Part shown: positions 1 through 64,000 of the stretch, in pieces
Numbering within the stretch: position 1 is the stretch's first letter
Layout of the letters: every line of letters begins with the position of its first letter
Source: an uncultured bacterium
GTDB taxonomy: Bacteria; Cyanobacteriota; Vampirovibrionia; Gastranaerophilales; Gastranaerophilaceae
Length of the DNA: 64,000 nucleotides
Assembly: GCA_958366705.1 (NCBI GenBank)
Contig: CATXCB010000003.1
Span: 16,193 to 80,192 of the forward strand
Direction of reading: 5' to 3'
Translations under genes and position numbers: made by a program
The notes under the pieces: model-generated
Seen by the model: only the letters and a program-made list of their open reading frames with translations
What the model was told of the DNA's origin: nothing
The model's database searches: none

Positions 1-940
1 TTAGGACTTTAGTATAATCTTTAACTTCAAATATTTTGTTAAACGTTCCATAGAAAGGAATAGCATAAAGTCCTAGTTCTTCATCATAGATTATTCCAAC
101 ATCATATGTTTCTTTATGTGAAGAAAAACCTCCAAGAGAGTTTTCCAGAAAGTTGTCATAAGAATTATTGAATTCTTGAACATTAAAATATCTATATTCT
201 TCCGGTTCTTGTATCAATTCTTTGTATTCAGCTTTTTTGCCTTCTTCAGCGTAATCGTTAAAAATACCAATTAAATCATCGGCATGCTTGTTTGTTGTAA
301 TGATTTCTGTAGTACCAAAGAAATCTAGAAATTTTTTGTAAATATCAGCAACATCTTGCTCTATTTCTTTTTGTTTCGCTGGATTGTCGAGATAAACAAG
401 TTCAGGATTCTGTATGATTTTTGCTACTGCAAAACGGTATGCATCATCTTTTCTTGTTGCAGGCAGTACACCTGAAATTTCCAGCAGATAGTAATCTCCA
501 TTAATATTTACGATTCTTGCAATTATATAATCTCCGGAACCCAGTCCACGAAAAGCTGTCATCTTCATTAAGGATGTAATTGTGTATCTGCGTTCGTTTA
601 CAATATTAAGCATATCAAAGCCGTTTCTGGTAACTTTTTTAATTTCAAAAACGGAAGATATAGAATTGTCTATAGCTTCTACAATATCTTTAGTTTCTTT
701 ATCTAAACCTTTAGTATTTTCCAAATATAGTTGAGGAATACTTTTTAAATCTTCTCCGAGATTTCTTTCAAGAATATAGCTGAAGCAGGCAGTTTGCAGT
801 GGTATTCCTGATTTTGAATTTGCACCTATAGTATTCAGATATTCATTAAAATCAGTTTTTATATCTTGATGATTTTGTATAAATTCTGCAATGTTTTTTA
901 TTACGCCGTTTATGCTGTCCATGCGTTCTTGTATATTCAT
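1..940 (-). CDS. hypothetical protein (partial, runs off window start)
   Basis: Open frame on the minus strand starting at ATG 940..938 (MNIQERMDSINGVIKN...), continuing to the window edge. Not in the ORF track because it is truncated. No recognisable family. Confidence 0.4.
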   Translation of the reverse strand, partial: MNIQERMDSINGVIKNIAEFIQNHQDIKTDFNEYLNTIGANSKSGIPLQTACFSYILERNLGEDLKSIPQLYLENTKGLDKETKDIVEAIDNSISSVFEIKKVTRNGFDMLNIVNERRYTITSLMKMTAFRGLGSGDYIIARIVNINGDYYLLEISGVLPATRKDDAYRFAVAKIIQNPELVYLDNPAKQKEIEQDVADIYKKFLDFFGTTEIITTNKHADDLIGIFNDYAEEGKKAEYKELIQEPEEYRYFNVQEFNNSYDNFLENSLGGFSSHKETYDVGIIYDEELGLYAIPFYGTFNKIFEVKDYTKVL

Positions 941-1032
941 GTTTTCTCCCCTTATGTGTAATGTATATTTAGAATATAATAATTGTGTAAAAAACTCAAT
1001 ATATTATATCTTTTACATTCAAACTTTACAAC

Positions 1033-1530
1033 TTAATCAGTAAGTTTAAAGTCCCCATTCTTCTTAATATGCTCAACTAATCCGCCATCTTTTAGTAATT
1101 TTATCATAACAGGCGGCAGCGGTTCAATCTGAATAATAGTACCGTTAGTGTGGTTTGTGATTATTCCTTTTTCGATATCTAGTTCAAGTTCATCACCGTC
1201 ATCAATAGAATCGGTATCGCATTCGATTGCTAAAAGTCCAATATTTATAGCGTTTCTGTAAAAAATTCTGGCAAATGATTTTGCTAAAACTGCTCCAACT
1301 CCTGCTATTTTCATGATTAATGGCGCATGTTCTCTTGATGAACCAAGTCCAAAATTATTTCCCGCAACAACGAAGTCACCTTTTTTCATTCTGGATGCAA
1401 AAGTCTCATCTGCATCTTCAAGTACATGCTTTGCAAATTCGTTTAAATCTGAACGCAGATGGTATAGTCTGCCCGGTGCAATGTGGTCTGTTGATATATT
1501 ATCTCCAAATTTGAATGCTTTTCCCCTCAT
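1033..1530 (-). CDS. LeuD-like small-subunit dehydratase (3-isopropylmalate dehydratase small subunit / aconitase swivel-domain family)
   Basis: 165 aa. FGDNISTDHI...NNFGLGSSREHAP motifs are typical of the short (archaeal-type) LeuD/aconitase-X small subunit. No large subunit is adjacent. Confidence 0.6.
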   Translation of the reverse strand: MRGKAFKFGDNISTDHIAPGRLYHLRSDLNEFAKHVLEDADETFASRMKKGDFVVAGNNFGLGSSREHAPLIMKIAGVGAVLAKSFARIFYRNAINIGLLAIECDTDSIDDGDELELDIEKGIITNHTNGTIIQIEPLPPVMIKLLKDGGLVEHIKKNGDFKLTD

Positions 1531-1629
1531 AGTATTTAATATTCTCCTTTTTTTTATATACTATCGCAAAAACAAATTCTATGCTATAATGTATATATAA
1601 ATATTTATTTATTGATAGGAATTTAATTT

Positions 1630-2253
1630 ATGTATTTTAATAGAAAATGTAAAATTACTTTTATATGCCATGGTGCAACAATATATTCAGAAGAGGGAAG
1701 ATTCTCTGATGCTGAAAATTATCCGCCGTTATCTGAACTCGGTGTTGAAGAGATGGATAGTATGGTGAAATATCTGAAAGCAAGAGCAGTAAAAAATGAC
1801 GTTATTTATACTTCTCCGTCTTTAAGAACTGTACAATCAGCCATGATGATTTCAAAATTATTTAAAAGAGATTATGTAATTCTTGAAGATTTAAAAACCA
1901 GAGAATGCGCCTCGTGGAATGGTTTGACATTTTCGCAGGTTATGGATAAATTTCCTGATGCATTAAATCAAATTCTTATTTATCCTGATAAAACAACTCC
2001 GGCAGGAGGTGAAAGCACAGTAGCTTTTATTGCAAGAGTTAAAAAGGTTATTGATAAAGTTGTTGCAAAAAACGAGGGGAATCGTGTTATTGTTGTAACT
2101 CATCCTGAAGTTATTCAGGCGGCAATTTGTGCAGCATTAGATATTCCTGCTGATAAATTGCCGAAAATATTTATCAGAACCGGCAGCGCCACGCAAATTA
2201 GCTATTATGAAGATTGGTGTAGTCTGGTTTATTCTGATTATGTGCCAATTTAA
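1630..2253 (+). CDS. histidine phosphatase family protein (phosphoglycerate-mutase-like), variant RHG motif
   Basis: 207 aa. N-terminal ICHGATIYSEEGRF (the RHG motif with Arg replaced by Cys) and C-terminal VVTHPEVIQAA second-His motif. Confidence 0.55.
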   Translation: MYFNRKCKITFICHGATIYSEEGRFSDAENYPPLSELGVEEMDSMVKYLKARAVKNDVIYTSPSLRTVQSAMMISKLFKRDYVILEDLKTRECASWNGLTFSQVMDKFPDALNQILIYPDKTTPAGGESTVAFIARVKKVIDKVVAKNEGNRVIVVTHPEVIQAAICAALDIPADKLPKIFIRTGSATQISYYEDWCSLVYSDYVPI

Positions 2254-3821
2254 CTCTGTTCTGTAAGTTTTTTACTTTCATTAATTAAAAAGTCTTTTCC
2301 AGGAGGGATTTCTATGAAATCCCATGGTAATTCTTTATCATGAGGATAGTTTTCTGTTGCATAATAATCTGTATTTATATTAAATTCTTTTGCAGCTTTT
2401 TTGAATGCGCCAAGTTTTCCGCCACGTTTGTATACTTCAATTAAGTAATCAGTAAGCGAAGAATCCCCTCTAGAGAGCATTGCCTGATAATAATCCCATT
2501 TTGCGCTTGAAATGCTCGCTTGAATACCGAGTTTATGTAATTCTTTTCGCAGATAATTTGATTTTTCTTCCAGAGTTTTTTCATATTCTCTGCCAAACCA
2601 TTGAAACGGAGTGTTTGCTTTTGGTACAAATGTAGAAAAACCAAAAGAGATTTCAAATCCTTTGAATTTTTCTTTTATTTTTTTTGCGAGATTAACGGTT
2701 TCCTGTATATCATCAAATGTTTCAGTAGGCAGCCCGAGCATTCCGTAGAATTTTATACCTTTTAGTCCGCACTGTTTAGCTACTTCAATAGCTTTGTAAA
2801 TTTGTTCTTCTTTAAGATTTTTATTTATGACTTTTCTTAGTCGTTCACTTCCAGCTTCAATTGCCAGCGTTAAGTTCTTTTGTCCTGCATCCACAAGAGT
2901 TTGAACAACTTCCGGAACGAATGAGTCTACTCTAAGTGAAGATACACTCATTTCAATTTGTTCACCATTTTTTATTTTATTATCAATATATTTGCAAACA
3001 TCATTAAATCTAGGATGAGCTGTAATTTGAGCGCCTAGCAGGGCAAGTTTGTTTGTATGTTTAAGTCCGAGTTCTATAGCCTCAATTATTTGTTCATATT
3101 CAACAAATCTTATTGGCAGGTTCATATATGATGCCAGGCAAAATGCACATCTGTTTGCGCAGCCACGTTCAACTTCAAGTATAAATGTGTTTGGGAAGAA
3201 TGCTTTTTCGCTAATTATAGGTGTATAGATACATTCTGTGAGTTTTTTGGTAACTTTTTTGATACTTTTTGGTGTAAGCGATGGAACGTAAATCCCGTCA
3301 ATTTCGCTTAAAATTTTTAGGATTTCAGGTTTAGAACAGTTTTTATTCTCTTTACATATTCTAACTGCTTCAAGGTTTGTATCTTCTCCGTCTCCAATTA
3401 TAAGAAAATCAAATATTTCTTTATATGGTTCAGGATTTGATGTTATTACAGGCCCGCCTGCAAAAATAATAGGGTCAGTTTCTTTTCTGTCTTTTGCCTT
3501 AAATGCATATTTATTCCACTCTAGAAAGTTGAATATTGCCAGAAAATCCATGTCAAAAGTAAAAGAATAGCCGATTAAGTTTATCTTATCGCGTAGTATT
3601 CTTGTAGTTTTTGTATCTGTGTAAATCCTTTCTATATCGACATCGTCCATCATGTCAATTGCGCGATAAAGCCACAAATATCCAAGAGAAGATAGAGCAA
3701 AAGACTCAGGTCCGGGAAAGGCAAACCACATATTAAACTCGTAGTCTTTTTTTATTTTTCTGTCATATAAAAATATTTCGCTATTTTTGTTCTTCAATCG
3801 TATTACCTGATTCCTTTTCAT
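2250..3821 (-). CDS. radical SAM protein with B12-binding-like N-terminal domain (TIGR03960-like), paralog of 38562..41087
   Basis: CANRCAFCLASY CxxxCxxC motif. IIFAGGPVITSNPEP...IIGDGED aligns with the N-terminal half of the 841-aa protein at 38562. Confidence 0.65.
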   Translation of the reverse strand: MKRNQVIRLKNKNSEIFLYDRKIKKDYEFNMWFAFPGPESFALSSLGYLWLYRAIDMMDDVDIERIYTDTKTTRILRDKINLIGYSFTFDMDFLAIFNFLEWNKYAFKAKDRKETDPIIFAGGPVITSNPEPYKEIFDFLIIGDGEDTNLEAVRICKENKNCSKPEILKILSEIDGIYVPSLTPKSIKKVTKKLTECIYTPIISEKAFFPNTFILEVERGCANRCAFCLASYMNLPIRFVEYEQIIEAIELGLKHTNKLALLGAQITAHPRFNDVCKYIDNKIKNGEQIEMSVSSLRVDSFVPEVVQTLVDAGQKNLTLAIEAGSERLRKVINKNLKEEQIYKAIEVAKQCGLKGIKFYGMLGLPTETFDDIQETVNLAKKIKEKFKGFEISFGFSTFVPKANTPFQWFGREYEKTLEEKSNYLRKELHKLGIQASISSAKWDYYQAMLSRGDSSLTDYLIEVYKRGGKLGAFKKAAKEFNINTDYYATENYPHDKELPWDFIEIPPGKDFLINESKKLTEQS

Positions 3822-4863
3822 TTATTGGCGATAAGTATAATTCGTCTATCAAAACACATATTGTAGCTGCAATAGCCGGAGAAAGGATAACTCCCCATAC
3901 TCCTAAAAATTCTTCTGCTGCAAATAATGCGACCATGATTGTTATCGGGTGAAGTTTCATAAATTTTCCGAATAAGAAAGGTCTTATCATATAATTTGAA
4001 ATTTGTTGAATAGCAAGGAATAAAACTATTGCAAGAGTGATTTTAACAACTCCAAGAGGGAATGCAATTGCAACAATTACAGCAATTGCTATTGCAGGCC
4101 CTAAAAGTGGTATGATTTCACAAATACCTGCTATCAAGCCAAGTAATATAGGATATTCAATTCCCAGCAGTGCAACTTCAATTGTGACCATTACACCTAC
4201 TGTAACCATAGATAATACTTGTGCTCGGACATAATTTCCGACTTTTGAGGTTATATTATATAGTATAAATCCGGCTTTTTCTTTAAGAGTCGGAGGGAAG
4301 AATTCTAAGAATTTTTCTCGTAAGTATTCTTTATCTACAAGTATATAGTATATAAACATTGTGAGCGCCAGAGTCACAAATATCGCTTGGGCTGCCGCCA
4401 TAGTGATGTTGATTGATTGATTGAACACATTCTGGGCAATATTTGAAGATGCATTTGCCAGATTCTCTAATGGTATAAGATCAGAAATTGTGTGTCCGTA
4501 TAATTTTGAATTAGTTATAAAGTGATATAAATTAGTTGCCTTTTGCGGCAGAATTGATACAAATAATTCTATTTCTTTGTAGCACATTATAATTATAGGT
4601 AATATCAGTGCAAATAATGCTACAATTGATGTAAATACTATTATTGATGCAGCTAATGCTCGGTTTTTTATTTTTGTTTGCAGTTTACAGACAAATGGAT
4701 TGAGGGCGGATGCAATCACAAATGAAGCAAACAATATCATTAGTAATCCGTACATTTTTGGCATGAGTATCAGCAGTAAAACAATTAAAATAGTAAATAT
4801 TATTGTTTTTAGGTTGAAAAATTTTTTTATCATATTGAAATCCATCCTTTTTATAAAAATCAT
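3781..4863 (-). CDS. AI-2E family transporter (PerM/UPF0118)
   Basis: 360 aa polytopic membrane protein. C-terminal region GICEIIPLLGPAIAIAVIVAIAFPLG is typical of the AI-2E family. Confidence 0.7.
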   Translation of the reverse strand: MIFIKRMDFNMIKKFFNLKTIIFTILIVLLLILMPKMYGLLMILFASFVIASALNPFVCKLQTKIKNRALAASIIVFTSIVALFALILPIIIMCYKEIELFVSILPQKATNLYHFITNSKLYGHTISDLIPLENLANASSNIAQNVFNQSINITMAAAQAIFVTLALTMFIYYILVDKEYLREKFLEFFPPTLKEKAGFILYNITSKVGNYVRAQVLSMVTVGVMVTIEVALLGIEYPILLGLIAGICEIIPLLGPAIAIAVIVAIAFPLGVVKITLAIVLFLAIQQISNYMIRPFLFGKFMKLHPITIMVALFAAEEFLGVWGVILSPAIAATICVLIDELYLSPINEKESGNTIEEQK

Positions 4864-4912
4864 TTTGTATAGTACAAAAAATATACTAATTTTTCAACTG
4901 CAGATGCTGTAA

Positions 4913-4988
4913 GATTCCGAAACAACTTCGGAATGACAAATTCGAGGATTATAATCTTGGAGTCATCCTGAACTTGTTTCAGGATCTA
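4913..4988. repeat. MITE/REP-like palindromic element (two inverted ~25-bp hairpin units)
   Basis: gattccgaaacaacttcggaatgac ... gtcatcctgaacttgtttcaggatc. The two hairpins are inverted variants of one unit. Related copies lie at ~20.0, 35.9, 47.3 and 57.7-58.1 kb. Confidence 0.7.
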
Positions 4989-5211
4989 AATCAGCATGTG
5001 TTATTGTAAGTTTTCGTGATAAATTCAGAATGGTGTTAAGTGTATATTTTGGCGTAAATATTAGGATAGATACGTATTTATATAAAAAGTATATATTTAT
5101 TTATTGCTTATTTTTGTAATATTTCTTAACATGATTTATAAAAAAGGCAATTATCAAATAATCTAATACTTTATATAATTACGAGGACACTAACACAAGG
5201 ATACTAGAACA

Positions 5212-5775
5212 ATGGGTTTCTTATTAGGAGCATTTGGAAAATTAGCTGCGGGCAGGCGCGTAAGAGCACTGCAAGCCCAAATGATGCGCATTCAGTCTAG
5301 AGCTAGACGCGCAACCCGCGATGTTGCAGATATGTCCAAGATGCTGGATAGACAAGAAAAGATGGCATTGAATCAAGCTTCATTATTTGCAAATTATTCT
5401 AAGTATACAGCTCAACAATCTTTATTTGGTCAATTTGGTGATGTATTGAGTAAAGTTGGTGGAAGTGCAAACGGAAATACTTCAGGTTTGAGTGAGACTG
5501 AAAATAAGAGATTGTATGAGTATCAACAATTGCAATCTAACATGTCTATGATGTCAGAACAAGCTGTTGCAATGCAAAAACAGCAGATTCAAGATTATTT
5601 TGAAATGTTGAGAGAAACTGAATTAGAACCATTGAAAGATGAAGAAGAATTACTGCAAACTGAAAAAGACTCATTAGAATCTCAATTACAAATTGCTAAT
5701 AATGATTATGAAGCTTGTAAGAAAATGGAACAGGCAGATGCTAAAAACTTAGCTCCAAGTTATACAGCAGGCTAA
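5212..5775 (+). CDS. hypothetical protein, Gln-rich / coiled-coil
   Basis: 187 aa with no recognisable motif. Clean ORF in a 350-bp intergenic gap. Confidence 0.4.
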   Translation: MGFLLGAFGKLAAGRRVRALQAQMMRIQSRARRATRDVADMSKMLDRQEKMALNQASLFANYSKYTAQQSLFGQFGDVLSKVGGSANGNTSGLSETENKRLYEYQQLQSNMSMMSEQAVAMQKQQIQDYFEMLRETELEPLKDEEELLQTEKDSLESQLQIANNDYEACKKMEQADAKNLAPSYTAG

Positions 5776-5881
5776 TAGATAATATTTCAATATAACCCTT
5801 CGAAAATCTTCGGAGGGTTTTTAGTATATTAAGTTCTTTTAATCAATTTACAAATCTAAGATTATGAGTTAAAATAATGAC

Positions 5882-6946
5882 ATGGAAAATTTAAGTTTAA
5901 ATGAGAAGATTAACGAATTAGTCGTTAAAATGGCAAAAGAGCCTGAAAAAATTGAAAATTATCATGAGTTATCAGAGTTGTATCTTCAGCAGAAAGATTA
6001 TAATAAAGTAATTTCAGTACTTGATAGTCTTCTGGCAATAAAACCTGACGATGTTCAGGCGCTTGTGGGTATGGGGACTCTCTGGTTTTATGAAAGGGAT
6101 TTTAGAAAATCGCTTTCATATTACAACAGGGCTCTCGAAGTTAATCCTAAGAATTTTTTGATTTATTATAATATAGGTAATGTTTTCGCAGAGTGGAAAA
6201 ATTTTTCTAAAGCATTGTTTTACTATAACAGAGCAATTGATTTGAATTCTTCAAATCCTGAAATATATAATGCTATAGCGTTATTGTATCAAGATATAGA
6301 AGATTATGTTGAAGCTAAAGCTTATTATGAAAAAGCTTTGTCGCTTGATCCGGAAAATGTCAATGCTCTTATTGATATGGGCAATGTTTGTTTTAAATTG
6401 TTTGATTACGAGACTGCATTAAAGCTTTTTAAAAAAGTTTTTGTTCTAAATCCGGATAATGAATTGATTGCAGTTTGTATTGGTAATGCCCTGACTCTTA
6501 TGAAAGATAAAGAACAGGCTTATTCATACTACGAAAAAGCGCTCTCAATGACTGATAATAAGTATAGAATTTATATTTGTTATGCCATATCATTAACGGA
6601 ATTTAAAGAATTTGATGTTGCTGAAGAAATGTTTAAAAAAGCTATTGAGTTTGATTCTAAGCAGGCGAGTGCATATATTCTGTTGGCGAATTTATATTCT
6701 AATTTTAATAACCAGAAAGAGGCTATCGACTTGTATAAAAAAGCTTTGAGAGTTGAACCTAATAATGCAGAAACCTATAGTTTGCTTGGTAATGCTCATT
6801 ACCTTGATAATGATATGGAGCAAGCAATTTCTTCATACAGGGCTTCAATTTCTATTGCTCCGGATAATGATGAATACAGATTAATCTACAGTCAGGTTAT
6901 TGAGGATTATATAAACTCTGTTCGCGGAGAAGGAAAAAATGCATAA
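5882..6946 (+). CDS. tetratricopeptide (TPR) repeat protein
   Basis: Repeated 34-aa units with the A..Y/F..A...P signature (e.g. YYNRALEVNPKN, YYNRAIDLNSSN, YYEKALSLDPEN). Confidence 0.7.
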   Translation: MENLSLNEKINELVVKMAKEPEKIENYHELSELYLQQKDYNKVISVLDSLLAIKPDDVQALVGMGTLWFYERDFRKSLSYYNRALEVNPKNFLIYYNIGNVFAEWKNFSKALFYYNRAIDLNSSNPEIYNAIALLYQDIEDYVEAKAYYEKALSLDPENVNALIDMGNVCFKLFDYETALKLFKKVFVLNPDNELIAVCIGNALTLMKDKEQAYSYYEKALSMTDNKYRIYICYAISLTEFKEFDVAEEMFKKAIEFDSKQASAYILLANLYSNFNNQKEAIDLYKKALRVEPNNAETYSLLGNAHYLDNDMEQAISSYRASISIAPDNDEYRLIYSQVIEDYINSVRGEGKNA

Positions 6947-7352
6947 ACGCTTAGCTTCAGTTAGTTTTATTGACAGGCTTGTCTCATGTTTGTCATATCT
7001 TACTGCGGGCTGGGCTGGTTTGATTTATTGTGTAGTGCTTTTCTTTAGAAAAAAAACACTTTCTCATTTTTTAAGATATAATATTTTTCAATCAATATTT
7101 TTCTCGTTGTTTTATTTTATTTTGTGTGCAGTTCTCGGGTTTATATGTGATTTATTGCTGCATGTTCCGTTTTTGAATTATTTAATTTCTCAGTTCTATT
7201 TGATTTTTAATAAGCCTGTATTTTTTGCGTATTCAATAATTCAAATTTTGGTTATGGGATTGTTTCTGTATATGGCGGTATTTTCATTGTTTGGTAAATA
7301 TCCAAGAGTCTATTGGGTTTCCTCAAGAATAATTGATTCTGCTGCAAAATAG
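6939..7352 (+). CDS. hypothetical membrane protein
   Basis: 137 aa with 3-4 hydrophobic helices. Start overlaps the TPR gene stop. Confidence 0.4.
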   Translation: MHKRLASVSFIDRLVSCLSYLTAGWAGLIYCVVLFFRKKTLSHFLRYNIFQSIFFSLFYFILCAVLGFICDLLLHVPFLNYLISQFYLIFNKPVFFAYSIIQILVMGLFLYMAVFSLFGKYPRVYWVSSRIIDSAAK

Positions 7353-7549
7353 TTTTTAGTTTTTTACTGAAAGTTAATATTCCTCTATAACTGTTGACAT
7401 TTGGCTGTGCTTGATGTTTGATAGTATTGTACTAGTCGAAATTTTCGTGCTGGATTTGACGGTTAGTACGTATGTAAAGTCGAGACGCGACGCCCAAGCT
7501 CTCAATAGGACTTAAGTAGGGCAAATTGGTAAAATTAAAAGGAGAAATT

Positions 7550-7936
7550 ATGCCAACAATTAACCAGCTTGTACGTTCTGAACGTGTAAAGCTAAAATCA
7601 AAAACTAAATCTCCTGCTTTGATGAATTGTCCTCAAAGACGTGGAGTTTGTACAAGGGTTTATACTACTACCCCTAAAAAACCAAACTCAGCACTTAGAA
7701 AAGTTGCCAGAGTTAGATTGACTAACGGATTTGAAGTTTCTTCATATATCCCGGGTATTGGACACAACCTGCAAGAACACAGTGTTGTTCTTATCCGTGG
7801 CGGTCGTGTTAAAGATTTACCTGGTGTTCGTTATCACATCGTTCGTGGTACTTTAGATACTGCAGGTGTTGCTAACAGAGCTAAAAGTAGATCTAAATAC
7901 GGTGCTAAAAGAGATAAAAAGGGAGGTAAGAAGTAA
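7550..7936 (+). CDS. rpsL: 30S ribosomal protein S12
   Basis: MPTINQLVR...[21 protein letters not shown] aaaggag lies 8 nt upstream of ATG 7550. The track ORF begins upstream at 7526. Confidence 0.95.
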
Positions 7937-8406
7937 TGTCTAGACGTTCTAAACCTGCAAAAAGAATTCCTTTAGCAGATCCGGTTTATAATAGCGTTGA
8001 TATCTCTAAATTCATTAATAGAATTATGAGACGCGGTAAAAAATCTTTAGCTGAAAGAATTTTCTATGCTACAATGGAAAGAATTAAAGAAAGAACTAAT
8101 CAAGATCCAATTGAAGTTTTCCAAAAAGCAATGACAAATGCTACACCTTTATTGGAAGTTAAGGCTCGCCGTATCGGTGGTTCTACTTATCAAGTTCCAA
8201 TTGAAGTTAAAGCTGACAGAGGATTTGCTCTATCTTCTTCTTGGTTGATTGAATCAGCTAAGAAAAGAGGCGGAAAGTCTTTCATCGATAAATTAACTAA
8301 TGAGCTTATTGATGCTTCAAATGGTCAGGGTTCTGCATGTAAAAAACGTGAAGATACCCATAAAATGGCTGAAGCTAACAAAGCATTTGCTCATTACAGA
8401 TACTAA
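7936..8406 (+). CDS. rpsG: 30S ribosomal protein S7
   Basis: [10 protein letters not shown]...YQVPIEVKADRG...KMAEANKAFAHYRY. Confidence 0.95.
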   Translation: MSRRSKPAKRIPLADPVYNSVDISKFINRIMRRGKKSLAERIFYATMERIKERTNQDPIEVFQKAMTNATPLLEVKARRIGGSTYQVPIEVKADRGFALSSSWLIESAKKRGGKSFIDKLTNELIDASNGQGSACKKREDTHKMAEANKAFAHYRY

Positions 8407-8430
8407 TTTGTTAGTTTATGTTAAAAAGAT

Positions 8431-8455
8431 AAGCGTATCCGTTTCGGGTACGCTT
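8431..8455. terminator. stem-loop (aagcgtatccgtttcgggtacgctt) followed by T-run; bidirectional terminator candidate
   Basis: Lies between convergent rpsG (+) and the 8454..10061 (-) gene. Confidence 0.45.
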
Positions 8456-10061
8456 ATTTTTCGCGTATTTTTCTTAAATCATCAGCTGCTTTTGTTGTTT
8501 CTTTTATATTGTATTGGTTTTTTAATGTGTCAAATACAGATGGATTTACCAGTGTTGGCGGGCATGTTGCCATATACAGATTTTTTGCCCCGGCATTTTT
8601 TAGCATTACGATGTTGGATATGCTCATTACATCGCATGTCGTAAAGAAAAATGCTATTTGTTCACTGTCTATCGGGAATTTTTCGAAAAACTGATGTAGG
8701 ATATTTGTTGCTAGTGGTGCGTAGTTCCCTACATTTATTGTAAGTACATTTTCATTTTTGCTTTCATATGAAAAACTGATTGCGAACTCATTTTTTTTCA
8801 TTTTTGAGAAAAACTCATGAAAATATTCCGTTTGAACTTCTGAATATGCATTCATTCCTATGATATAAACTTTTTCGAGTTCTTTATTATTCAATTTGTA
8901 GATAATTTCATCAAATTGATTGGTTATTTCTTCATCATTGTATCCAAGGACTGTGTCTTCTTTTACTTTTCCCTTGGAAAATCCCTTTGCGTTGTTTGCG
9001 GTGTCTATAAGTTGCGTAAAATCATCGTTTTCTATTTTTACAACACCTTCAGGTACAATGTAATCATTGGAAAACAGTCTTCCCCTGTACAAGTATTCTG
9101 TGTTATTTCTTGAATTTTTTGTAAGTAGAATTGCTCCAGGAAAAGTTGCGAACTCTAGAATACTATTTTCTGTGTTGTCCCCGAAGTGTCCTTGTAGATT
9201 TTCGTAGTTGCTGAATTTTTTTAGGGCATGTGTGATTAATAGGTTTGAATGCGTGTAAACATCTATATTTTTATCCTTAGTTTCTTCAAGAATTTTTAGT
9301 AAGTCAAAAAAATTATTTCCTGAAACAAGGATTGCTTTACCTTTTCTTGATGAATGTGAAACTTTTACTTTTGAAATTTCTCCAAATTCTGTTAAAAGTA
9401 GTCTGCTTATTTCAAGTTGTAACTGGTGGTCTGAATTTGCAAATTTATTGATTTGTTCTTTAAGCTCATTATTGTTGATTTTTGAATGATTCAACATATC
9501 AAGGCTTGATAATACATCATGATAAATTTCATTGTTAAATTCGTTAAAGTCTGTAATTTTTATTAAATTTATGCAGGTACTTTTGACAAGTATCAGCAAA
9601 ATTTCCATTAAATTCTTTTGTATAGTGCTAAAATGATTATATTTTTTTAGAAATAATTTTTCGCCAAGTGCAATAGCTTTAGAGATAGGTGTTGTCTTAT
9701 CAAAATGAATGTGTGTTTTTAATTCTTTTGCCAAAATATTTTCATCTTTACAAATATTTTTGTATGCCTTTTTTGTGTCATTCAGTAAGAAATATTCTTT
9801 CTGAATAAGCTCAAAAAGTTGTTTTTCGCTAAATTCGTTGCTGGATACAAGTGTTGCAATATCATTTATTATATTAAATTTTATAGATTGATTGCTTGCA
9901 CCAAGTTTTTCCAATTCCAGCACATAGTGGGCAATCTGTTTGAGAAAATACATGATTACTTCCTGTAAAGCTGCAATATTAGGGGCTACTGAGCAGGCTC
10001 CTCTAGAAGTGCATTCGTTTGTGTCGATGTATGTTTTTCTATATTCATTGTTGTTATACAT
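8454..10061 (-). CDS. hypothetical protein with Hcp/prismane-like (hybrid-cluster protein/CODH family) N-terminus, divergent
   Basis: 535 aa. N-terminal TNECTSRGACSVAPNIAALQEVIMYFLKQIAHYVLELEKLG resembles the Hcp N-terminus (GCT.KGVCGK...LQDLL.Y.LKGI..Y), but only 2 of the 4 Cys of the canonical N-terminal cluster motif are present. Confidence 0.4.
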   Translation of the reverse strand: MYNNNEYRKTYIDTNECTSRGACSVAPNIAALQEVIMYFLKQIAHYVLELEKLGASNQSIKFNIINDIATLVSSNEFSEKQLFELIQKEYFLLNDTKKAYKNICKDENILAKELKTHIHFDKTTPISKAIALGEKLFLKKYNHFSTIQKNLMEILLILVKSTCINLIKITDFNEFNNEIYHDVLSSLDMLNHSKINNNELKEQINKFANSDHQLQLEISRLLLTEFGEISKVKVSHSSRKGKAILVSGNNFFDLLKILEETKDKNIDVYTHSNLLITHALKKFSNYENLQGHFGDNTENSILEFATFPGAILLTKNSRNNTEYLYRGRLFSNDYIVPEGVVKIENDDFTQLIDTANNAKGFSKGKVKEDTVLGYNDEEITNQFDEIIYKLNNKELEKVYIIGMNAYSEVQTEYFHEFFSKMKKNEFAISFSYESKNENVLTINVGNYAPLATNILHQFFEKFPIDSEQIAFFFTTCDVMSISNIVMLKNAGAKNLYMATCPPTLVNPSVFDTLKNQYNIKETTKAADDLRKIREK

Positions 10062-10064
10062 AAT

Positions 10065-10301
10065 TTAATCCTGTTCTAAATTTTTTAGATATTCAATAAT
10101 TTTGTCTGATTCATAAATTTTATCATTTGTGTTTTCATTATAGAGAAATGGAACTTGGTCTTTTCCCCCAATAGAGAGTAGTCTTAATACGTTATCATTA
10201 TTTCCTGTGTCAAATTTATGATATGTGATGTTGTGTTCTTTCAAGTATTTCATAACTTTTTGACAGTATGGACAACTTTCTAATACAAATAAATCGAGCA
10301 T
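10065..10301 (-). CDS. glutaredoxin-like protein (CPYC)
   Basis: 78 aa, MLDLFVLESCPYCQKV... Confidence 0.7.
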   Translation of the reverse strand: MLDLFVLESCPYCQKVMKYLKEHNITYHKFDTGNNDNVLRLLSIGGKDQVPFLYNENTNDKIYESDKIIEYLKNLEQD

Positions 10302-10415
10302 CTGTACCTCCTCTTGAATTTATTATAAAATATTCTGGGAATTTGAACCTGACTGATAGAATAATTCCAAAATTTAATTAATATAATTGCAAAACTTGAA
10401 TTTTTATACTAAACT

Positions 10416-11555
10416 ATGCCTATGAGTAAGAAGAGTATTTTATTTATTTTCGGGACAAGACCGGAAGTTATCAAATTGGCACCTGTTATTTTAGAACTTA
10501 AAAAGTATCCTGACAGGTATAAAGTAATCTTGTGTAATACTGAACAGCAAAAAGAGCTTTCTAATCAGACATTGAGTTATTTTAATTTGAAAGCTGATAT
10601 AAATTTGGACTGTATGCGTCCAAATCAATCTTTGCTTGAGGTTCAGTCCAGAATTTTAACATCATTAGATTCAGTTTTTAAAACTAATCATGTTGATGCA
10701 ACTATTGTCCAGGGTGATACAATGACAGTGTTGTGTGGTGCACTTGCTAGTTTTTACTCAAAAATACCTGTTTTTCATGTCGAAGCTGGACTGAGATCTT
10801 ATGATATTTATGAACCGTTTCCGGAAGAAGTTATGCGTCAAATGACTTCAAGGGTTGCAGAATTACATTTTGCACCTACTGAAAAAAGTAAAAAAGCATT
10901 GCTAAAAGAGGATATTCTTGACAATAAAATTCATGTTACTGGTAACACTGTAATTGATGCATTATTTTGTTTGTCAGATCAGACTATGGAGATGGCTAAA
11001 GACTTTTATAAAGAACAGGGTGTTCCTGTTGATGATAAATTGGTTCTTATAACTGCTCACAGACGTGAGAACCATGGTGAAAGAATTGATAGAATACTTG
11101 ATGCTGTTGAATTTTTGGTCAACAATTATAAAGACCACAAATTTGTTATTCCTGTGCATCCAAATCCTAATGTTAAGGATAAAATTTATAATCGTCTTGA
11201 AGCGTATTCAAATGTTTATTTAATGAAGCCGTTGGATTATCCGTATCTGGTTTATCTAATGAAGAATGCTAAACTTATTTTGACGGATTCAGGCGGAATT
11301 CAAGAGGAAGCACCATCTTTTGGTTGCCCGACTCTTGTTATGAGATATGAAACTGAACGTCAGGAAGGAATTGATGCTGGTGTTTCTGTTCTTGTCGGGG
11401 CTGAATATGGCAAAATTATTTCATTGAGTTCAGAAATATTGAATAAATCTCGTGAGGCTTCAAGATTACAAGCTCAAAATCCTTATGGTACAGGGAATGC
11501 TGCAGAGCTGATAGAGCACATTATTCGTCATTACTTTGATGCTAAAGGGTTGTAG
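10416..11555 (+). CDS. wecB: UDP-N-acetylglucosamine 2-epimerase (non-hydrolysing)
   Basis: ILFIFGTRPEVIKLAPVI...ITAHRREN...SGGIQEEAPSFGCPTLVMR. Confidence 0.85.
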   Translation: MPMSKKSILFIFGTRPEVIKLAPVILELKKYPDRYKVILCNTEQQKELSNQTLSYFNLKADINLDCMRPNQSLLEVQSRILTSLDSVFKTNHVDATIVQGDTMTVLCGALASFYSKIPVFHVEAGLRSYDIYEPFPEEVMRQMTSRVAELHFAPTEKSKKALLKEDILDNKIHVTGNTVIDALFCLSDQTMEMAKDFYKEQGVPVDDKLVLITAHRRENHGERIDRILDAVEFLVNNYKDHKFVIPVHPNPNVKDKIYNRLEAYSNVYLMKPLDYPYLVYLMKNAKLILTDSGGIQEEAPSFGCPTLVMRYETERQEGIDAGVSVLVGAEYGKIISLSSEILNKSREASRLQAQNPYGTGNAAELIEHIIRHYFDAKGL

Positions 11556-11661
11556 TATTTATTTCTCCTGTGTTATAAATTAAAATAAAAAAGCAAGTTG
11601 TTAAACTTGCTATACATAAAATGTTTTAGGGATATATTTAAGTTTTCGAGGTTTAAACTTA

Positions 11662-12309
11662 TTATTTAAAAGATGAAGTTAATCTTTCATCTATTTTTCT
11701 ATCAATTTTTTTAAGCATTTTTTTCATTCTTAAATCTTTATGCATATTAATGCTTGTATTTGTTTCCATTTCACTTCTATACTTTCTGTATAGTTCGATT
11801 TCTCTGTCTTTGATATCCTTTTTGATAAGAATTTTATCATCTTCTTCGGATATTTTTTTAGAAACTCGGAATATAACTGCAAACAGCCCCATTACAAATG
11901 TAATCCATAAAATTTTATCCAGTGGCATTGTTTCTCCAACAAGTGTGCTTTCACCGTGGATGGGATCCATGATAATGGAAGAATCTTTTATATTTGCCGC
12001 TGATATGTATATTTTCAATTTGTTTGGTGCGGTATTTTCAATAACCAGTCCATCAATACTATTAGTTCCTTTATATAAGGCATTCACAGTATCAGATGAG
12101 GTTATTCCGCTTAATTCAAGAATTAACTCATTTTCTGATGGTGTTTTTTTAGTGACTCTGGCTATTTTGTCAGATTCAAGTATTACATTATATCCTGTAT
12201 TATTTTTTTCTAGGGTTACTGTGTGTAAATAGTTAGCTTTTGCGCTAACTGTTGTGCTGGTAAATGCAAATGTAATTAAGAATCCGAATATTAAAAATAA
12301 CTTTTTCAA
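11662..12309 (-). CDS. hypothetical secreted/membrane-anchored protein
   Basis: 215 aa with an N-terminal signal peptide (MKKLFLIFGFLITFAFTSTTVSA), an internal TM segment and a basic C-terminus. Confidence 0.4.
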   Translation of the reverse strand: MKKLFLIFGFLITFAFTSTTVSAKANYLHTVTLEKNNTGYNVILESDKIARVTKKTPSENELILELSGITSSDTVNALYKGTNSIDGLVIENTAPNKLKIYISAANIKDSSIIMDPIHGESTLVGETMPLDKILWITFVMGLFAVIFRVSKKISEEDDKILIKKDIKDREIELYRKYRSEMETNTSINMHKDLRMKKMLKKIDRKIDERLTSSFK

Positions 12310-12505
12310 TTCTTTTCCCTCCCTAATCTACACATATATACTATACTGCATTAGCAGAAAGTACATCAACCCATGGGTTTAGATGAGTACGTCAAAGGTT
12401 TTAAATTAAAGTTAAGAAATGTAACGATAATACTTCATGCTGAAATTGCATGCTTTTTTGATACTTTATATAAGTGTAGATAATCAGAGATATTAGGAGA
12501 GCCAA

Positions 12506-12886
12506 ATGATATTATTATTCGGATCAAAAGCTTCAAAATCAACTTTAGCAAGCAGTAAAAATTCAAATATTAACAATCATCCTGTTGAGAATTCAGGAAT
12601 TTTGGCTATGAGCTTAAATGAGGCTAAAAGTACGATGACAATGGGTGAATATGATTCATATGTCTCTTCAAATCCTGTTGCGGTTGATTATTCAGCATAT
12701 TCTGATTTTTCAGACTATTCTGGAACTTCAGAAGGTGGTTTTATGAGCGGTTTTTCAGCGGCAGTTGCAACATTGTCAGATGGTGGATTTTCTTCAGGTT
12801 CATATAGCTGCGGCTCAGGAAGTGTATCTTCATTTTCAGGATGTTCATCATCAGGTTCTTCCGGATCATTTGCTTCTTTTTGTTAA
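12506..12886 (+). CDS. hypothetical small protein with Ser/Gly/Cys-rich C-terminal tail
   Basis: 126 aa. The C-terminal 60 aa are low-complexity (GSGSVSSFSGCSSSGSSGSFASFC). Preceded by a leader carrying a terminator-like hairpin. Confidence 0.35.
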   Translation: MILLFGSKASKSTLASSKNSNINNHPVENSGILAMSLNEAKSTMTMGEYDSYVSSNPVAVDYSAYSDFSDYSGTSEGGFMSGFSAAVATLSDGGFSSGSYSCGSGSVSSFSGCSSSGSSGSFASFC

Positions 12887-12924
12887 TAAAGTTTATATTT
12901 AATATAAATCGATGGATGATATTA

Positions 12925-12952
12925 AAGAGTAGATTATTTCTACTCTTTTTTT
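12925..12952 (+). terminator. rho-independent terminator
   Basis: aagagtag-attatttc-tactctt stem followed by TTTTT. Confidence 0.6.
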
Positions 12953-13071
12953 ATTGTCAGTTGTTTGTTACAAAAAGTTTACAATATGGCTTAAAGTCCT
13001 AAAGTTTTAGGGAAAATGACCGATTAATCAGATAAGAAAAGTTTTAAGGAAAACGAAAGGATAACGCTAAT

Positions 13072-15165
13072 ATGGGTATGTCAGCATCACAAGCTCATTT
13101 ATTAACAATAACAGCTAGATTAGCTGATAATGAGTTAAGATCACAAACCATTAACAATGCAAAAATGCGTTTGGCATCACAAAGTGCTCAGGCTAGTGAT
13201 ACTTATATGAATGCATTGAATGATGCTAACCTTATGTTTTCTAATTATGATTCATCAGGGATGGCACAGGCACAATTGTTAACTTACAATTCCTTGACTG
13301 AATATAGTTCATACAATAATCAGTATGGACTTGTAAATTCTTCAGGACAACTTCTGGTAAGTGAATCAGAAGCAGCTATGTTTGATGCTGCTAATGGAAA
13401 TTTAAATGCGTATTTGAAAGCTCATGGTTTAGAATACACAACTTCTTACTTTGAAGAACTTGGTAATATTGAAAATCCTGATTATCCTGTGCCATTTAAC
13501 AAAATTGAGGCTTCTACATTAAAAGGATGGTATGAAGCTTATGGTAGTTATGAAAATTCACTTGAAGTTGATAATTATGAAAAATATTATGCAGAATATA
13601 ATGATGCAAGGTCTGAATTGAATAATGCATGTAAACCTGTGGTACAAGAATATTTAAAATCTAGTTCTAATTCCCCTAAATTATATGTAGACAGTAGTGG
13701 TCAACTTCAATTAGATGGTATGCCAGGTGATCTTAAAGGTATGGTAAACTATTTAAAAGATTCCTTTAAGAGTACATCAAATACCTATGGTTTAGAGTTT
13801 TTAAAAACTAATAACTTTATAACTGATGATGCCTATACTGAACTTATGAAAGAATTGGAAGCATATCAAATTGTAAGTTATACTGAAAATCGCCCTCCGA
13901 TTGGTCCAGTTCAAAGAGATGGTGTAAAAGTTTCTTTCGGTACAAATGTTACTAAGAAAGATTCAACTTATACTATTGATGGTAATGTTGAAATTACTGT
14001 AGACTCTAATGGAGTAGTTACGAGTGTAAACATTCCACCTAGACAAACCGGTGATATAGAGTATAAATTTGAACAAACAGATACTGCCGGCAACATAACT
14101 TCTTATAATCCTGTTGGACAAACTATAGAAGATGCTTTAAATCATCTTGTTGCCCAGAATTATGATGAAAGCGATGTAGCCACAGGTAAGAGTTATTACG
14201 AAGCGACTCACGATGCAAAGGGTAATTTAGTTCTTGATAAGTATGCAATGTTTAAGAATGGTGATGAAGCTAGCCTCTTACAAGAAATTAACTCAACAAT
14301 AGCGAGTATTTATGATCATATTCTTAACGCAGATAATTTTAATTATGAAAATTTTGCTATGGCATTAGCTGGTAATGAATCTAGTGTCGCTGGCAAAGTT
14401 ACTATCCCTGCAGAATTACAAACTATTTTAGATAATTATAACGCAAAAAAAGAGCAATTCTTGGAATTTCTTTTCGGTGAAGACACTGCCGCAACTAATG
14501 ATTCGTTTGATGTTATAAATAAACTTATCAGAGAGGGTAAGATTACTACTAAAGACCTTCAAGATCCAGATTTTGTATTGAAATTAGTAAATGGATCTAT
14601 TAAAGGAGCTGATGGAAATCCTTTGGTTGCAGGAAATGTGACCTTATCAGAAAGCTACAATACTGTTGTAAAACAGTTTGTTATCGAAAATATGATTGCT
14701 AATACCGGTGAACCAAAGTATGCATGGGAAGACGAAAACGATAAAACTAATAAAGGTAACGCTGATGCTAAAGCTCAATGGTATACTAACTTGTTCAATA
14801 GAATGAAAGAAGGTTATAAAACTATTGAAAATGGTTTAGCTGCATCTTCTGAATGGATTGAGTTTGCTCTGGAAAGCGGTCTTGTGCATATGGAACAAGT
14901 TGATAAATCTTTTAACTGGAAATCATTAGATTATAAAACTTGTAGTTCTATTACTGAAGAAACATCCAGTGCTGATGCGGTGGCTAAGGCTGAAGCTGAA
15001 TACAACAGAGCAATGAAAGATATTGATGCAAAAGATAGTATGTATGATATGCAATTAAAAAATATTGATACCGAGCATACTTCATTACAAACAGAATATG
15101 AGACTATTAAAGGTATTATTAACAAAAACATCGATAGAACATTTAAATTTAACCAAAACGGCTAA
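13072..15165 (+). CDS. large hypothetical protein (697 aa)
   Basis: Long clean ORF with an acceptable RBS (aaaggataacgctaatATG). No recognisable catalytic motif; Asn/Ser/Tyr-rich. Confidence 0.45.
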   Translation: MGMSASQAHLLTITARLADNELRSQTINNAKMRLASQSAQASDTYMNALNDANLMFSNYDSSGMAQAQLLTYNSLTEYSSYNNQYGLVNSSGQLLVSESEAAMFDAANGNLNAYLKAHGLEYTTSYFEELGNIENPDYPVPFNKIEASTLKGWYEAYGSYENSLEVDNYEKYYAEYNDARSELNNACKPVVQEYLKSSSNSPKLYVDSSGQLQLDGMPGDLKGMVNYLKDSFKSTSNTYGLEFLKTNNFITDDAYTELMKELEAYQIVSYTENRPPIGPVQRDGVKVSFGTNVTKKDSTYTIDGNVEITVDSNGVVTSVNIPPRQTGDIEYKFEQTDTAGNITSYNPVGQTIEDALNHLVAQNYDESDVATGKSYYEATHDAKGNLVLDKYAMFKNGDEASLLQEINSTIASIYDHILNADNFNYENFAMALAGNESSVAGKVTIPAELQTILDNYNAKKEQFLEFLFGEDTAATNDSFDVINKLIREGKITTKDLQDPDFVLKLVNGSIKGADGNPLVAGNVTLSESYNTVVKQFVIENMIANTGEPKYAWEDENDKTNKGNADAKAQWYTNLFNRMKEGYKTIENGLAASSEWIEFALESGLVHMEQVDKSFNWKSLDYKTCSSITEETSSADAVAKAEAEYNRAMKDIDAKDSMYDMQLKNIDTEHTSLQTEYETIKGIINKNIDRTFKFNQNG

Positions 15166-15288
15166 TACTACAGTATAGAAGTAAATAATTATTAATCCAG
15201 GTGCCTCTTTTCTTGTATTTTAATTTTGACCATATAAAATAAAGTTATATGACAAGTTTAAATAAGAAAGGGGTATTTTGGGTTAGGT

Positions 15289-16680
15289 ATGATTAAATTT
15301 GACTACAGAAACGCTGATGCACAAGTTGTGGGTGTTGAAAACGGACTTAACCTTTCCGAAGAATTTGCAGCGTATAAGGATAAAATTGCCGGAATTATAG
15401 CGGATTTAAATAAGAGAAAAGACAAACCCGGACAATGGTTACAATGGATGAATCTGGGCTATAATGAAGAAACTGTCTGGTATGTTAAAGAGTATGCGGC
15501 TCTTGTGCAAAATAGATTTGAAAATATTCTGGTTCTTGGTATAGGCGGTTCAGCTCTTGGCGGTATTGCTGTTACTGAGGCTTTACTAAAACCATACTGG
15601 AACTTATTAACACCGGAACAAAGAAACGGTGCTCCGAGGATTTTCTTTTTAGATAATATTGACCCTGATTCAATGACCGGCTTACTTGATATGCTCGATT
15701 TAAAGAAAACTCTTGTTAATGTCATTACAAAATCAGGTTCTACAGCTGAAACTATGTCTCAGTTTATGATATTAAAAGACAGGTTGGAAAAAGAACTGGG
15801 GGATGATTATAGAAAAAATATTGTGGCAACAACTGATAAAAAAACAGGGATTTTGCGTCAGATTGCTGAACAAGAGGGGTATAAAACTTTTGTTGTTCCG
15901 GACGATGTAGGCGGAAGATTTTCTGTGTTTTCAGCCGTTGGTTTACTGCCGTTTGCGCTTGTTGGAATTGATATTGATGAAATTACAAACGGTATAAAAG
16001 ATATGGATCTTGCATTGAAAAATACAGATATTAACGAAAATATTGCTGCACAAAATGCCTTGATTCAATATCTTATGGATACCAAAAAAGGAAAGCACCT
16101 ATCTGTAATGATGCCTTATTCGTCACGATTAAAATATGTCTCAGACTGGTATGTTCAGCTCTGGGCAGAATCATTAGGTAAAAATGAAGATTTACAGGGA
16201 AATCATGTTCATATTGGGCCAACTCCTATTAAAGCTTTGGGGGTAACAGATCAGCATTCTCAAATACAATTGTATAATGAGGGACCAAATGATAAAATTA
16301 TTAACTTTATAAGAGTAGAAGAGTTTGATACTACTCTGGAAATTCCGAAAATTTTTGAATATACAGGTATTGGTTATCTTGGCGGGAAAACTATTAATGC
16401 TTTATTAAATGCTGAAGCTGATTCTACAAAAGTTTCATTATCAGATTATGCAAGACCAACAGTTACAATAACATTACCAAGGGTTGACGGGTATAATGTA
16501 GCTCAGCTTTTATATATGTTAGAAGTTCAGACGGCTATAGCCGGAGAATTGTATAACATTAATACATTTAACCAGCCGGGTGTTGAACAAGCTAAAAATT
16601 ATACTTATGCTTTAATGGGGAGAGCAGGATATGAAGATTCTGCAAGAAGTTTGCAATCTAAAATGTCTGCAACTGTTTAA
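15289..16680 (+). CDS. pgi: glucose-6-phosphate isomerase
   Basis: LVLGIGGSALGG...GGRFSVFSAVGLLP. Confidence 0.9.
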   Translation: MIKFDYRNADAQVVGVENGLNLSEEFAAYKDKIAGIIADLNKRKDKPGQWLQWMNLGYNEETVWYVKEYAALVQNRFENILVLGIGGSALGGIAVTEALLKPYWNLLTPEQRNGAPRIFFLDNIDPDSMTGLLDMLDLKKTLVNVITKSGSTAETMSQFMILKDRLEKELGDDYRKNIVATTDKKTGILRQIAEQEGYKTFVVPDDVGGRFSVFSAVGLLPFALVGIDIDEITNGIKDMDLALKNTDINENIAAQNALIQYLMDTKKGKHLSVMMPYSSRLKYVSDWYVQLWAESLGKNEDLQGNHVHIGPTPIKALGVTDQHSQIQLYNEGPNDKIINFIRVEEFDTTLEIPKIFEYTGIGYLGGKTINALLNAEADSTKVSLSDYARPTVTITLPRVDGYNVAQLLYMLEVQTAIAGELYNINTFNQPGVEQAKNYTYALMGRAGYEDSARSLQSKMSATV

Positions 16681-16694
16681 TGTGATATACAGGT

Positions 16695-17213
16695 ATGGTA
16701 ATTAGAATCAATATATTTTTAATAATATTGTTGTTTATGGTATTGAGTAGTATACCTGTGTTTGTTTGTGCTAAAACCTCTGGTGCAAATATCACTCTTA
16801 GTGCTACAGTTACGAAAGTTCCTGATTCTTTTTACGGAACATGGCGTGTTACATCAAAATTACTTGATACGGATTCTCCTGTTACATTTAAACAAAGTAG
16901 TTTGGATTTGTGGAACTTATCAAGAACTAATAACGTCATAACGTTAAGTAATCCTTTTAACGGAGCCAGTGCGGATATAACAATTGATAAAGTTAATAAT
17001 AATGCTATTGTTTTTACAAAATCTGGCAAGTATGGGGAACAGACATTAACAGATGTTGTTGAAATTAACTTAGATGGTAATACCTTTACAGGATTCGATT
17101 CTATAAAATTAGATACATATTCGAATGTTAATGGTAAAATTATCAAAACAGAGGTGGCAAAATATTCGATTTCAGGCGAAAAAATTGCCGGTGATAGTGT
17201 GATAGAAAATTGA
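16695..17213 (+). CDS. hypothetical secreted protein
   Basis: 172 aa with an N-terminal signal peptide/TM segment. Confidence 0.4.
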   Translation: MVIRINIFLIILLFMVLSSIPVFVCAKTSGANITLSATVTKVPDSFYGTWRVTSKLLDTDSPVTFKQSSLDLWNLSRTNNVITLSNPFNGASADITIDKVNNNAIVFTKSGKYGEQTLTDVVEINLDGNTFTGFDSIKLDTYSNVNGKIIKTEVAKYSISGEKIAGDSVIEN

Positions 17214-17225
17214 GGATAAATAATT

Positions 17226-18164
17226 ATGCAAACTTATGAATTTGATACAGTTATTTTGGGTGGTGGACCAGCAGGGTTTTCAGCAGGTTTATATGCATCA
17301 AGAGGAGCAATATCAACAGCTATTGTTGATATTAGTATGCTTGGGGGACAGCCTTCAAACTATCTGGAACTCGAAAATTATCCGGGTTTTTCTAAAATAG
17401 GAGGCTTTGAGTTGATGGAAAAATTTGAAGAGCATGCTGATATGTTTGGTATTCAAAAATTTCCTATGCAGGAAATTCAGTCTGTTGATTTGATTTCTTC
17501 TCCTAAAGTTATTATTACTAACGAAGCTGAATTTCGAGCAAAAAGTGTTATCATTGCTACAGGAGCAAAACCTATGAAGCTAGGAGTTCCGGGGGAAGAA
17601 GAATTTGTCGGCAGAGGTGTAAGTTATTGTGCAGTTTGCGACGGAGCTTTTTATAAAGATAAAGTTGTTGCAGTTGTTGGCGGCGGTAATTCAGCTGTTG
17701 AAGAGGCTATGTATTTGACGAAATTTGCTTCAAAGGTTTATCTTATTCATAGAAGAGATGAGTTAAGAGCTGATAAAATTATTCAAGAAAGAGCATTTAA
17801 GAATCCGAAACTTGAGTTTATCTGGGATTCTGTAGTAACAGAAGTTAAAGGTGATAAAGTTGTCACTGCGGCTGCTATTAAAAATGTTAAAACAGATGAG
17901 GTTTCTGATTTAAGTATAGATGGAGTTTTTCCTTACATAGGTATTACTCCAAATCTTGAAAATATTAACGGGCAGCTGGCACAGGATAAGGCTGGGTTTA
18001 TATTGACAGATGAATCGATGAAGACTTCAATTGATGGAGTTTTTGCCGTTGGTGATGTTAGAAAAACTCCTTTAAGACAGGTAATTACTGCGGCTGCAGA
18101 TGGGGCTGTTGGTGCAGTTTATGCGATTAAATATGTTGAATCATTAAAAGAAGTTGCAGTTTAA
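17226..18164 (+). CDS. trxB: thioredoxin-disulfide reductase
   Basis: VILGGGPAGFSAGLYASRG, redox-active CAVCDG, VVGGGNSAVEEA. Confidence 0.9.
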   Translation: MQTYEFDTVILGGGPAGFSAGLYASRGAISTAIVDISMLGGQPSNYLELENYPGFSKIGGFELMEKFEEHADMFGIQKFPMQEIQSVDLISSPKVIITNEAEFRAKSVIIATGAKPMKLGVPGEEEFVGRGVSYCAVCDGAFYKDKVVAVVGGGNSAVEEAMYLTKFASKVYLIHRRDELRADKIIQERAFKNPKLEFIWDSVVTEVKGDKVVTAAAIKNVKTDEVSDLSIDGVFPYIGITPNLENINGQLAQDKAGFILTDESMKTSIDGVFAVGDVRKTPLRQVITAAADGAVGAVYAIKYVESLKEVAV

Positions 18165-18192
18165 CTATAAGTATTTGTAAATCATGATAAAA

Positions 18193-18230
18193 AGCAGACA
18201 ACTTTAATTGTGTCTGCTTTTTATTTTTTT
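18193..18230 (+). terminator. rho-independent terminator after trxB
   Basis: agcagaca-actttaattg-tgtctgct stem followed by a T-run. Confidence 0.6.
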
Positions 18231-18352
18231 GTATAAGCTTTTACTAGAGCTTAGATTCTTATTTGATGTAAAGATAATATTAATATTACACGTCAGATAT
18301 AAAGATTATGTAAGGAAATCAGACTTTAGTTAAATTTTATCTTATAATAATA

Positions 18353-18658
18353 ATGTTAAGACAAATATATGGAGATATGAATATGCAATCATTAAATGAT
18401 ATTCTTGAAAACGTAGATAACTCAACTAAAAATCAAATTGAAAATGAATTAGTAAGTATAGGGGAAGCTGTTGTTCCACAATTGGTTGATAAATTGCAAG
18501 TGGTTAGAGGTATCAAAAGAGGCGTTGTTGCTATGACTCTTATTCGTTTAGGTGATGCTTCTGTTGAATATTTAGAAAAAGCTGCGCATGAAAATAAAGA
18601 TTTTGAATGGGTTGCTGAATATTTAATTAGAGAAATTAAAGGTTCAAAAGTTGCATAG
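18353..18658 (+). CDS. hypothetical small alpha-helical protein
   Basis: 101 aa. The true start is possibly ATG 18383 (GGAG 8 nt upstream). Confidence 0.4.
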   Translation: MLRQIYGDMNMQSLNDILENVDNSTKNQIENELVSIGEAVVPQLVDKLQVVRGIKRGVVAMTLIRLGDASVEYLEKAAHENKDFEWVAEYLIREIKGSKVA

Positions 18659-18680
18659 TTAGATAAAAGTTTGATATAGA

Positions 18681-18708
18681 AAGATTGGCAATATGCCAAT
18701 CTTTTTTT
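18681..18708 (+). terminator. rho-independent terminator
   Basis: aagattggca-atat-tgccaatctt stem followed by TTTTTT. Confidence 0.55.
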
Positions 18709-18724
18709 ATGCTAAAATTAGTTT

Positions 18725-19945
18725 ATGAGAGAGCATAATGATTTCAAATATACTTGCCTATTTGGTGGTGGTGCTATAAGGGGAACCGCCCATATTGGTG
18801 TTTTGAAAGCTTTTAATAAACTTGGTATTGAACCTACAACTCTTGGAGGGTCATCTGTTGGCTCAATTATTGCTGCATTATATTCTGTAGGTTATAATTA
18901 TGAAGAACTTTCAGAAGTCTTTTTATCTGTTAATTTTGAATTGTTTAGGGATATTTCTCTGGGTTTTAATAATAAATTTGCACTGAGTAAAGGTGAGGTA
19001 TTTTTAGATTGGCTCAGAGAACTTATAGAACGTAAATATTATGGTGATAGCTATATTAAAGGACAAGTTAAAAGGGTTACATTTAAGGATATTAAGAGAA
19101 ATTTAATTATAATATCTACTAATATGAAAACCTTTTCATGTAAAGAGTTTTCGACTTTTGAGACTCCGGATTTTGAAATTGCAATGGCAGTTCGAATATC
19201 CTGTTGCATGCCAGGTTTAATGAGGGCTATGACATTAGGAGATGAGCTCTTAGTCGATGGGGATTTGATGAAGGGAAAACCAATGTGGTCTTTATCAAAC
19301 CATATCGAACAATCAGCAGACAGAATTCTTGAAATTCGCTTAGAGGGTTCTTTTTCAGGTTCGGATCAAAAACCTTTGGAGTATGTCAATGGTATGTATA
19401 CATGCATGACTTATTCGGAAACAGATTTTATAAAAAGCATTTATGGAAATTGTGACAGGTATGATTATCTTGTTATAGATACCGGTGATGTTATTGTTGT
19501 TGATTTTAACTACCCATCAGAAAAGAGACAGGCAATTATTGATGCGGGTTTTAAGCAGGCTATGGATTATTTTTCACGGTTTTTGCCGGAGAAAAAACAA
19601 AACTTAAGAGAAATATATTCTAATATACTTTCTGAAATGACTAAAGTTAAATCATTTTTCATGCGTAAAAAATATCAACCGGCTAAAAATGCTATTTCAG
19701 AGCTTTTTATTTATCTTTCATCTGTTCGGGATATTATTGATAGAGATTTGTATGATAGTATTTGCGTATTCCAAAAGTTACTCTCTTCAAATGTTAAGGC
19801 AACCTTGCTAGGTCGTTCAAAATGCGATAATGTTGATATACTGGCTCAAACATTAAATAATATAATTTGTGATATTGATAATCGAATTGTAAGTTTGGAA
19901 AAATATATTGAAAAATTTAAGGTTGTTAATCGCAATATCCTCTAA
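18725..19945 (+). CDS. patatin-like phospholipase with ~200-aa C-terminal extension
   Basis: Gly-rich oxyanion loop GGGAIRG, GSSVG (GxSxG) nucleophile motif and LVDGDL (DGG-type) motif. 406 aa. Confidence 0.75.
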   Translation: MREHNDFKYTCLFGGGAIRGTAHIGVLKAFNKLGIEPTTLGGSSVGSIIAALYSVGYNYEELSEVFLSVNFELFRDISLGFNNKFALSKGEVFLDWLRELIERKYYGDSYIKGQVKRVTFKDIKRNLIIISTNMKTFSCKEFSTFETPDFEIAMAVRISCCMPGLMRAMTLGDELLVDGDLMKGKPMWSLSNHIEQSADRILEIRLEGSFSGSDQKPLEYVNGMYTCMTYSETDFIKSIYGNCDRYDYLVIDTGDVIVVDFNYPSEKRQAIIDAGFKQAMDYFSRFLPEKKQNLREIYSNILSEMTKVKSFFMRKKYQPAKNAISELFIYLSSVRDIIDRDLYDSICVFQKLLSSNVKATLLGRSKCDNVDILAQTLNNIICDIDNRIVSLEKYIEKFKVVNRNIL

Positions 19946-19994
19946 ATTTGGTTAAATTTTCAATAATACTATCATTTGTTTATTCTAAGTTTTA

Positions 19995-20125
19995 AGATGC
20001 TGAAATATTATCATGATTCAGCTCTGAACTCGTTTCAATCTCAATATTTTGATAGAGCTTCGGAAATCATGAGATATGACAATTATTTATCTGCTCAGTC
20101 ATCTTGAACTTGTTTCAGGATCTGT
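19995..20125. repeat. cluster of MITE/REP-like palindromic units
   Basis: gatgctgaaatattatcatgattcagc, gagcttcggaaatcatgagatatgac and gtcatcttgaacttgtttcaggatctg. Same unit family as 4913-4988. Confidence 0.6.
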
Positions 20126-20203
20126 TTTAATCCTTACTATAACTATTCTGAATTAAATTATAGTAGGGGGGACTAGGTTAATATAACTCTTGAAATTTTC
20201 TGT

Positions 20204-20232
20204 TTGACAATAAATTTTGTTTATTATATTAT
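20204..20232 (+). promoter_or_regulatory. sigma70-like promoter for tRNA-Leu
   Basis: TTGACA (20204-20209), 17-nt spacer, TATTAT (20227-20232), located ~35 nt upstream of the tRNA 5' end. Confidence 0.45.
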
Positions 20233-20268
20233 AAATTTGTAGCCGAAAGGTTATTGAAAATTGAATAG

Positions 20269-20355
20269 GCTCCAGTGGCGGAATCGGTAGACGCGTTGGA
20301 CTTAAAATCCAATTGGGCGTATAACCCAGTGCCAGTTCAAGTCTGGCCTGGAGCA
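20269..20355 (+). tRNA. tRNA-Leu (anticodon TAA)
   Basis: 7-bp acceptor stem gctccag/ctggagc, D-arm ggcggaatcggtagacgc, anticodon loop ct-TAA-aa, long variable arm and T-arm gttcaagtc. No encoded CCA. Confidence 0.85.
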
Positions 20356-20362
20356 ATTTTAA

Positions 20363-20390
20363 AAGACTCACATATGTGAGTCTTTTTTTG
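20363..20390 (+). terminator. rho-independent terminator after tRNA-Leu
   Basis: agactcacatatgtgagtct perfect palindrome followed by TTTTTT. Confidence 0.6.
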
Positions 20391-20409
20391 CGTATAATGA
20401 TATTTATTA

Positions 20410-21192
20410 TTATAAGTATTTAAATATATTGTATCCTTTGTCTAATGATTTTTTAGTTTCTTCATCCGGTTCAAAATTTTTATTATTATCAAAGTAGAAT
20501 TGACAATGATTAGAAAAGCTAATTTCAGCAGGAATAATGAACGATGAAGTAATTACACAATTTTTTTCTAATAGGTTACAACTTTTTTCTGGTGAGTATT
20601 TATTAAAAGTTATATGATATATATCTACATTTTGTCCATTAGATTTTATTTTAAAATTCACACTAGACCCGTCAACATTTACATCTTTGAAGTGTTTTGC
20701 AAAATCTTCTGCAATTTGTATTTCTGTTGTAGTGGTAGTGAGATTAACCTTGTGAAATTCTTTTTTTAATTTAGAATACGCTGTTGCGCATTGTGTGTTT
20801 TTGATAAAGTCAGCAGGATTATCAGGTGATTTCTGCGCGAATCTAACAATTGTCATTAATATGACTATAGGAAATAATATATTTATTGTAATAGCAAATA
20901 GTCCCCAGGCAGCCTGTTTTTTCCTAAAATCTTTTGGTGCCATCCACCAATCATTTTGATATGCCCACATATTACCTTTAAATCCACAATAGAATTGTAA
21001 TATGGTAAAAAGTATCCAATTTAATCCAAAAGGTAATTGAAACCAGATTAGAGGAATTGCTAAAAGTGTAATCCAGGCCTTATTAGGAATTCCCCAGAAA
21101 AAAGTCAAAAGAAAAGCACCCCAGTTGAATTCATTTAATTCTTTAGGGATGTTTTTTCCTTTATAACCTGTAAAAAATTCTTTCACGCTCAT
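20410..21192 (-). CDS. hypothetical membrane protein (last gene of the glycan operon)
   Basis: 260 aa. Trp-rich N-terminal TM helices, then a soluble domain. Confidence 0.4.
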   Translation of the reverse strand: MSVKEFFTGYKGKNIPKELNEFNWGAFLLTFFWGIPNKAWITLLAIPLIWFQLPFGLNWILFTILQFYCGFKGNMWAYQNDWWMAPKDFRKKQAAWGLFAITINILFPIVILMTIVRFAQKSPDNPADFIKNTQCATAYSKLKKEFHKVNLTTTTTEIQIAEDFAKHFKDVNVDGSSVNFKIKSNGQNVDIYHITFNKYSPEKSCNLLEKNCVITSSFIIPAEISFSNHCQFYFDNNKNFEPDEETKKSLDKGYNIFKYL

Positions 21193-21233
21193 TGTTATAT
21201 TTTAGAATTTAATATCCAATATGTCAATTTGTG

Positions 21234-23546
21234 TTAATAATTTAGACTTTTGAGTTCTTTCATTTTAGCACTTAACTTTCTATATTTGGTTTTATAGTGT
21301 TCTCTGCGTTTTTTGTTAAATATAAGTTTTTTAAATATTCCACATTTTAAATATTCCACATATAGTTTGTTCTTGTTGTTTACAAGAATAATTCTGCGGG
21401 TATTTTCTGCAGTTTCAGTATTAAGTCTATCCATTTGAGCAAAGAAAAGATTGTCTTCGTTAGAAAATTCTTTGCTAATTTTAGGGGCTTCAATCGCGTT
21501 AAGTAACCAGGTTTTAGAACGTTCAAGTTCTGAATTTAATTTTTCAAATCTGTTTGTATAATCAATTTTCTTTAATAAGTCTTCTCTTGAATATATTTCA
21601 TTTGCTCTTTGTAATTGTCTGCTTTGCATATCTACGGTTTCCAACAAAGTATCAAGTCTTGTATCATTTTCTCCCGTTCTTGGAGAGATAACTAGAAAAT
21701 TCTTTTGGAACATTAATGCAAAACAGGTTCCATGGAACGAATCGCCTATATAGTATTCACAGTTTTTGATATAATATAACCAATCTTCAACAGGGAGTTT
21801 ACCTTTCATATCAACGGGTTTTAAACCTAATTTATCTGCAACAAAATTTATTGCTTTTTTCTTTTCCGGCGTCATAGTTATTATATAATATGCCAAAAAT
21901 TTAGATTCTTTTTTTGATGACGTTTCAGCTATTTTTTCGTATTTACTTCTATCTATGTAGAATACAGGATCCCATATCTGCGTACTTGTCAGATTAAATG
22001 TGTTTTTAAGGATATCAACTCCGCTATTTTCTCTTACTGATAATGCATCAAAACGCTGCAGGTATTTTTGCATAATTGTTTTGTTGGTTTCAGAGCCATC
22101 ATATGATGGTATTCCAAAACTTGCTGAACAAGATATTTTCTTTGAGGTATCATCGGCAAAGTTTAAAAAGTATTTATCTCTATGGTGTTCAACACACCAA
22201 TCCCTAAACACCTGATCTGAACCTACAAGAAATGTTCTAATATCATTGTTCAAATTCTTTAAATCTATATAATCCTGGCAAAAACTTGTAGTCTCTAGGT
22301 ATTCTTTTTCAAATTTTTCACTAATACTATTTTTGTGAAGTTTTTTTTCTATTCTAGGATAATAATTAATTGTTTTTGGATTGTATCCATTTTCTTTTAG
22401 AAATTCGTTTATTGCATAATTTGTTAAGATTGCCCCTCTGTTCGGTACATACCAGAAGTTCATAATTCCAATATTATTTTCTTTTCCTATAGTTTTTTCA
22501 TATGCAGTGGTGAAAGAATTTGTTTCTAAGAGTTTGTAAAATTTATTTCTTAATCTATGAGCTTTAAACGGTTTTTCACAAGCTCTTTGTCTTGCATATT
22601 TTAAAGGAACTTCTTTCAATCGTTTAATTGATGGTTTTATATTGGACAATATCATTTCACCTTTAGGTGTATTTATCATATAAATTGAAGTTCCTAATTT
22701 ATCATCAAGCTTTCTATCAAATTTTTTTATTCCCCAGAAATCTGCAAGTGTTATATCACTTTGACGTGGTAGTGTAGCATATTTGCATTGTTCACAGGTT
22801 TCACTCATTGCAAGTTTTGAGTGATACACTTTCATATATTTATTATCTTTAAATTTTTTATTATTTTTTGTTATTACAACAGAGGAGCAGCTCCAGCCTG
22901 CTAGCTCTTTATCTCTAAAATTGATATTATCAATATCTCCAGCCATTTCATCAATGTATTTTTTATATACTTTTTGAGACGGGGCATACGTACAGTAAAT
23001 ATCTACAAGTATAAGTTTTTCATAATCTTTTTGTAAAAAATGCTTTAGACCTGCCACCTGACAAGGACAACCTGAAAATAAAACGTATGTATCTTTTTCA
23101 AGTAGTTCTTTTATGTTTTTAAAAAGATTTTCTGAAATTTTACTTTGAACATATTTTGAACCTTTTAATTTATTTAAATCATTTTGGTTGTTAATGATAA
23201 TGTGTTCAACGTCAAAATTATTATTAAATGCTGCGCCTGCTACATAACCATTTTGAGCTAAAACCCATTCCGCAATTAAGCTGAAAGCTCCACCGGAGGC
23301 ACATTGTTTTCTGAGTTCATCTTTTGCAATAATCGCGTATGTTTTGGGTTCTTTATATTTTGTTTCTGTGTAATTTAAAGATGGACATGTTTTTTTACAT
23401 AATCCACAATTGGTACACTTATTTTGGTCAATATGTGGTCTGTAAAATCCATTTTTATCTTGAATTATTGAAATAGCATTGTGCGGGCAAATATTTGCGC
23501 ATGCTGCACAACCCGTACATTGATTATTCTCTGTTATTTGTTCCAT
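21234..23546 (-). CDS. fusion: 2x[4Fe-4S] ferredoxin + coenzyme F420 hydrogenase/dehydrogenase beta-subunit-like domain + polysaccharide pyruvyl transferase domain
   Basis: N-terminal CTGCAACANICP and CTNCGLCKKTCP motifs, an FrhB/FpoF-like middle domain, and a C-terminal half containing the LVGSDQVF pyruvyl-transferase-type motif. 770 aa. Confidence 0.6.
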   Translation of the reverse strand: MEQITENNQCTGCAACANICPHNAISIIQDKNGFYRPHIDQNKCTNCGLCKKTCPSLNYTETKYKEPKTYAIIAKDELRKQCASGGAFSLIAEWVLAQNGYVAGAAFNNNFDVEHIIINNQNDLNKLKGSKYVQSKISENLFKNIKELLEKDTYVLFSGCPCQVAGLKHFLQKDYEKLILVDIYCTYAPSQKVYKKYIDEMAGDIDNINFRDKELAGWSCSSVVITKNNKKFKDNKYMKVYHSKLAMSETCEQCKYATLPRQSDITLADFWGIKKFDRKLDDKLGTSIYMINTPKGEMILSNIKPSIKRLKEVPLKYARQRACEKPFKAHRLRNKFYKLLETNSFTTAYEKTIGKENNIGIMNFWYVPNRGAILTNYAINEFLKENGYNPKTINYYPRIEKKLHKNSISEKFEKEYLETTSFCQDYIDLKNLNNDIRTFLVGSDQVFRDWCVEHHRDKYFLNFADDTSKKISCSASFGIPSYDGSETNKTIMQKYLQRFDALSVRENSGVDILKNTFNLTSTQIWDPVFYIDRSKYEKIAETSSKKESKFLAYYIITMTPEKKKAINFVADKLGLKPVDMKGKLPVEDWLYYIKNCEYYIGDSFHGTCFALMFQKNFLVISPRTGENDTRLDTLLETVDMQSRQLQRANEIYSREDLLKKIDYTNRFEKLNSELERSKTWLLNAIEAPKISKEFSNEDNLFFAQMDRLNTETAENTRRIILVNNKNKLYVEYLKCGIFKKLIFNKKRREHYKTKYRKLSAKMKELKSLNY

Positions 23547-24649
23547 ATTTTAAATTCCTTTTTTTCTGATAGTTTTTTTATTATGTTGTCAATAGTTTTG
23601 CTTTCATCATCTACGACAAGTTCTAAAAATTTCTTTTTAAACATATTATTAATCGAGCTAACTTCAAACATTGTGTCTTCAAATGTTTTATCCTTTCTAC
23701 GTTTGAAGCACCTGTTGATTTCTTCAATTTGTGCCTCTTCTGTTATTGTTATGAATCTCATTGATTTTGGATATAGAACTATTTGATTTTTTGCACCCAT
23801 GATTGTGATTATGTCTGTAAATCCAGATCTTAACGTTATATTTGTGTGGCATAGCGTGGCAAAATAACTTTCCTCAAATAATGGCAAAAATACTTTTTCA
23901 AAATTTTCAAATTGTTTTCTCTTTGTATTAAAAATAACTTTATATCCAATGTCTTCTAATTTAGAGGTTAAATTTGTCCAAAATTCAATACTTATTTCTT
24001 TTGAATCATATGAATGAGCATCTGGAGTTATGAGTATAACTTTTTTATCCTCAGAAATGTTTTTGTACAATTCTTCAACTTTATCTTTTACAATTTCTGG
24101 GACAACTGGTGTTTCCGGTATCGGGTCAGTAAGTTTAAACATTTTAGCGTATAATTCAAAAAAATTGGTAACATTAAGAGTTTCGACTTCTTTAAATACG
24201 TGATGAGACATTTCATAAAGATGTCCTTTAGTTAAACCATGTTTATTATGTTCACTGAATCCTTTATTTGTGCATAGTGCATAATAAAATTCAGGACATA
24301 CTTTTAGTGTTTCGTCTGCAAATTTAAATGTGTTTATGAATTGCAGCTGGGTATCTCCAGCGTAAAGTATTAGTATCTTGCCTCCATTTTGTCTTTTGAA
24401 TTCATCAAGTAACGCGCAGCACATCAAAAAATCACCCCAGGGCCAAAATGTTGAGAATATCCAGTAATCTGGATATTTGTTTTCAAGTTCTTGTATAAAT
24501 AAATTTAATGCGGGTGGAATAAACTTAGCATTAGCTTTTTTTCTTAGAGCTAGCCTAAGAGATCTTGAAAACGGAATTAAATTTATTAGTGATTTTGTTA
24601 TTTTAAGTTTTTTTAAACTATTATATTGCTGCATTTTATACTTTCTCAT
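23534..24649 (-). CDS. hypothetical protein, GT9-like (heptosyltransferase-fold) glycosyltransferase candidate; paralog of 28109..29242
   Basis: C-terminal ITLRSGFTDIITIMGAKNQIVLYP resembles the GT9 vDtGlsHLaAAl..P.i.lyGP motif. Shares the (S/T)(T/P)DA...(I/L)(S/T)LRSG(L/F) pattern with the 377-aa neighbour. Confidence 0.35.
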   Translation of the reverse strand: MRKYKMQQYNSLKKLKITKSLINLIPFSRSLRLALRKKANAKFIPPALNLFIQELENKYPDYWIFSTFWPWGDFLMCCALLDEFKRQNGGKILILYAGDTQLQFINTFKFADETLKVCPEFYYALCTNKGFSEHNKHGLTKGHLYEMSHHVFKEVETLNVTNFFELYAKMFKLTDPIPETPVVPEIVKDKVEELYKNISEDKKVILITPDAHSYDSKEISIEFWTNLTSKLEDIGYKVIFNTKRKQFENFEKVFLPLFEESYFATLCHTNITLRSGFTDIITIMGAKNQIVLYPKSMRFITITEEAQIEEINRCFKRRKDKTFEDTMFEVSSINNMFKKKFLELVVDDESKTIDNIIKKLSEKKEFKIWNK

Positions 24650-25301
24650 ATTTTAATTCTTTAAACTTTTTTATTGCTTCTTTATATGTTCTATCTTTCC
24701 TGAATAATGTTGCGGTGCCAAGAATATAACCTTTTACACCCAGAGTAGACCACTTTTCAATTCTTTCCGGTGTTACAGCTCCGTCCAGTACAATATCAAA
24801 ATTATATTCTTCTCTTAATTTAAGGAGTTTTTCTATTTTTTTATCAACGTAATCTAAATACTGTCTGCCTGCGTGCCCTGGATTTACTCCAAGCACAAGA
24901 ACCCTATCTACAGTATTTAATAATTCTTCAATACTTGGGATTGAAGTCCCGGGATTAATCGCAATTCCTGCTATTGCTCCAGCTCTATGTATTTTTTCAA
25001 TCGTAGTGGCAGGATCACTGTCTACTTCCGGATGAATGTAGATAATATCTATACCCAATTTGAATAGGATATCTAAATAGTTATAAGGTTTTCTTACCAT
25101 TAGATGTGCATCTACTTTTTTAGTTGTTGCTTTTTTTATAAATGCCATATCTTGGTAACCCATACCAAAGTTATCAACAAAACTTCCATCCATAATATCA
25201 ATATGAAAAGAATCTATGCCTGCTTGTTCCAGCTCATAAACTTCTTTTTCAAGATTTGCATAATTCGCGCACATCATTGATGCAGAAAGTTCAATATCCA
25301 T
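24636..25301 (-). CDS. ribulose-phosphate 3-epimerase family protein (Rpe / allulose-6-P epimerase-like)
   Basis: SMMCANYANL, HIDIMDGSFV, DAHLMV and VNPGHAG align with the Rpe motifs. Confidence 0.75.
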   Translation of the reverse strand: MDIELSASMMCANYANLEKEVYELEQAGIDSFHIDIMDGSFVDNFGMGYQDMAFIKKATTKKVDAHLMVRKPYNYLDILFKLGIDIIYIHPEVDSDPATTIEKIHRAGAIAGIAINPGTSIPSIEELLNTVDRVLVLGVNPGHAGRQYLDYVDKKIEKLLKLREEYNFDIVLDGAVTPERIEKWSTLGVKGYILGTATLFRKDRTYKEAIKKFKELKYEKV

Positions 25302-26206
25302 TATTTCTCCTCCTTTATGACAGGTCTTGCTATTATAAAGTTTGATTTGTTCAATTTAATTCCTTCATTTGGTTCAATAATGATTGTGGTGCCTGTTTGA
25401 ATTTTGCAATTTTCTATAATTGTTTCACCGTTTAATACTGTTAGACATTCCAGAGTATTACTATTATTTTTGTATTCGGTTGTATCCTCATATAGTTTGG
25501 TAGAATACAAACGTTCTATAATTTCTTCTCCATTATATTTTCTAGTTTTAGATTTAAGTTTAGTATTAATGGCTTTAAGTGCTTTATCTATATGCAGTTC
25601 CCTTTTATTACCATTTTTATCTTTCCTGTTAAAATCAAAAAATCTGTAAGTTAGGTTGCAGTTTTCTTCAATTTCATAGAATAAAGCTCCATGTGTTGCA
25701 GCATGCATTGTTCCTTGTTCGACAAAAACATAGTCATTTTCACCTATCTGTAGATGATCGATGACGTCTTCTTCTACGCGGTTCTCATTAATTTTTTGTT
25801 CAATTTCTTCAATTGTAGATACTCTGCATCCATTAAATAGCCATCTATTTGTTGGTGGTTCTATAAAGTACCATGATTCGTTTTTCCCAAATGGGCGATT
25901 CTCTATTTCTTGAGCACACTTATCATCTGGATGAACCTGAATACTTAAATCTTCCTTTGGATCGACTAGTGCAATGACAAATGGGAAACTCTCAAATTTG
26001 GCTAAACCGAATTTCGCTTTATTCTCTTGAAAATATTCTTTAAATTTTCGATTTTTATATTCACCGTTTATGATTTCACTTTCGAATTCACCGTTGGAAA
26101 CCAGTGAATATAAATGACCTAGTTTATCATGGCTTTCCGGTGCAAATGGAACCAATTTGGTACCGCCCCATATTGTTTCGTGTGAAACAGGTTTTAATAT
26201 ATGCAT
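25301..26206 (-). CDS. class I mannose-6-phosphate isomerase (Bacillus ManA/Pmi type, cupin)
   Basis: LKPVSHETIWGG and QVHPDD motifs. 301 aa. Confidence 0.75.
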   Translation of the reverse strand: MHILKPVSHETIWGGTKLVPFAPESHDKLGHLYSLVSNGEFESEIINGEYKNRKFKEYFQENKAKFGLAKFESFPFVIALVDPKEDLSIQVHPDDKCAQEIENRPFGKNESWYFIEPPTNRWLFNGCRVSTIEEIEQKINENRVEEDVIDHLQIGENDYVFVEQGTMHAATHGALFYEIEENCNLTYRFFDFNRKDKNGNKRELHIDKALKAINTKLKSKTRKYNGEEIIERLYSTKLYEDTTEYKNNSNTLECLTVLNGETIIENCKIQTGTTIIIEPNEGIKLNKSNFIIARPVIKEEK

Positions 26207-26215
26207 AATTTCTCC

Positions 26216-26602
26216 CTATAATGTTTTGTCAATAATTACTTCCAATGATGCTAAACCTTCATTTCTGTTAGGACTTACTGCGTATGCACACTTTAGACCC
26301 GATGGTTTATTATCATTGAGAAGTATTCTTTCACCCATTGGCATTTCAAAAAGTAGTTCATTATATCTGATATTGTGCTTTTTTAAAAATGCTTCGGTTT
26401 TTTCTCGGGCTTGTTTTTCCCTAGCTGTCATAATCAAGATAAAATCATCACCAGGTAAAGACTGTAGAAATTCTTTAGCTCCAGGTAAAAATTTATCTTC
26501 TCCTGTTTTGTATCCGTTATGTTCAACAAGAGTTCCGTCAAAATCAAATATCCATGTCTTACTTAGAGAGGATAGTCTCAAAGTATTCTCTTTTAAAAGC
26601 AT
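26216..26602 (-). CDS. HAD-superfamily phosphatase-like small protein
   Basis: FDFDGTL motif I. 128 aa. Overlaps the 5' neighbour by 44 nt. Confidence 0.5.
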   Translation of the reverse strand: MLLKENTLRLSSLSKTWIFDFDGTLVEHNGYKTGEDKFLPGAKEFLQSLPGDDFILIMTAREKQAREKTEAFLKKHNIRYNELLFEMPMGERILLNDNKPSGLKCAYAVSPNRNEGLASLEVIIDKTL

Positions 26603-28112
26603 TATTTTCTCCTTCTATGCATTCATTTAGCAAATACAATCCGTTATAGTATGCAACACACATTGAATCAAAATCCTCCCAAGCATGGCTTGCCAGTGAC
26701 AACCAGATTATTGAATGTATAATTTTGATTTCTTTAAGGTTACAATTTGGGATTTTTGACAGGAAGTAAGCTGTCATTGATTCCCAGCCGCCTGATTTTA
26801 TTGCGTATTCAACGCCATCATCGGTTATATCCAGTTTGAAATTCTTTATATTAAACTGGTCAAAGTTTCCCTGGATTGAATAGTATAATTTTGCCCAGTC
26901 ATATCGAATATCACCAAGTACCTGCTGGCTGCCAAAGTAGCCGCGAGCATCAATAAAGTAGATTTTACCGTTTTTATCTATCATTGTATTTGTTAGTGTG
27001 CAATCACCGTGTATCGGGCAGTATGTTGTATTAAACAGATTTTGCTCTACTATTCTTTTCAGCAGACTAGGGCAAGTGATAATATTTTTACATCTTTTGC
27101 CGTTTATCATAATGTAGTCATCATTTGAAAATGGTATTGCCTGTCTGATACTTTGTATTCTTGAAATTGTCTTTTTGTAGTATTCTTCTTCCAAATCCCA
27201 GTAATTTTTTTCTGCTGTTTCATAACTATGCAGTTTTGTTACACTTGTTATTAAACTATCTATAACCTTTGTTTTTTCGGCTATATTTAGTTTTGTATTG
27301 AAGATATTTGTTCCATTAATTTTACTCATTGTCAGCGGGTTGAGTGAATATATTTCAGGAATCGAATCAAAACCATATTCTGTCATTTTTTTATACCATA
27401 CAACCTCTCTGTCAATAAGTTTTTCTCCCTCTTTTGTTAGTCCGGACTTAATTACTTTATCTTTTGTAAATTCCATTTTGTTATACGGTCTACAGCGATT
27501 TTCTGTTGTTGATAATTTGTTTATTGCTTCAAGTGTACCTACTTCTTTTGAATTTGAAAGCGATATAGCATTCAAGGTTATATTTGAGTTTTTCAACCAA
27601 GTTGTAAATGAACCTGTTTCCGGAAAATCTTTAAAATAACTTTTGTTATTAAAAATATAGCATCCGGCAACACCGTATTCGGTTGATGGAAATTTTTCAA
27701 GTTTTCCGTTTTTAAAACTCCAGCTGCATTTGAAATTTCCTGATAAACCAATATAGCATTTAGATGAATCTAATTTTGATAAATCGAATTCCTCACTAAG
27801 CAATAAATCCGACCATATAAGCATAAATTGCTCATTATCAGGAATAAATTCAAGTGCTTGTTTTATTCCACAGGCATTCCCTTTACCCTCTGATTTTACA
27901 AGTATGTATTTTGCTTTTGCAAAGGTTTGCAGGTAATTTTCAAGTACTTTAAATTTGTAGTCTCCAATTATCACGAATTCTGCATCCGGAAATTTTTTGA
28001 ACATGTGAAATATTATAGGTAGATTATTAACCGGCACAATACATTTTGGTTTATTATGCGTAAGGTGTTCAAGTCTTGTTCCTTTTCCTCCTGCTTGAAT
28101 AACTATTTTCAT
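26559..28112 (-). CDS. bifunctional sugar-/alcohol-phosphate nucleotidyltransferase (N-terminal) + APH/choline-kinase-fold kinase (C-terminal)
   Basis: N-terminal MKIVIQAGGKGTRL nucleotidyltransferase signature. C-terminal HGDCTLTNTMI...IDARG (HGDxxxxN Brenner motif). The arrangement is LicC-LicA-like or MurU-AmgK-like. Confidence 0.6.
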   Translation of the reverse strand: MKIVIQAGGKGTRLEHLTHNKPKCIVPVNNLPIIFHMFKKFPDAEFVIIGDYKFKVLENYLQTFAKAKYILVKSEGKGNACGIKQALEFIPDNEQFMLIWSDLLLSEEFDLSKLDSSKCYIGLSGNFKCSWSFKNGKLEKFPSTEYGVAGCYIFNNKSYFKDFPETGSFTTWLKNSNITLNAISLSNSKEVGTLEAINKLSTTENRCRPYNKMEFTKDKVIKSGLTKEGEKLIDREVVWYKKMTEYGFDSIPEIYSLNPLTMSKINGTNIFNTKLNIAEKTKVIDSLITSVTKLHSYETAEKNYWDLEEEYYKKTISRIQSIRQAIPFSNDDYIMINGKRCKNIITCPSLLKRIVEQNLFNTTYCPIHGDCTLTNTMIDKNGKIYFIDARGYFGSQQVLGDIRYDWAKLYYSIQGNFDQFNIKNFKLDITDDGVEYAIKSGGWESMTAYFLSKIPNCNLKEIKIIHSIIWLSLASHAWEDFDSMCVAYYNGLYLLNECIEGENNAFKREYFETILSK

Positions 28113-29242
28113 TTTATTTTAGCCCTCATATTTACTGTATCTTTTATCCATTCAATAATTTTGTCTTCAGATTCTTTTGAATATTCAAGTTCAAAAATGT
28201 TTTTTCTGTTTGGGTCAATTGCTTTGAGTGAAAAACCTTTTGAAACTTTCATTTCTGATATGACATCAAACCTGTATCTTTCTTTAAAATTTGTATAAAG
28301 AATTATTTGTAAATTGTTTATACCCGACAGAATCTCAGATAAACCACTTCTCAAACTGATAATTGCCAACGCTTTGTGTGCAATAGCATATGCCTCTTCC
28401 AGTGTCATATCTTTTGAATTTCTAATAATTTTTATATTTAATTCTTTTTCAAGTTTATCCCAGAATTTTTTGTCAATATTTTCGCAGGTGGTTGCATCAG
28501 TTGATAAAAATACAAATTTTTTTATGTTATTTTTTTGTAAATAATCTCTTGTTCTTTTTTTTAATTCTTGAGATATTTTTACATTATTTGAGTTGGAGAT
28601 ATTCTTTTTAGAAATATTAAAAAAGTTGTATATTTCAGACATATAATGGCAATGCCCGTTTCTTATTTTTTCTTCAGTATTGGTATAGAATTTCATTGGG
28701 AATGCTACATACACATATTGTTCTCCAACCAACATAACTTTATTATTGATTTCGTAATGAAGATTTGTTGTATAGATTCTATCAATATTTGGGGTAAGCA
28801 TATTGATAAGATTTAGATGATATTTTTTTGTCGCAATTATCAGTGGTACATCAGATTTTAAGATTAGATTATTTAATATGAATTTAAGAAAAAGATATGC
28901 TTCTCCTAAATTGGATTTTAGAATAAATATTTTATTGTATTTAGGATTTACAATTTTCTTTAAGATTTTTTTTGTTTCTTCTTCCTTGCCTGTTATTCTT
29001 TTAAATGTGTTTAAAACTTTAAGCTCTATTATATCAAGATTTTCTATTCGCTCTAAAAGTGGCAAATTAAATAATTTAGTAATCCTATATTCTGTATAAT
29101 TTTCATATTTTTTTGTCTTTGACAGTATTCTGAGTATAGTTTTATATTTATAATTATAGCTTTTTGTAATAGTACAAACTGGTATACCAAATATTTGGTA
29201 TATTTCTTCTTTTTGTTTTTTTATTTTTTTTATAATACTCAT
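28109..29242 (-). CDS. hypothetical protein, GT9-like glycosyltransferase candidate; paralog of 23534..24649
   Basis: FLSTDATT...AIISLRSGLSEILSGINNLQIILYTN pattern. Confidence 0.35.
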   Translation of the reverse strand: MSIIKKIKKQKEEIYQIFGIPVCTITKSYNYKYKTILRILSKTKKYENYTEYRITKLFNLPLLERIENLDIIELKVLNTFKRITGKEEETKKILKKIVNPKYNKIFILKSNLGEAYLFLKFILNNLILKSDVPLIIATKKYHLNLINMLTPNIDRIYTTNLHYEINNKVMLVGEQYVYVAFPMKFYTNTEEKIRNGHCHYMSEIYNFFNISKKNISNSNNVKISQELKKRTRDYLQKNNIKKFVFLSTDATTCENIDKKFWDKLEKELNIKIIRNSKDMTLEEAYAIAHKALAIISLRSGLSEILSGINNLQIILYTNFKERYRFDVISEMKVSKGFSLKAIDPNRKNIFELEYSKESEDKIIEWIKDTVNMRAKIK

Positions 29243-29258
29243 TTAACTGTTCCTGCTT

Positions 29259-31043
29259 TTAAAGCTCTATTAAATCCTGTTTTTTAAATTGTGCATCATA
29301 TAAAGATTTGTACGCGCCATTTTCTATATGAAGCAATTCATCATGTGTTCCTTGTTCAACAATATGTCCTTTATTAACTACAATAATTTTGTCGGCATTT
29401 TTTATTGTTGACAACCTGTGCGCTATAACAAAAACAGTTTTATCTTTCATTAAATTATCAATAGCTTTTTGTACGACGGCTTCAGCTTTATTATCCAGAG
29501 CACTTGTTGCTTCATCAAGAACAACTATAGGGGCATTTTTTATAAATGCACGTGCTATTGCAATCCTTTGCTTTTGGCCTCCTGATAGTCTGATTCCGCG
29601 TTCTCCGATTTGTGTATCAAGACCTTTTTCCAGACTTGCGATGAATTCATCTAAAAATGCCATTTTTACCGCTTGATTAATTTCTTCGTCAGTAGCATTT
29701 TCTTTTCCTAGTAGAATATTTTCTTTTATCGTACCTGAAAATAGGAAGTTATCCTGAAAAACAACTGCAATATTCTGGCGTAGTGAATGTAATTTGAATT
29801 TGTTGATATTAACACCGTCAAATAGAATTTCACCGCGTTCAATATTATAGAATCTAGGCAGCAGGTTAACTAATGTTGTTTTACCTCCGCCAGAATTACC
29901 GACAAATGCGGTTGTAGTGCCGGCTTTTACTTTAAAGTTGATATTCTCCAATACATCCGGCAGTTTTTTACCATAACTGAATGAGATATTTCTATATTCA
30001 ATTGAGTCATTTAGTCCATTCATTTCAATACTTTCAGGGGCATTCTGGATTCCAGGTTTTCTATTTAGCATACTGAATATTCTGTCTATAGCCATGAATG
30101 AAAACTGAACATCGTTCAAGTTATTACCTAAATTTTTAATAGGGGTATATAGCATAATCAATGCAGTAATAAATGATACAAAATTACCGCTGGTTATTGA
30201 TTTTGTTACGATTAAATGGCTTCCGTAGCCAATGGCTGCACCGATACCGATGGATACAATTATATGCATCATTGGGGATAGCCAGGATGTTCTTTGTGTA
30301 ATTTTAATTCGGAAATTGAAAATGTTATTGAGTACATTATTAAATTTATGCATTTGTACATTCTCAAGGTTAAATGAAGTAATGGTTTTATTTCCGGAAT
30401 AAGTTTCATTATATATTGTAATAATTTGCGAACCAGCAGCTACAGATTTATTCATTACTTCTTTTATTCGTTCACGAATTCTTGCCAGCGGTAGAAATGC
30501 ACAACCAAGTACTGTGATTGCAATTATTGAAAGCTGCCATGAATTATAGATTAAAACAGCAATCAATGAAATTGAAGAAAAAAGACGTGAAGTAAATGTT
30601 TTTAGATTTGCTAGTAATCCATTACATGCTAGGTCTGCATCTTTATTAAATCTGTAAATAATATCTCCGGATTTTCTTGCATCGAAGAATGAAGTTTCAT
30701 AGCTTAGCAATTTTCTGTATAAGTCTCGTTTTAGAGCATTTGTAATTTTACCGCCAACCCATGTATTTAGATATGTTGCCATGTAATTTAGAAATCCCTG
30801 TATACAGGTAAATAAAACAATTCCAAGTGGAATGTACCATGGTGATTGGATTGATTTATCAATCATTACGATGTCCATATAAGGTTTTAATGCAAGAGCT
30901 ATAACTGCATCTAATGCACCTATTGGTATACAAATTACTATTGCCATTAATGCTCTAAACCAATATGGTTTTATGTATGGCCACATACGTTGATAATTTT
31001 TGACAAACTCAATTTTTGCCACTTTTTTTTGAACTTTTTCCAT
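29259..31043 (-). CDS. ABC transporter, fused permease/ATPase (MsbA-like exporter)
   Basis: Six N-terminal TM helices. Walker A GNSGGGKTT, signature LSGGQKQRIAIARAF and Walker B VVLDEATSALD. Confidence 0.85.
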   Translation of the reverse strand: MEKVQKKVAKIEFVKNYQRMWPYIKPYWFRALMAIVICIPIGALDAVIALALKPYMDIVMIDKSIQSPWYIPLGIVLFTCIQGFLNYMATYLNTWVGGKITNALKRDLYRKLLSYETSFFDARKSGDIIYRFNKDADLACNGLLANLKTFTSRLFSSISLIAVLIYNSWQLSIIAITVLGCAFLPLARIRERIKEVMNKSVAAGSQIITIYNETYSGNKTITSFNLENVQMHKFNNVLNNIFNFRIKITQRTSWLSPMMHIIVSIGIGAAIGYGSHLIVTKSITSGNFVSFITALIMLYTPIKNLGNNLNDVQFSFMAIDRIFSMLNRKPGIQNAPESIEMNGLNDSIEYRNISFSYGKKLPDVLENINFKVKAGTTTAFVGNSGGGKTTLVNLLPRFYNIERGEILFDGVNINKFKLHSLRQNIAVVFQDNFLFSGTIKENILLGKENATDEEINQAVKMAFLDEFIASLEKGLDTQIGERGIRLSGGQKQRIAIARAFIKNAPIVVLDEATSALDNKAEAVVQKAIDNLMKDKTVFVIAHRLSTIKNADKIIVVNKGHIVEQGTHDELLHIENGAYKSLYDAQFKKQDLIEL

Positions 31044-31172
31044 TAAAATTTATCCCAATAATTATCTCTACTTAGAACAATTTTAATATGGTAAACTTTA
31101 AAATAGTCTTGTTGTATGGAAAAAATTAGCCATGCGGGTAATGTTTTGTTAATATAAGTTTACAATAATATT

Positions 31173-32186
31173 TTAGTTTATAGCTCTGTTAAATCCGCTC
31201 CAATCAAAGGTTTTAGAGCTAACTAAAGAGCTAATTTGTTCAATATTTTGATTTTTTAAGTTTTTAAACTCGTCTTTAAAATTATTTTTCATATCTATCA
31301 CCGGCAATTGAAATTCTTTTGCAATTTTTGCGACTTTTATGTCGTAGTTTATGGCTAAAATTTTACATTTAGCGAGAAGTCCAATAATTATTGCGTGAAA
31401 TCTCATTGCAATAAGATATTCTGATTTTGAAATTTTAGATATTATTTCTTCATTTGTTAAGTTTGAATAAATAGTTGTTTTCATGTCAGGATTGAGCAAA
31501 TTAACAGCTTTTTGAAATCTTTTGCATATTTCAAGGTCAATTGCGTCTTGAAATGAATATATTTCAAGATTTTTATCGGAAAATACGTTACACACCTGTT
31601 GTGCCAATCTGTCAATAAAATCTTCATTCATGGTTCTAAAATCTCTAAGTTGGACGGCAACAGTATTGGTTTTTGAAGAGAAATCCACATCAGTAGAAAA
31701 AATAGGATCGCACACCAAATCTGAATTTATGTTCCAGCTTTTTAAGAGGTCGTAGCTTTTTTCATCTCTGACACTGATATATGTACAGTGTTTAAGCAAT
31801 TGCTTTGTCAATATTTTCCCAGCCATGCTGTTAATTGGACCTATTCCCTGAGCAAAAATAATAACTTTTTTCCTTAGAAAAAGCCCGATAGCTATAACTA
31901 CAAGATAATATATAAGACTTTTTACACTTGTCACATCCTGTAATAAACTGCCTCCACCTGATATCAGAACATCAGATTTTGATATAGCGCCTATAATATT
32001 TCTAAAATTAAAAGTTTTTATACTTCTGATATGTTTATAATTTTTTAAAGTATATTGCGGATCAGATGATATAACAGTAACGCGATGTTTATCTTGCTGT
32101 AATTTGTTAACCAGTACAGATAAAATTGCTTCATCTCCGAAGTTTTTAAATCCAAAGTAACCTGATAAAACAAATCTTTTTTTCAT
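31173..32186 (-). CDS. polysaccharide pyruvyl transferase (CsaB/WcaK family)
   Basis: N-terminal FVLSGYFGFKNFGDEAIL and C-terminal MRFHAIIIG motifs. Confidence 0.7.
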   Translation of the reverse strand: MKKRFVLSGYFGFKNFGDEAILSVLVNKLQQDKHRVTVISSDPQYTLKNYKHIRSIKTFNFRNIIGAISKSDVLISGGGSLLQDVTSVKSLIYYLVVIAIGLFLRKKVIIFAQGIGPINSMAGKILTKQLLKHCTYISVRDEKSYDLLKSWNINSDLVCDPIFSTDVDFSSKTNTVAVQLRDFRTMNEDFIDRLAQQVCNVFSDKNLEIYSFQDAIDLEICKRFQKAVNLLNPDMKTTIYSNLTNEEIISKISKSEYLIAMRFHAIIIGLLAKCKILAINYDIKVAKIAKEFQLPVIDMKNNFKDEFKNLKNQNIEQISSLVSSKTFDWSGFNRAIN

Positions 32187-33133
32187 TAATACTCTCCGGT
32201 ATTATATATTTTATAAACTTCATCGTGGTAAGGTATTGATTTTATTGCTCCTATTCCCTGAGCTTGCAGACCTGCATCAATAGATGCTATTTTTGCAGCT
32301 TCAACAGGTGAATATCCTTTTGCTATAGAATGCAGAAATGCACCATTAAATGCATCACCTGAAGAGGTAGTATCAACAATGTTTTCTGTGTAGAAAGGTA
32401 TAAAGTTTAAATTTCCCTGATGCTTGACAAAATATCCTTTATCATGGCTTGATTTTATAACAATAATTTGAACTCCGTTATCCGCAAGATGTTTTATTAT
32501 GTTTTCAAGAGATTCAATGTCAAAGATACTTTTAGCGTCATACTTAGAGCTCATTAGTAATATATCAGTCAGGGGAAGTATCTCATCAAAAAATTCTTTT
32601 GCATCTTCTGATGTTGTAACAATAGCTGAGTAATTCGGGTCATATGCTGTTGTGACGCCATTGTTTTTAGCTATTTCAAAAGCTTTTTTTACTGCTTCAC
32701 GAGATTTCATCGATAAAGATTGTGTAACACCTGAGGCATAAACAATTTTTGAACTTCTTATATATTCTTCATCAATGTCATCTATTGATAACTGTGCAGG
32801 TGCAATCTTTTTTCTATAGTATTCAAATTCTTTATCATGAACAGATGTTCTAGAGACCATGTATAACCCGTTTTTTTCTTCAACAACTTTTACATGTTTG
32901 GTATCTAGTCCTTCTTTTTCCCAGCTGGAAAGCATGTATTCTTTAAAAGAATCGTTGCCCAGACAGGTGATAAATCCAACATTTGAATTTAGTCTTTTCG
33001 CTGCAACTGCTACAACTAAAGAGTCTCCTCCGTAATATTTGTGAAGACATTCTGCATCTTTGAGTTTTTGGTTTGTAGAAAATTCAATCAGACTTTCTCC
33101 GATTGTTATCAAGTCAAATTTGTTTTCTGGCAT
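32186..33133 (-). CDS. PfkB-family carbohydrate kinase (2-dehydro-3-deoxygluconokinase-like)
   Basis: DLITIGESLIEF and DTTSSGDAFNGAF (the PfkB DTxGAGD motif). Confidence 0.75.
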   Translation of the reverse strand: MPENKFDLITIGESLIEFSTNQKLKDAECLHKYYGGDSLVVAVAAKRLNSNVGFITCLGNDSFKEYMLSSWEKEGLDTKHVKVVEEKNGLYMVSRTSVHDKEFEYYRKKIAPAQLSIDDIDEEYIRSSKIVYASGVTQSLSMKSREAVKKAFEIAKNNGVTTAYDPNYSAIVTTSEDAKEFFDEILPLTDILLMSSKYDAKSIFDIESLENIIKHLADNGVQIIVIKSSHDKGYFVKHQGNLNFIPFYTENIVDTTSSGDAFNGAFLHSIAKGYSPVEAAKIASIDAGLQAQGIGAIKSIPYHDEVYKIYNTGEY

Positions 33134-33136
33134 AAT

Positions 33137-33736
33137 TTATCTTATTTGCTCCAATAAATTTTTTGCTCGTTTTGTGATTTCTGCATAAGAATCAGCATTA
33201 GTAAGATTTCTGCCAACTCCTACTGCAACCGCACCTGCTTTGATATATTCCGGTACTTCTTCTAATTTTACATTCCCTTGAGGAATAATATTCAAAAATG
33301 GCATTGGTCTAAGCAGATTTTCAATATACTCAACACCGCCCATAGCAGTAATAGGATATATTTTTACAAGAGGAATTCTTGATTTCCATGCTGTATATGC
33401 CTCGTTAGCTGTTGATGTCCCGGCAATAAAAGGCAAACGCTTGTCTTTAGATATTTTTAGCAAATTATGCTGAAATATTGGTGAAGATATAATCTTTGCA
33501 CCGGAGTCAATAGCTGCCTGAGCTTGAATTGATGTGATTATACCTCCGGCACATATTATTGCATCGTTAGATAATGCTTTAATTGCGTTAAATATGCTTG
33601 GAGTTTCCACATTAATCTCCATAATATTTAAGCCGCCGTCTATAAGCGCTTTTGCTGTATCTATTACTACTTGGGTATCTGCGCTTCTAATAATTGGCAA
33701 TACTTTGTTTTTTGAAAGTTCATCAATTAAATTCAT
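33137..33736 (-). CDS. KDPG/KHG aldolase family protein (Eda-like)
   Basis: LPIIRSADTQVVIDTAKALIDGGLNIMEI...GAKIISSP. 199 aa. Confidence 0.8.
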   Translation of the reverse strand: MNLIDELSKNKVLPIIRSADTQVVIDTAKALIDGGLNIMEINVETPSIFNAIKALSNDAIICAGGIITSIQAQAAIDSGAKIISSPIFQHNLLKISKDKRLPFIAGTSTANEAYTAWKSRIPLVKIYPITAMGGVEYIENLLRPMPFLNIIPQGNVKLEEVPEYIKAGAVAVGVGRNLTNADSYAEITKRAKNLLEQIR

Positions 33737-33802
33737 TTTAATATCTATCCTTTTTTTTGAATTTATTATATCATAAAATAAAACTTTGACCGGGGGAGTA
33801 TT

Positions 33803-35791
33803 ATGAAAAAATTAAAAAACAAGTTCTTTTATATAAATTCTTGTTTCTTATACATAGCATTAATATTTGTATTTTTTATATTTACAATAATGTTTGTGGA
33901 ACAATATGCTACGAGTTTTTTGGTTTCAAAATTTGCTGCTAATAAAGCTGTTTCTCCTGATATTGTTGAAATTGTTGTTGATGAAACTTCTATGCGGGAA
34001 TATAAATGGCCATGGGCGCGCGAACTTTACACTGATATGCTGGATTATTTTCATAGTTATGCAAAGCCAAAAGTTGTTGGGTTTGACATGATTGTAACCT
34101 CTTTTGATAGTTCAAAACCGGAAGATATTGATTTTGCAAAGCAGATTTCAAAAATGGATAATTTTGTATACGGATTTGTTCCGGAAACTGTTGATAATCC
34201 ATCAAAAAATCCTTTTTTAACTAAATTTAAAGACAGGCATTCTTTGAAATTAAGTGCTAGTCAAGAGCAGTTATCTACAGCGTATAATTCTTTTGTTAAT
34301 CCTCCCGGTGAGCTTTTTGATGCTGTCAAAAATTTTGGATCTCTTATGTTAGAGGGCGCAAATGGTTCAGGTTATATTTTTTCTACTGTCAGTACCCTAA
34401 AAATAGGTGATTCATATTATCCGTCGCTTCCATTAAGGATGTACATGCTTTTTAACAATACAAATAAAGTTGTACTGGATAATGATTATATTATTTATCC
34501 GGAAACAGGATTGAAAATTCCATACATATATAATTCTGACGGTCTTTTGAAAACTTATTTAAGATATTATCCTAATTACGAGAAAGGTAATATTGTTACA
34601 GATTATTCTCATCAAAATATTTCAGCTTCGCGTATTGTGGATTCGTATAAGGCGCTAAAAGCCGGCATTACCCCTGTTACAAATCCTGATATGTATGATA
34701 TAAAGACTGGAAAATATATAAATCCGGAATTCTTTAAAGATAAAGCAGTTATTATAGGTGCTAATATATCCGGTCCGACAGCCGATGTTTTGAAATCTCC
34801 TATGTCAGACAGGCATCCGGGGGTTGATATTCAGGCATCAGCTCTTGATAATCTTTTTAATGCACATTTCTTAAAATTTGCAGGATTGGGAGTGAATTTC
34901 TTATCTTTTCTTATATTAGCATTAGTTGCTTTTATTTTTATATTGAGATTTCGCTTTTTTAGAGGAATATTGTCAATTATTGTTTTTGATATTGCATACC
35001 TTTTGTTGGTATTTTCTTGTGCTTCCAAAGGTTATATTATGAGTTATGCCGTTCCGCTTGTCAGCCAATTTGTTACTGCTATTTTTGCATATTCATTTAA
35101 ATTTATTTCAGAAAATAGAAATAAAGAAAAAATAAAACAAGCAATGGGTAAATATCTTTCTCAAGATGTTATGAAAAATGTAGTGAGAAATATTGATGAT
35201 TTGAAACTTGGAGGAAAAAGAGCCATTGTTACTGTTTTATTCTCGGATATTAGGGGATTTACCAGTTTAAGTGAAAAAATGTCTGCAGAGGAAGTTTCAA
35301 TGATATTAAATGAATATTTTGCGGAAATGGAACCAATTATTAGTAAATACAATGGTGTTATTAATAAATTTATTGGTGATGCAGTTATGGCAATATTTGG
35401 AGAGCCTATACAGGATATGAATCATGCTCAAAATGCTGTGAAGTGTGCCTATGAAATGCTAAAAAAAGTTGAATACCTTCGAGAAAAATGGTTATTTGAG
35501 GGTAAACCAAAGATTGAAATCGGTGTTGGTATAAATACAGGTGAAGTATTTATTGGAAATATCGGAACAGAAACACGTATGGAATATACTGTTATAGGAG
35601 ATACTGTTAATCTGGCAAGCAGAATTGAAAGCTATAATAAAGTGTATAAAACAAATTTACTTGTCAGCAGTTCAACTTACGCATCAATTGCGGATATCGC
35701 TGATGTTATAAAAATTTCGGAAGTTCAAATTCGTGGTAAGGCAAAGAAAATGAACATATATGAAGTACTGAGAATAGATAAAGACAGATAA
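33803..35791 (+). CDS. CHASE2-domain membrane sensor fused to class III adenylate/guanylate cyclase
   Basis: N-terminal TM helix, periplasmic CHASE2-like domain, 3 TM helices, then VTVLFSDIRGFTSL...FIGDAVMAIFG cyclase motifs. Confidence 0.8.
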   Translation: MKKLKNKFFYINSCFLYIALIFVFFIFTIMFVEQYATSFLVSKFAANKAVSPDIVEIVVDETSMREYKWPWARELYTDMLDYFHSYAKPKVVGFDMIVTSFDSSKPEDIDFAKQISKMDNFVYGFVPETVDNPSKNPFLTKFKDRHSLKLSASQEQLSTAYNSFVNPPGELFDAVKNFGSLMLEGANGSGYIFSTVSTLKIGDSYYPSLPLRMYMLFNNTNKVVLDNDYIIYPETGLKIPYIYNSDGLLKTYLRYYPNYEKGNIVTDYSHQNISASRIVDSYKALKAGITPVTNPDMYDIKTGKYINPEFFKDKAVIIGANISGPTADVLKSPMSDRHPGVDIQASALDNLFNAHFLKFAGLGVNFLSFLILALVAFIFILRFRFFRGILSIIVFDIAYLLLVFSCASKGYIMSYAVPLVSQFVTAIFAYSFKFISENRNKEKIKQAMGKYLSQDVMKNVVRNIDDLKLGGKRAIVTVLFSDIRGFTSLSEKMSAEEVSMILNEYFAEMEPIISKYNGVINKFIGDAVMAIFGEPIQDMNHAQNAVKCAYEMLKKVEYLREKWLFEGKPKIEIGVGINTGEVFIGNIGTETRMEYTVIGDTVNLASRIESYNKVYKTNLLVSSSTYASIADIADVIKISEVQIRGKAKKMNIYEVLRIDKDR

Positions 35792-35807
35792 GAAAGGAGC
35801 TAAAAAT

Positions 35808-35915
35808 GCTAAAATTCAGTAATAACAAGAAAATCGGGGGGGGGTAACCTTTTAAAGCTATACTCTGACAGCGTTCTAAGGTCTTTAGGAATATTTATTT
35901 TAAATTGTTTTGCAA
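35808..35915. repeat. left copy of ~110-bp inverted repeat (contains G9 tract 35836-35844)
   Basis: ggagctaaaaatgctaaaattcagtaataacaagaaaatc-G9-taaccttttaaagctatactctgacagcgttctaaggtctttaggaatatttattttaaatt is nearly identical to the reverse complement of 58081-58203. Confidence 0.85.
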
Positions 35916-35924
35916 ATCCAACCT

Positions 35925-36030
35925 CTCACTGTCATTCTGAACCGGTATGTCACCCTGAACTTGTTTCAGGGTCTCAACCCCATTGCACAACGAAGAGATT
36001 CCGAACCAAGTTCGTAATGACAGTGCTCGC
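35925..36030. repeat. MITE/REP-like palindromic units upstream of and overlapping the pilin start
   Basis: gtcattctgaaccggtatgtcaccctgaacttgtttcagggtc ... gattccgaaccaagttcgtaatgaca. Confidence 0.65.
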
Positions 36031-36748
36031 CAAGAATGCAGCATTTACACTTGCCGAAGTCCTCATTACTCTTGGGATAATTGGTGTTGTTGCTGCATTA
36101 ACTATACCTGGATTAGTTACTAAATATACCGAAAAAGCTACAGTGTCATCTGTTAAGGCTGTTTTTTCTATGCTATCTCAAGGTTTTCGCTTGGCGATTG
36201 ATGAGTATGGCGAAGTTTCAACTTGGTGCGATATTAAAGCTAGTTCTGACTATGATGATTGTTCTGCTATTATTGCAGAGAAACTTTCTCATTTTGTCAA
36301 AATGACACCTGTAACAAAATATAATGTAGTTTATAAAAATAGATTTAATAATGTTCATATGACTTTTACTAACAATATATGGGTATTAAATAATGGGACT
36401 GTATTGAATTTTGCGTCACACAATGGAGATAGATCTCCAAAAGACTGGTGTAAAACAAGTGCATCATCATCACTAGCATCGAGTTTATATTATGGTTCTT
36501 GTGGTTATATTTTTCTTGACATAAATGGTGCATCACTACCAAATATTGATGGAAGGGATGTCTTTAAATTGCATATATATTATGATGGTCTAGCTCCTGT
36601 TGGTAGAAAAAGAGACACTATTTGGGTGAATTCTTTTAATGATCAATGTATGGGTAAAAAAGAATTTACGTATTTTGGATCATGTACAGGCTGGGTAATT
36701 GAGAAAGAAAACATGGATTATTTACATTATACTAATTTAACTTATTAA
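36017..36748 (+). CDS. prepilin-type N-terminal cleavage/methylation domain protein (type IV pilin/pseudopilin-like)
   Basis: MTVLAKNAAFTLAEVLITLGIIGVVAALTIPGL N-terminus. 243 aa. Confidence 0.65.
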   Translation: MTVLAKNAAFTLAEVLITLGIIGVVAALTIPGLVTKYTEKATVSSVKAVFSMLSQGFRLAIDEYGEVSTWCDIKASSDYDDCSAIIAEKLSHFVKMTPVTKYNVVYKNRFNNVHMTFTNNIWVLNNGTVLNFASHNGDRSPKDWCKTSASSSLASSLYYGSCGYIFLDINGASLPNIDGRDVFKLHIYYDGLAPVGRKRDTIWVNSFNDQCMGKKEFTYFGSCTGWVIEKENMDYLHYTNLTY

Positions 36749-36776
36749 AAAAGAGAGGCAAATGCCCCTCTTTTTA
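36749..36776. terminator. bidirectional terminator hairpin (agagaggcaaatgcccctct) flanked by A/T runs
   Basis: Lies between convergent pilin (+) and yajQ (-). Confidence 0.5.
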
Positions 36777-37274
36777 TCTATAATTTGTAAATTGTAGCGG
36801 ATAATCGTACTTGTCTTCATTCTTTCGTAATTCTTGTATTACAGCTTGAAGATCATCTTTATCTTTACCGGAAACTCTTACTTGTTCCCCCTGAATTGAT
36901 GCTTGAACTTTTAATTTAGTACCTTTAATATCTGCTACAATTTTCTTTGCAAGTTCTTGTGTTAATCCTTTTTTTAGATTGAATACCTGACGAACATTTC
37001 CGCCCAACGCATTTTCTACACTTTGAGGATCCAGTATTTTTAGGCTAAGGTTTCTTTTTGATAATTTTGATTGAAGAATATCAACAATATTTCTTAATTT
37101 CATTTCGTCATTAGTTGTGATAGTAATTGATTTATCCACGTCAAGGTCAACTTGTGAATTTGAATTTTTTAAGTCAAATCGTGATGTCAATTCTCTTTTT
37201 ACCTGATCAACGGCATTAACAAGTTCTTGTTTGTCGTATTCTGATACAATATCAAAACTGCAATCTTTAGCCAT
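36774..37274 (-). CDS. yajQ: YajQ family cyclic-di-GMP/nucleotide-binding protein (UPF0234)
   Basis: End-to-end similarity to E. coli YajQ (SFDIVSEYDKQE...KLKVQASIQGEQVRVSGKDKDDLQAV). Confidence 0.85.
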   Translation of the reverse strand: MAKDCSFDIVSEYDKQELVNAVDQVKRELTSRFDLKNSNSQVDLDVDKSITITTNDEMKLRNIVDILQSKLSKRNLSLKILDPQSVENALGGNVRQVFNLKKGLTQELAKKIVADIKGTKLKVQASIQGEQVRVSGKDKDDLQAVIQELRKNEDKYDYPLQFTNYR

Positions 37275-37397
37275 AAATTTTATCCTCCATTTTTATTTGA
37301 ATGCACTAATTTTATAAATATAACATAAAAAAGTAGGATTTTTCAATCCTACCTAAAACTACACACTACCATTCTATTCTATTACAGGGAATTATAA

Positions 37398-37724
37398 TTA
37401 TTTTGTTTTTTGAAATAAGTTTTTGATAAATTGAACTATTTTTTTGCCGCCCTTAAAGCAAAGTATGCCTGCGGCTAATAGTCCGGTACCAACTAATACT
37501 TTTTTAATTATTGATTTATCACGTTCTTTTCTTGTTGGCTGGTATAAGTCGTTGTCTAAATTTCCTTTAATTCGTGTACCGTTCATTGTTCCGCTTATGC
37601 CAGGATAAAATGTTCCGCCCGCAAAAGTGAATGGCGGCATAGGCAGCATTCTGTTTAAATTATTTGTGCCAATATCTTCGGTTAAGCCCGGATTTGACAG
37701 ATTGTAACTACTGCTGTTAAACAT
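37398..37724 (-). CDS. hypothetical small protein with C-terminal TM anchor
   Basis: 108 aa. Confidence 0.35.
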   Translation of the reverse strand: MFNSSSYNLSNPGLTEDIGTNNLNRMLPMPPFTFAGGTFYPGISGTMNGTRIKGNLDNDLYQPTRKERDKSIIKKVLVGTGLLAAGILCFKGGKKIVQFIKNLFQKTK

Positions 37725-37839
37725 AACAAACCTTTTTAATAACCTTTTACCTGTATTTATATAAAGTATTTTTTTGTAAAATAATTTACTTTTTGAAAAA
37801 AATCTGGTTTAATATTCTTAACAATATAAGGGGAAAACT

Positions 37840-38145
37840 ATGAAGATGTTTAAGAGATGGTATGATGCAGATTCTGTTGTAAGTAAGGCAATTAATGATT
37901 TAGAGCATGCTCCTGAAGAAATTCAGGTAAGATGTGCAGACTATATTATTGAACTGCTGAAAGATGTGGAACTTGAAGAGTTGAGTTTAGAAGATCAGTA
38001 TAACTATATTATGCGCAGATGGTACGACAAAAATGTTAAAGTTTCTCATGCTGTTGAGTATTTGAGGTTATCTCCGGTTGAAGTCCGCAGGGAAACAGCT
38101 TTGAAAGTTGTTAAATATCTAAAAGAAATCTCTGATGTTTCTTAA
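37840..38145 (+). CDS. hypothetical protein
   Basis: 101 aa, clean ORF. Confidence 0.35.
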   Translation: MKMFKRWYDADSVVSKAINDLEHAPEEIQVRCADYIIELLKDVELEELSLEDQYNYIMRRWYDKNVKVSHAVEYLRLSPVEVRRETALKVVKYLKEISDVS

Positions 38146-38183
38146 TATTTAGACTTTTTTGCTTTTATATTGTTTAATATATT

Positions 38184-38546
38184 ATGGAGGGATATTTTGT
38201 GTCTGACGAGATAAATAAAAATGTAATAAATTTATTTTCTAGCCATAATAACAACCATATAACACCGGAGGTTAAAGATAAAATAAAATACTATGCCGGA
38301 TTTAATTATGTTAAAATAAAGAAAGATACAAACGGAAATAAATTTAATAAAGAACATTTGCTGAAATATTCTGCTAAATGTCATTACATGGTGACAGTTA
38401 TGCGAGAACTTGACAATGAAATTGTTTTATATTCTTATGATGTCCCAAATGATGATTTATTTAAATTTATGAAATCATTTGATGAAAATACATTGGATGG
38501 AAAAATTATTGAAATTGACAAATATTTCCCCGATGATTTAGCCTGA
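38184..38546 (+). CDS. hypothetical protein
   Basis: 120 aa, clean ORF. Confidence 0.35.
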   Translation: MEGYFVSDEINKNVINLFSSHNNNHITPEVKDKIKYYAGFNYVKIKKDTNGNKFNKEHLLKYSAKCHYMVTVMRELDNEIVLYSYDVPNDDLFKFMKSFDENTLDGKIIEIDKYFPDDLA

Positions 38547-38561
38547 AAGAGATAGAGAAAG

Positions 38562-41087
38562 ATGTGTTTTTTTAAGCAATACCACGAAAGTTTATTTAAA
38601 TGTTTTAAACCATATCAATACGTAGGAGGAGAATACTTATCTCATAATAAAGATTTTGAGAGTGCAAAGGTGAAATTTGCATTGGCTTTTCCAGATAAAT
38701 ATGAAATAGGTATTTCAAATCTAGGTGTTCGTGTGTTATATGAACTGATTAACCGAGAGCAAGACTATATGTGCGACAGAGTGTACGCTCCGGAACCGGA
38801 TTTTAATCCTCATCCGCTGTATTCACTGGAATCTAAAAGACCGCTTAAAGAATTTGACGCTGTTGGTTTTTCACTACAATACGAAATGGCATATCCAACA
38901 ATTTTAAAAATGCTTGAAATGGCAGATATCCCTTATAAAAACTCGGAAAGATCAGATGACGATCCCATTATTATTGCAGGTGGACCTTGTACATATAACC
39001 CGTTACCTGTAAGTGATTTTATTGATGTTTTTATGATTGGTGATGGTGAAGACTCTATAATTGAGGTTTGTAAGATTCTTGAGCAAACAAAGGGGCTTCC
39101 TAGAATTGATAGAATAAAAGCTCTTTGTGCTGGTGAAAGTTCAGGCAGATGGTCAAAGATTACGGGTGGTAAGGTTAAAAAACGTATTGCTCAATTATCT
39201 TATGATACAGCACTAAAATCATATCCTATTCCGTTTTCATCTTCAATTCAGGATAGAGCAGTTGTTGAAATTAGACGCGGATGTGGTCGTATGTGCCGTT
39301 TCTGCCAGCCCGGGCACGTTACTCTGCCTATTAGGGAAAGAAGTGCGGATGATATTATAAAAATTACAAAAGAACTGGTAAAAAATACAGGTTATGACGA
39401 GTATTCACTTTTATCTTTGTCTTCAAATGATTATGCGAATATAAATGAGGTTATAAAAGAGCTTTCTGTTGATTTTAATGATAAAAAGATTTCGGTTTCT
39501 CTTCCTAGCCAGAGAATTGACGGATTTAACCTTGAACTTGCAAATCTTGTTCAAAGTGTTAGAAAATCTACAATGACATTAGCTCCTGAGGCTGGCAGTC
39601 AGCGACTTCGTGATGTGATTAAAAAAAATATTACTGAAGAACAAATTATGAATGCCATTTTGACATTATATGAAAATGGCTGGTCAAGAGTTAAGTTGTA
39701 TTTTATTTGTGGGCTGCCGACAGAAACCCTCGATGACATGGATGAAATGGCAGAATTGTTCCGTAGAATAAGATATCGTTCAAGGCTAATGAAGAAAGAA
39801 AAAGGATTAAAGCATTCTCTAGATTTAACTTGTACGCTTTCTATATTTGTTCCGAAGCCGTTTACACCATTCCAGTGGTGTCCGCAGATGAGTTTAGAAG
39901 AAGTTACCGAGCATATTCACTATCTGATGGATCAGGTTAAACATATAAAAGGGGTAAAAGTTAATTATCACGAAAAATTTGTTTCCTTGTTAGAAGCTGT
40001 TTTAACCCGCGGTGATGATTCGTTATGCCGGTACATCGAAGCGCTTTATAAAAAAGGATGCTATCTTGATGCTTGGGGTGAATTTTTTGATAAAGATATA
40101 TGGTTTGAAACTGCAGATGAATTGAATATAGATTTAAATGCTCTTGCCCAAACTCAGTACTCAATCAATGAACCTTTGCCATGGGATTTTATAGATATAG
40201 GTATAAATAAAGAATGGTTTGTTGATGAATACAAAAAAGCCTATTCAGTTGATTCAAATTCTCCGCATTTTGTTTCTACATGCCAGCAAGGGTGTGTAAA
40301 TTGCGGAGTTTGCAAAAATTTTGGTGTTCGAAAAATTATGGATAAGCCATTCAAAGCTTCTGATGCGGCGCAATTGATTGTAAAAAAAGAGCCTGTAGAT
40401 CCTGCATTGTGTCCAAAAAATTTAAAAGAAGTGTTCAGGTATCGTGTTAAGCTTACCAAGACAGGTATTTTAAAGTATTTTTCACATTTGGATTGGCAAA
40501 ATACATTTTTTAAATCTATTACAAGATCAAATCTAAATGTAGCTTTTTCTTACGGGTATAATCCTACAATGAAGATATCAATGGGAGTTGCTCTGCCGCT
40601 GTTTTGTGAAAGTTTGACAGAGCTTGTTGATATTGAATTGTGGGAAGATGTTGATACTGAATTTGTTAAAAACGAATTGCAGAGAGTTTTGCCGGAAGAA
40701 TCTGATGTTATATCTGTGAATAAAATAGATAGAAGTGCTCCGTCTATTGATCAAACAGCAAGCTGGGCTGAATACAAAGTTAAGATATTTAACTCCGCAC
40801 TTTACGATTTTGATAAATTAGTATATAATACAGAAAAAGTTTTATCTTCTGATGAAATCTTAATTAAGAAGAAAAACAAAAAAGGTTTAGTAAAAACAGT
40901 AAACATAAAATCATCAATCGGGTCGCACCGATTTGAGGATGGATGTTTATTTATAGTATTAAAAACAGGGCAGGGTTCTGAAATTCCGCCTTTGAGAGCT
41001 GATGTTCTAATGGATATCATTGCTCCGGACGTAGTATTTGATATTACAAGAGTGAAATTTCTATCTGAAACCTTGCATGAGTTATAG
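38562..41087 (+). CDS. radical SAM protein (TIGR03960-like, B12-binding-like N-terminal domain) fused to DUF2344-like (TIGR03936-like) C-terminal domain
   Basis: CGRMCRFCQPGHV CxxxCxxC motif. 841 aa. The C-terminal ~230 aa form an extra domain. Lies directly upstream of, and overlapping, RNase E/G. Confidence 0.65.
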   Translation: MCFFKQYHESLFKCFKPYQYVGGEYLSHNKDFESAKVKFALAFPDKYEIGISNLGVRVLYELINREQDYMCDRVYAPEPDFNPHPLYSLESKRPLKEFDAVGFSLQYEMAYPTILKMLEMADIPYKNSERSDDDPIIIAGGPCTYNPLPVSDFIDVFMIGDGEDSIIEVCKILEQTKGLPRIDRIKALCAGESSGRWSKITGGKVKKRIAQLSYDTALKSYPIPFSSSIQDRAVVEIRRGCGRMCRFCQPGHVTLPIRERSADDIIKITKELVKNTGYDEYSLLSLSSNDYANINEVIKELSVDFNDKKISVSLPSQRIDGFNLELANLVQSVRKSTMTLAPEAGSQRLRDVIKKNITEEQIMNAILTLYENGWSRVKLYFICGLPTETLDDMDEMAELFRRIRYRSRLMKKEKGLKHSLDLTCTLSIFVPKPFTPFQWCPQMSLEEVTEHIHYLMDQVKHIKGVKVNYHEKFVSLLEAVLTRGDDSLCRYIEALYKKGCYLDAWGEFFDKDIWFETADELNIDLNALAQTQYSINEPLPWDFIDIGINKEWFVDEYKKAYSVDSNSPHFVSTCQQGCVNCGVCKNFGVRKIMDKPFKASDAAQLIVKKEPVDPALCPKNLKEVFRYRVKLTKTGILKYFSHLDWQNTFFKSITRSNLNVAFSYGYNPTMKISMGVALPLFCESLTELVDIELWEDVDTEFVKNELQRVLPEESDVISVNKIDRSAPSIDQTASWAEYKVKIFNSALYDFDKLVYNTEKVLSSDEILIKKKNKKGLVKTVNIKSSIGSHRFEDGCLFIVLKTGQGSEIPPLRADVLMDIIAPDVVFDITRVKFLSETLHEL

Positions 41088-43056
41088 TAAAGGATTTTTT
41101 ATGAACGACAGAAACAGAAATGCTAATCAAAGTATTGAAAAAAAGATTGTTATTGCAGAAAGAGACAATATTGCTGCAGTTTTAGAAAACAAAAAAGTTA
41201 CTGACTTTTTTATTCATCGAGGTGAAGTTTTGCTGGGAGATGTTTATCTTGCTACAGTTGATAATATTCTGCCAAGTATTGACGCAGCTTTTGTGAACGT
41301 TGGTACTGATAAAATGGGCTTTTTACATGCTCAGGATGTAATGGGTAAAGGAACTCTGAGAGAAAAACTTTCACCAAAACAAAAACTTGTTGTTCAAGTA
41401 GTAAAAGAGCCTACCGGGCACAAAGGGCCAAGAGTAACTACAGAAATTAGTTTACCTGGAAGATTTTTGGTTTTAATGCCAAATGAACCGGGGGTAAGTG
41501 TTAGTAAAAAGATTGAAAATTCAAAAGAACGTGCAAGATTAAAGGCAATTGTAAATTTGATTAAACCGGTTGGTGTCGGTGTAATTATAAGAACGGAAGC
41601 AGAGGGTCAGTCAGAATCTGATATTCAGGAAGATTTGGAAATTCTTTTGGAAAAATGGAATAATATCATTACTTCAGCTGAAACTTTGAATCCTCCAAAT
41701 TTAATTTACAGGGATCAGGATTTGCTTTATCGCGTTATTAGAGAAGCCTGCACAGATGATGTTAAAGAAATTATTGTTGATACTCCATTTGCACTTAACA
41801 GAGTGCAGTCTATCCTGCAAAACTGGCATATGTCAAAAGGTATTCAAGTGACATTATACAAAGGAACCGAACCTCTATTGATTGCTATGGATATTCATAA
41901 AGAGATAAAAGCTGCACTAAATGTAAAAGTTAATATGCCATCTGGCGGTTATCTGTTTATTCAACAAACTGAGGCTTTAACTGTTATTGACGTTAACAGC
42001 GGTAAATTTATAAGTTCAGCAACTCAAGATGAAACTATTTTAAAAACTAATATTGAAGCTGTTCATGAAATCGCAAGACAATTGCGCTTGCGTAATATAG
42101 GCGGAATGGTTATTGTTGACTTTATTGATATGATGTCAAGAGCTGATAAGCTGGCAATGATGGAAGAATTGGAGATTGCGCTTGAGCCGGACAAGGCAAA
42201 ACCTCAGGTTGGTCAATTGTCTGATTTAGGACTTGTTGAGTTGACAAGACACCGTCAGGGTCAATCTCTATCTGAAATCTTTACTAAAAAATGTCCTCAT
42301 TGTCAGGGGAGCGGTTATTCAATGATTGAATTTAACTTTGCAACTCCAACTGCAGAGGGTGAATATAGAGCAAAAGCTGCAAAATTGAAATTACCTACCG
42401 GAAATTACAAAAAGAATAACAAATTTAATAACAAAAATAACCAGCAGCAAAATGTTCAACCTCAAGAACAGGTTCAAGAGCAGCCGCAGAAAATTGCTAT
42501 AGAAACAGAACCATCTGTAGTGGCATCTGAAGAGGTTATCAAAAAAGAGAACAATAAACGTAATAAAAATAGAAAAAATAAATTTGATAAGAATAAACAG
42601 GTTCAAGACGCTCAAGAAGTTGTACAAAATCAACCTGCGGCAGAATTGCCGGAACAAAATAAAACGGAGATTGCAGAGCCAAAAGTTGAACAATCCGCTG
42701 CAGCTCCTGTGGTTAAAGAAGAAATAGTTCCGGTTTCTGAAGAATCATCAGAGCAAATTCAGGCAGCAGAAGAAGTTGTTCCTGAACCTAAGATAAAAGG
42801 AAAATCAAGAAAAAGAAAAGCTGCTGCAAAAAAATCCGCAGAACAATCGGTAGTATCTGAAGCTGCTCCTATTGCTGATAAGCAGGAATCTGTAGTTGTT
42901 GAGTCTTCACAGGAACTGCCTGCAAAAGAAGAGCCTCAAGTTGAAGATAAAACTCAGGAAGAGGAAAAACCTAAAAAAAGAACTAGACGTCCTAACAGAG
43001 GGACTTCAAAAACTTCTAAAAAATCCAAAAAATCAGAGGAATTAAGTGAAGAATAA
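41077..43056 (+). CDS. rne: ribonuclease E/G family protein with disordered K/E/Q-rich C-terminal tail
   Basis: S1 domain, MGFLHAQDV and VVKEPTGHKGPRVTTEISLPGRFLVLMP. ~420-aa catalytic core plus a ~240-aa low-complexity tail. Confidence 0.85.
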   Translation: MSYSKGFFMNDRNRNANQSIEKKIVIAERDNIAAVLENKKVTDFFIHRGEVLLGDVYLATVDNILPSIDAAFVNVGTDKMGFLHAQDVMGKGTLREKLSPKQKLVVQVVKEPTGHKGPRVTTEISLPGRFLVLMPNEPGVSVSKKIENSKERARLKAIVNLIKPVGVGVIIRTEAEGQSESDIQEDLEILLEKWNNIITSAETLNPPNLIYRDQDLLYRVIREACTDDVKEIIVDTPFALNRVQSILQNWHMSKGIQVTLYKGTEPLLIAMDIHKEIKAALNVKVNMPSGGYLFIQQTEALTVIDVNSGKFISSATQDETILKTNIEAVHEIARQLRLRNIGGMVIVDFIDMMSRADKLAMMEELEIALEPDKAKPQVGQLSDLGLVELTRHRQGQSLSEIFTKKCPHCQGSGYSMIEFNFATPTAEGEYRAKAAKLKLPTGNYKKNNKFNNKNNQQQNVQPQEQVQEQPQKIAIETEPSVVASEEVIKKENNKRNKNRKNKFDKNKQVQDAQEVVQNQPAAELPEQNKTEIAEPKVEQSAAAPVVKEEIVPVSEESSEQIQAAEEVVPEPKIKGKSRKRKAAAKKSAEQSVVSEAAPIADKQESVVVESSQELPAKEEPQVEDKTQEEEKPKKRTRRPNRGTSKTSKKSKKSEELSEE

Positions 43057-43351
43057 ATTTTTTATAAATTTTGTATGTGCAACATTAGTAGTGCTTTTTA
43101 GCACTACTAATGTTGCTTTTGCACAGGCTTCACATATTGCAGAAATTAAAACTATCGCTGTGAAATTTGTTCTGGCAATGCTGGGAGTAGCTCTTTTTTC
43201 TATTCTCATATTTGTCGGGTTATCCTTGTATAATAGGTTTTTTGTTGCTTCGCAAATTAAAGATTTTAACTTGAGTAAGGACTCTTTGAGGACTCCTGTT
43301 GATACGGATGAGGCTATACTGTCATTTATTACTAAAAATAGGTTGAAATAA
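43046..43351 (+). CDS. hypothetical small membrane protein
   Basis: Signal peptide plus TM segment. Alternative (GTG) start overlaps the rne stop. Preferred over the antisense ORF 43042..43362. Confidence 0.3.
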   Translation: MKNKFFINFVCATLVVLFSTTNVAFAQASHIAEIKTIAVKFVLAMLGVALFSILIFVGLSLYNRFFVASQIKDFNLSKDSLRTPVDTDEAILSFITKNRLK

Positions 43352-43578
43352 TGAAGAAACATGCAGTTGGAATTTTGGAATTACTTATTGTTATTTTCCT
43401 TGCGATAATAATTTATTTTACCTGTTTTCATTCACAATATGGAAGAAAAAATCCGTTTGCAGATAATTCTAGAATAAATTCACAACAAGAAATTATAGAT
43501 ACAAAAATTCAAGAAATTGAGAACACAAAGGCTTTAAAAAAGCAAATTGAAAAGAATTTAAGTGAGGGTAATGAATAG
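43351..43578 (+). CDS. hypothetical small membrane protein
   Basis: 75 aa with one TM helix. Confidence 0.3.
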   Translation: MKKHAVGILELLIVIFLAIIIYFTCFHSQYGRKNPFADNSRINSQQEIIDTKIQEIENTKALKKQIEKNLSEGNE

Positions 43579-44247
43579 ATGAAAAAATCAACGTTATTTG
43601 ATATTATTTCACCCGTAATGATTGGACCGTCAAGTTCGCACACAGCAGGAGCTGTCAGACTAGGACTTCTTGCCAAAAATATATACAAAAATAAACCTGA
43701 AAAAGTTATTTTTAGGCTTTATAATTCGTATGCTCATACAGGTAAAGGACACGGTACCGAAAAAGGACTTCTTGCTGGAGTCTTGGGGTTGGGTGTTGAT
43801 GATAGAAGGATTAAAGATATTTTTAATTCAGAGTTGGCAAAAACTGTGGACTATGATTTTGAATATTATGATAATTTTAAATATCATCCTAATGCTGTTG
43901 AAATCTTATTTGATGGTGAAAATAAGATGACTGTCTCGGGTGACTCAATAGGTGCCGGTGAGGTTGTTATAAGAAAAATTAATGAGTTTAATGTTAAGTT
44001 AACCGGAAAATACAATACTCTAATTCTAGTTTATAAAGATAAGCCTGGTATGATTTCTACAGTTACATCGTTAATTCAGTCTAAAAATATAAATATTGCA
44101 TCTTTGAATTGTGATAGAAGTGCAAAAGGTCAGGAGGCCTCAATGATTATTAGCGTTGACGGACATCTTGATGCTGGAGTTGTTGAATCTGTAGAAAATA
44201 TTGCAGAAGTTTATTTTGTAAGTTATGTGGAAAAATTGGAACATTAA
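43579..44247 (+). CDS. sdaAB: L-serine dehydratase, iron-sulfur-dependent, beta subunit
   Basis: ISPVMIGPSSSHTAGAVRLG, followed by a C-terminal ACT-like domain. Confidence 0.85.
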   Translation: MKKSTLFDIISPVMIGPSSSHTAGAVRLGLLAKNIYKNKPEKVIFRLYNSYAHTGKGHGTEKGLLAGVLGLGVDDRRIKDIFNSELAKTVDYDFEYYDNFKYHPNAVEILFDGENKMTVSGDSIGAGEVVIRKINEFNVKLTGKYNTLILVYKDKPGMISTVTSLIQSKNINIASLNCDRSAKGQEASMIISVDGHLDAGVVESVENIAEVYFVSYVEKLEH

Positions 44248-44250
44248 AAT

Positions 44251-45132
44251 ATGGAAATAAGTATAAATACATTTGAACAGTTATTTAATGTATGCGCATC
44301 TCAAAATAAAAAAATATATGAGGTTGCGCAGGAAAATATGGCAAAAGACGCGGATATTAGTGTCGATGAGGTTAGAATATTTACATCTAAGAGTCTTGCC
44401 GCAATGAAAGAAGCTATTCATACAGGTCTTGCAAGCCGAGAACTCTCGATGAGCGGAATGTGCGGACAGGATTGTCATAGAGTTCAACAGAGATTTCGTT
44501 CAGAACGGGCAATGTTCGGACCTGTATTTGAAAAAATTATTGAGTATGCTCTTGCAACAAGTGAAGAAAACATAAGAATGGGTAAAATTGTTGCCTGTCC
44601 TACTGCCGGCTCATGCGGTATTCTACCTGCAGCTTTGATAGGTGTTAGTGAAGAGTTCAATTATTCAGAAAGAGAGCAGCTGAATGCTTTAATTACCGCA
44701 GGTGAAATCGGTCGAATTATAGCGGCTAAAGTTTCTTTAGCTGGGGCGGTGGCGGGATGTCAGGCTGAATGCGGTGCGGCATCAGCCATGAGTGCTGCTG
44801 CAGTTTGCCAATTAAAGGGAGGAAGTGTTTCTCAAATTTTAAATGCTGTGGCTCTTGCGCTTAAAAATTTATTAGGACTTACTTGTGACCCTGTTGCTGG
44901 ACTTGTTGAGGTTCCATGTGTTAAGAGAAATCCATTTTTAGCTGTCCATGCCATCACTGCTGTAGAATTAGCTTTGTCCGGAGTTGAATCAAAAATTCCG
45001 CTGGATGAAGTTATTGATGCTATGGAACAGACAGGGGCATTGATGTCTCCAACACTAAAAGAAAGTTCGCAGGCTGGTCTGGCAACAACAAAAACTGCTT
45101 TACAAATAAGAAAGCAGGTTTTTGGAGTTTGA
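44251..45132 (+). CDS. sdaAA: L-serine dehydratase, iron-sulfur-dependent, alpha subunit
   Basis: TAGSCGILPAAL and CQAECGAASAMSAA motifs. Confidence 0.85.
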   Translation: MEISINTFEQLFNVCASQNKKIYEVAQENMAKDADISVDEVRIFTSKSLAAMKEAIHTGLASRELSMSGMCGQDCHRVQQRFRSERAMFGPVFEKIIEYALATSEENIRMGKIVACPTAGSCGILPAALIGVSEEFNYSEREQLNALITAGEIGRIIAAKVSLAGAVAGCQAECGAASAMSAAAVCQLKGGSVSQILNAVALALKNLLGLTCDPVAGLVEVPCVKRNPFLAVHAITAVELALSGVESKIPLDEVIDAMEQTGALMSPTLKESSQAGLATTKTALQIRKQVFGV

Positions 45133-45220
45133 TGTGCTTATTTGCTAAAATGAGAAGCTCTCATTTATACAAATGAGAGCAGATTAGCGCGTATAGCTAT
45201 TTTATAAGAAGAATAGGGTC

Positions 45221-46750
45221 TTATTGTTTATTAAATCCTATCGGATTTCTTTTTGAATGTCTGTGTTGATTTCCAAATGTTTCAATTGCATTTAAAAAAT
45301 CTTCCTGTGTAATTTTAGCTCCAATCATATCAGAATCTGTAAATGTTCCTTTTTCCATTTTTTCATATATTCCTAGGCGATTCATCATGTTTTCTCTTGC
45401 TAATTTACTTACAAATTTGATGTCACTACCTACAGCTTTAAGTTCGAATAATTTCTCAGAAAGTTCATCCATATTAATATCGTTATCCAGAGGTCTGTTT
45501 TTTGTATGTATTTTTAGAATTTCTTTAACTCCATCTTTATCCGGAGCACCAACTAGAATATGTTTGCTGAATCTTTCAGCCCTTTTTAGAGCGCCATCAA
45601 GTGCATCATATTTATTTGTTAGTCCAAGAATGAATACATCGTCATTTTCATTATAAATATCTGTCATGCAAGTCAAAATTTGATTAACAAGTTTTGCACC
45701 ATGCGGATCCATGTCTCCGCGTTCCTTGCCGATAGCATCAATTTCATCAATAACACCAATTGACGGCTGATTAGCTTTTAGTTCATCAAACCATGCTCGA
45801 ACATTTGCTTCAGATTCGCCTACCCATTTTGATTCAAAGTTAGTTCCGCTTAAATACATATAATTCATTCCTGATTCATTTGCCAGAGCCCTACAAAGTT
45901 CTGTTTTTCCGGTGCCCGGAGGCCCATATAAAATATAACCTCTAGTTATATCTTCTCCGGAGTGACCCATCGGATATTTTACAGGGAATAATATTCCTTT
46001 TTTTAGTTCCTGAATAGCTTTTGACTGTCCGCCAATACTATTAAACGTAACTTTACTCTGTGGATTTTCGGCCTGTAATATTCGTTTTGTTACTGTTTTT
46101 GTATTAACTTTAACAAGTTCTTCTTGAACTTCTTGTGAGAAGTCATACACTTTGGAAAATATGTGCCTGCTAAAACTTAGATCAGCCTTTGGTTTATCTT
46201 TCAGATGAATAACATCATTTGCATACTGAATTGTATCATTGTTAATAACGTAGAAACTGTTTCCAGGTTCAAGATAATACTGCTTTCCACCTGTTAGATA
46301 AGAAATTTTCTTATCATTAATGTTTAGAAGTTCAATATCTCCAACTGAATTTTTGAAAAATGCATAATTATTTTCTATATTTTTGTCCGGTAAAAATATT
46401 TCTTTTTGTATCAATTGTTTTAACTTGCCAAGATTCTTTTTTAAGGCTATTTGAGCTTTATTAAAATTATTTCCGGTTACAATAATATCTCCTTGACTCA
46501 AATTTTGGAATAAGGCGGCTAATCGTTCTTCGATAGGAAGCTGCTGCGCAAGTTCAGTCGCTGCTTTTGCAATATTTCCTGCGAATACAGGCTGTTTTCT
46601 ATTAATTAAATCTTTTCCGTACCCAAAATTAGGCAATGACTGCAAATCTTGTCGCGAGGTAAAATTAGAATTCAAACAATCTTTTTTAATTGTATTTGTT
46701 CCATTTGTTTTTGCATTATAATTTGCATTTTGGATACTACTAATTCTCAT
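45221..46750 (-). CDS. AAA+ ATPase (single AAA module) with ~250-aa N-terminal domain of unknown function
   Basis: Walker A GPPGTGKT, Walker B VIDEIDAIG and a degenerate second region of homology (TNKYDALDGALKRAERFS). Confidence 0.7.
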   Translation of the reverse strand: MRISSIQNANYNAKTNGTNTIKKDCLNSNFTSRQDLQSLPNFGYGKDLINRKQPVFAGNIAKAATELAQQLPIEERLAALFQNLSQGDIIVTGNNFNKAQIALKKNLGKLKQLIQKEIFLPDKNIENNYAFFKNSVGDIELLNINDKKISYLTGGKQYYLEPGNSFYVINNDTIQYANDVIHLKDKPKADLSFSRHIFSKVYDFSQEVQEELVKVNTKTVTKRILQAENPQSKVTFNSIGGQSKAIQELKKGILFPVKYPMGHSGEDITRGYILYGPPGTGKTELCRALANESGMNYMYLSGTNFESKWVGESEANVRAWFDELKANQPSIGVIDEIDAIGKERGDMDPHGAKLVNQILTCMTDIYNENDDVFILGLTNKYDALDGALKRAERFSKHILVGAPDKDGVKEILKIHTKNRPLDNDINMDELSEKLFELKAVGSDIKFVSKLARENMMNRLGIYEKMEKGTFTDSDMIGAKITQEDFLNAIETFGNQHRHSKRNPIGFNKQ

Positions 46751-47065
46751 CTTTACACCTCACTAAGTCTGAACACGGTCAAACAAATATTATATCTACT
46801 ACTTATGTAGTATTATAATACGTTTGAATACAGCAAGTTGTCAAGTACCTGTCAGAGTTAGGATTGCATGTGGATAAGTTTAAAGTCGTATAAATTGTTA
46901 TAATGATAGTATTTTGTACACTTATTATTTAAGTTTACAATTTGTAATATAATAAAATTTGTCTTTAGCTGAACAAATTCCATAATTAAAAAGTTTGTAA
47001 AATGAATTAGAGAATTTAAGCAATTAATAAAAATGAGGAAACATACATAATAATGTTTCCTCATT

Positions 47066-47139
<74 letters not shown>

Positions 47140-47267
47140 TTATTTCTTTCTTCTTTTTTATATTATTCTAAACATAGAAATTTTTCAAGTATTATTTTTG
47201 AGATTTATATAGTAATTCCTCTAAAATGATTAAAAATCTCCTAGATTTATTAGCAATTTAATCATAG

Positions 47268-47294
47268 GATTCCGAAACAAGTTCGTAATGACAA
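47268..47294. repeat. single MITE/REP-like unit
   Basis: ggattccgaaacaagttcgtaatgaca, nearly identical to the unit at 35990-36016. Confidence 0.6.
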
Positions 47295-47472
47295 TAGGAT
47301 TATTGTTACTGGATAAGTATCATCAATTCAACAAAATCCCTTAGAGCTGTCTTATTGTAACCAGATATAACTAGAAAATTAACAAAAAAGATTTTAATAT
47401 TTTAAAACAGGAATTATTATTAAGTTTTAAATAATAAAACACTGTATCATGTTATGTATGGAGGTATGTAAT

Positions 47473-47670
47473 ATGAAATTGACACCAAGAGAACTGGAAG
47501 TTTGCGAATGTATCGTTGCAGGTTTAAATAATAACGAAATTGCAGCAAAACTATTTATCAGTAAACACACTGTTAAAACATACGTGAGTCAGATAATGAA
47601 TACATTAAATGCGAAAAATAGAACAAACGTTGCTTATATCCTGGGAAAAGAAAATATTATAAACCTGTAA
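47473..47670 (+). CDS. LuxR/GerE-type helix-turn-helix transcriptional regulator (stand-alone HTH)
   Basis: LTPRELEVCECIVAGLNNNEIAAKLFISKHTVKTYVSQIM. GGAGG lies 9 nt upstream of ATG 47473. Confidence 0.6.
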   Translation: MKLTPRELEVCECIVAGLNNNEIAAKLFISKHTVKTYVSQIMNTLNAKNRTNVAYILGKENIINL

Positions 47671-47723
47671 CATTTTTGCATTTCATAAAAATTATTTTAT
47701 ACTTTTAATAAGGTAGAATTTTT

Positions 47724-49568
47724 ATGAAAAACTTTTTTGTTAAATTACTATTTTTATTTGCGTTTATCCTCACATTTGCTGTTAATACATTTGCAGCAGG
47801 CGATTTAGGCATTACATCTGTTGTGTATGATAATTCTTCTGCTTTTGTTGCAATTAATAGTTTTGATAGTGAACCGTTAACTCTGCAGGCTCCGCCTAAA
47901 CTATATATTGTTGAAGATGAGCACAAGGCATATTTTGATATAAATTCTGCAGTGTTAAAGTGTCCGAGACAAGATTTAGTGATTAATTCTTCGGATATAC
48001 AGGAAGTTGTGGCCAGCCAGTTTTCAACAAATCCAAATATTGTAAGATTTGTTATTTCTTATAAAGAGGGGTTTAATCCAAAGAATATACAGCTAAAGGT
48101 GTTAAATAATACTTTATTTATTTCATTCAGGCATCCGTCTATGGAAAATTTTTATTTCCAGCACATTTATTCTGAGGCAAATATTGACGAACTGTTTGAA
48201 CCTGCATCTATACAAATTCCGGTTCCTGTGACTTCAGATAATGTGCTGGGACAAATTAATTCCGCATTCAATACTGCAGAATCTCAGGATAAAGGTTATA
48301 TTCTTTCCAAAAAAGATTTACAGATGAAATCAAAGTACTATCTTGATAATGTTAATTTTAAAAATAATAGTATAATTATTACAGGCGTAGGTTCATATAC
48401 TATTTCAAAACCAATGTACCTGTCTAATCCGTCAAGAGTTGTATACGATGTGACAAATGCGGTTGTTAATAACGCTATACGAAATAAAGAAATTAAATTT
48501 AACCAATCTGATTCTATAAAAATTGGTCAATTTAATAGAAATACTGCCCGAATTGTTATAACTACTGCAACTCCGGATGTGTATGTTCCAATTTTGTATA
48601 GTGATACTCAAAGGCTTGTATTTATTGACAAATTGAATATCAGCCCTCAAACTTTATATTCCAGCACTGCAGATTTAACAGGTGTTTATTATGAAAAATC
48701 TTCTGATAAAATCCATGGTGTTAAACTTGTATTTTCAAAGCCTGTAGTGACAGGAGTCATAAGGAATTATTCAAATATTGAACTGCTTTTATATAATGTA
48801 GATAAATTTATGAATTCATCTTTTGAGTCTGCCCTAAAACATACTGAATTTTCAGATATATTAGTTTCTTCAATGCAGGGAGGCGGGCTCAAACTGACTC
48901 TTCCTGCCGATAAATCAGATATTGTTGAATTAATGATTGGTTCAGATGGTAAGACAATGAGATTTAGGGAAACTTCAAAGGTGCAGCTTCCTGTTCAAAA
49001 TAATCCAACACCTGTAATTGTTCCTCCTGTAAAAGTCCCTGGCAAAAAGGTCGTTGTTATTGATCCGGGGCACGGCGGTTCTGATGTCGGTGCGACAAGA
49101 AATGGGATATATGAAAAAAATATAACTCTTGAGATTTCAAAAATGGTTGCAGATATGCTTCGCAACAAGGGATATGAAGTTGTGATGACAAGAACTACAG
49201 ATATAACTGTATCCTTGCAGGAAAGAGTAGAATTAAGTGAAAATTCTAATCCGGATATATTTGTGAGTATCCACGTAAACTCAAGTAACAGTGAAACTCC
49301 TAGCGGCTTGGAAACACATTATTATAAAGATAACAGTTTAGATTTAGCAAAAAATGTTCATGCGTCCATGCTTAATAATATAAATTCCCAGAACCGCGGC
49401 TTGTTCAAATCTAAATTTTATGTTATAAATCATACTACAGCCCCTGCAATTCTGGTTGAAATCGGATTTATTTCTAATCCGGCAGAAAGAGCTCAACTGG
49501 TTTCTGAGCATAGAAAACAGGCGACTGCAAAGGCTATAGCTGAGGGTATTTATGAGTATTTCAAATAA
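47724..49568 (+). CDS. N-acetylmuramoyl-L-alanine amidase (Amidase_3) with N-terminal AMIN-like repeats
   Basis: Signal peptide. C-terminal VVVIDPGHGGSDVGA...FVSIHVNS...ETHYY Amidase_3 motifs. Confidence 0.8.
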   Translation: MKNFFVKLLFLFAFILTFAVNTFAAGDLGITSVVYDNSSAFVAINSFDSEPLTLQAPPKLYIVEDEHKAYFDINSAVLKCPRQDLVINSSDIQEVVASQFSTNPNIVRFVISYKEGFNPKNIQLKVLNNTLFISFRHPSMENFYFQHIYSEANIDELFEPASIQIPVPVTSDNVLGQINSAFNTAESQDKGYILSKKDLQMKSKYYLDNVNFKNNSIIITGVGSYTISKPMYLSNPSRVVYDVTNAVVNNAIRNKEIKFNQSDSIKIGQFNRNTARIVITTATPDVYVPILYSDTQRLVFIDKLNISPQTLYSSTADLTGVYYEKSSDKIHGVKLVFSKPVVTGVIRNYSNIELLLYNVDKFMNSSFESALKHTEFSDILVSSMQGGGLKLTLPADKSDIVELMIGSDGKTMRFRETSKVQLPVQNNPTPVIVPPVKVPGKKVVVIDPGHGGSDVGATRNGIYEKNITLEISKMVADMLRNKGYEVVMTRTTDITVSLQERVELSENSNPDIFVSIHVNSSNSETPSGLETHYYKDNSLDLAKNVHASMLNNINSQNRGLFKSKFYVINHTTAPAILVEIGFISNPAERAQLVSEHRKQATAKAIAEGIYEYFK

Positions 49569-50358
49569 TTATAACTGTGATTCTCCAATAGCTTTTTTTG
49601 ATTCTGGGGTTGGCGGGTTAACGGTTTTAAACAAGGTTAAAAAACTTTTGCCTGATGAAAGTTATATATATTATGGGGATACGCTGCATGTTCCTTACGG
49701 CGAAAAATCTAAAGAGGAATTGTTAGAGTACTCTGATAAAATTATTAAATTTTTTGAGTCGAAACACTGCAAGGCCGTTGTTATGGCCTGTAACACAACT
49801 TCTTCTGTAATATATGATTCTATCAAAGATAAATATAATTTAAAAATTTACCCAATCGTGCAGTCAGTTGCTGAAATTCTAGCGGAAATGCCAATTGATA
49901 GACTTGGCGTTTTTGCAACAAGAGCTACAATAAATTCTAACGTTTATCCTAAAGAGATTGGAAAATACAATCCGCGGATGTCAGTATTCGGGCAACACTG
50001 TCCAAATTGGGTAAATATTGTAGAAAACAATACTCTGGATGAGGGTTCAAGTATTGAAATTGTTAAAACTGATTTAGATAATATGATGAAAAATAATCCT
50101 GAAAAAATAGTTTTAGGATGTACTCATTATCCTTTTTTATTAAAAATATTGTCAAAATTCGCGCCGGCTGAATTATTTATAGATCCTGCAGAAAATTTTG
50201 CACAGTATATTAAAGCAGATTTGGAAAAATCATCTTTACTGGTTAAAAATAAACTAAAACAAGAAGAATTTTATGTAAGTTCTGCTCCGGAAAAATTTTT
50301 TGAAGCTTCAAAAATGTTTTATAATTTAAAAACAAAACCTGAATTATTAACTTTTTAA
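49552..50358 (+). CDS. murI: glutamate racemase
   Basis: FDSGVGGLTVL, MACNTTS and GCTHYP motifs. Confidence 0.9.
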   Translation: MSISNNYNCDSPIAFFDSGVGGLTVLNKVKKLLPDESYIYYGDTLHVPYGEKSKEELLEYSDKIIKFFESKHCKAVVMACNTTSSVIYDSIKDKYNLKIYPIVQSVAEILAEMPIDRLGVFATRATINSNVYPKEIGKYNPRMSVFGQHCPNWVNIVENNTLDEGSSIEIVKTDLDNMMKNNPEKIVLGCTHYPFLLKILSKFAPAELFIDPAENFAQYIKADLEKSSLLVKNKLKQEEFYVSSAPEKFFEASKMFYNLKTKPELLTF

Positions 50359-51333
50359 TATAATGTCAAGGCATTCGTCATATGTAGAAATTTCAATGAT
50401 GTTCGGGTTTTTAAACAGTCTTTTATTTGTCACATCCAGTTCTGTCACATTTTCCTTAACTGCATATATTTTTATATCACGACTCAGGGCTTCAAATACC
50501 GGCGCAGCCCCTAGAGAGTTATGAGGCATAACAAGAAAATCAAGATTTGAAATATTTATTCCCTTATTTTTATCTGATGATATTTGAGGAGCATTTGAGA
50601 GTCCGAGCAATATACACGGTAAAAAAGTTGGAGTAATATATTCAGAGGCTGCCTTACTATTTACAATATTAGTTGTGATGCTGAAATCCGTGAAAGCCGG
50701 AGAATGAGCACAAGGTATTTTAAAATATTTAGATATGCAGTGCGAAATTATAGCCTCAACTCCTCCAACCGGATCTGGTCCACTACCATTAGCATAGTCC
50801 GTGTTTGTATCTTCAGGGTCCTCAAACAGACAAACAATACCAATTGCGTTGCAGCCCTTTTTTATTAAATATTTTGCAGCATCTATTATGGTTGAAATGT
50901 TATTTACGCTTCCTGTTGCTACTCCATTGTTTGTAAGGTAAAAATTAACTCCCACTTTTTGTGCAGTAATCACATATTCAGATATATCAACACCATATAC
51001 AGTTTTTACGGCATTTTGCGTATTTATATGAATATTTAGAACATCTTCCGGTATTGCTCTGTCGTAGATAATTCCTATTTTATTATCTTCTGCCGGAACT
51101 AAATTTATTTCATTTTTAAAAAAACAATCCAGTGTAAAACCTTCTGTGTAAAGCATGTTTTGTGTTATACCGGAAAAGCACCCCGCATTAACAACGTTGG
51201 GATTAACAATCAAGTTTGTATATTTCGCAAATTTTCTTGCATAAACGCTTGCATCACCTGCATATCCTCCAATTGAAGCTCCAATACCTGTAGGTACAAT
51301 AAACGCTCCGAGTTTTTTGTTTTCATATGTCAT
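50347..51333 (-). CDS. hypothetical protein (DUF-type, conserved Gly-rich N-terminus)
   Basis: 328 aa. AFIVPTGIGASIGGYAGDA N-terminus. Co-oriented with and overlapping the downstream amidase gene. Confidence 0.45.
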   Translation of the reverse strand: MTYENKKLGAFIVPTGIGASIGGYAGDASVYARKFAKYTNLIVNPNVVNAGCFSGITQNMLYTEGFTLDCFFKNEINLVPAEDNKIGIIYDRAIPEDVLNIHINTQNAVKTVYGVDISEYVITAQKVGVNFYLTNNGVATGSVNNISTIIDAAKYLIKKGCNAIGIVCLFEDPEDTNTDYANGSGPDPVGGVEAIISHCISKYFKIPCAHSPAFTDFSITTNIVNSKAASEYITPTFLPCILLGLSNAPQISSDKNKGINISNLDFLVMPHNSLGAAPVFEALSRDIKIYAVKENVTELDVTNKRLFKNPNIIEISTYDECLDIILKS

Positions 51334-52700
51334 TTCAGGTAAATCTCCAATCCTTTTACAATTGCATCTGCGGCCTTTTCTTGAAAATCCCTATCAATCA
51401 ATTTTGCGTTATCTTCCGGATTTATTATATAAGCAAGTTCAATAAGTACACTTAAGCATTGAGTATTTCTAATTACTGCAAAGCTTTGTTGTTTTACTCC
51501 GTTATTCTTTGTTCCTGTATACTTTGTAATTGAGTCTGATAAACTGTGAGCTAAATCCTTTGACTGCGGACAATAATAGTAAATTTCAGTACCTGATGAT
51601 TTTAAGTGGGCAAGTGAATCCGGAAGAGCATTGTTGTGAATGCTCAAAAATATTTGTGCCCCATTTTCATTAGCCATTTTAACTCTGTCAGGCAAACTAA
51701 CCTCAGCGTCGTCATAGCGAGTCATATGAACTATAGCACCTGCATCTTTTAATTTGTGTTCTAATTTTTTTGCGATTGAAAGATTTATATCTTTTTCTTT
51801 GTCTCCAAGGCAGCCTATTGCGCCAAATTCATTTCCGCCGTGTCCGGGATCTATTGTTATAGTAATGTTTTTTAATGGATGGGCTAATGTAGCATTAGGT
51901 TTATTATATACTTCAATTGTCAGCTCGTTTTCTTCTGTGTAATAGCTCTTATAGCCGTACATTTTACCTGTTTGATTTATATGAAATTCGTATTTGTTGT
52001 ACAAATATCCATCAATATTGTAAACCACAAGATCTAACCCGTTATTTTCTGATAGAATATACGGAGCAGGTTTATCTAATTTTAGTTTAAAAACTCTGTG
52101 ATGTGTGTCTTCTGAGTACGCAAAAGTTTGAATTTTTGACGGTGATAATTTTGCTATGTTAGCCGCATCCGCTAAATCCTTTGCCACATAACCGTAATCA
52201 TCTCTGGCAAGTTTTACCTTATAAAAATTATTTATTTCGCCAATTGCTTGAAATTTCATTCCTTTTGCAAAGTGTTGGAGACGATTCATGCCAGAGTCTA
52301 TTGGAGTCGAGCGAAGCGGGGTATCATCTTTTGATATTTGTATATACACCGGCTGTTTATAACTCTTAAAACTGCTATCTTTATCTGTGATTGCCAGTGG
52401 TGATTCTCTAAAAATTCTGAAAGTTTTAACGCTTTTGCCATTATCAATATTAAAAGTGTTTTCTCCGTAGTCGAGTTTTACTGTGTGCCAGAAGCCGCCG
52501 GATTCATGGATGTCAACGGGTTCATTATTTATTTTAAGCGGAGTTCCGAAATTTTCATTCCCAATAAAAAAAGTTTCAGGAGAATTAATGGTTACTCTAT
52601 CTGCTTTTGGATAAACTATATTGGCACCTATCACAGGGCAAACCGAATAAATTAAAAATAATACTGCGCATATAAAATTTGTTAAAATTCTTTTATTCAT
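51330..52700 (-). CDS. N-acetylmuramoyl-L-alanine amidase (Amidase_3), second paralog
   Basis: Signal peptide. ITIDPGHGGNEFGA...FLSIHNNA. Confidence 0.8.
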   Translation of the reverse strand: MNKRILTNFICAVLFLIYSVCPVIGANIVYPKADRVTINSPETFFIGNENFGTPLKINNEPVDIHESGGFWHTVKLDYGENTFNIDNGKSVKTFRIFRESPLAITDKDSSFKSYKQPVYIQISKDDTPLRSTPIDSGMNRLQHFAKGMKFQAIGEINNFYKVKLARDDYGYVAKDLADAANIAKLSPSKIQTFAYSEDTHHRVFKLKLDKPAPYILSENNGLDLVVYNIDGYLYNKYEFHINQTGKMYGYKSYYTEENELTIEVYNKPNATLAHPLKNITITIDPGHGGNEFGAIGCLGDKEKDINLSIAKKLEHKLKDAGAIVHMTRYDDAEVSLPDRVKMANENGAQIFLSIHNNALPDSLAHLKSSGTEIYYYCPQSKDLAHSLSDSITKYTGTKNNGVKQQSFAVIRNTQCLSVLIELAYIINPEDNAKLIDRDFQEKAADAIVKGLEIYLK

Positions 52701-52805
52701 AGAATTACTATACTATATTTTAAAAAATTTTATAATTTCGTAAATTTATTTAATAATTGTGTTATTTGGTACTCATTATGGTAATATTAATTATACAAGG
52801 GATAG

Positions 52806-54575
52806 ATGATGAGAAGAGAACAAGATAAAATTCGTAAAAAATCCAGAGGAAAATTTTGTAATAATGTTACAGATGGATTAAATATACTTTACTGTATTGC
52901 AATTTTAGTCTTAATAGTTCACCTTTTTATTGTTCAAATATTTGATTTTCAGAAATACCGAGAAAGAGGCAAAATGCAACGTGCAAGTCATGATTTTGCT
53001 GTTCGTGGAGATATTTTTGACAGACACGGTATAAAACTTGCGACCGATAGAATTTATTACAATATATATGCACGTCCTGTTGATTATTCAGATAAAGAAA
53101 CACCCGAAAAAATAGCAAAATTATTTGCACCAATTCTGGGTATCCCGGAAAAAACATTGTGCACTAAAATATCAAATAAAAAAATTCCTGTAATTGCTAT
53201 TAAAAAAGATGTTGATAGGGATACAGCGAAAAAAATAATGAAAGTTATTGCAGATAATGGTTTTCGTTCAATAAGTCTTGATAAAAAAAATACAAGAGAA
53301 TATCCGCAAGGTGTTTTTGCATCACACGTTCTGGGCTTTTATAATTTTGATGCAAATGTATCAAATGGGGTTGAGCTTACTGCTAAAGACAAGTTAGAGC
53401 ATGTTGTGAGAGCAACACGCTATCAAAGAACACGTGATGGAAAAATTATATATAATTTTTCAACTGATCCTGTGGCTCCAACAATGAATCCAAAAGGTCA
53501 AGATGTTGTACTTACAATCGATGCAGCAATTCAACACGTATGTGAAAAAGAACTCCAAAAGATTATTGAAGAAAAAGACGCCCTTAGGGGGGCTGTTATT
53601 GTTATGAATCCTAAGAATGGTGAAATTCTTGCTTATGCTGTGTATCCGACATATGACCCAAATAAATTTCAAAAAGCAACTAACACCGAAATTAAAAACT
53701 GGACATTAACAGATGTATATCCTCCAGGTTCCACTTTTAAAACAATAACTGTTACAAGTGCCATGGAATTAGGGAAAATTAATGAGAATTCAATCATTGA
53801 AGATAAAGGCCGCATGAAATTTGGCGGTTATACGATTGAAAACTATGACTACAAAGAAAAAGGGGCTCCTGGAAAAATTGATTTGGTATACCTTTTTGAA
53901 CACTCAAGTAATATTGGCTCCGTTAATGTTGGATTCTTAATGACTCATTCTGAATTTTATAATATGCTTAGAAAATTCGGATTTGGTGAAAAGTCAGGTA
54001 TTGATTTACCGGGTGAATCTTCAGGACTGCTGGCTTCTCCAAAATTCTGGGATAGAGGTCTGCATATGACTATGTCATACGGATATGGAACATCTGTATC
54101 CATTATGCAAATGGTTTCAGCTGTATCTGCTCTTGCTAATGACGGGGTTCGGGTAACTCCGCATGTTATCAAGTATTCTCCAGAAGAAGAGGCTGAAAAA
54201 ATCAAACATATACCTACAGTTTCCGCCCAAACAGCCAGAACCATAACAAAACTTCTTGCAATGAGTGTAAATAATGGCAGATCTTGCATAAAGATGGATA
54301 AATATAATGTTGCAGCAAAGACCGGGACTTCAAGAAAACCGCTTGAAAATGGAACTGGATACTCCGGTGCTATGTATACTTCAACTATAGGCTACCTACC
54401 TGCAAGTGATCCTAAAGTATTGATATATGTAGTTGTTGATAGTGCTAAAAAAGGCCCTGTATGGGGAAATACTGTGGCTGGGCCTATTTTTCATGAAGTT
54501 GCGGAACAGACAGCTAGAATACTTGATTTAAAACCTGACAAAGTTCCGGCTCAGCAGAATAAAAAGATTAATTAG
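52806..54575 (+). CDS. ftsI: class B penicillin-binding protein (FtsI/PBP2-type transpeptidase)
   Basis: N-terminal TM segment, STFK (SxxK), SSN and KTGT motifs. Immediately upstream of murE. Confidence 0.85.
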   Translation: MMRREQDKIRKKSRGKFCNNVTDGLNILYCIAILVLIVHLFIVQIFDFQKYRERGKMQRASHDFAVRGDIFDRHGIKLATDRIYYNIYARPVDYSDKETPEKIAKLFAPILGIPEKTLCTKISNKKIPVIAIKKDVDRDTAKKIMKVIADNGFRSISLDKKNTREYPQGVFASHVLGFYNFDANVSNGVELTAKDKLEHVVRATRYQRTRDGKIIYNFSTDPVAPTMNPKGQDVVLTIDAAIQHVCEKELQKIIEEKDALRGAVIVMNPKNGEILAYAVYPTYDPNKFQKATNTEIKNWTLTDVYPPGSTFKTITVTSAMELGKINENSIIEDKGRMKFGGYTIENYDYKEKGAPGKIDLVYLFEHSSNIGSVNVGFLMTHSEFYNMLRKFGFGEKSGIDLPGESSGLLASPKFWDRGLHMTMSYGYGTSVSIMQMVSAVSALANDGVRVTPHVIKYSPEEEAEKIKHIPTVSAQTARTITKLLAMSVNNGRSCIKMDKYNVAAKTGTSRKPLENGTGYSGAMYTSTIGYLPASDPKVLIYVVVDSAKKGPVWGNTVAGPIFHEVAEQTARILDLKPDKVPAQQNKKIN

Positions 54576-54591
54576 TTAAGGGAGATATAAA

Positions 54592-56067
54592 ATGAAATTA
54601 GATGAATTAATTGAATATTTGGAATATAGAGATTTAATAAATTTTAAAAATGTTGAAATTACAGGGATATCATATAATTCAAAAACAACTAAAAAGGGAG
54701 ATATTTTTGTTTGTCTTGCAGGCGAGCACACTGATGGACATGAATATGCGCAGATGGCTGTTGAAAACGGAGCTGCAGCACTTCTTGTTGAACACAAAGT
54801 TGATGGTATAAAAATTCCTCAGGTTCAGGTAGATTCAACCAGACATAAGATTGCAGATATAGCCGACAGATTTTATTCAAGCCCGTCAAAAGGTATTAAT
54901 TTGATTGGTATAACCGGAACAAATGGCAAGACTACTGTTACTCACCTGATACAAAAAATATTTGAAGAAAATTCTGAAAAATGCGCACTTATCGGAACTC
55001 TTGGATATAAATTATCTTCCGGAGGTGAGTATCGAGATGCCAAGCATACAACACCTCAGGCTCCGGAACTTCAGGCAACGCTCAGAATGATTAAAGATGT
55101 TGAAAAGATTGATAATGTTGTAATGGAAGTTAGTTCTCATGCTCTTGAACAAAATAGGGTTGGCGGCTGCAGATTTAACGGGGCGGTTTTAACTAATTTA
55201 ACACAGGATCATTTGGATTATCATATTACAATGGAAAATTATTTCAAAGCTAAGGCTTTGTTGTTTGAAAGATTGACCGATGGAGATTTTGCCGTTATAA
55301 ATCTGGATGATGAGTATGGTGACAAATTTTTATCGGTTATACCTGACGGAGTTAGAAAATTAACTTATGGCGTAAAAAAACAAGCTGATGTAATGGCAAA
55401 AGATATTAATTTTTCATTGAATGGTGCAGAATTTACATTGCTGTATAACGGTCAAGAATATTCAGTTAACCTGCATATGAACGGAATGTTCAGTGTTTAT
55501 AACGTTTTAGCAGCGCTAACTGCTTCTATTGCTATGAATATTGATATTAGCATAGCTCTAAAAGCTCTTCAAAATGTGCATGGTGTTGCTGGCAGATTTG
55601 AAGTTGTAAATAAAAAACCTCTTGTTATTGTTGATTATGCACACACTCCTGACGGGTTGGAAAATGTATTAAAATCAGCAAGAGAAATAACTCAAAAAGA
55701 TGGAAAATTGATTTGTTTATTCGGGTGCGGCGGTGATAGAGATGCGACAAAAAGACCGAAAATGGGAGCTATTGCACAAAAGCTTGCAGATAAAATAGTT
55801 ATCACAAGTGATAATCCGCGTTCTGAGGATCCGCAGCAGATAATTACTGATATTATTGCAGGTTTAAAATCCGTAGATCCTGATATTGTCACTGTTGAAC
55901 CGGATAGAGGAGAGGCAATCGCTTTACTAAAAACAATTGCAAACAATAATGATGTCGTACTCATTGCAGGTAAAGGACATGAAGATTATCAAATTCTGAA
56001 AGATAAAACTATTCATTTTGATGATAGAGAAGAGGCAAGAAAAGTTTTTGCAGGAAGTGTTATATAA
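54592..56067 (+). CDS. murE: UDP-N-acetylmuramoyl-L-alanyl-D-glutamate--2,6-diaminopimelate ligase
   Basis: GITGTNGKTT and the DNPR motif (meso-DAP-type specificity). Confidence 0.9.
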   Translation: MKLDELIEYLEYRDLINFKNVEITGISYNSKTTKKGDIFVCLAGEHTDGHEYAQMAVENGAAALLVEHKVDGIKIPQVQVDSTRHKIADIADRFYSSPSKGINLIGITGTNGKTTVTHLIQKIFEENSEKCALIGTLGYKLSSGGEYRDAKHTTPQAPELQATLRMIKDVEKIDNVVMEVSSHALEQNRVGGCRFNGAVLTNLTQDHLDYHITMENYFKAKALLFERLTDGDFAVINLDDEYGDKFLSVIPDGVRKLTYGVKKQADVMAKDINFSLNGAEFTLLYNGQEYSVNLHMNGMFSVYNVLAALTASIAMNIDISIALKALQNVHGVAGRFEVVNKKPLVIVDYAHTPDGLENVLKSAREITQKDGKLICLFGCGGDRDATKRPKMGAIAQKLADKIVITSDNPRSEDPQQIITDIIAGLKSVDPDIVTVEPDRGEAIALLKTIANNNDVVLIAGKGHEDYQILKDKTIHFDDREEARKVFAGSVI

Positions 56068-56972
56068 TGAAAACAAAACTATTAGTTGAACAGCATTTTC
56101 ACGGCTGCTATGGTGTAGACTTTAATACTGCATCGGTAAGCGATATCAGAGATTTGGCTTATCAAATATTAAAAGAGGGAGTCGGATTTATATTTCCGAC
56201 ACTGGTTACTGATAGTATTGAAAATACTAAGAAGCAAATTAAAATAATCAAAGATGCAGCTGATAAAACTACTTCTGATATGGCTAAAATCTGCGGAGTT
56301 CACCTTGAGGGAATATTTTTAAATCCAGCCAAGAAAGGAATTCATAATGCAGACTATTTTTTGGCACCAACACTTAAAAATTTCCAAACTCTTGAGGATG
56401 ATTTTATAAAAATTGTAACTTTGGCTCCTGAAATTGCGGACGCAGAATTATTAACTTATTTACGCTCCAAAGGAATAAAGGTTCAGGCAGGACACTGCAC
56501 AGGTTCTGATTTGAGCTTGTGTGATGCAACCACCCATACATTTAACGCGATGAGCGGAATTACGCACAGAGGTGAAAGTACAGCTCTCAGCGCGCTGATA
56601 AATGATAATATTTATACTGAAATAATTGGAGACGGAGTTCATGTTTCTGATTCTGCAATAAAACTTTTGTATAAAACCAAGCAAATGAATAAAATATTGC
56701 TTGTATCAGACTGTCTGCCTTGCACGCATAGCAATCTAAAAGAATTTGAGTTTGCCGGTGAAAAAATTTATTATGATGGCGTTAAAGCAACCTCTGCAGA
56801 GGGAACACTTGCCGGAAGTACCAAATTACTACCTGACATAGTAAAAATTCTTGGCAAAAAAGATTTATTTATAAAGCAATACATATCAAATTCTTACGAT
56901 TACCACAATCTTGTATCTGAGGGTGAAATTGAATGGGATGAAGATTATAATATTGTGTCAGTTACTTATTAA
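56067..56972 (+). CDS. N-acetylglucosamine-6-phosphate deacetylase-like amidohydrolase, short form
   Basis: QHFHGCYGVDFN (D.H.HG..G.D metal-binding start) and GVHLEG. Only 301 aa, against ~380 aa for canonical NagA. Confidence 0.45.
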   Translation: MKTKLLVEQHFHGCYGVDFNTASVSDIRDLAYQILKEGVGFIFPTLVTDSIENTKKQIKIIKDAADKTTSDMAKICGVHLEGIFLNPAKKGIHNADYFLAPTLKNFQTLEDDFIKIVTLAPEIADAELLTYLRSKGIKVQAGHCTGSDLSLCDATTHTFNAMSGITHRGESTALSALINDNIYTEIIGDGVHVSDSAIKLLYKTKQMNKILLVSDCLPCTHSNLKEFEFAGEKIYYDGVKATSAEGTLAGSTKLLPDIVKILGKKDLFIKQYISNSYDYHNLVSEGEIEWDEDYNIVSVTY

Positions 56973-57732
56973 ATAAATTTTTTATCATTGTTGCTGTTGA
57001 TACTCCACCTTTTTCAATTGACTGGCAACCTCCGTCCTTTAATTGTATGGGGTCACCATTAGAACGAGCTATGAAAGAGAATAAATCGTACCCCCATTTG
57101 TTAGGTCCTTTCTTACCGTTAACGTCAATCGCAAAAAGTTGGAATCCTGAATAAAATAATATTATTGTACCATCTAAGAGAACCCAGGCTTCTCTATCAT
57201 TGTGGATGCGGGATTGTCTCCAACCAGCACAATTAGCAGTTTGTTTATTTATATCATTTTCATCTTTATCCGGATGTGAGTCAGCAATTATAGTATCAAT
57301 ACCTTTATAATTAGGAATACAACCATTTTTATAAGCTTTATTTTTACAAATTTGCGTAACTTTAAGTATTCCTTTCATTTCATCTTTTACAGCATTACAT
57401 TGACTAAAATGTCCATTATAATCATCTGGAAGTGGACTTCCATCAGACATTTCATATTTTTTACAATCACCTTGTTCAGTATATTCAACACAACTAGCTG
57501 ATTGATATGGGCTGTTGAGCCAGTAGTAACACTCCGGAGTACTATCCATATTGTTTTCAACAATTTTAAAAGCTTGTTGCATTCGCGAATATTGTTCCTT
57601 AAATTGATTTTTAATAACAAGTTTTTGGCATTTTGTTAACAACCCCGGTAAAGTTATAGCGGCAACTATACCAATAATACCAAGAGTGATAAGAACTTCA
57701 GCAAGAGTGAATGCTGCTTTGCTATGCGTCAT
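56962..57732 (-). CDS. prepilin-type N-terminal cleavage/methylation domain protein (pilin-like), paralog of 36017..36748
   Basis: MTHSKAAFTLAEVLITLGIIGIVAAITLPGL. The track ORF extends to 57816 through the repeat units. Start 57732 was chosen by analogy with the left copy (aatgac... inside the repeat). Confidence 0.6.
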   Translation of the reverse strand: MTHSKAAFTLAEVLITLGIIGIVAAITLPGLLTKCQKLVIKNQFKEQYSRMQQAFKIVENNMDSTPECYYWLNSPYQSASCVEYTEQGDCKKYEMSDGSPLPDDYNGHFSQCNAVKDEMKGILKVTQICKNKAYKNGCIPNYKGIDTIIADSHPDKDENDINKQTANCAGWRQSRIHNDREAWVLLDGTIILFYSGFQLFAIDVNGKKGPNKWGYDLFSFIARSNGDPIQLKDGGCQSIEKGGVSTATMIKNLFNK

Positions 57733-58075
57733 TCCAAACATGTTTCGGAATCTATTATCTTGAGATGCTGAAACATGTTCAGCATGACAGATTCGTTTAT
57801 TATTCTGAGCCTGCACGAGCAGAGGGCGAGAATGTAGTGGAGTCCCGTTTAATGCGAGTGCAGAGGTATAGTCATTCTGAGGGAGCAGGCGACCGAAGAA
57901 TCTATTATTACTGTTCTGCTTATTAAATACTTCAGCGAAAGCCTCAGTATGACAGTCGGATTGATTTTGAGGACAAACATGTGTTCTGCTGTATTCGTCA
58001 TTCTGAGCGGATGCGAAGAATCTCTGAGTTGTGCGTTTGGCATAAGACCCTGAAACTAGTTCAGGGTGACGGTAC
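57722..58075. repeat. array of MITE/REP-like palindromic units
   Basis: gtcattccaaacatgtttcggaatc, gatgctgaaacatgttcagcatgac, gtcattctgagggagcaggcgaccgaagaatc, gtcattctgagcggatgcgaagaatc and accctgaaactagttcagggtgac. Confidence 0.7.
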
Positions 58076-58080
58076 GGGAT

Positions 58081-58203
58081 TACATTATGAGGGAAATTTA
58101 AAATAAATATTTCTAAAGACCTTAGAACGCTGTCAGAGTAAAGCTTTAAAAGGTTACCCCCCCCATTTCCTTGTTATTACTGAATTTTAGCACTTTTAGC
58201 TCC
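58081..58203. repeat. right copy of ~110-bp inverted repeat (contains C8 tract 58157-58164)
   Basis: Reverse complement matches 35808-35915 with a handful of mismatches and a homopolymer-length difference. Confidence 0.85.
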
Positions 58204-58293
58204 TTTTTATTGTCAAAACTCTCTCCTATAATTTTATAGTACAATATTATGTGTGATAATGCAACATTAGTTGTTGATGGTATAATAAAAATT

Positions 58294-59949
58294 ATGAGAA
58301 GTGATAATATAAAAAAAGGGATAGCACACACTCCACATAGAGGTCTGCTTATGGCTGCAGGTGTGAGCCGGAAAAATATGAATGCACCATTTATAGGTAT
58401 TGCAAGTTCGTTTACGGATTTGGTTCCCGGTCATGTTGGAATGCGCGACTTGGAAAGACAGATAGAAAAAGGTATACATACTGGAGGCGGACAGGCGTTT
58501 ATTTTCGGTGTTCCAGCTGTATGCGACGGTATTTCAATGGGACATGCCGGAATGCGTTATTCTCTTCCATCTAGAGATTTGATTGCTGACTGCGTAGAAA
58601 CTATGGCTGAAGCTCATCAGCTTGACGGGCTTGTACTTCTTTCAAATTGCGACAAAATTACTCCCGGAATGCTTATAGCCGCACTTCGATTAAATATTCC
58701 AACTATTATTGTGACGGCTGGTCCGATGCTTGATGGTGAAAGCAGGTGTGAAAAATTATCAATGATTAAGGCTTCATTTGAGGCTGTAGGCAAATTTAGA
58801 AGCGGTATGATTGATGAGAAAAGGCTTCTCGAACTGGAAGAAGAATCATGCCCGGGTGCTGGTTCCTGTCAGGGCATGTATACAGCTAACACTATGGCGT
58901 GCTTGACAGAAGTTATGGGGATGAGTTTGCCGTTATGTGCAACAGCATCTGCGGTTTCTGCTAAAAAACGCAGAATAGCTTTTGAAAGCGGAGTTCAAAT
59001 TGTCAATTTGGTTAAGCGTGATATAAAACCTCGCGATATAGTAGATAAAGATACTCTTAGAAACGCTATTATTTGTGATTTGGCGCTGGGTGGTTCTACA
59101 AATTCATTTTTACATATTCTTGCATTAGCTAATGCCGGAGATATTGATGTTTCATTGAAAGATTTTGAAGAATTAAGTCATAAAATTCATCAGGTCGTTA
59201 AATTAGATCCTGCAGGAGAGCCAACTATGACTGATTTTCACAAAGGCGGAGGAATTCCTGCATTATTAAAGACTCTCATGGATGCTGATATTGGTATAAT
59301 TGATAAAAATACAATCTGTGGTCTAAAACTATCCGAAATAACAAAAGAAGCTTATATTAATAAAAATTTAATTCATCCATATGATGAACCGTTTACCACT
59401 AAACCCGGGCTTGGAATTTTGTATGGCAATATCGCTCCAGATGGTTGTGTTACCAAGATTTCAGGAATTGATGAAAGCTGCTATGAATTTGAAGGGACGG
59501 CAAGAACATTTGATTCTGAAGAAGCGGCTATGTCAGCTTTAGAAAATGATGAAATCAAACACGGTGATGTTATCGTAATCAGGTACGAAGGCCCAAAGGG
59601 CGGACCGGGTATGCGCGAAATGCTTGCTCCTACCTCTTTACTTGTCGGTAAGGGATTGGGTAAAACGTGCGCTTTGATTACTGATGGAAGATTTTCTGGC
59701 GGGACAAGAGGTATATGTATAGGACATGTTTGTCCTGAAGCAGCTGAGGGCGGCAATATTGCCTTGATTGAAGATGGTGATAAAATTAGTATAGACATAA
59801 ATACAAGACAAATTACTCTCAATGTTTCTGATGAGATACTATCTGAGCGAAGAAAACATTTAAGACCATTTGTTTTGAAATGTAAATCCGGGTATCTTTC
59901 AAAATATGCAAAAAATGTACAGGATGCCTCACATGGTGCGATAGTTTAG
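58294..59949 (+). CDS. ilvD: dihydroxy-acid dehydratase
   Basis: [46 protein letters not shown] and SGGTRG motifs. Start chosen at the conserved MRSD; the track ORF begins at 58249. Confidence 0.9.
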
Positions 59950-59950
59950 G

Positions 59951-60679
59951 ATGGTAGATACAATGACTTTGAGTAATATAGATACTATAATAAAAGATAC
60001 AAAATTAGAACATATTGCAATTATCATGGACGGTAACAGGCGCTGGGCTAAAGAAAAAAATCTTCCGGGAGCGTTCGGACACAAAAAAGGGGTAGAAGCA
60101 TTAAAAACTACTTTGAGAGCCTGTAATGATTTTGGTATCAAGTATCTTACAGTTTATGCTTTTTCTACGGAAAATTGGAATAGAAAGCAGGAAGAAGTTG
60201 ATTTTTTAATGGATTTAGTTGCTGTTACTCTTACTAATGAACTGAAAGAAATGCATAATGAAAATGTAAAAATTAATTTTATTGGTGATTTATCACGTTT
60301 TAATAAAAATTTGCAAAAAATTTTATATAATGCTGTTGATACAACTAAAAACAACACAGGCGTTCATCTCCAAATAGCCTTGAATTATGGCTCCAGAGCA
60401 GAAATTGTTAATGCTGTAAAAAAAATAGTTGAAACTGGAGTTTCAGCGGATAAAATAACAGAAGACCTTATTAATGCAAATTTATACACACAAGGTCTAC
60501 CAGATCCAGATATATTGATTAGGACAGGAGGCGAACAGAGAATTTCAAATTACCTGCTCTGGCAGATTGCTTATTCTGAAATAATAATCAGGTTAGAATA
60601 CTGGCCGGATTTTGATAAGCAGGCGCTGAAAGAATCAATTCTTGAATTTGCAAAAAGACAGAGACGATATGGAAAATAA
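59951..60679 (+). CDS. uppS: isoprenyl transferase (undecaprenyl-diphosphate synthase)
   Basis: HIAIIMDGNRRWAKE and RTGGEQRISNYLLWQ motifs. Confidence 0.85.
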   Translation: MVDTMTLSNIDTIIKDTKLEHIAIIMDGNRRWAKEKNLPGAFGHKKGVEALKTTLRACNDFGIKYLTVYAFSTENWNRKQEEVDFLMDLVAVTLTNELKEMHNENVKINFIGDLSRFNKNLQKILYNAVDTTKNNTGVHLQIALNYGSRAEIVNAVKKIVETGVSADKITEDLINANLYTQGLPDPDILIRTGGEQRISNYLLWQIAYSEIIIRLEYWPDFDKQALKESILEFAKRQRRYGK

Positions 60680-61259
60680 CAACACAATGAAAATTGTATT
60701 TGCCACTGGTAATCCCCATAAATTAGCTGAAATTAATGCAATTTCAAGAGATTCGGGGATAGAATTTGTGCTTCCTCCTGCGGATTTCAATCCGGAAGAA
60801 AACGGAGTAACTTTTGAAGAAAATTCGTATATTAAAGCAAAAGAGGCTGCCAGATTATCAAAAACATTTTCCCTGGCAGATGATTCCGGATTATGTGTAG
60901 AAGCGCTCAACGGCGAACCCGGTATACATTCTGCTAGATATGCTTCCACCCCTCAAGCCAGAATAGATAAACTTCTAAAAAATCTTGCCCCACACGGTAA
61001 TAGAAATGCAAAATTTGTTTGTGCTATGACACTTGTAGATGAGTTTGGCAATATTCTGGACAAAGAAATCGGAGAGTGCTATGGCAAGATAACAAATATC
61101 CCATCAGGCATTAATGGATTTGGATATGACCCAGTATTCCTTGTAGACGGATATAATGTTACAATGGCAGATATGTCCGAGGAACTAAAGAATACAATTT
61201 CGCATAGAAGTATCGCTTTAAATAAAATTCTTAATTACATTAAAAATACTTTTATGTGA
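60669..61259 (+). CDS. rdgB: RdgB/HAM1 family non-canonical purine NTP pyrophosphatase
   Basis: KIVFATGNPHKLAEI, GIHSARY and GFGYDPVF motifs. Start is ambiguous (60642, 60669 or 60687); it overlaps the uppS 3' end. Confidence 0.8.
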   Translation: MENNNTMKIVFATGNPHKLAEINAISRDSGIEFVLPPADFNPEENGVTFEENSYIKAKEAARLSKTFSLADDSGLCVEALNGEPGIHSARYASTPQARIDKLLKNLAPHGNRNAKFVCAMTLVDEFGNILDKEIGECYGKITNIPSGINGFGYDPVFLVDGYNVTMADMSEELKNTISHRSIALNKILNYIKNTFM

Positions 61260-61347
61260 TTCTACTAAAATTAACCCGTACTTACCCGTTAAAATCTGTG
61301 GGTTAACTAAGGATACAAAAATTAAATAAACTATAAAGGGGATATTA

Positions 61348-62526
61348 TTGATGAAAAAAAAGATATTATTAATCTTAATAATTGCAATAGCAGCTGTGGC
61401 ACTGCGTTTTTTGTGGTCATCAGTTGGAAGTTTAATGAAACAGAAAGCAAGAACAACTATTGTTCCTCCAAATGTTGTTGTTGAAGATATAAAAGAGGAG
61501 AATGTTATTAGAAATTTTGAGGCACCGGGCAGAGTTGTTTCAAAATATCAAGTTAGCATTATGGCGCGTATTTCAGGCTATTTGCAAAAAAGCTTTTTTA
61601 AAGAGGGCGACTATGTAAAAGCCGGAGAAACTTTATTTTTAATAGAACCAGCCGAATATCAAAACGCGTCAAATGTTGCAGGTGCAAATATTCAAAATAT
61701 TAAAGCTCAGCTTGACTATGCTAATAAACAGCTTGCAAGAGCTGAAGAACTTGTTAAGCAGGATTATATTGCAAAATCTAAATATGATGAGATTCTGGCA
61801 AGCAGAAATGCTCTTCAAGCTCAATTAAAAGCGGCACAATCAACCTACAATGATACAAACAGAAATTTAAGCTATACAACAGTAAAAGCTCCTGTAGACG
61901 GGAGAATTGGTATTATTGATGTAACAGTCGGAAACTATGTTTCACCATCATCAGGTTCACTAACGACAATAAATAGCACCAATCCTATTTATGTTACGTT
62001 CCCGCTATCATCGGATGACTACACAGACATTTCAACAATTGATAATAAGGCTAATGAAAAAAGAAGAGTTGAATTATTTTTCCAAAATGGAGAAAAATAT
62101 AATTTAGAAGGTGTGCAAGACTTTTTAGACAATAAAGTTGATCAATCAACTGGTACTGTTACAATGCGAGCTACATTCCAAAATCCGGATAATAAACTTC
62201 TGCACGGAGAATTTGTGAATGTTAAAGTCTATGCTAATAATCCTGTAAAAGTTCCTGTAGTACCGGTAGTTGCGGTTCAGGAAAATCAAGAGGGAAAATA
62301 TGTATACAAGCTGGATGAGAAAAATCTTCCTGTGCTCACTTATATAAAAGTGCAGGGACAATCCGGAGAAAATTGGATTGTAAAAAATGGACTAAAAAAA
62401 GGCGACAAAGTTATTGTTGAAGGTATCTTGAAAGTTACACCGGGTAATCCTGTTAATATTGTTTCGAAAGAAAAAATGGACAGCTTAAAAAACAAACTAC
62501 ACATTGATTTAAATAAAAAGAAATAA
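61348..62526 (+). CDS. efflux RND transporter periplasmic adaptor subunit (membrane fusion protein)
   Basis: N-terminal TM segment, biotinyl/lipoyl-like and beta-barrel MFP architecture (VKAPVDGRIGIIDVTVGNYV). Confidence 0.8.
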   Translation: MMKKKILLILIIAIAAVALRFLWSSVGSLMKQKARTTIVPPNVVVEDIKEENVIRNFEAPGRVVSKYQVSIMARISGYLQKSFFKEGDYVKAGETLFLIEPAEYQNASNVAGANIQNIKAQLDYANKQLARAEELVKQDYIAKSKYDEILASRNALQAQLKAAQSTYNDTNRNLSYTTVKAPVDGRIGIIDVTVGNYVSPSSGSLTTINSTNPIYVTFPLSSDDYTDISTIDNKANEKRRVELFFQNGEKYNLEGVQDFLDNKVDQSTGTVTMRATFQNPDNKLLHGEFVNVKVYANNPVKVPVVPVVAVQENQEGKYVYKLDEKNLPVLTYIKVQGQSGENWIVKNGLKKGDKVIVEGILKVTPGNPVNIVSKEKMDSLKNKLHIDLNKKK

Positions 62527-62563
62527 GATAATTAAGTACTGAAAAATATATTTAGGGAGACTT

Positions 62564-64000
62564 ATGTCAGAAGAAAAACAAGGCAATTTATTTATAAAAA
62601 GACCGAAACTTGCAATTGTAATATCTTTAGCAATAATGCTTGCCGGTATTTTAATGATAAAAACTTTACCGCTTGAAGAGTATCCGTCTATTACTCCGCC
62701 TCAGGTTGTTGTGAGCGCCACATATGCAGGTGCCAGCTCAGACGTTATAGAATCTACAATTGCTGCCCCTGTTGAAGCTCAGCTTAACGGGGTGCAGGAT
62801 ATGATATATATGTCTTCAACTTCTCAGAACGGGTCATACACTTTGACTTTGTATTTTGAAGTTGGTTCTGATCCAGATATGGCAGTTGTTAACGTTCAAA
62901 ACCAATTGCAACTGGTAACTCCACGTCTGCCGGAAGAAGTTAAAAGGTATGGCTTATCTGTGAAAAAATCAACCGGCGGGCCCGGTTTGCTTTTGATATC
63001 AGTTAATTCTCCAAATAATTCTTATGATAATTTGTTTATCTCAAATTATGCAGATATCTTTATTAAAGACGAATTGGCGCGTATCAAAGGGGTTGGTAAA
63101 GTTGCAGTATTCGGATCTTCAAATTATTCTATGAGAATCTGGCTTGATGCTGCAAAAATGGCAAATTACGGCTTATCAACCAGCGAAATTACAGCTGCAA
63201 TTCAGTCGCAAAACATCCAATCTCCGGCAGGTGATTTGGGTGTTGAGCCAATGAAGCACAAACAGTTAATTAAACTAACAATGAGGACAAAAGGCAGGCT
63301 GAAAGATGTAAAGGAATTTGAGGATATTATTGTAAAATCACTTCCTAACGGGGCGCAAATCCGTTTAAAAGATGTAGCAAGAGTTGAACTCGGAGCCGAA
63401 AGTTATTCATTTTTCTCCCGTATAAGCGGCAACAATGCAGCAATTATTACTGTTAGTCAGTTACCGGAAGCAAATGCTATTGACTTATCTAATAAAATTC
63501 AAAATAGACTTAAAGAACTTAGTAAAACATTTCCAAAAGATATTGAATATAAAATTCAGCACGATGAGACAGAATTTGTGCGTGAATCTATTGATGAAGT
63601 AATAAGTGCCGTTGCTCTTGCGGTAATACTTGTATCAATAGTTACATATATGTTTTTAGGAACTGCCAGAGCTGCGTTTATCCCATTTTGTGCAATTCCG
63701 GTTTCCCTAATCGGTGTATTTATCTTTATGCACCTGTTCGGATTTTCAATAAATCTTTTGATTCTGTTCGGGCTTGTTCTGGCTGTTGGGCTTGTTGTAG
63801 ATGACGCTATTGTTGTACTTGAAAACACCCAGCGCCACATTCAGGAAGGTAAAGACGCAAAAACCGCTACTGAAATTACAATGAAAGAAGTTTTTGGTGC
63901 TGTACTTGCAACCTCTCTTGTATTGATGGCTGTATTTGTTCCTGTTTCATTTATGGGTGGAATTACTGGGCGTATGTTCAGGCAGTTTGCACTCTGTATT
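62564..64000 (+). CDS. RND multidrug efflux permease (AcrB/HAE1 family), partial (runs off window end)
   Basis: MSEEKQGNLFIKRPKLAIVISLAIMLAGILMIKTLPLEEYPSITPPQVVVSATYAGASSDVIES. RBS agggag upstream. Not in the ORF track because it is truncated. Confidence 0.85.
   Translation, partial: MSEEKQGNLFIKRPKLAIVISLAIMLAGILMIKTLPLEEYPSITPPQVVVSATYAGASSDVIESTIAAPVEAQLNGVQDMIYMSSTSQNGSYTLTLYFEVGSDPDMAVVNVQNQLQLVTPRLPEEVKRYGLSVKKSTGGPGLLLISVNSPNNSYDNLFISNYADIFIKDELARIKGVGKVAVFGSSNYSMRIWLDAAKMANYGLSTSEITAAIQSQNIQSPAGDLGVEPMKHKQLIKLTMRTKGRLKDVKEFEDIIVKSLPNGAQIRLKDVARVELGAESYSFFSRISGNNAAIITVSQLPEANAIDLSNKIQNRLKELSKTFPKDIEYKIQHDETEFVRESIDEVISAVALAVILVSIVTYMFLGTARAAFIPFCAIPVSLIGVFIFMHLFGFSINLLILFGLVLAVGLVVDDAIVVLENTQRHIQEGKDAKTATEITMKEVFGAVLATSLVLMAVFVPVSFMGGITGRMFRQFALCI

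Follow-up and report, generated by a model that had tools for sequence, protein, structure and literature searches.

A bacterial relative of the phage AfhE/AfhF cassette, predicted to make a rare activated sugar, within a twelve-gene cluster of a gut melainabacterium

The central part of a gene cluster in the DNA analyzed here, a stretch of 64,000 nt (the window), on balance appears to encode a bacterial pathway of the AfhE/AfhF type with an NDP-hexose as product, a prediction which for the enzymatic steps, the sugar, the nucleotide and the acceptor alike draws on homologies, folds, synteny and clade-specific residues. Its core comprises the genes from 28112 to 24636, together with a pair of GT-B proteins and probably an ABC exporter. 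By analogy with related enzymes, the hexose would most likely be D-altrose or D-allose derived from fructose-6-P, the main rival product being NDP-D-arabinofuranose. The cassette is widely shared and is kin to the UDP-arabinose cassette of phages, but its product in this bacterium is probably another rare activated sugar, destined for a glycan of the cell surface.

The cluster consists of 12 co-directional ORFs, all on the minus strand (20410-33736), and is bordered by a tRNA-Leu(taa) on the plus strand (20269-20355; ARAGORN and Rfam). An ORF check returned the coordinates at which the first-pass annotation had placed the operon, and Pfam and NCBIfam profile searches of the cluster ORFs, on which domain assignment is based, confirmed every domain named there (KDPG aldolase, PfkB, CsaB, ABC, nucleotidyltransferase-APH, HAD, PMI, Rpe and Fer4 with FrhB and pyruvyl transferase). 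Stops and starts mostly overlap or abut, the gaps being 129 nt (31044-31172, between the CsaB and ABC genes), 41 nt (21193-21233) and 16 nt (29243-29258). The identical gene set is present in two other assemblies, which were independently gene-called. Scans of the cluster for promoters and terminators gave no enrichment over shuffles and no strong internal terminators. Wzx, Wzy, GT2 and GT4 genes, reported as missing from the start, were not found among the flanking ORFs scanned either (those up to 54.6 kb, several small ones excepted). The host of the cluster is a gut melainabacterium.

The cassette is built around a 517-aa fusion (26559-28112), an AfhE homologue with a nucleotidyltransferase at the N-terminal (approximately residues 1-200) and an APH-fold kinase, putatively a sugar-phosphate 1-kinase, at the C-terminal. 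It has a Pfam NTP_transferase match and a weak APH match, and in the AF2 model (pLDDT 90) the top structural match of the N-terminal domain is MurU (TM 0.77). Along its whole length the fusion (NT-kinase) can be aligned with the NT-kinase of phage HY126 (26% identity, E-value = 4e-38), and 376 phage records match it with a coverage of 96-97%. Judging from architecture and gene order, this HY126 gene (L085) is presumably AfhE. According to PMC13326640, citing He et al. (Nat Chem Biol, 2026), AfhE of HY126 is an arabinose-5-P kinase and UDP-arabinose pyrophosphorylase and AfhF a Mg-dependent bisphosphate phosphatase; the route leads from an aldose phosphate through the 1,n-bisphosphate and the 1-phosphate to the NDP-sugar, and phages use the related cassette to provide UDP-arabinose for their own DNA. 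UDP-D-arabinofuranose pathways are described in these two papers for E. coli phage HY126, RB69 (gp52:53/gp51/gp55) and Acinetobacter phage DLP3 (gp82/81/83). The pathway type itself, earlier presented as a candidate novel system, has a precedent in the phage descriptions of 2025-2026.

Directly downstream lies the gene of a capless HAD phosphatase of 128 aa (26216-26602; weak HAD matches), the putative counterpart of AfhF. The gene order in phages is API, NT-kinase and 128-aa HAD, of which the cluster keeps the latter two, and the size and position of its HAD are those of the 128-aa HAD of HY126. It is 52% identical to a phosphatase of Synechococcus phage S-SRM01 that adjoins the NT-kinase of that phage. 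Its profile match to the phage AfhF-like family is weak (hhalign E-value = 1.9e-4, probability 48%), the likeness to phage AfhF being remote, and BLAST detected no similarity with the HAD of T4-like phages, which counts against our reading.

Unlike the phages, the cluster lacks a KpsF/GutQ-type arabinose-5-P isomerase and instead carries a PMI-type-I-like cupin, a putative aldose-ketose isomerase (25301-26206, 301 aa), and an Rpe-family protein, a putative ketose-phosphate 3-epimerase (24636-25301, 221 aa; Pfam Ribul_P_3_epim). The isomerase matches the PMI of B. subtilis (1QWR, E-value = 5.5e-37) and scores under the TIGR00218 cut-off; the alignment with 1QWR pairs the stretches HPDD, E-W-Y and GT-HA, which we take to be the metal-ligand motifs. 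The Rpe and AlsE models give the epimerase equal scores, a point against our reading, and it falls under both equivalog cut-offs. Its loop after beta-8 (LGT-ATLF) is, like that of E. coli AlsE (VGT-SGLF), one residue longer than in Rpe (AG--SAIF), with one Rpe and one AlsE sequence serving as references, and its second motif, PGHAGR, resembles PGFAGQ of AlsE. All 45 cassette epimerases have a loop of AlsE length or longer together with the PGxAG motif. The meaning attached to the length of this loop reportedly goes back to Chan and co-workers in 2008. Other marker residues of the AlsE clade are absent (e.g., VNPG instead of VDPG), which likewise speaks against our reading. In E. coli D-allose catabolism AlsE works with RpiB/AlsI, whereas the isomerase here is PMI-like and the context is that of NDP-sugar synthesis. 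An anabolic use of an AlsE-like enzyme, starting from fructose-6-P, is known for AgmD in angustmycin synthesis (PMC8599513).

Concerning synteny, we compared 80 related loci from more than eight phyla. The NT-kinase was found in 76, the HAD in 65, the GT-B family in 55, the PMI-like protein in 50 and the Rpe-like one in 45. The co-travelling set is confined to the genes for the NT-kinase, the HAD, the PMI-like and the Rpe-like protein, strictly co-ordered across phyla and accompanied by the dedicated GT-B family and sometimes by the MsbA-like exporter. Isolates carrying the cassette include Dakarella massiliensis ND3, Selenomonas ruminantium, Lachnospiraceae AC3007 and Butyrivibrio sp. AE3004. 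A KpsF/GutQ-type SIS isomerase and the PMI and Rpe pair never share a locus. In the NT-kinase tree the SIS-linked and the PMI and Rpe cassettes form two clean sister clades, with the SIS-linked phages as outgroups; all phage versions and the sister bacterial clade carry the SIS isomerase, and the clade of the cluster the PMI-like and Rpe-like proteins. The latter clade is fixed for the substitutions R130S, F210Y, Y417F and Y476H, while the ancestral R130, F210, Y417 and Y476 are retained from T4-like phages through the Firmicutes SIS clade.

The proposed pathway would start with epimerization of a ketose phosphate at C3 by the Rpe-family enzyme, most likely of fructose-6-P to D-allulose-6-P, which the PMI-like cupin would convert into an aldose 6-phosphate. 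If the stereochemical course of PMI applies, this aldose would be D-altrose-6-P, which among the hexoses is homologous to D-arabinose-5-P; D-allose-6-P is the alternative. The C-terminal APH-fold kinase may then phosphorylate C1, the 128-aa HAD is predicted to take the distal phosphate off the resulting 1,6-bisphosphate, and the N-terminal MurU-like domain would form the NDP-sugar, the same succession of intermediates as in the phages. To our knowledge, neither D-altrose nor D-allose is a known component of bacterial glycans, which weighs against this proposal. The order of isomerase, C1 kinase, HAD bisphosphate phosphatase and nucleotidyltransferase is also that of GDP/ADP-D-glycero-D-manno-heptose synthesis (GmhA, HddA/HldE, GmhB, HddC), a logic that had been recognized correctly, because the NT-kinase is homologous to the presumed AfhE, which acts with AfhF. 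The folds differ, with a cupin in place of SIS and APH in place of GHMP or PfkB (except in the nucleotidyltransferase and in the phosphatase of the HAD superfamily), and the 3-epimerase is additional. Nothing points to the keto-deoxy or heptose product suggested before.

The sugar would be moved at the cytoplasmic face onto a lipid-linked or envelope glycan by two GT-B paralogues of 377 aa (28109-29242) and 371 aa (23534-24649), presumably a target different from the DNA of the phages. Neither paralogue is related to the enzymes with which phages arabinosylate DNA. The two proteins are indeed paralogous, as had been claimed (hhalign 99.2%, E-value = 7.8e-20, 290 columns). Their description as GT9-like stands for the 371-aa protein, the only one with a Pfam GT9 match (weak, 24.5 bits with the cut-off at 22), whose AF2 model (pLDDT 90.3, pTM 0.87) has 3TOV, WaaF, TibC and WaaC as best Foldseek matches (E-values 2e-6 to 1e-4, TM ~0.5) with an identity of only 12-13%; the 377-aa protein matched no family in Pfam or NCBIfam and is assigned to GT-B through homology only. 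The family (~375 aa) comprises 1244 clusters at 50% identity and occurs in 84 copies in its 55 loci. The glycan would be flipped by the MsbA-like ABC protein (29259-31043, 594 aa; ABC_membrane and ABC_tran), which scores 544 bits on TIGR02203, under the cut-off of 602. GT9-like transferases with an MsbA-type exporter nearby are again reminiscent of the heptose pathway. As to the exporter being part of the system, an MsbA-like protein does accompany the cassette in certain other phyla, and in alphaproteobacterial loci homologues with 63-65% identity adjoin the GT gene; monoderm Firmicutes have the same GT family without the ABC gene, which argues against our reading.

The main competing explanation, which we regard as possible and clearly less probable than a hexose, leaves the mechanism unchanged and makes NDP-D-arabinofuranose the product, as in phages. 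The Rpe-like enzyme would give ribulose-5-P from xylulose-5-P, and the PMI-like one would be a non-orthologous arabinose-5-P isomerase replacing the KpsF/GutQ-type SIS. AfhE/AfhF, the sole biochemically characterized homologue, makes UDP-D-Araf. Arabinose-5-P and mannose-6-P share the C2 configuration, and arabinose-5-P stands to ribulose-5-P as mannose-6-P does to fructose-6-P. The sister clade has a SIS with 34% identity to the API of HY126, one GT-B family goes with both cassette types, and the mutual exclusivity of SIS and the PMI and Rpe pair is that of functional substitutes, being equally expected if both merely supply arabinose-5-P. However, an extra Rpe should be needless for arabinose-5-P, because SIS-type cassettes never carry one, yet it is present in 45 of the 50 PMI loci, with a loop of the hexulose-type length. 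Moreover, the four NT-kinase positions invariant in all API-linked members, phages included, are replaced in the PMI/Rpe clade, and neither the tree nor the loci pair an NT-kinase of this clade with a SIS isomerase. These points favor the NDP-hexose.

It is improbable that the 12 genes together constitute a single operon-encoded system whose activated sugar is pyruvylated, keto-deoxy or heptose-like, as initially proposed. Eda (33137-33736, 199 aa; Pfam Aldolase, KDPG/KHG family, E-value = 4.9e-34) and a KDG-kinase-like PfkB (32186-33133, 315 aa; Pfam PfkB) would on this view supply the pathway, and decoration of its product would fall to the two pyruvyl transferases: CsaB (31173-32186, 337 aa), whose start overlaps the PfkB stop, and a 770-aa fusion of 2x[4Fe-4S], FrhB-like and polysaccharide pyruvyl transferase parts (21234-23546; Pfam Fer4, FrhB and PS_pyruv_trans). 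Co-directionality, the frequent overlaps and the lack of strong internal terminators are in its favor, as is the order Eda-PfkB-CsaB-(ABC)-GT-cassette, conserved in ~9 related Gastranaerophilales loci. However, Eda, PfkB and CsaB are syntenic with the cassette solely in close Gastranaerophilales, the predicted membrane protein (20410-21192, 260 aa; no family in the profile searches) occurs only in Gastranaerophilales loci, and the FrhB-pyruvyltransferase fusion is beside the cassette there and in one Mailhella locus; in ~70 loci with an NT-kinase identity below ~65% the fusion appears once and the other four not at all. CsaB (TIGR03609, 271 bits, cut-off 213) belongs to a family known for pyruvylation of cell-wall polymers, probably has a separate cell-wall function and is 129 nt away from the ABC gene. 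Eda and PfkB resemble the KDG kinase/KDPG aldolase catabolic pair, PfkB scoring under the cut-offs of the KDG, KDGal and IolC kinase models, and are probably catabolic neighbours. The tightly coupled trio, the fusion and the membrane protein are therefore not demonstrable pathway parts, and the earlier interpretation is as a whole partly supported.

Finally, it is very improbable that the NT-kinase serves a LicC/LicA-like phosphocholine or MurU/AmgK-like recycling function, or that PMI, Rpe and HAD are catabolic (allose/allulose) and adjacent by chance: MurU is structurally nearest to the N-terminal domain, LicC is among its weak sequence matches, and catabolism is the usual role of Rpe/AlsE and PMI families, but the fusion has no Pfam Choline_kinase match and is homologous throughout to the presumed AfhE, which disposes of a plain LicC/LicA system, the four genes keep their order across phyla with their own GT family, and sugar transporter, allose kinase and regulator are absent from the cluster (Pfam/NCBIfam). 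The cassette shares with AmgK/MurU and NahK-type salvage the pairing of an APH-fold sugar kinase with a MurU-like minimal nucleotidyltransferase. Unlike in these salvage routes, both are fused in a single polypeptide, as in AfhE, the kinase would by analogy with AfhE act on a sugar phosphate rather than a free sugar, and the pair is coupled to a HAD and a putative de novo sugar-phosphate supply.

The first-pass annotation had described twelve minus-strand ORFs at 20410-33736, and all of them were recovered, with stops and starts mostly overlapping or abutting. The CsaB and ABC genes are separated by 129 nt, a gap of 16 nt follows the ABC gene, and one of 41 nt precedes the last gene, just past which lies a tRNA-Leu. 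Independent gene calling on two other assemblies returned the same gene set. With about 30-33% G+C the window is AT-rich, and its closest named relatives are Candidatus Gastranaerophilales (Melainabacteria); the gene of its 517-aa nucleotidyltransferase-kinase fusion (NT-kinase, 26559-28112) is 98% identical to that of the human-gut MAG MGYG-HGUT-00385. Every domain previously named was also found with Pfam and NCBIfam. Specifically, the cluster encodes an Eda-like KDPG/KHG aldolase, a PfkB kinase, a CsaB above the equivalog cut-off (TIGR03609, 271.4 bits against 213.1), an ABC protein below that of MsbA (TIGR02203, 543.8 bits against 602), which is MsbA-like and not an assured orthologue, the NT-kinase with an NTP-transferase domain and a weak APH-like C-terminus, a small HAD protein (26216-26602), a PMI-type-I-like protein (25301-26206), an Rpe-family protein (24636-25301), a 371-aa protein with a weak GT9 match (23534-24649) and a Fer4, FrhB and pyruvyl-transferase fusion. 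The flanking ORFs scanned have housekeeping functions and, as annotated before, include no Wzx, Wzy, GT2 or GT4 protein. Scanning of 20.2-34.0 kb gave no informative signal for promoters (79 promoter-like sites, 76 expected) or terminators (7 terminator-like sites, 5.3 expected), and an Rfam gathering scan of the window detected nothing beyond two tRNAs. Within 23481-33776, well-supported genes of the cluster are overlapped on the opposite strand by several ORFs of 80-157 aa, e.g., at 26157-26630 (+); we take these ORFs to be by-products of AT-rich sequence. Divergent from the cluster head, a CHASE2 sensor fused to an adenylate/guanylate cyclase domain is encoded at 33803-35791 (+), and this gene keeps its position in related Gastranaerophilales contigs.

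All 12 proteins were compared against 80 loci, which were fetched from one-genome-per-species collections via alignment of the fusion and its homologues, and every neighbouring ORF was clustered. The NT-kinase was found in 76 of the 80 loci, the 128-aa HAD in 65, a family of about 375 aa that includes both hypothetical proteins of the window in 55 (84 copies), the PMI-like isomerase in 50 and the Rpe-like epimerase in 45. The order NT-kinase, HAD, PMI, Rpe is common to Melainabacteria, uncultured gut Alphaproteobacteria, Selenomonas, Akkermansia, Sutterella, Oxalobacter, Dakarella, Mailhella, Elusimicrobiota and several Firmicutes. Among the phyla keeping this order the NT-kinases are 46-78% identical, far above what vertical descent would lead one to expect, which argues that the cassette is horizontally mobile. 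In alphaproteobacterial loci an MsbA-like gene, 63-65% identical to that of the window, is located beside the glycosyltransferase (GT) gene. Five of these loci (L030, L033, L035, L036, and L046, at about 13.4-18.5 kb) carry an eight-gene module of NT-kinase, HAD, PMI, Rpe, a hexapeptide acyltransferase, a 375-aa protein (cluster 8), the GT-B and the MsbA-like ABC protein. Cluster 8 occurs in 13 loci and has no Pfam family; a test of whether it is a third GT paralogue was negative (hhalign probability <1%). The Eda, PfkB, CsaB, pyruvyl-transferase fusion and 260-aa membrane protein genes accompany the cassette in about ten close Gastranaerophilales loci only, the sole exception being one Mailhella match for the pyruvyl-transferase fusion. 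Their co-location is synteny by descent and no evidence of shared function. A single twelve-gene system, as initially proposed, is therefore not retained, and CsaB, PfkB, Eda and the pyruvyltransferase fusion are regarded as neighbours, not as demonstrated parts.

Concerning the NT-kinase, Pfam NTP_transferase covers residues 4-109 and a weak APH(3') match residues 260-418. Its AlphaFold2 model (pLDDT 90) has two domains with a boundary near residues 202-207, and the structure closest to the N-terminal half is MurU, likewise reported as the top match for the phage enzymes. Among 50,697 phage records searched with the fusion by tBLASTn, 376 matched over 96-97% of its length, and 345 records had a query coverage of at least 80%. 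The counterpart in phage HY126 has a 26% identity over 528 columns (E-value = 4e-38), and the kinase motifs HGD..N and FID.RGYFG are kept between the two proteins. In the Mosigvirus gene order, the gene is flanked by an arabinose-5-P isomerase and a 128-aa HAD-like gene, near a thymidylate-synthase homologue (the maker of 5-hydroxy-dCMP). As summarised in PMC13326640 from He et al. (2026), AfhE of HY126 is a D-arabinose-5-P kinase yielding Araf-1,5-bisphosphate and also a UDP-D-arabinose pyrophosphorylase, AfhF is a Mg-dependent phosphatase producing Araf-1-P, and the DNA of RB69 and DLP3 carries D-Araf. We infer, from architecture and gene order, that AfhE is encoded by the HY126 gene in this alignment. 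The earlier suggestion that enzymes of other folds make up a sequence resembling the heptose pathway was essentially right, and it matches this type of phage pathway, described in 2025-2026. Literature searches for bacterial homologues of AfhE returned nothing usable.

At its 3′ end the NT-kinase gene is overlapped by that of the window HAD (128 aa), which matches the HAD of HY126 in size and position. Direct BLAST gave no match between the two HADs, and hhalign against the HADs of T4-like phages was weak (E-value = 1.9e-4, probability 48%, over DxDxT, TAR, and (I/L)(R/K)Y(N/H)); as judged from these alignments, the relationship to them appears only remote. The window HAD is 52% identical to the phosphatase adjoining the NT-kinase in Synechococcus phage S-SRM01. 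When the 12 proteins were compared by tBLASTn with three phage loci, counterparts were detected for the NT-kinase and the HAD only, and the GT paralogues showed no relation to the other proteins of those loci. S-SRM01 (L084, MW015081.1) bears at 5402-7814 a bacterial-type module of SIS (KpsF/GutQ-type) isomerase, NT-kinase (36% identical to that of the window) and HAD. It is surrounded by genes for GDP-fucose synthesis, fucosyltransferases, GT2 enzymes and a methyltransferase, and does not lie beside a thymidylate-synthase homologue, which suggests phage-encoded glycan modification rather than DNA modification.

The cluster has no SIS gene, and the PMI-like and Rpe-like genes stand in its place. 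In 15 loci of Firmicutes and Fibrobacteria, a 196-aa KpsF/GutQ-type SIS protein is located between NT-kinase and HAD, without PMI and Rpe; this SIS shares 34% identity with the isomerase of HY126 and 31% with its S-SRM01 counterpart. Literature searches on the Gram-positive arabinose-5-P isomerase context returned nothing usable. SIS and PMI+Rpe never occur in one locus among the 80, a mutual exclusivity that simple functional substitution predicts too. A neighbour-joining tree of the NT-kinase splits cleanly into SIS-linked and PMI/Rpe-linked clades, with the phages, all SIS-linked, as outgroups; SIS is confined to the sister clade and the phages. By this topology SIS is the ancestral state and was replaced once by PMI+Rpe. 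Four NT-kinase positions (window numbering) follow the same division: R130, F210, Y417, and Y476 are constant from T4-like phages (26% identity) through the Firmicutes SIS clade, and are replaced by S130, Y210, F417, and H476 in the window and throughout the PMI/Rpe clade. Most members of the latter also have altered F373-S374, inside the catalytic loop.

The PMI-like cupin protein aligns with the Bacillus subtilis PMI 1QWR (E-value = 5.5e-37) with HPDD, E-W-Y and GT-HA conserved, stretches which we take to hold the metal ligands. It passes PF20511 (31.8 against a cut-off of 22) and lies below the manA equivalog TIGR00218 (64.3 bits against 116.2), and by its sequence belongs to the hexose-6-P isomerase family. 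For the Rpe-like epimerase, the loop after beta-8 reads LGT-ATLF, compared with VGT-SGLF in Escherichia coli AlsE (T196-S197-G198) and AG--SAIF in E. coli Rpe. The loop of AlsE is one residue longer than that of Rpe, and all 45 cassette epimerases have at least the AlsE length, together with the PGxAG motif of AlsE. According to work attributed to Chan and colleagues (2008), the extra residue reportedly lengthens the pocket for hexulose-6-P, and its deletion shifts preference to ribulose-5-P. The window epimerase misses the equivalogs of both AlsE (NF007266, 164.6 against 271) and Rpe (TIGR01163, 169.5 against 212.6), passing only the Rpe subfamily model NF004076 (167 against 165). In Alphaproteobacteria and one Akkermansia locus (L027, L029-L031, L033, L035-L037, L039, L046, and L048; gene at about 12.8-13.5 kb in most), the loop reads CGTASGMF, two residues longer than in Rpe and one longer than in AlsE, and might accommodate a still longer substrate, e.g., a heptulose phosphate.

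Four features suggest that the replacement changed the substrate, beyond re-supplying arabinose-5-P. SIS cassettes never need an Rpe, none having one, yet 45 of the 50 PMI loci do; the epimerases carry the AlsE-length loop and PGxAG; the isomerase is of a hexose-6-P isomerase family; and positions 130, 210, 417, and 476 of the NT-kinase differ in the PMI/Rpe clade. The most economical route would lead from fructose-6-P through D-allulose-6-P to an aldohexose-6-P, which would be D-altrose-6-P if the stereochemical course of PMI is kept, with D-allose-6-P as the alternative. The C2-C4 configuration of D-altrose-6-P is that of D-arabinose, which would explain how the clade could keep both an AfhE-like kinase/transferase and the same GT family. 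AgmD of angustmycin biosynthesis provides a precedent for an anabolic AlsE-like enzyme (PMC8599513). We consider the general mechanism probable, and a hexose as its product to fall not far short of an even chance. Our proposal, a tentative one, is that the PMI/Rpe clade starts from fructose-6-P and builds de novo a nucleotide-activated form of D-altrose or D-allose, which may be a furanose, and that the large GT-B family attaches this sugar to the cell envelope in many bacteria of the human gut and the rumen, from at least eight phyla. To our knowledge, no NDP-activated D-altrose or D-allose has been known. A serious rival, although one that we hold to be rather unlikely, is that the product is NDP-D-arabinofuranose and that PMI+Rpe simply stand in for SIS. 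The lack of other AlsE-clade markers in the epimerase, together with its about equal scores on Rpe and AlsE models, counts against a hexose; the frequency of Rpe beside PMI, the loop length, the isomerase family and the four changed kinase positions oppose the arabinose product. Phosphocholine activation of the LicC/LicA type was rejected, as the fusion has no Choline_kinase Pfam match, finds LicC only as a weak N-terminal match (E-value = 1.5e-3) and is neighboured by sugar-phosphate enzymes, and a MurU/AmgK-like recycling reading was likewise considered and rejected.

The two hypothetical proteins, of 377 aa (28109-29242) and 371 aa, are paralogous (hhalign 99.2%, E-value = 7.8e-20). The AlphaFold2 model of the latter (pLDDT 90.3, pTM 0.87) is a GT-B, for which Foldseek ranked highest the GT9 members Veillonella 3TOV, WaaF (1PSW), TibC (4RAP), and WaaC (2H1H), with E-values of 2e-6 to 1e-4, TM of 0.4-0.56 and 12-13% identity. 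The initial GT9 assignment held in part: the modelled 371-aa protein has a GT-B fold nearest to GT9 and reaches 24.5 bits on PF01075 (cut-off 22) over part of the model only, but the 377-aa protein has no PF01075 match. Searching 1.84 billion representatives with a profile of the family retrieved 1,244 clusters (50% identity). Of 40 diverse members, five touched Pfam GT9, and no further glycosyltransferase or sugar-related family was matched by any of them. The family is a large GT-B group, essentially unannotated, that is tied to both SIS and PMI/Rpe cassettes; no heptose pathway genes were found near its genes, and it co-occurs instead with the AfhE-type cassette. It also exists as a duplicated fusion, in proteins of about 650-790 aa with two tandem modules (L027:17897-20176; P0139, P0149, P0151, and P0178-P0183). 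The GT-B family and the co-transferred MsbA-like exporter suggest that a lipid-linked acceptor would be glycosylated in the cytoplasm and then flipped by this exporter. Monoderm carriers are without the ABC gene.

Overall, the observation behind the first-pass annotation was confirmed and its interpretation was supported in part. The system is best classed as a nucleotide-sugar module of the AfhE/AfhF type whose supply branch differs and which has its own GT-B family, and its sugar probably differs from the phage arabinose. The phage module relies on a SIS isomerase and targets phage DNA, whereas that of the window has PMI-like and Rpe-like supply and, in our reading, would target a bacterial glycan. 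If correct, this links the recent phage DNA-arabinosylation pathway to a far larger bacterial family (>2,000 NT-kinase clusters in the first search), identifies a second supply module, probably changing the sugar, gives a testable function to a large GT-B family and adds to the known bacterial nucleotide sugars. Horizontal transfer has distributed the cassette across gut and rumen Melainabacteria, Alphaproteobacteria, Akkermansia, Sutterella, Oxalobacter, Selenomonas, Lachnospiraceae and others, so that the gut microbiota may commonly display its product as a surface antigen that has gone unrecognised. Were the altrose/allose reading true, that product would be a horizontally spread, gut-associated surface epitope and phage UDP-arabinose synthesis an offshoot or the source of the same module. 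Several carriers are in culture, so the hypothesis is directly testable: Dakarella massiliensis ND3, Selenomonas ruminantium and Lachnospiraceae AC3007 have the PMI/Rpe type, and Butyrivibrio sp. AE3004 has an NT-kinase homologue. The SIS-type loci found here all come from MAGs.

Among the remaining genes, PfkB and Eda look like a KDG-kinase/KDPG-aldolase pair, and CsaB shows translational coupling to them. At 10416-11555 (+), 20 kb from CsaB, there is a UDP-GlcNAc 2-epimerase gene (Pfam Epimerase_2, E-value = 3e-104), a plausible supplier of ManNAc for a CsaB-type pyruvylated wall polymer. Given the equivalog score, the coupling and this epimerase, the context of CsaB fits its usual role, pyruvylation of a ManNAc-containing wall polymer. 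Literature searches for a function of FrhB-pyruvyltransferase fusions returned nothing usable. Elsewhere in the window, two radical-SAM proteins with a Radical_SAM_N2 N-terminal domain are encoded at 2250-3821 (-) and 38562-41087 (+), the second fused to DUF2344 and directly followed by an RNase E/G gene (41077-43056). A 697-aa ORF at 13072-15165 (+), with no Pfam family at E<=1e-4, is located upstream of the PGI gene (15289-16680). Finally, a cell-wall remodelling neighbourhood (47724-49568 (+), 50347-51333 (-), 51330-52700 (-), and 52806-54575 (+)) comprises two Amidase_3 proteins, one with AMIN, a DUF3326 protein, an Asp/Glu racemase-family protein and a class B PBP.

What the first reader, a model, noticed from the sequence alone, without database searches (positions are those of the whole stretch)
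21234..23546. Single 770-aa polypeptide fusing 2x[4Fe-4S] ferredoxin, F420H2-dehydrogenase-beta-like domain and a polysaccharide pyruvyl transferase
FrhB/FpoF-like proteins are often annotated next to pyruvyl transferases in polysaccharide loci, but their role there is unknown. Here the two are fused in one reading frame (CTGCAACANICP and CTNCGLCKKTCP at the N-terminus; the LVGSDQVF pyruvyl-transferase motif in the C-terminal half). This implies a redox-active cofactor (FeS/flavin) is physically coupled to ketal-pyruvate transfer. That function has no described mechanism.
Basis: partly seen in the sequence, partly recalled or inferred. Interest (0 to 1): 0.6.

Follow-up and report, generated by a model that had tools for sequence, protein, structure and literature searches.

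The report
Iron-sulfur flavoprotein fused to pyruvyl transferase
The fusion gene is real, but it belongs to a very common, uncharacterised cassette of gut and rumen anaerobes that most likely attaches lactic-acid (lactyl ether) groups, rather than pyruvate ketals, to surface sugars.

Summary
The 770-aa ORF (21234-23546, minus strand) exists as described. It has two ferredoxin CxxCxxCxxxCP motifs, an FrhB/FpoF-like core, a PF04230 pyruvyl-transferase (PvT) domain and a conserved helical tail.

It is not an assembly artefact and not rare. Same-length homologues down to 37% identity fill the top 120 database hits, and at least 596 species genomes encode relatives. In 80 fetched loci, 84 of 89 FrhB-like modules are fused to a PvT (in either order), adjacent to one, or within 10 kb of one. 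They sit in ordinary polysaccharide loci.

All 12 Cys (three predicted [4Fe-4S] clusters) and the PvT motifs are invariant, so both halves look active.

Best explanation (about 0.55): a two-step lactyl-ether synthase. The PvT domain transfers enolpyruvyl from PEP, and the FeS/flavin domain reduces the C=C. This is MurA/MurB logic with unrelated folds.

Support is indirect. In Klebsiella, the PvT genes paired with a flavin reductase (K22, K37, K66) all occur in capsules without pyruvate, and K22/K37 carry lactyl-glucuronic acid. FbiB shows a flavoenzyme can reduce enolpyruvyl to lactyl. Nothing is shown biochemically.

Verdict: a new variant of a known kind, of moderate interest.

The parts
21234..23546 (-). 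Whole fusion gene, 770 aa plus stop codon.
   Evidence: ORF list. Full-length homologues. AF2 model with pLDDT 92.3 and pTM 0.87.
23379..23522 (-). 2x[4Fe-4S] ferredoxin domain, aa 9-56. Cys 10/13/16/20 and 44/47/50/54. Proposed electron-entry module.
   Evidence: Pfam Fer4_7 and Fer4. All 8 Cys are invariant in A1 and A2.
23130..23330 (-). FrhB_FdhB_N part of the FrhB/FpoF-like core, aa 73-139. Contains the invariant SSGG (aa 82-86) and GSKYVQS (aa 129-135) motifs.
   Evidence: Pfam PF04422, 29.3 bits. Invariant columns. Foldseek matches to 8rja_E, FdhB, FrhB and HCAR.
22632..23084 (-). FrhB_FdhB_C part, aa 155-305. Contains PCQ (aa 161-163) and invariant C162, C185, C251, C254, which are predicted to hold a third [4Fe-4S] cluster next to the flavin site.
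   Evidence: Pfam PF04432, 67.3 bits. Invariant Cys in fused and stand-alone homologues. Fold matches.
22443..22631 (-). Helical linker, aa 306-368, between the reductase and transferase halves.
   Evidence: No Pfam hit. Confidently modelled helices with pLDDT above 90. Moderately conserved.
21684..22442 (-). Polysaccharide pyruvyl-transferase (PF04230) domain, aa 369-621. Invariant residues: N369, G371, S443-D444-Q445, S503/R505/E506, S603/H605, K615.
   Evidence: Pfam, 113 bits. Foldseek match to yeast Pvg1p 5ax7, E=1.2e-5. Motifs shared with the window's CsaB.
21237..21683 (-). Conserved C-terminal helical tail, aa 622-770, with invariant R630 and W680 and a basic amphipathic end. Its first ~60 aa travel with the PvT module even in reverse-order fusions.
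   Evidence: Tail HMM hits after PvT modules in both fusion orders. Long helices with pLDDT above 90. Any role in membrane or partner binding is inference only.
23534..24649 (-). GT9-like glycosyltransferase gene that overlaps the fusion start by 13 nt. It probably adds the residue that the fusion modifies.
   Evidence: Pfam Glyco_transf_9, 24.5 bits. The same GT9-like to fusion overlap is seen in L045.
31173..32186 (-). Stand-alone CsaB-type ketal-pyruvyl transferase in the same gene string. It is not part of the fusion system and serves as an internal contrast: a PvT with no redox partner.
   Evidence: NCBIfam TIGR03609 CsaB, 271 bits against a cutoff of 213. Only about 25% identical to the fused PvT domain.

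Best explanation
The protein is a self-contained, two-step lactyl-ether (1-carboxyethyl) synthase for a surface glycan.

Step 1 (inferred from family membership). The C-terminal PF04230 domain uses phosphoenolpyruvate to put a three-carbon unit on a sugar hydroxyl. Instead of closing a ketal with a second hydroxyl, it eliminates phosphate and leaves an enolpyruvyl ether, as MurA does.

Step 2 (inferred). The N-terminal half reduces the enolpyruvyl C=C to a lactyl ether. Electrons from a low-potential donor (ferredoxin or flavodoxin in these anaerobes) enter through the two ferredoxin-type [4Fe-4S] clusters. They pass to the third cluster of the FrhB-like core and then to its flavin. [quoted passage not shown]

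The logic is that of MurA+MurB, built from unrelated folds. In this window the gene is translationally coupled to a GT9-like transferase and sits in a string with an MsbA-like exporter, so the target is probably a lipid-linked, LPS-type or other envelope glycan.

What is shown: domain identity, conservation of all cofactor and active-site motifs, and the tight genomic coupling of the two modules. What is inferred: the product, the electron donor and the acceptor.
For: 1. Obligate partnership. Of 89 complete FrhB-like modules in 80 genome loci, 56 are fused FrhB-PvT, 6 are fused in the reverse order PvT-FrhB (two sub-clades), and 3 lie in giant multi-module ORFs. A further 12 are adjacent to a PvT gene, 7 have one within 10 kb, and only 5 have none in the fetched flank. 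Annotated isolates show the same pairs: Pseudobutyrivibrio xylanivorans pNP95 and the Desulfotalea psychrophila plasmid.

2. Both halves look catalytically intact. Twelve Cys are invariant, as are GSKYVQS and PCQ and the PvT motifs. Folds match FrhB, FdhB and HCAR for the N-half and Pvg1p for the C-half.

3. No second redox module follows the flavoprotein. The flavin must therefore reduce a small substrate, as FrhB reduces F420. HCAR shows that the fold also works on non-F420 substrates (HCAR's ferredoxin dependence is own knowledge).

4. Genotype-chemotype correlation in Klebsiella (PMC4616057). Among 79 K types, PvT genes occur in only four types whose capsule lacks pyruvate: K8, K22, K37 and K66. 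K22 and K37 pair the PvT with a 'nitroreductase'. K66 pairs it with the only 'coenzyme F420 hydrogenase' gene in the whole set. K22/K37 capsules contain 4-O-[(S)-1-carboxyethyl]-glucuronic acid.

5. E. coli O124 (lactyl-glucose) and O164 (plain glucose) differ by a frameshift in one gene of a dedicated lactyl-sugar pathway. Two such genes were reported for Shigella boydii 17. Campylobacter pgl loci with a PvT gene correlate with a 234-Da sugar, which equals hexose + 72 and was proposed to be glucolactilic acid.

6. Chemical precedent. The nitroreductase-fold domain of FbiB reduces a PEP-derived enolpyruvyl group to lactyl with FMNH2 (PMC6450877). MurB does the same with FAD (established knowledge).

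7. Canonical ketal transferases need no reductase. The window's own CsaB orthologue is an example.
Against: - There is no biochemical or structural-glycan evidence for any FrhB-linked PvT.
- Every characterised PF04230 enzyme makes a ketal. None is known to release an enolpyruvyl ether.
- The Klebsiella correlation rests on effectively two independent loci (K22 and K37 are one locus).
- K8 is an orphan PvT without a reductase.
- I could not verify from held texts that the K66 capsule contains a lactyl sugar. That it does is my recollection only.
- I could not establish which protein families the E. coli and Shigella lactyl-sugar genes (wfeP and its partner) belong to. The papers are not held, and a DNA search of E. 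coli genomes found nothing.
- FAD binding and the electron donor are inferred from family membership.
- I could not inspect the model coordinates, so the distance between the flavin site and the transferase site is unknown.
Confidence: 0.55

Rival explanations
1. The two domains cooperate on a PEP-derived substituent, but the product is something other than a simple lactyl ether. Possibilities include reductive opening or another modification of a pyruvate ketal, reduction of a different unsaturated or keto intermediate on the same sugar, or reduction of the donor before transfer.
For: The same coupling evidence applies, and so does the intact cofactor set. Nothing here fixes the order of the steps or the product.
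Against: Lactyl ethers are the only common reduced three-carbon acid substituents known on bacterial glycans (established knowledge). The K22/K37 case points specifically to lactyl. Flavin hydride transfer to an enolpyruvyl methylene has two precedents, whereas reduction of a ketal has none (and established knowledge of MurB).
Confidence: 0.2
2. The transferase makes an ordinary pyruvate ketal. The FeS/flavin half is a redox sensor, an oxygen gate or a structural scaffold that only regulates or localises the transferase.
For: The PvT motifs are the canonical ones shared with CsaB. FeS domains sometimes act as sensors (general knowledge).
Against: The whole electron path is invariant across phyla (three clusters plus the flavin-site motifs), both in fused and in separate proteins. 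That is more than a sensor would need. In Klebsiella an unrelated flavoenzyme (a nitroreductase) takes the same position next to a PvT, which argues for catalysis rather than a particular sensor fold. Those capsules also lack pyruvate ketals. Characterised ketal transferases work alone (review PMC6801904).
Confidence: 0.13
3. The FrhB-like half is a genuine F420-dependent enzyme, and the fusion couples F420H2 oxidation to glycan modification.
For: The best NCBIfam and PDB sequence relatives are FpoF, Fsr and F420-reducing enzymes.
Against: The score is far below the FpoF equivalog cutoff (53.7 vs 475 bits). The hosts are gut and rumen Clostridia, Bacteroidales, Gastranaerophilales, spirochaetes and CPR, lineages not known to make F420 (own knowledge, not tested here). 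The fold also includes HCAR, which is not an F420 enzyme.
Confidence: 0.07
4. The fusion is an artefact, that is, a frameshift or misassembly joining two genes.
For: A split version exists elsewhere: the L050 gene pair is 67% identical to the fused gene in L022.
Against: There are independent assemblies at 97% identity and hundreds of same-length homologues. The linker is conserved, and the single-chain model is confident.
Confidence: 0.01

Closest known systems
MurA + MurB (UDP-GlcNAc enolpyruvyl transferase and UDP-N-acetylenolpyruvoylglucosamine reductase)
   Same: The proposed chemistry is the same. A PEP-derived enolpyruvyl ether forms on a sugar hydroxyl, and a flavin then transfers hydride to the methylene to give a lactyl ether.
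   Different: Neither fold is related. The transferase here has a GT-B-like PF04230 fold (Pvg1p-like), not the MurA/EPSP-synthase fold. The reductase is an FrhB-type FeS flavoprotein fed through three [4Fe-4S] clusters, not an NADPH-dependent MurB. Here the two activities are fused. This is a functional analogy, not family membership.
Ketal-pyruvyl transferases of PF04230 (CsaB, Pvg1p, WcaK, and others)
   Same: The C-terminal domain is a clear family member by HMM, fold and motifs.
   Different: Characterised members act alone and make cyclic ketals. This clade is obligatorily coupled to a reductase. It is only about 25% identical to the CsaB orthologue in the same window.
FrhB/FdhB/FpoF family, especially the ferredoxin-dependent members HCAR and BciB
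   Same: Pfam domains, fold and an FpoF-like N-terminal ferredoxin insertion. BciB reduces a vinyl C=C with ferredoxin electrons (own knowledge), which is the type of reaction proposed here.
   Different: There is no hydrogenase, dehydrogenase or sulfite-reductase partner, and no chlorophyll context. The domain is fused to a sugar-modifying transferase, and the hosts are not expected to contain F420.
[quoted passage not shown]
   Same: It is a flavoenzyme that reduces a PEP-derived enolpyruvyl group to lactyl. It mirrors the 'nitroreductase' found beside the PvT in Klebsiella K22/K37.
   Different: It has a nitroreductase fold with FMN, acts on a phosphodiester-linked enolpyruvyl group in a cofactor pathway, and has no FeS clusters.
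Lactyl-sugar (glucolactilic acid) genes of E. coli O124, Shigella dysenteriae 3 and S. boydii 17
   Same: This is a genetically defined two-gene route to a lactyl ether on an O-antigen sugar.
   Different: I could not determine the protein families of those genes. They are described as acting at the UDP-sugar level, and no FeS fusion has been reported.

Membership tests
Polysaccharide pyruvyl transferase (Pfam PF04230) | HMM score above the curated gathering cutoff over most of the model | tested here: met
   113.2 bits against a cutoff of 25.3. Model positions 1-277 of 280 match at aa 369-621.
Polysaccharide pyruvyl transferase (Pfam PF04230) | GT-B-like fold resembling a solved family member | tested here: met
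   Foldseek match to yeast Pvg1p 5ax7_A: E=1.2e-5, TM (target) 0.53. Other GT-B enzymes also match.
Polysaccharide pyruvyl transferase (Pfam PF04230) | PEP-dependent formation of a cyclic pyruvate ketal | not testable with these tools
   This needs an enzyme assay. Indirect evidence from Klebsiella K22, K37 and K66 suggests that reductase-linked members do not yield ketals.
CsaB subfamily (NCBIfam TIGR03609) | Score above the equivalog cutoff | tested here: not met
   CsaB is not among the best 25 NCBIfam matches of the fusion. The neighbouring 337-aa gene passes, with 271 bits against a cutoff of 213.
FrhB/FdhB/FpoF family (Pfam PF04422 + PF04432) | Both family HMMs above their gathering cutoffs, in the right order | tested here: met
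   PF04422 scores 29.3 against 22 at aa 73-139. PF04432 scores 67.3 against 23.3 at aa 155-305.
FrhB/FdhB/FpoF family (Pfam PF04422 + PF04432) | Fold of solved members | tested here: met
   Foldseek matches: 8rja_E (E=1e-13), FdhB 7bkb_E, FrhB 9r51_B and 6qii_B, HCAR 5dqr.
FrhB/FdhB/FpoF family (Pfam PF04422 + PF04432) | Four Cys ligands for the core [4Fe-4S] cluster, and a flavin site | tested here: inconclusive
   C162, C185, C251, C254 and the GSKYVQS and PCQ motifs are invariant in 30 and in 17 homologues. I could not map them residue by residue onto a solved structure. Cofactor content needs spectroscopy.
FpoF (NCBIfam NF040616) | Score above the curated cutoff | tested here: not met
   53.7 bits against a cutoff of 475. 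The protein shares only the architecture of an N-terminal ferredoxin plus an FrhB core.
F420-dependent oxidoreductases | Use of coenzyme F420 as substrate | not tested
   Host genomes were not screened for F420 biosynthesis genes. The host range makes F420 use unlikely, but that is an inference.
2x[4Fe-4S] bacterial-type ferredoxin domain (PF12838) | Two CxxCxxCxxxCP motifs and an HMM score above the cutoff | tested here: met
   Motifs at aa 10-21 and 44-55. Score 40.2 bits against 27. All 8 Cys are invariant.
MurA/MurB system | Homology to MurA (EPSP-synthase-like fold) and MurB (PCMH-type FAD domain) | tested here: not met
   No Pfam, NCBIfam or fold match to either. The resemblance lies only in the proposed chemistry.

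The most novel reading that the evidence does not exclude
FrhB-like/PvT cassettes, of which this fusion is the commonest form, are the long-missing general enzymes that make lactyl-ether (1-carboxyethyl) sugars in bacterial polysaccharides. In anaerobes they run on ferredoxin electrons through a three-cluster wire. This would mean that lactyl-ether decoration of capsules, EPS and LPS is widespread and unrecognised across the gut and rumen microbiota, found in hundreds of species from Bacteroidales to CPR. It would also make it the first FeS/flavin-dependent glycan-tailoring step, linking surface charge to the cell's redox state.
Probability: 0.5. Interest if true: 0.65.

Novelty: new variant of a known kind. 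Interest (0 to 1): 0.5.

Why it matters
'Coenzyme F420 hydrogenase beta-like' genes are scattered through capsule, EPS and O-antigen loci of gut and rumen bacteria that are not expected to make F420, and annotation pipelines give them a name with no functional meaning there. Separately, lactyl-ether sugars are known from many bacterial polysaccharides, but apart from muramic acid their biosynthesis has not, to my knowledge, been reconstituted.

The fusion joins these two loose ends into one directly testable hypothesis with a simple read-out: +72 Da versus +70 Da on the acceptor, and dependence on reductant. If the hypothesis is right:
- thousands of misnamed genes could be re-annotated;
- an acidic, acid-stable glycan decoration could be predicted from sequence, which matters for serotyping, phage receptors and immune recognition of commensal capsules;
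- a new substrate class would be added to the FrhB flavoprotein family.

If it is wrong, the obligate coupling of a three-cluster flavoprotein to a PEP-dependent transferase still needs an explanation.

Tried and rejected
- **Frameshift or assembly artefact.** Rejected.
- **Residue-level mapping of the four core Cys and the flavin site onto solved FrhB-family structures.** A single-sequence PDB search of aa 60-345 found nothing. The profile search was swamped by ferredoxin-domain hits, and its FrhB-family alignments covered only positions 2-167.
- **Sequence search of the PvT domain against the PDB.** No hit. Only the fold search linked it to Pvg1p.
- **Finding the protein families of the E. 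coli and Shigella lactyl-sugar genes.** The primary papers are not held (Knirel 2017, Liu 2008). The O-antigen surveys have no usable supplements or mentions. A blastn search of the fusion gene against 5,426 E. coli genomes gave no match.
- **Confirming the K66 capsule structure.** It is not in the K-PAM paper or in the Klebsiella papers and supplement.
- **Campylobacter source paper (Nothaft 2012).** Not held.
- **HCAR and BciB papers.** Not held.
- **Butyrivibrio genome paper.** It does not mention acidic EPS sugars.
- **Conserved neighbours as a clue to the acceptor.** The window's neighbours are not conserved across loci, except for generic ABC exporters and one partial match in L045.
- **Literature search for prior functional work on the pairing.** Only the Klebsiella catalogue holds both terms in a relevant context. 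The 2019 pyruvylation review mentions no reductase partner.
Full report
**1. The observation**

A 770-aa ORF with an ATG start lies on the minus strand at 21234..23546. Pfam places a 2x[4Fe-4S] ferredoxin domain at aa 9-56, FrhB_FdhB_N at 73-139, FrhB_FdhB_C at 155-305 and PS_pyruv_trans at 369-621, each above its gathering cutoff. The best NCBIfam matches are FpoF-type proteins, which share the 'ferredoxin insertion plus FrhB core' layout, but the score is far below the equivalog cutoff (53.7 vs 475 bits). AlphaFold2, run with a 30-sequence alignment, gives one compact model (pLDDT 92.3, pTM 0.87). Its N-terminal half matches solved FrhB-family proteins: 8rja_E at E=1e-13, FdhB, FrhB and plant HCAR. 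Its C-terminal half matches GT-B folds, including the yeast pyruvyl transferase Pvg1p.

**2. Not an artefact, and not rare**

A 97%-identical 770-aa protein occurs in independent assemblies (P0001; L001, a human-gut MAG). The 120 best hits in the 5.8-billion-protein collection are nearly all 747-865-aa proteins with the same Pfam set, down to 37% identity. In total 2,108 of the 8,000 candidates scored reach E<=1e-5. They include Gastranaerophilales, gut Alphaproteobacteria, Bacteroidales, Brachyspira and other spirochaetes, Lachnospiraceae, Ruminococcus, Desulfovibrio, Desulfobulbus, Lentisphaerae and a Moraniibacteriota (CPR) genome. These are essentially gut, rumen and other anaerobic habitats.

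**3. The two halves are obligate partners**

I built HMMs for the reductase module, the transferase module and the tail from alignment A1, then scanned all ORFs of the 80 fetched loci. There were 89 complete FrhB-like modules:
- 56 fused FrhB→PvT;
- 6 fused in the opposite order, PvT→FrhB, forming two sub-clades (L061/L067/L068/L079 and L062/L078);
- 3 inside ~1,800-aa ORFs carrying three PvT and up to two FrhB modules (L016, L017, L023);
- 12 encoded by a separate gene within 300 bp of a PvT gene, in either order;
- 7 with a PvT gene within 10 kb;
- 5 with no PvT in the available flank, some of these on short contigs.

Because the loci were ranked by similarity to the full-length query, fused forms are over-represented. 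Even so, among the 24 stand-alone FrhB-like genes 19 are linked to a PvT gene. Fusion in both orders, most simply explained by independent fusion events, is classic evidence that two proteins act together.

Annotated isolate genomes show the same thing. Pseudobutyrivibrio xylanivorans MA3014 plasmid pNP95 has two PvT plus 'Coenzyme F420 hydrogenase/dehydrogenase beta subunit C-terminal domain' pairs in one EPS locus. Desulfotalea psychrophila has the pair in a Wza/Wzc-type locus.

The 142 immediate neighbours of the cassette are dominated by GT2 (31), with other glycosyltransferases, UDP-galactopyranose mutase, O-acyltransferases, Wzx-type flippases and EpsG/Wzy-like polymerases also present. 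The particular neighbours of the window gene are not conserved. The cassette is therefore a portable glycan-tailoring unit.

**4. Both halves look active**

Across 30 fused homologues (37-77% identity) the following are invariant:
- the eight ferredoxin Cys;
- four further Cys in the FrhB core (C162, C185, C251, C254);
- the SSGG, GSKYVQS and PCQ motifs;
- the transferase residues N369/G371, S443-D444-Q445, S503/R505/E506, S603/H605 and K615;
- R630 and W680 in the tail.

The same 12 Cys and core motifs are invariant when stand-alone FrhB-like genes from other phyla are included. The fused PvT domain shares the SVR[ED] and xxFH motifs with the CsaB orthologue in the same window, at only about 25% identity. 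I could not map the four core Cys onto a solved structure residue by residue. 'Third [4Fe-4S] cluster plus flavin' is therefore an inference from family membership and conservation.

**5. What the redox half is for**

In FpoF and Fsr, electrons leave the flavin through FeS clusters towards another redox module. Here nothing redox-active follows, so the flow must be the FrhB direction: FeS clusters to flavin to a small acceptor in the pocket that holds F420 in FrhB. The hosts are not expected to make F420 (own knowledge, not tested). The fold also includes HCAR, a ferredoxin-dependent enzyme of chlorophyll metabolism, and BciB, a ferredoxin-dependent vinyl reductase (both own knowledge; the papers are not held).

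Ketal formation by PF04230 enzymes is redox-neutral, and characterised members work alone. The window itself encodes such an enzyme: the 337-aa gene at 31173-32186 passes the NCBIfam CsaB equivalog cutoff and has no reductase partner. The simplest reducible species a PEP-dependent transferase can generate is an enolpyruvyl ether. Reducing it gives a lactyl (1-carboxyethyl) ether, as in MurA/MurB (established knowledge).

**6. Independent support for 'PvT + flavin reductase = lactyl ether'**

(a) *Klebsiella.* The survey of all 79 Klebsiella cps loci (PMC4616057) states that 46 types have capsules without pyruvylation, yet a gene for adding pyruvyl groups was found in four of them: K8, K22, K37 and K66. 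Its Table S2 shows that K22 and K37 carry PvT wclZ together with a 'nitroreductase' found only in those two types. K66 carries PvT wcqF together with the only 'coenzyme_F420_hydrogenase' gene in the whole data set. K22 (and K37, which differs only by acetylation) contains 4-O-[(S)-1-carboxyethyl]-D-glucuronic acid (Parolis 1988, cited in PMC3857182). So three of the four 'orphan' transferases have a flavin reductase beside them, and two of those capsules demonstrably carry a lactyl ether. That K66 also has a lactyl sugar is my unverified recollection.

(b) *Precedent for the reductase step.* The nitroreductase-fold domain of FbiB reduces the terminal methylene of a PEP-derived enolpyruvyl group to lactyl with FMNH2 (PMC6450877). 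This is a direct precedent for the K22/K37 arrangement.

(c) *E. coli and Shigella.* E. coli O124 (lactyl-glucose) and O164 (plain glucose) have near-identical gene clusters. They differ by a frameshift in wfeP, described as responsible for UDP-GlcLA synthesis (PMC7685785). 'Two new genes' for glucolactilic acid synthesis were reported for Shigella boydii 17 (title cited in PMC5643014). I could not determine their protein families.

(d) *Campylobacter.* A 234-Da sugar (hexose 162 + 72), proposed to be glucolactilic acid, has been found consistently in Campylobacter species whose pgl operons contain a pyruvyl transferase gene.

No paper in the searchable library connects pyruvylation with F420-type proteins beyond the Klebsiella catalogue. 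The 2019 review of glycan pyruvylation mentions no reductase partner.

**7. Local context**

The fusion start overlaps the end of a GT9-like glycosyltransferase gene by 13 nt. Upstream in the same minus-strand string are:
- an RPE/allulose-6-P-epimerase-like gene;
- a PMI-like isomerase;
- a 517-aa nucleotidyltransferase;
- an unknown 377-aa gene;
- an MsbA-like exporter (544 bits, just under the MsbA cutoff);
- csaB.

In L045, a rumen Clostridiales MAG whose fusion is only about 31% identical, a homologous nucleotidyltransferase carrying an APH-type kinase domain, a SIS isomerase and a GT9-like gene overlapping the fusion start recur. This suggests a small pathway that makes an NDP-sugar from a ketose phosphate and transfers it with the GT9-like enzyme. 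The fusion would then decorate that residue, probably on a lipid-linked, LPS-type intermediate. This is inference from two loci only.

**8. Comparison with known systems, and novelty**

The C-terminal domain is a member of PF04230, and the N-terminal half is a member of the FrhB/FdhB family. The protein is not FpoF, not CsaB, and not homologous to MurA or MurB; the MurA/MurB resemblance is in the proposed chemistry only.

The fusion architecture is abundant in public data but carries uninformative names. I found no experimental characterisation. Enterobacterial genetics had already tied dedicated genes to lactyl sugars, and PvT genes are noted beside lactyl-type sugars in Campylobacter. The general idea is therefore not categorically new. 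What would be new is assigning the FeS/FrhB-type reductase to this role, together with the scale of its distribution in anaerobes. I rate it a new variant of a known kind, interest 0.5.

**9. Confidence**

| Explanation | Probability |
|---|---|
| Lactyl-ether synthase mechanism | about 0.55 |
| Another reductive product on a PEP-derived group | about 0.2 |
| Regulatory or structural redox domain on an ordinary ketal transferase | about 0.13 |
| True F420 dependence | about 0.07 |
| Artefact | about 0.01 |

The main weaknesses are the lack of any biochemical data, a genotype-chemotype correlation resting on two independent Klebsiella loci, and my inability to check the enterobacterial lactyl-sugar genes or the geometry of the model.

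Noticed in passing
window 31173-32186 (-), with 10416-11555 (+): A stand-alone pyruvyl transferase passes the NCBIfam CsaB equivalog cutoff (271 vs 213 bits). A UDP-GlcNAc 2-epimerase lies about 20 kb away. Together they suggest pyruvylated-ManNAc cell-wall glycan anchoring of SLH-domain proteins in this organism.
   Followed up: partly
window 23534-28112 (-); L045 2545-6607 (+): A sub-cassette sits upstream of the fusion: a nucleotidyltransferase of about 500-517 aa (with an APH-type kinase domain in L045), a sugar-phosphate isomerase/epimerase (PMI-like plus RPE-like in the window, SIS in L045) and a GT9-like transferase overlapping the fusion start. It recurs in two very distant lineages. 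It may be an undescribed NDP-sugar pathway feeding the residue that the fusion modifies.
   Followed up: partly
L016 6857-12259, L017 6863-12259, L023 6917-12259 (+): Giant ORFs of about 1,800 aa in Lachnospiraceae/Clostridia MAGs contain three PvT modules, one complete and one partial FrhB-like module and three tail segments. Each is preceded by a further ordinary fusion gene. They could be multi-site tailoring enzymes, or assembly-collapsed tandem paralogues.
   Followed up: no
L050 9941-12195 vs L022 5633-8083: A split FrhB-like/PvT gene pair with overlapping ORFs is 67% identical to a fused gene in another Clostridia MAG. This is either a recent fission or a sequencing frameshift.
   Followed up: no
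window 32186-33736 (-); L012: KDG kinase and KDPG/KHG aldolase genes lie directly upstream of csaB. Homologues of all three also occur together within the 22-kb locus L012. The aldolase releases pyruvate, so a metabolic link to pyruvylation is conceivable, but it may be coincidence.
   Followed up: no
window 20410-21192 (-) and 28109-29242 (-): Two genes in the same string match no Pfam or NCBIfam family: a 260-aa predicted membrane protein just downstream of the fusion, and a 377-aa protein. Among the 80 loci, homologues occur only in the near-identical locus L001.
   Followed up: partly
Literature: PMC4616057 (Klebsiella K8): K8 is the fourth Klebsiella type with a pyruvyl-transferase gene but no reported capsule pyruvylation, and it has no reductase gene listed. 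It could be an incomplete structure, an inactive gene or a genuine exception to the proposed rule.
   Followed up: no
window 33803-35791 (+), 38562-41087 (+), 8454-10061 (-): Other genes in the window: a CHASE2-domain adenylate/guanylate cyclase, an 841-aa radical-SAM protein with a DUF2344 domain, and a prismane/hybrid-cluster-type protein. These fit an anaerobic, diderm, Melainabacteria-like gut organism of about 30% GC. No link to the finding was seen.
   Followed up: no

Follow-up and report, generated by a model that had tools for sequence, protein, structure and literature searches.

The locus examined here raises a simple question. In the window, that is the whole stretch of 64,000 nucleotides analysed, which comes from a low-GC (33%) uncultured human-gut bacterium, two almost identical sequences lie in inverted orientation on either side of a 22-kb segment, and a pilin-like gene is found downstream of each. 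What are these repeats? The arms, 35793-35915 (+) and 58206-58081 (-), are ~95% identical. The inverted repeats reported in an earlier note were recovered both by a repeat finder, as the pairs 35793-35842/58157-58206 (94%), 35837-35942/58059-58164 (83%, ungapped) and 35949-36001/58018-58070 (83%), and by gapped alignment, which showed near-identity over ~120 nt from AAAGGAG onward, with five substitutions and ATC+G9 in one arm versus AT+G8 in the other. The limits given previously (35808 and 58203) have to be moved outwards, as the similarity begins at the Shine-Dalgarno sequences (35793 and 58206). Two arm cores of 22-28 nt had exactly 2 occurrences in the window, against 0 expected from 100 shuffles. 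The hairpin GTCACCCTGAACTTGTTTCAGGGTC / ...CTAG... already described as common to the two arms is indeed present in both and folds with -15.2 and -10.9 kcal/mol, and the two downstream ORFs do have the announced N-terminus AFTLAEVLITLGIIG(V/I)VAA. The gene content previously listed for the bracketed segment agrees with the annotation of its ORFs: YajQ, an rSAM protein with RNase E/G, SDH beta/alpha, an AAA ATPase, tRNA-Arg, two Amidase_3 proteins, Glu racemase, FtsI and MurE, together with an Amidohydro_1 match that is weak. A DUF3326 gene is likewise located in this segment.

The features of the left cassette, on the plus strand, are the following.

35789-35791: stop codon of the CHASE2-adenylate cyclase gene, directly before the left Shine-Dalgarno
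35793..35799 (+): left Shine-Dalgarno AAAGGAG, read from the sequence
35806..35835 (+): real start ATG and nine codons (MLKFSNNKKI), with 30 nt from start to tract as in the other copies
35836..35844 (+): poly-G tract, G9, OFF; reading from the ATG ends at TAA 35845-35847, after 13 codons
35843..36043 (+): 67-codon translated leader, in frame with the pilin (GGT AAC CTT ... GCA)
35845-35915 (+): family-conserved block within the leader
35931-35942, 35949-35973, 35996-36022 (+): palindromic units within the leader
36017-36019 (+): internal ATG of the leader, without Shine-Dalgarno
36044..36748 (+): mature left pilin-like protein (FTLAEVLITLGIIGVVAAL... to the stop codon)

The right cassette, on the minus strand, has the corresponding features.

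58259-58231 (-): sigma-70-like TTATCA-17-TAAAAT, upstream of the right Shine-Dalgarno
58200..58206 (-): right Shine-Dalgarno AAAGGAG, read from the sequence
58165..58193 (-): start GTG and 26 nt (VLKFSNNKE-)
58157..58164 (-): poly-G tract, G8 (C8 on the plus strand), with the preceding C missing, OFF
57712..58158 (-): 149-codon translated leader, in frame with the pilin, mostly palindromic and repeat modules
57735-57733 (-): internal ATG of the leader
56962..57711 (-): mature right pilin-like protein (FTLAEVLITLGIIGIVAAI... to the stop codon)

In the window, the left and the right copy are both in the OFF state. The start frame of the right copy closes at TAA 58148-58146, and one extra G would bring it in frame. 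The pilin frame is open back to 35813 in the left leader, with 0 stops where the other frames have 4 and 6, and back to the G tract in the right leader, with 0 stops compared to 19 and 8.

A search for further copies, as suggested in the earlier note, gave at least 16 of them in MAG MGYG-HGUT-00385; the 20-nt core was found in 16 copies, all in this one gut MAG, and six further copies of the element were present in two metagenome assemblies. Nearly all element copies with readable downstream sequence precede an AFTLAEV pilin-like ORF. The anatomy of the element is as follows: a strong Shine-Dalgarno, ATG or GTG with nine codons, a poly-G tract, stops in two frames and a third frame open for 57-172 codons, which passes through the "palindromic units" to the prepilin cleavage site. 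AGGAG stands 6-8 nt ahead of the start codon in 22/22 distinct upstream sequences, and start and G tract are 30 nt apart in each of the 21 other distinct copies and 29 nt apart in the window right copy, so that a hypermutable repeat (G8-G13) lies in the 5′ coding region past a start bearing a Shine-Dalgarno. G or C runs of at least 7 are otherwise rare: 18 of the 19 present in 180 kb sampled from the window and MGYG-HGUT-00385 (both of 33% GC) were inside these elements. The tract is conserved family-wide and across species, distant members from other genomes (35-38% identity) having an ATG preceded by a Shine-Dalgarno, 9-10 unrelated codons, G11, a long leader and AFTLAEV.

The leaders were then compared by reading frame. 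Among 23 distinct leaders (172-517 nt), there was 1 stop in the pilin frame compared to 205 and 164 in the other two, which demonstrates a maintained open frame, and the distance from tract to cleavage site was 1 mod 3 in 21/21 leaders whose tract is followed by an intact TAACC. The palindromic-unit motifs always occupied one codon phase (19/19 and 20/20); a second phase is likewise stop-free, yet unused. These units resemble REP/BIME-type elements in being short imperfect palindromes of two or three types, single or clustered, and found here also in plain intergenic DNA (4912-4985 and 47268-47293), but they differ by lying inside a maintained ORF, in one codon phase and stop-free, which is unexpected of REPs.

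The stop asymmetry and the constant leader phase bear directly on whether the element could be a riboswitch, an attenuator or a small regulatory uORF, with the pilin gene using an ATG of its own and the palindromes creating the open frame as a by-product. This would agree with the conservation of the leaders at the nucleotide rather than the amino-acid level, with the hairpins formed by the units, with the intergenic occurrence of the same units and with the internal ATG of both window genes. Column entropy in the leader is 0.35, 0.19 and 0.37 at codon positions 1, 2 and 3, and amino-acid-level constraint is weak. The bias in stops and phase argues against such a leader, as does the fact that several paralogs are devoid of an internal start codon: L025 has no in-frame ATG, GTG or TTG from tract to cleavage site, and L019, L024, L028, L029 and L033 have no start codon within the usual prepilin distance. 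The only internal start candidate with a Shine-Dalgarno is a distant TTG. Nor was a structured cis-regulatory RNA found, either as an Rfam model or as a fold beyond shuffles: a scan of the whole window at the Rfam gathering threshold matched only two tRNA genes, the left arm at E<=10 gave only chance-level matches, and the leader folded no better than shuffled sequences (z = -0.76). Moreover, the ON alleles described below are single long ORFs. We consequently regard a non-coding regulatory leader as very improbable. The earlier suggestion that the 110-bp element is a cis-regulatory leader specific to this pilin family thus keeps its family-specificity, given the 16 or more copies in a single MAG, and loses the 5′ UTR or leader RNA, since the start of a long ORF and its first codons lie in the element. 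Both window genes and about half of the paralogs retain an ATG in frame 7-9 codons ahead of the cleavage site, from which the prepilin leader would be short and canonical; the hairpin covering this ATG is weak (-5 to -6.6 kcal/mol), and genes that retain it may thus be translated independently of the tract.

The earlier note had also pointed to the poly-G as a slipped-strand element, and this is supported: the tract is a length-variable frame switch, found at one locus as G8, G9, G10 and G11 with two intact in-frame alleles. At the left locus, G8 (L048) is ON with a single 313-aa ORF, called as P0046, and G11 (L033) is ON with a 410-aa ORF (P0004), whereas G9 (window) stops after 13 codons and G10 (L001, L003) after 16 codons, both being OFF. 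The flanks of the tract-length alleles are 97-99% identical, and those of the left-locus G9 and G10 alleles 99%. At the right locus, the tract ranges across samples from G8 to G13, the orthologs having G9 (five times), G12, G13, G13 followed by CC replacing TAACC, and G11+A; these lengths, like the others, are taken from consensus assemblies of different samples, in which a short-read homopolymer may be off by one. One right-locus scaffold has an N gap within the tract, and some contigs break at the element. Length polymorphism at one locus with intact ON alleles is thereby demonstrated. Among the 42 copies examined, 41 were OFF, the sole ON copy having been fetched because it was ON, and the OFF copies were divided 22 and 19 between the two off-frames. 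G9 or G10 was present in 35/42 copies and in 16/16 of those of MGYG-HGUT-00385, and about 3/35 contigs were ON at the left locus. As a neutral three-state switch would leave about one third of the copies ON, the ON state is either counter-selected in bulk or bypassed by another expression route.

Such a route could lie in RNA-level recoding, where G9 and G10 would be the normal state and a fraction of the product would be shifted into frame by transcriptional slippage or by +1/-1 ribosomal slippage (GGG-GGG-GGG-UAA). The near-even division of the OFF copies and the uniform G9 or G10 of the 16 MAG copies point in this direction. The G9 state places a stop codon right after the tract, an arrangement comparable to that of the prfB +1 site. 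Long homopolymers are known sites of transcriptional slippage (reviewed in reference 44 of PMC9187656, as cited there). However, G9 needs a +1 and G10 a -1 shift, and these opposite shifts speak against a single programmed event on the ribosome; there are also intact alleles with G8 and with G11, and the spread from G8 to G13 is the signature of DNA slippage. Recoding, which does not exclude slipped-strand switching, seems to us unlikely as the normal mode. Were it true, all paralogs would be expressed constitutively at a low level, and the DNA ON alleles would be occasional over-expressers.

We therefore favour, with a probability of about 0.75, that the arms are the 5′ cassettes of contingency genes from a type IV pilin-like (DUF6613) family, present in at least 16 copies per genome and subject to slipped-strand phase variation. 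Translation would begin at the strong Shine-Dalgarno with ATG or GTG inside the "110-bp element", and the ribosome would reach the hypermutable poly-G after ten codons. With a tract equivalent to G8, G11 or G14, it would read in frame through a leader of ~60-185 residues, built in part from in-frame palindromic modules, and arrive at the prepilin site K-A-A|F-T-L-A-E-V and the pilin body. Other tract lengths would bring the ribosome to a stop within 1-4 codons, each off-frame having a TAA, and no pilin would result. Slippage of the tract at replication would thus switch each paralog ON or OFF independently, probably also within a clone.

The inverted arrangement had led to a quite different proposal, RecA-mediated inversion of the 22-kb segment, with the arms as substrates of a functional homologous recombination. 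Arms of ~120 nt, ~95% identical and in inverted orientation, are suited to it, and the leaders do recombine: the right window element scores 0.90 against the left type compared to 0.83 against its own orthologs, and leader length at one locus varies between strains. Paralogous leaders do exchange sequence in a non-reciprocal manner, and this is the part of the recombination idea that survives. In addition, one contig (L006 = L011) joins the left pilin gene to a different upstream locus; with 3.5x coverage and a three-way mosaic, it is likely a chimeric assembly. No inversion was seen in 16 junction-spanning contigs of different samples (0/16; 11 left, 5 right), which are consensus assemblies in which a rare minority is possible. 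Of these, 15/16 had the window arrangement, and all 11 left and all 5 right contigs agree with pilinL lying away from ilvD and pilinR adjoining it. The flanking inverted repeats are thus accompanied neither by both orientations among populations or strains nor by a changed promoter-gene linkage or a nearby invertase. Indeed, no recombinase domain was detected among the segment ORFs scanned, and the left cassette is deleted in a related lineage (at least 24 contigs). Finally, since start, Shine-Dalgarno and tract are inside the repeat and the pilin bodies inside the segment, exchange gives equivalent cassettes; inversion would only swap the adjacency of pilin and flanking genes, with no obvious regulatory effect. 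We hold functional inversion to be extremely unlikely, and RecA-mediated inversion as first proposed is not borne out. The two window arms are no special pair: each is the front end that one member of the pilin-like family has in common with the other, and their inverted orientation is incidental.

The two window pilin-like proteins share 25% identity overall. Both matched TIGR02532 (NCBIfam; 19.2 and 20.8 bits, cut-off 16.3) and PF07963 (Pfam N_methyl; 21.3 and 23.1, cut-off 21.2). They have the N-terminal motif G/A|F-x-x-x-E in front of a hydrophobic helix, and the pilin fold with a long alpha-1 helix on an antiparallel beta-sheet; with type IV prepilins and pseudopilins of these families they have in common the [K]-x-A|F-T-L-x-E motif, the hydrophobic N-terminal helix and the alpha-beta fold. 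In contrast, position -1 is Ala instead of Gly, and the globular domain is DUF6613, an uncharacterised family. The short positively charged leader is missing. Known type IV prepilin leaders have roughly 5-30 residues, while ON alleles encode 70-190 residues ahead of the cleavage site from the sole start bearing a Shine-Dalgarno, and a short leader would be possible only in paralogs with the internal ATG, which has no Shine-Dalgarno. Prepilin peptidase may nevertheless cleave this long cytoplasmic leader, and the product may be assembled or displayed at the surface. No genes for prepilin peptidase or PilB/PilC-type machinery were seen among the scanned window ORFs.

Several known phase-variable systems resemble the present one. 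Neisseria pilC1/pilC2 carry a poly-G (about 9-15) in the 5′ coding part (Jonsson et al. 1991, as cited in PMC5320596), and share with our family a 5′ coding G tract in a pilus-related gene, of strain-variable length with one of three lengths in frame. PilC, however, is a protein of the tip or of assembly, encoded in one or two copies, compared to at least 16 pilin-like subunit genes here; its gene has no long repeat-built leader, and its tract lies in a Sec signal peptide, while ours precedes a prepilin (class III) cleavage site. The Neisseria opa paralogs, with CTTCT repeats in the leader-coding region (PMC5320596), are similar as many dispersed surface-protein paralogs, each with its own N-terminal leader repeat, switching independently and with 5′ regions held similar through recombination; they differ by a pentamer instead of a homopolymer repeat, by outer-membrane beta-barrel instead of pilin-like products and by about 11 copies instead of at least 16. 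In Bifidobacterium breve, pili are under a G-tract replication-slippage ON/OFF switch, the reference genome being OFF and ON variants a minority enriched in vivo (PMC9187656). This species, too, is a gut commensal whose pilus production depends on an intragenic G tract, with an OFF reference or consensus, but its pili are sortase-dependent, in a high-GC Gram-positive, encoded at two loci and not by a multigene family, with the tract inside the first pilus gene compared to ten codons past the start here. The poly-G contingency loci of the Campylobacter "phasome" (PMC6321876) likewise belong to a low-GC genome whose rare G/C runs of at least 8 cluster in phase-variable genes for surface structures; their targets are capsule, LOS and flagellar glycosylation, without a shared 5′ cassette.

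As tract length sets the reading frame, the element is an on/off switch of a known type, though with an unusual gene organisation, and not an inversion device; it belongs to a multigene pilin-like family with an unusually long translated leader. We know of no prepilin with a leader of 60-185 residues. It is conceivable, though we consider it rather doubtful, that the family is normally expressed by RNA slippage on the G run and that this leader of REP-like modules is a functional cytoplasmic pro-region released by a peptidase. If so, these proteins would be long-leader prepilins of a class not described before, in which the leader lengthens as mobile palindromes are domesticated.

The inverted similarity claimed by the earlier note was confirmed with a repeat finder and by gapped alignment. 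The left and right arms, two elements of about 110 bp near 35.8 kb (+) and 58.2 kb (-), were paired by the repeat finder at 35793-35842 and 58157-58206 with 94% identity, the similarity extending as 35837-35942/58059-58164 and then as 35949-36001/58018-58070. The gapped alignment showed about 120 nt of near-identity, broken by five substitutions and by a difference at the tract (ATC+G9 in the left arm, AT+G8 in the right). The window has exactly two occurrences of each of two core strings; shuffles gave an expectation of zero. Both arms face inward, each upstream of an ORF with the N-terminus AFTLAEVLITLGIIG(V/I)VAA, and both pilin-like ORFs (pilinL and pilinR) exceeded the Pfam N_methyl and NCBIfam TIGR02532 thresholds. 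Outside the shared N-terminus the two proteins were only 25% identical. The genes found between the arms agreed with those listed previously. In the window pair, the similarity starts at the SD sequence, and the following features were assigned.

35793-35799 (+): SD AAAGGAG, start of the left element
35806 (+): ATG start codon of the left element, six bases past the SD
58206-58200 (-): SD AAAGGAG, start of the right element
58193 (-): GTG start codon of the right element, six bases past the SD

In both arms the start codon and nine further codons are followed by the G tract, with TAACCTTTTAAAG immediately 3' of it. After the tract, a TAA lies in the start frame at G9 and another, three codons further on, in the frame of the +1 state; the third frame (GGT AAC CTT TTA AAG ...) is that of the pilin ORF. 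In each window copy no stop interrupts this frame between tract and pilin, a stretch of 67 codons in the left copy and 149 in the right. Each arm opens a cassette made of SD, start codon, poly-G tract and translated leader, in which the tract length places the start codon in (ON) or out of (OFF) the pilin frame. Both window copies are OFF, the left one needing -1 or +2 G and the right one +1. The left start codon varies among samples, being ATG or GTG (L001-L010, L048). A sigma-70-like promoter about 30 nt 5' of the SD is common to many copies (e.g. TTGATA-17-TGTGTATAAT). For the left copy, a consensus promoter scan found no sigma-70 site; its transcription may come from read-through of the cyclase gene.

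The poly-G tract had been proposed as a phase-variation element, a reading that was supported and that was sharpened by placing the element at the coding start. The left locus (cyclase, cassette, yajQ) was compared across samples. Tract length differs at this one locus and includes in-frame alleles, two of which are called in databases as the long proteins P0004 and P0046.

Tract alleles at the left and right loci (L-numbers, contigs)
Left locus, G9: OFF; window and five other samples
Left locus, G10: OFF; L001, L003
Left locus, G9+A: OFF; L010
Left locus, G11 with the post-tract TA replaced by GG: OFF; L002, the immediate TAA being thereby lost
Left locus, G11: ON; L033, called as the 410-aa P0004 (MLKFSNNKKIGGGGNLLKLYSDS...AAFTLAELL...)
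Left locus, G8: ON; L048, whose 196-nt leader is that of the window; called as the 313-aa P0046
Right locus, window: G8
Right locus, other samples: G9 (five times), G12, G13, G13 then CC instead of TAACC, G11+A

The flanks of the G9 and G10 alleles of the left locus were 97-99% identical. In 180 kb sampled from the window and the human-gut MAG MGYG-HGUT-00385 (both 33% GC), 18 of the 19 G/C runs of at least 7 were these tracts. In one scaffold (L037, about 3860) a stretch of N falls exactly within the G tract, and five of ten ilvD contigs (L039-L043) end within or beside the element. The cassettes therefore break assemblies of this organism systematically and so affect MAG contiguity.

We then considered the leader. 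The suggestion that the element acts as a UTR or leader RNA was contradicted, the element being a coding start. Counted across 23 different leaders of 172-517 nt, stop codons numbered one in the pilin frame, against 205 and 164 in the other two frames. Of the leaders, 21 keep TAACC intact behind the tract, and in every one of these the distance from tract end to cleavage-site codon was 1 mod 3, across more than a dozen different lengths. Palindromic-unit motifs within the leaders kept a constant codon phase (H-x-E in 19/19, R-F- in 20/20), a second phase being equally stop-free. Column entropy was 0.35, 0.19 and 0.37 at codon positions 1, 2 and 3, a coding signature that is only modest: constraint at the amino-acid level is weak, and the uninterrupted frame is mainly what is maintained. 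A word-indexed protein search with the 78-aa leader returned no candidate, although the sequence is present with hardly a change in P0004 and in the cluster representative P0046; this false negative makes word-index negatives for short queries unreliable. For a structured RNA, Rfam gave nothing credible, either at the gathering threshold over the whole window or at E<=10 on the left arm. The 238-nt leader folded no better than shuffles in a single-sequence fold, and the structured-RNA idea was therefore abandoned.

Translation could alternatively begin at an internal ATG, which would give a canonical short leader. Such an ATG is kept in about half of the paralogs, including both window copies (MTVLAKNAA↓F and MTHSKAA↓F), but it has no SD, and the hairpin over it is weak. 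Sequestration of the internal AUG by a hairpin was down-weighted, the hairpins there being weak. Paralog L025 has no ATG, GTG or TTG between tract and cleavage site, five further paralogs have no start codon within the usual range of a prepilin leader, and among internal start candidates an SD was present on one only, a distant TTG. The upstream start is preceded by AGGAG in 22 of 22 distinct copies and lies 30 nt from the tract in all of them except the window's right copy (29 nt).

Tract states, as read from consensus assemblies, were OFF in 41 of 42 copies, the two off-frames accounting for 22 and 19 of these; the sole ON copy had been fetched because it was ON. At the left locus, about 3 of 35 contigs were ON. 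This excess of OFF may reflect selection against ON cells in bulk populations, as with the pilus G tracts of B. breve, which are OFF in the reference genotype (PMC9187656). That consensus assemblies are nearly always OFF leaves room for slippage at the RNA level as a normal route of expression.

The palindromic unit types of the leaders, AGATTCCGAAACAACTTCGGAATGAC and GTCATCCTGAACTTGTTTCAGGATC, were also found in intergenic DNA far from pilin genes, at 4912-4985 and 47268-47293, one set lying between divergent genes and the other beside tRNA-Arg. Since they occur in ordinary intergenic DNA, they behave like REP-type elements of this genome. In distant members (P0083, at L047 6001-7221, and P0070), long leaders contain a second, degenerate pilin N-terminus, M..KGFTLAEV, directly followed by ILNLFQ(D/G)L, which is a palindromic unit read in the other open frame. 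HTEALAEVSNK-type modules in the leaders of this species resemble FTLAEV remnants. Judged from these sequences, the leaders may be built of older pilin 5' ends broken by palindrome insertions.

Further copies of the element were sought, as the earlier note had advised, and an AFTLAEV pilin-like ORF followed every copy with enough downstream sequence. A degenerate 25-mer located six copies on contigs of two metagenome assemblies. The invariant 20-mer GGGGGTAACCTTTTAAAGCT gave 16 copies in the species-representative genome collection, all in the single MAG MGYG-HGUT-00385; a 21-mer from the window had zero matches in that collection because the other copies differ at two positions. The pilin frame was open back to the tract in 10 of 11 readable MAG copies, over 65-183 codons. 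One MAG copy (L023, 3700-4300) has a single in-frame leader stop, with 17 open codons before the cleavage site and the overall phase kept; it may be a decaying family member. At E<=1e-5 the family counts over 6,000 proteins in databases, many of which already bear the annotation PF20318/DUF6613, and one distant member is labelled Muribaculaceae, probably by a binning error. In other genomes, members 35-38% identical to the window protein show SD-ATG, 9-10 unrelated codons, G11, a long unrelated leader and AFTLAEVLITLGIIG. The tract is thus conserved while the surrounding leader sequence is not, as expected of a selected contingency element. Automatic annotation misses the family: gene callers put the start at an internal ATG or divide the gene, and the proteins are listed under a DUF name. 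No database record for the right pilin begun at its internal ATG was found on look-up.

Inversion of the 22-kb segment between the arms, also proposed earlier, was not supported, as junction-spanning contigs show no inverted arrangement. PilinL lies away from ilvD in 11 of 11 contigs over the left junction, ten of them reading cyclase-pilinL-yajQ, and murE-amidohydrolase-pilinR adjoins ilvD in 5 of 5 contigs over the right junction. Because SD, start and tract lie within the repeat, exchange would yield equivalent cassettes. In a closely related lineage (cyclase variant P0033, at least 24 contigs including L049-L053), the whole left cassette is absent (equivalent of window 35792-36650): the cyclase is 5 codons longer, and after it come about 100 nt left over from the pilin 3' end, then the shared terminator and yajQ. 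The repeat pair is therefore not conserved, and these sequences indicate that the left locus is a presence/absence polymorphism by deletion. The window's right element (58081-58206) resembles the left type (0.90-0.91) more than it does its orthologs at the right locus (0.83; L034-L036, 3760-3900), which suggests gene conversion, or a shuffling of modules, between paralogous leaders. The right leader measures 442 nt in the window versus 178 nt in other strains, with a right pilin 91% identical, and non-reciprocal exchange between leaders is evident from the comparison. In one contig (L006 = L011, ERZ824600 NODE_1751, 3.5x coverage), the left pilin and yajQ connect at 9500-10000 with the cassette of the plsX-fabH side (MSKFNNIKKI), by way of a post-tract segment that matches a third copy exactly (L014/L024 type). 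The contig represents either a true recombinant between cassettes or a low-coverage assembly chimera.

Taken at the level of sequence, the data support slipped-strand phase variation of a pilin-like family. Slippage during replication would change the G-tract length and so put the SD-driven start in or out of frame with the long leader-prepilin ORF, each of at least 16 paralogs switching independently. Prepilin peptidase would then cleave at K-A-A↓F after the long leader, which is topologically compatible with cleavage because the prepilin leader remains cytoplasmic. The switch resembles the poly-G switch of pilC and the opa family, in which many paralogs are each switched by a repeat located where the leader is encoded (PMC5320596), as well as the poly-G loci of Campylobacter (PMC6321876) and the pilus G tract of Bifidobacterium breve (PMC9187656). 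Unlike in these systems, at least 16 type IV pilin-like genes of one family are governed here, the tract lies ten codons past the start and upstream of the class III signal, and the leader is 60-185 residues long and built partly of in-frame palindromic modules that also occur as ordinary intergenic palindromes. Literature searches, within the library searched, found no account of this family or switch.

Three observations hint at non-photosynthetic (Melainabacteria-like) Cyanobacteriota: a DUF3326 protein at 50347-51333 (-) with E = 1e-84, a DHAD at 58249-59949 (+) whose best solved relative is the cyanobacterial 6nte (Synechocystis), and [FeFe]-hydrogenase neighbours in distant relatives (L046). 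A small ORF at about 47473-47670 (+), just 5' of the amidase gene, has a translation (…RELEVCECIVAGLNNNEIAAKLFISKHTVKTYVSQIMNTLNAKNRTN…) that, judged by eye, resembles a free-standing LuxR/GerE-type HTH.

Phase variation through homopolymers is textbook knowledge for pathogens such as Neisseria, Haemophilus, Campylobacter and Helicobacter and, to our knowledge, is barely documented in uncultured gut commensals. We also know of no precedent for a translated palindromic-repeat leader upstream of a prepilin cleavage site. Interest attaches chiefly to the length of this translated leader, to the OFF bias and to the occurrence in a gut commensal, and the palindrome-built leader provides concrete material for asking how coding sequence can tolerate or recruit REP-like elements. 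In a human-gut lineage that is abundant but uncultured, one family of pilin-like surface proteins appears to be controlled by at least 16 independent poly-G switches; the combinatorial repertoire that this would create at the cell surface bears on adhesion and on escape from IgA or phage.
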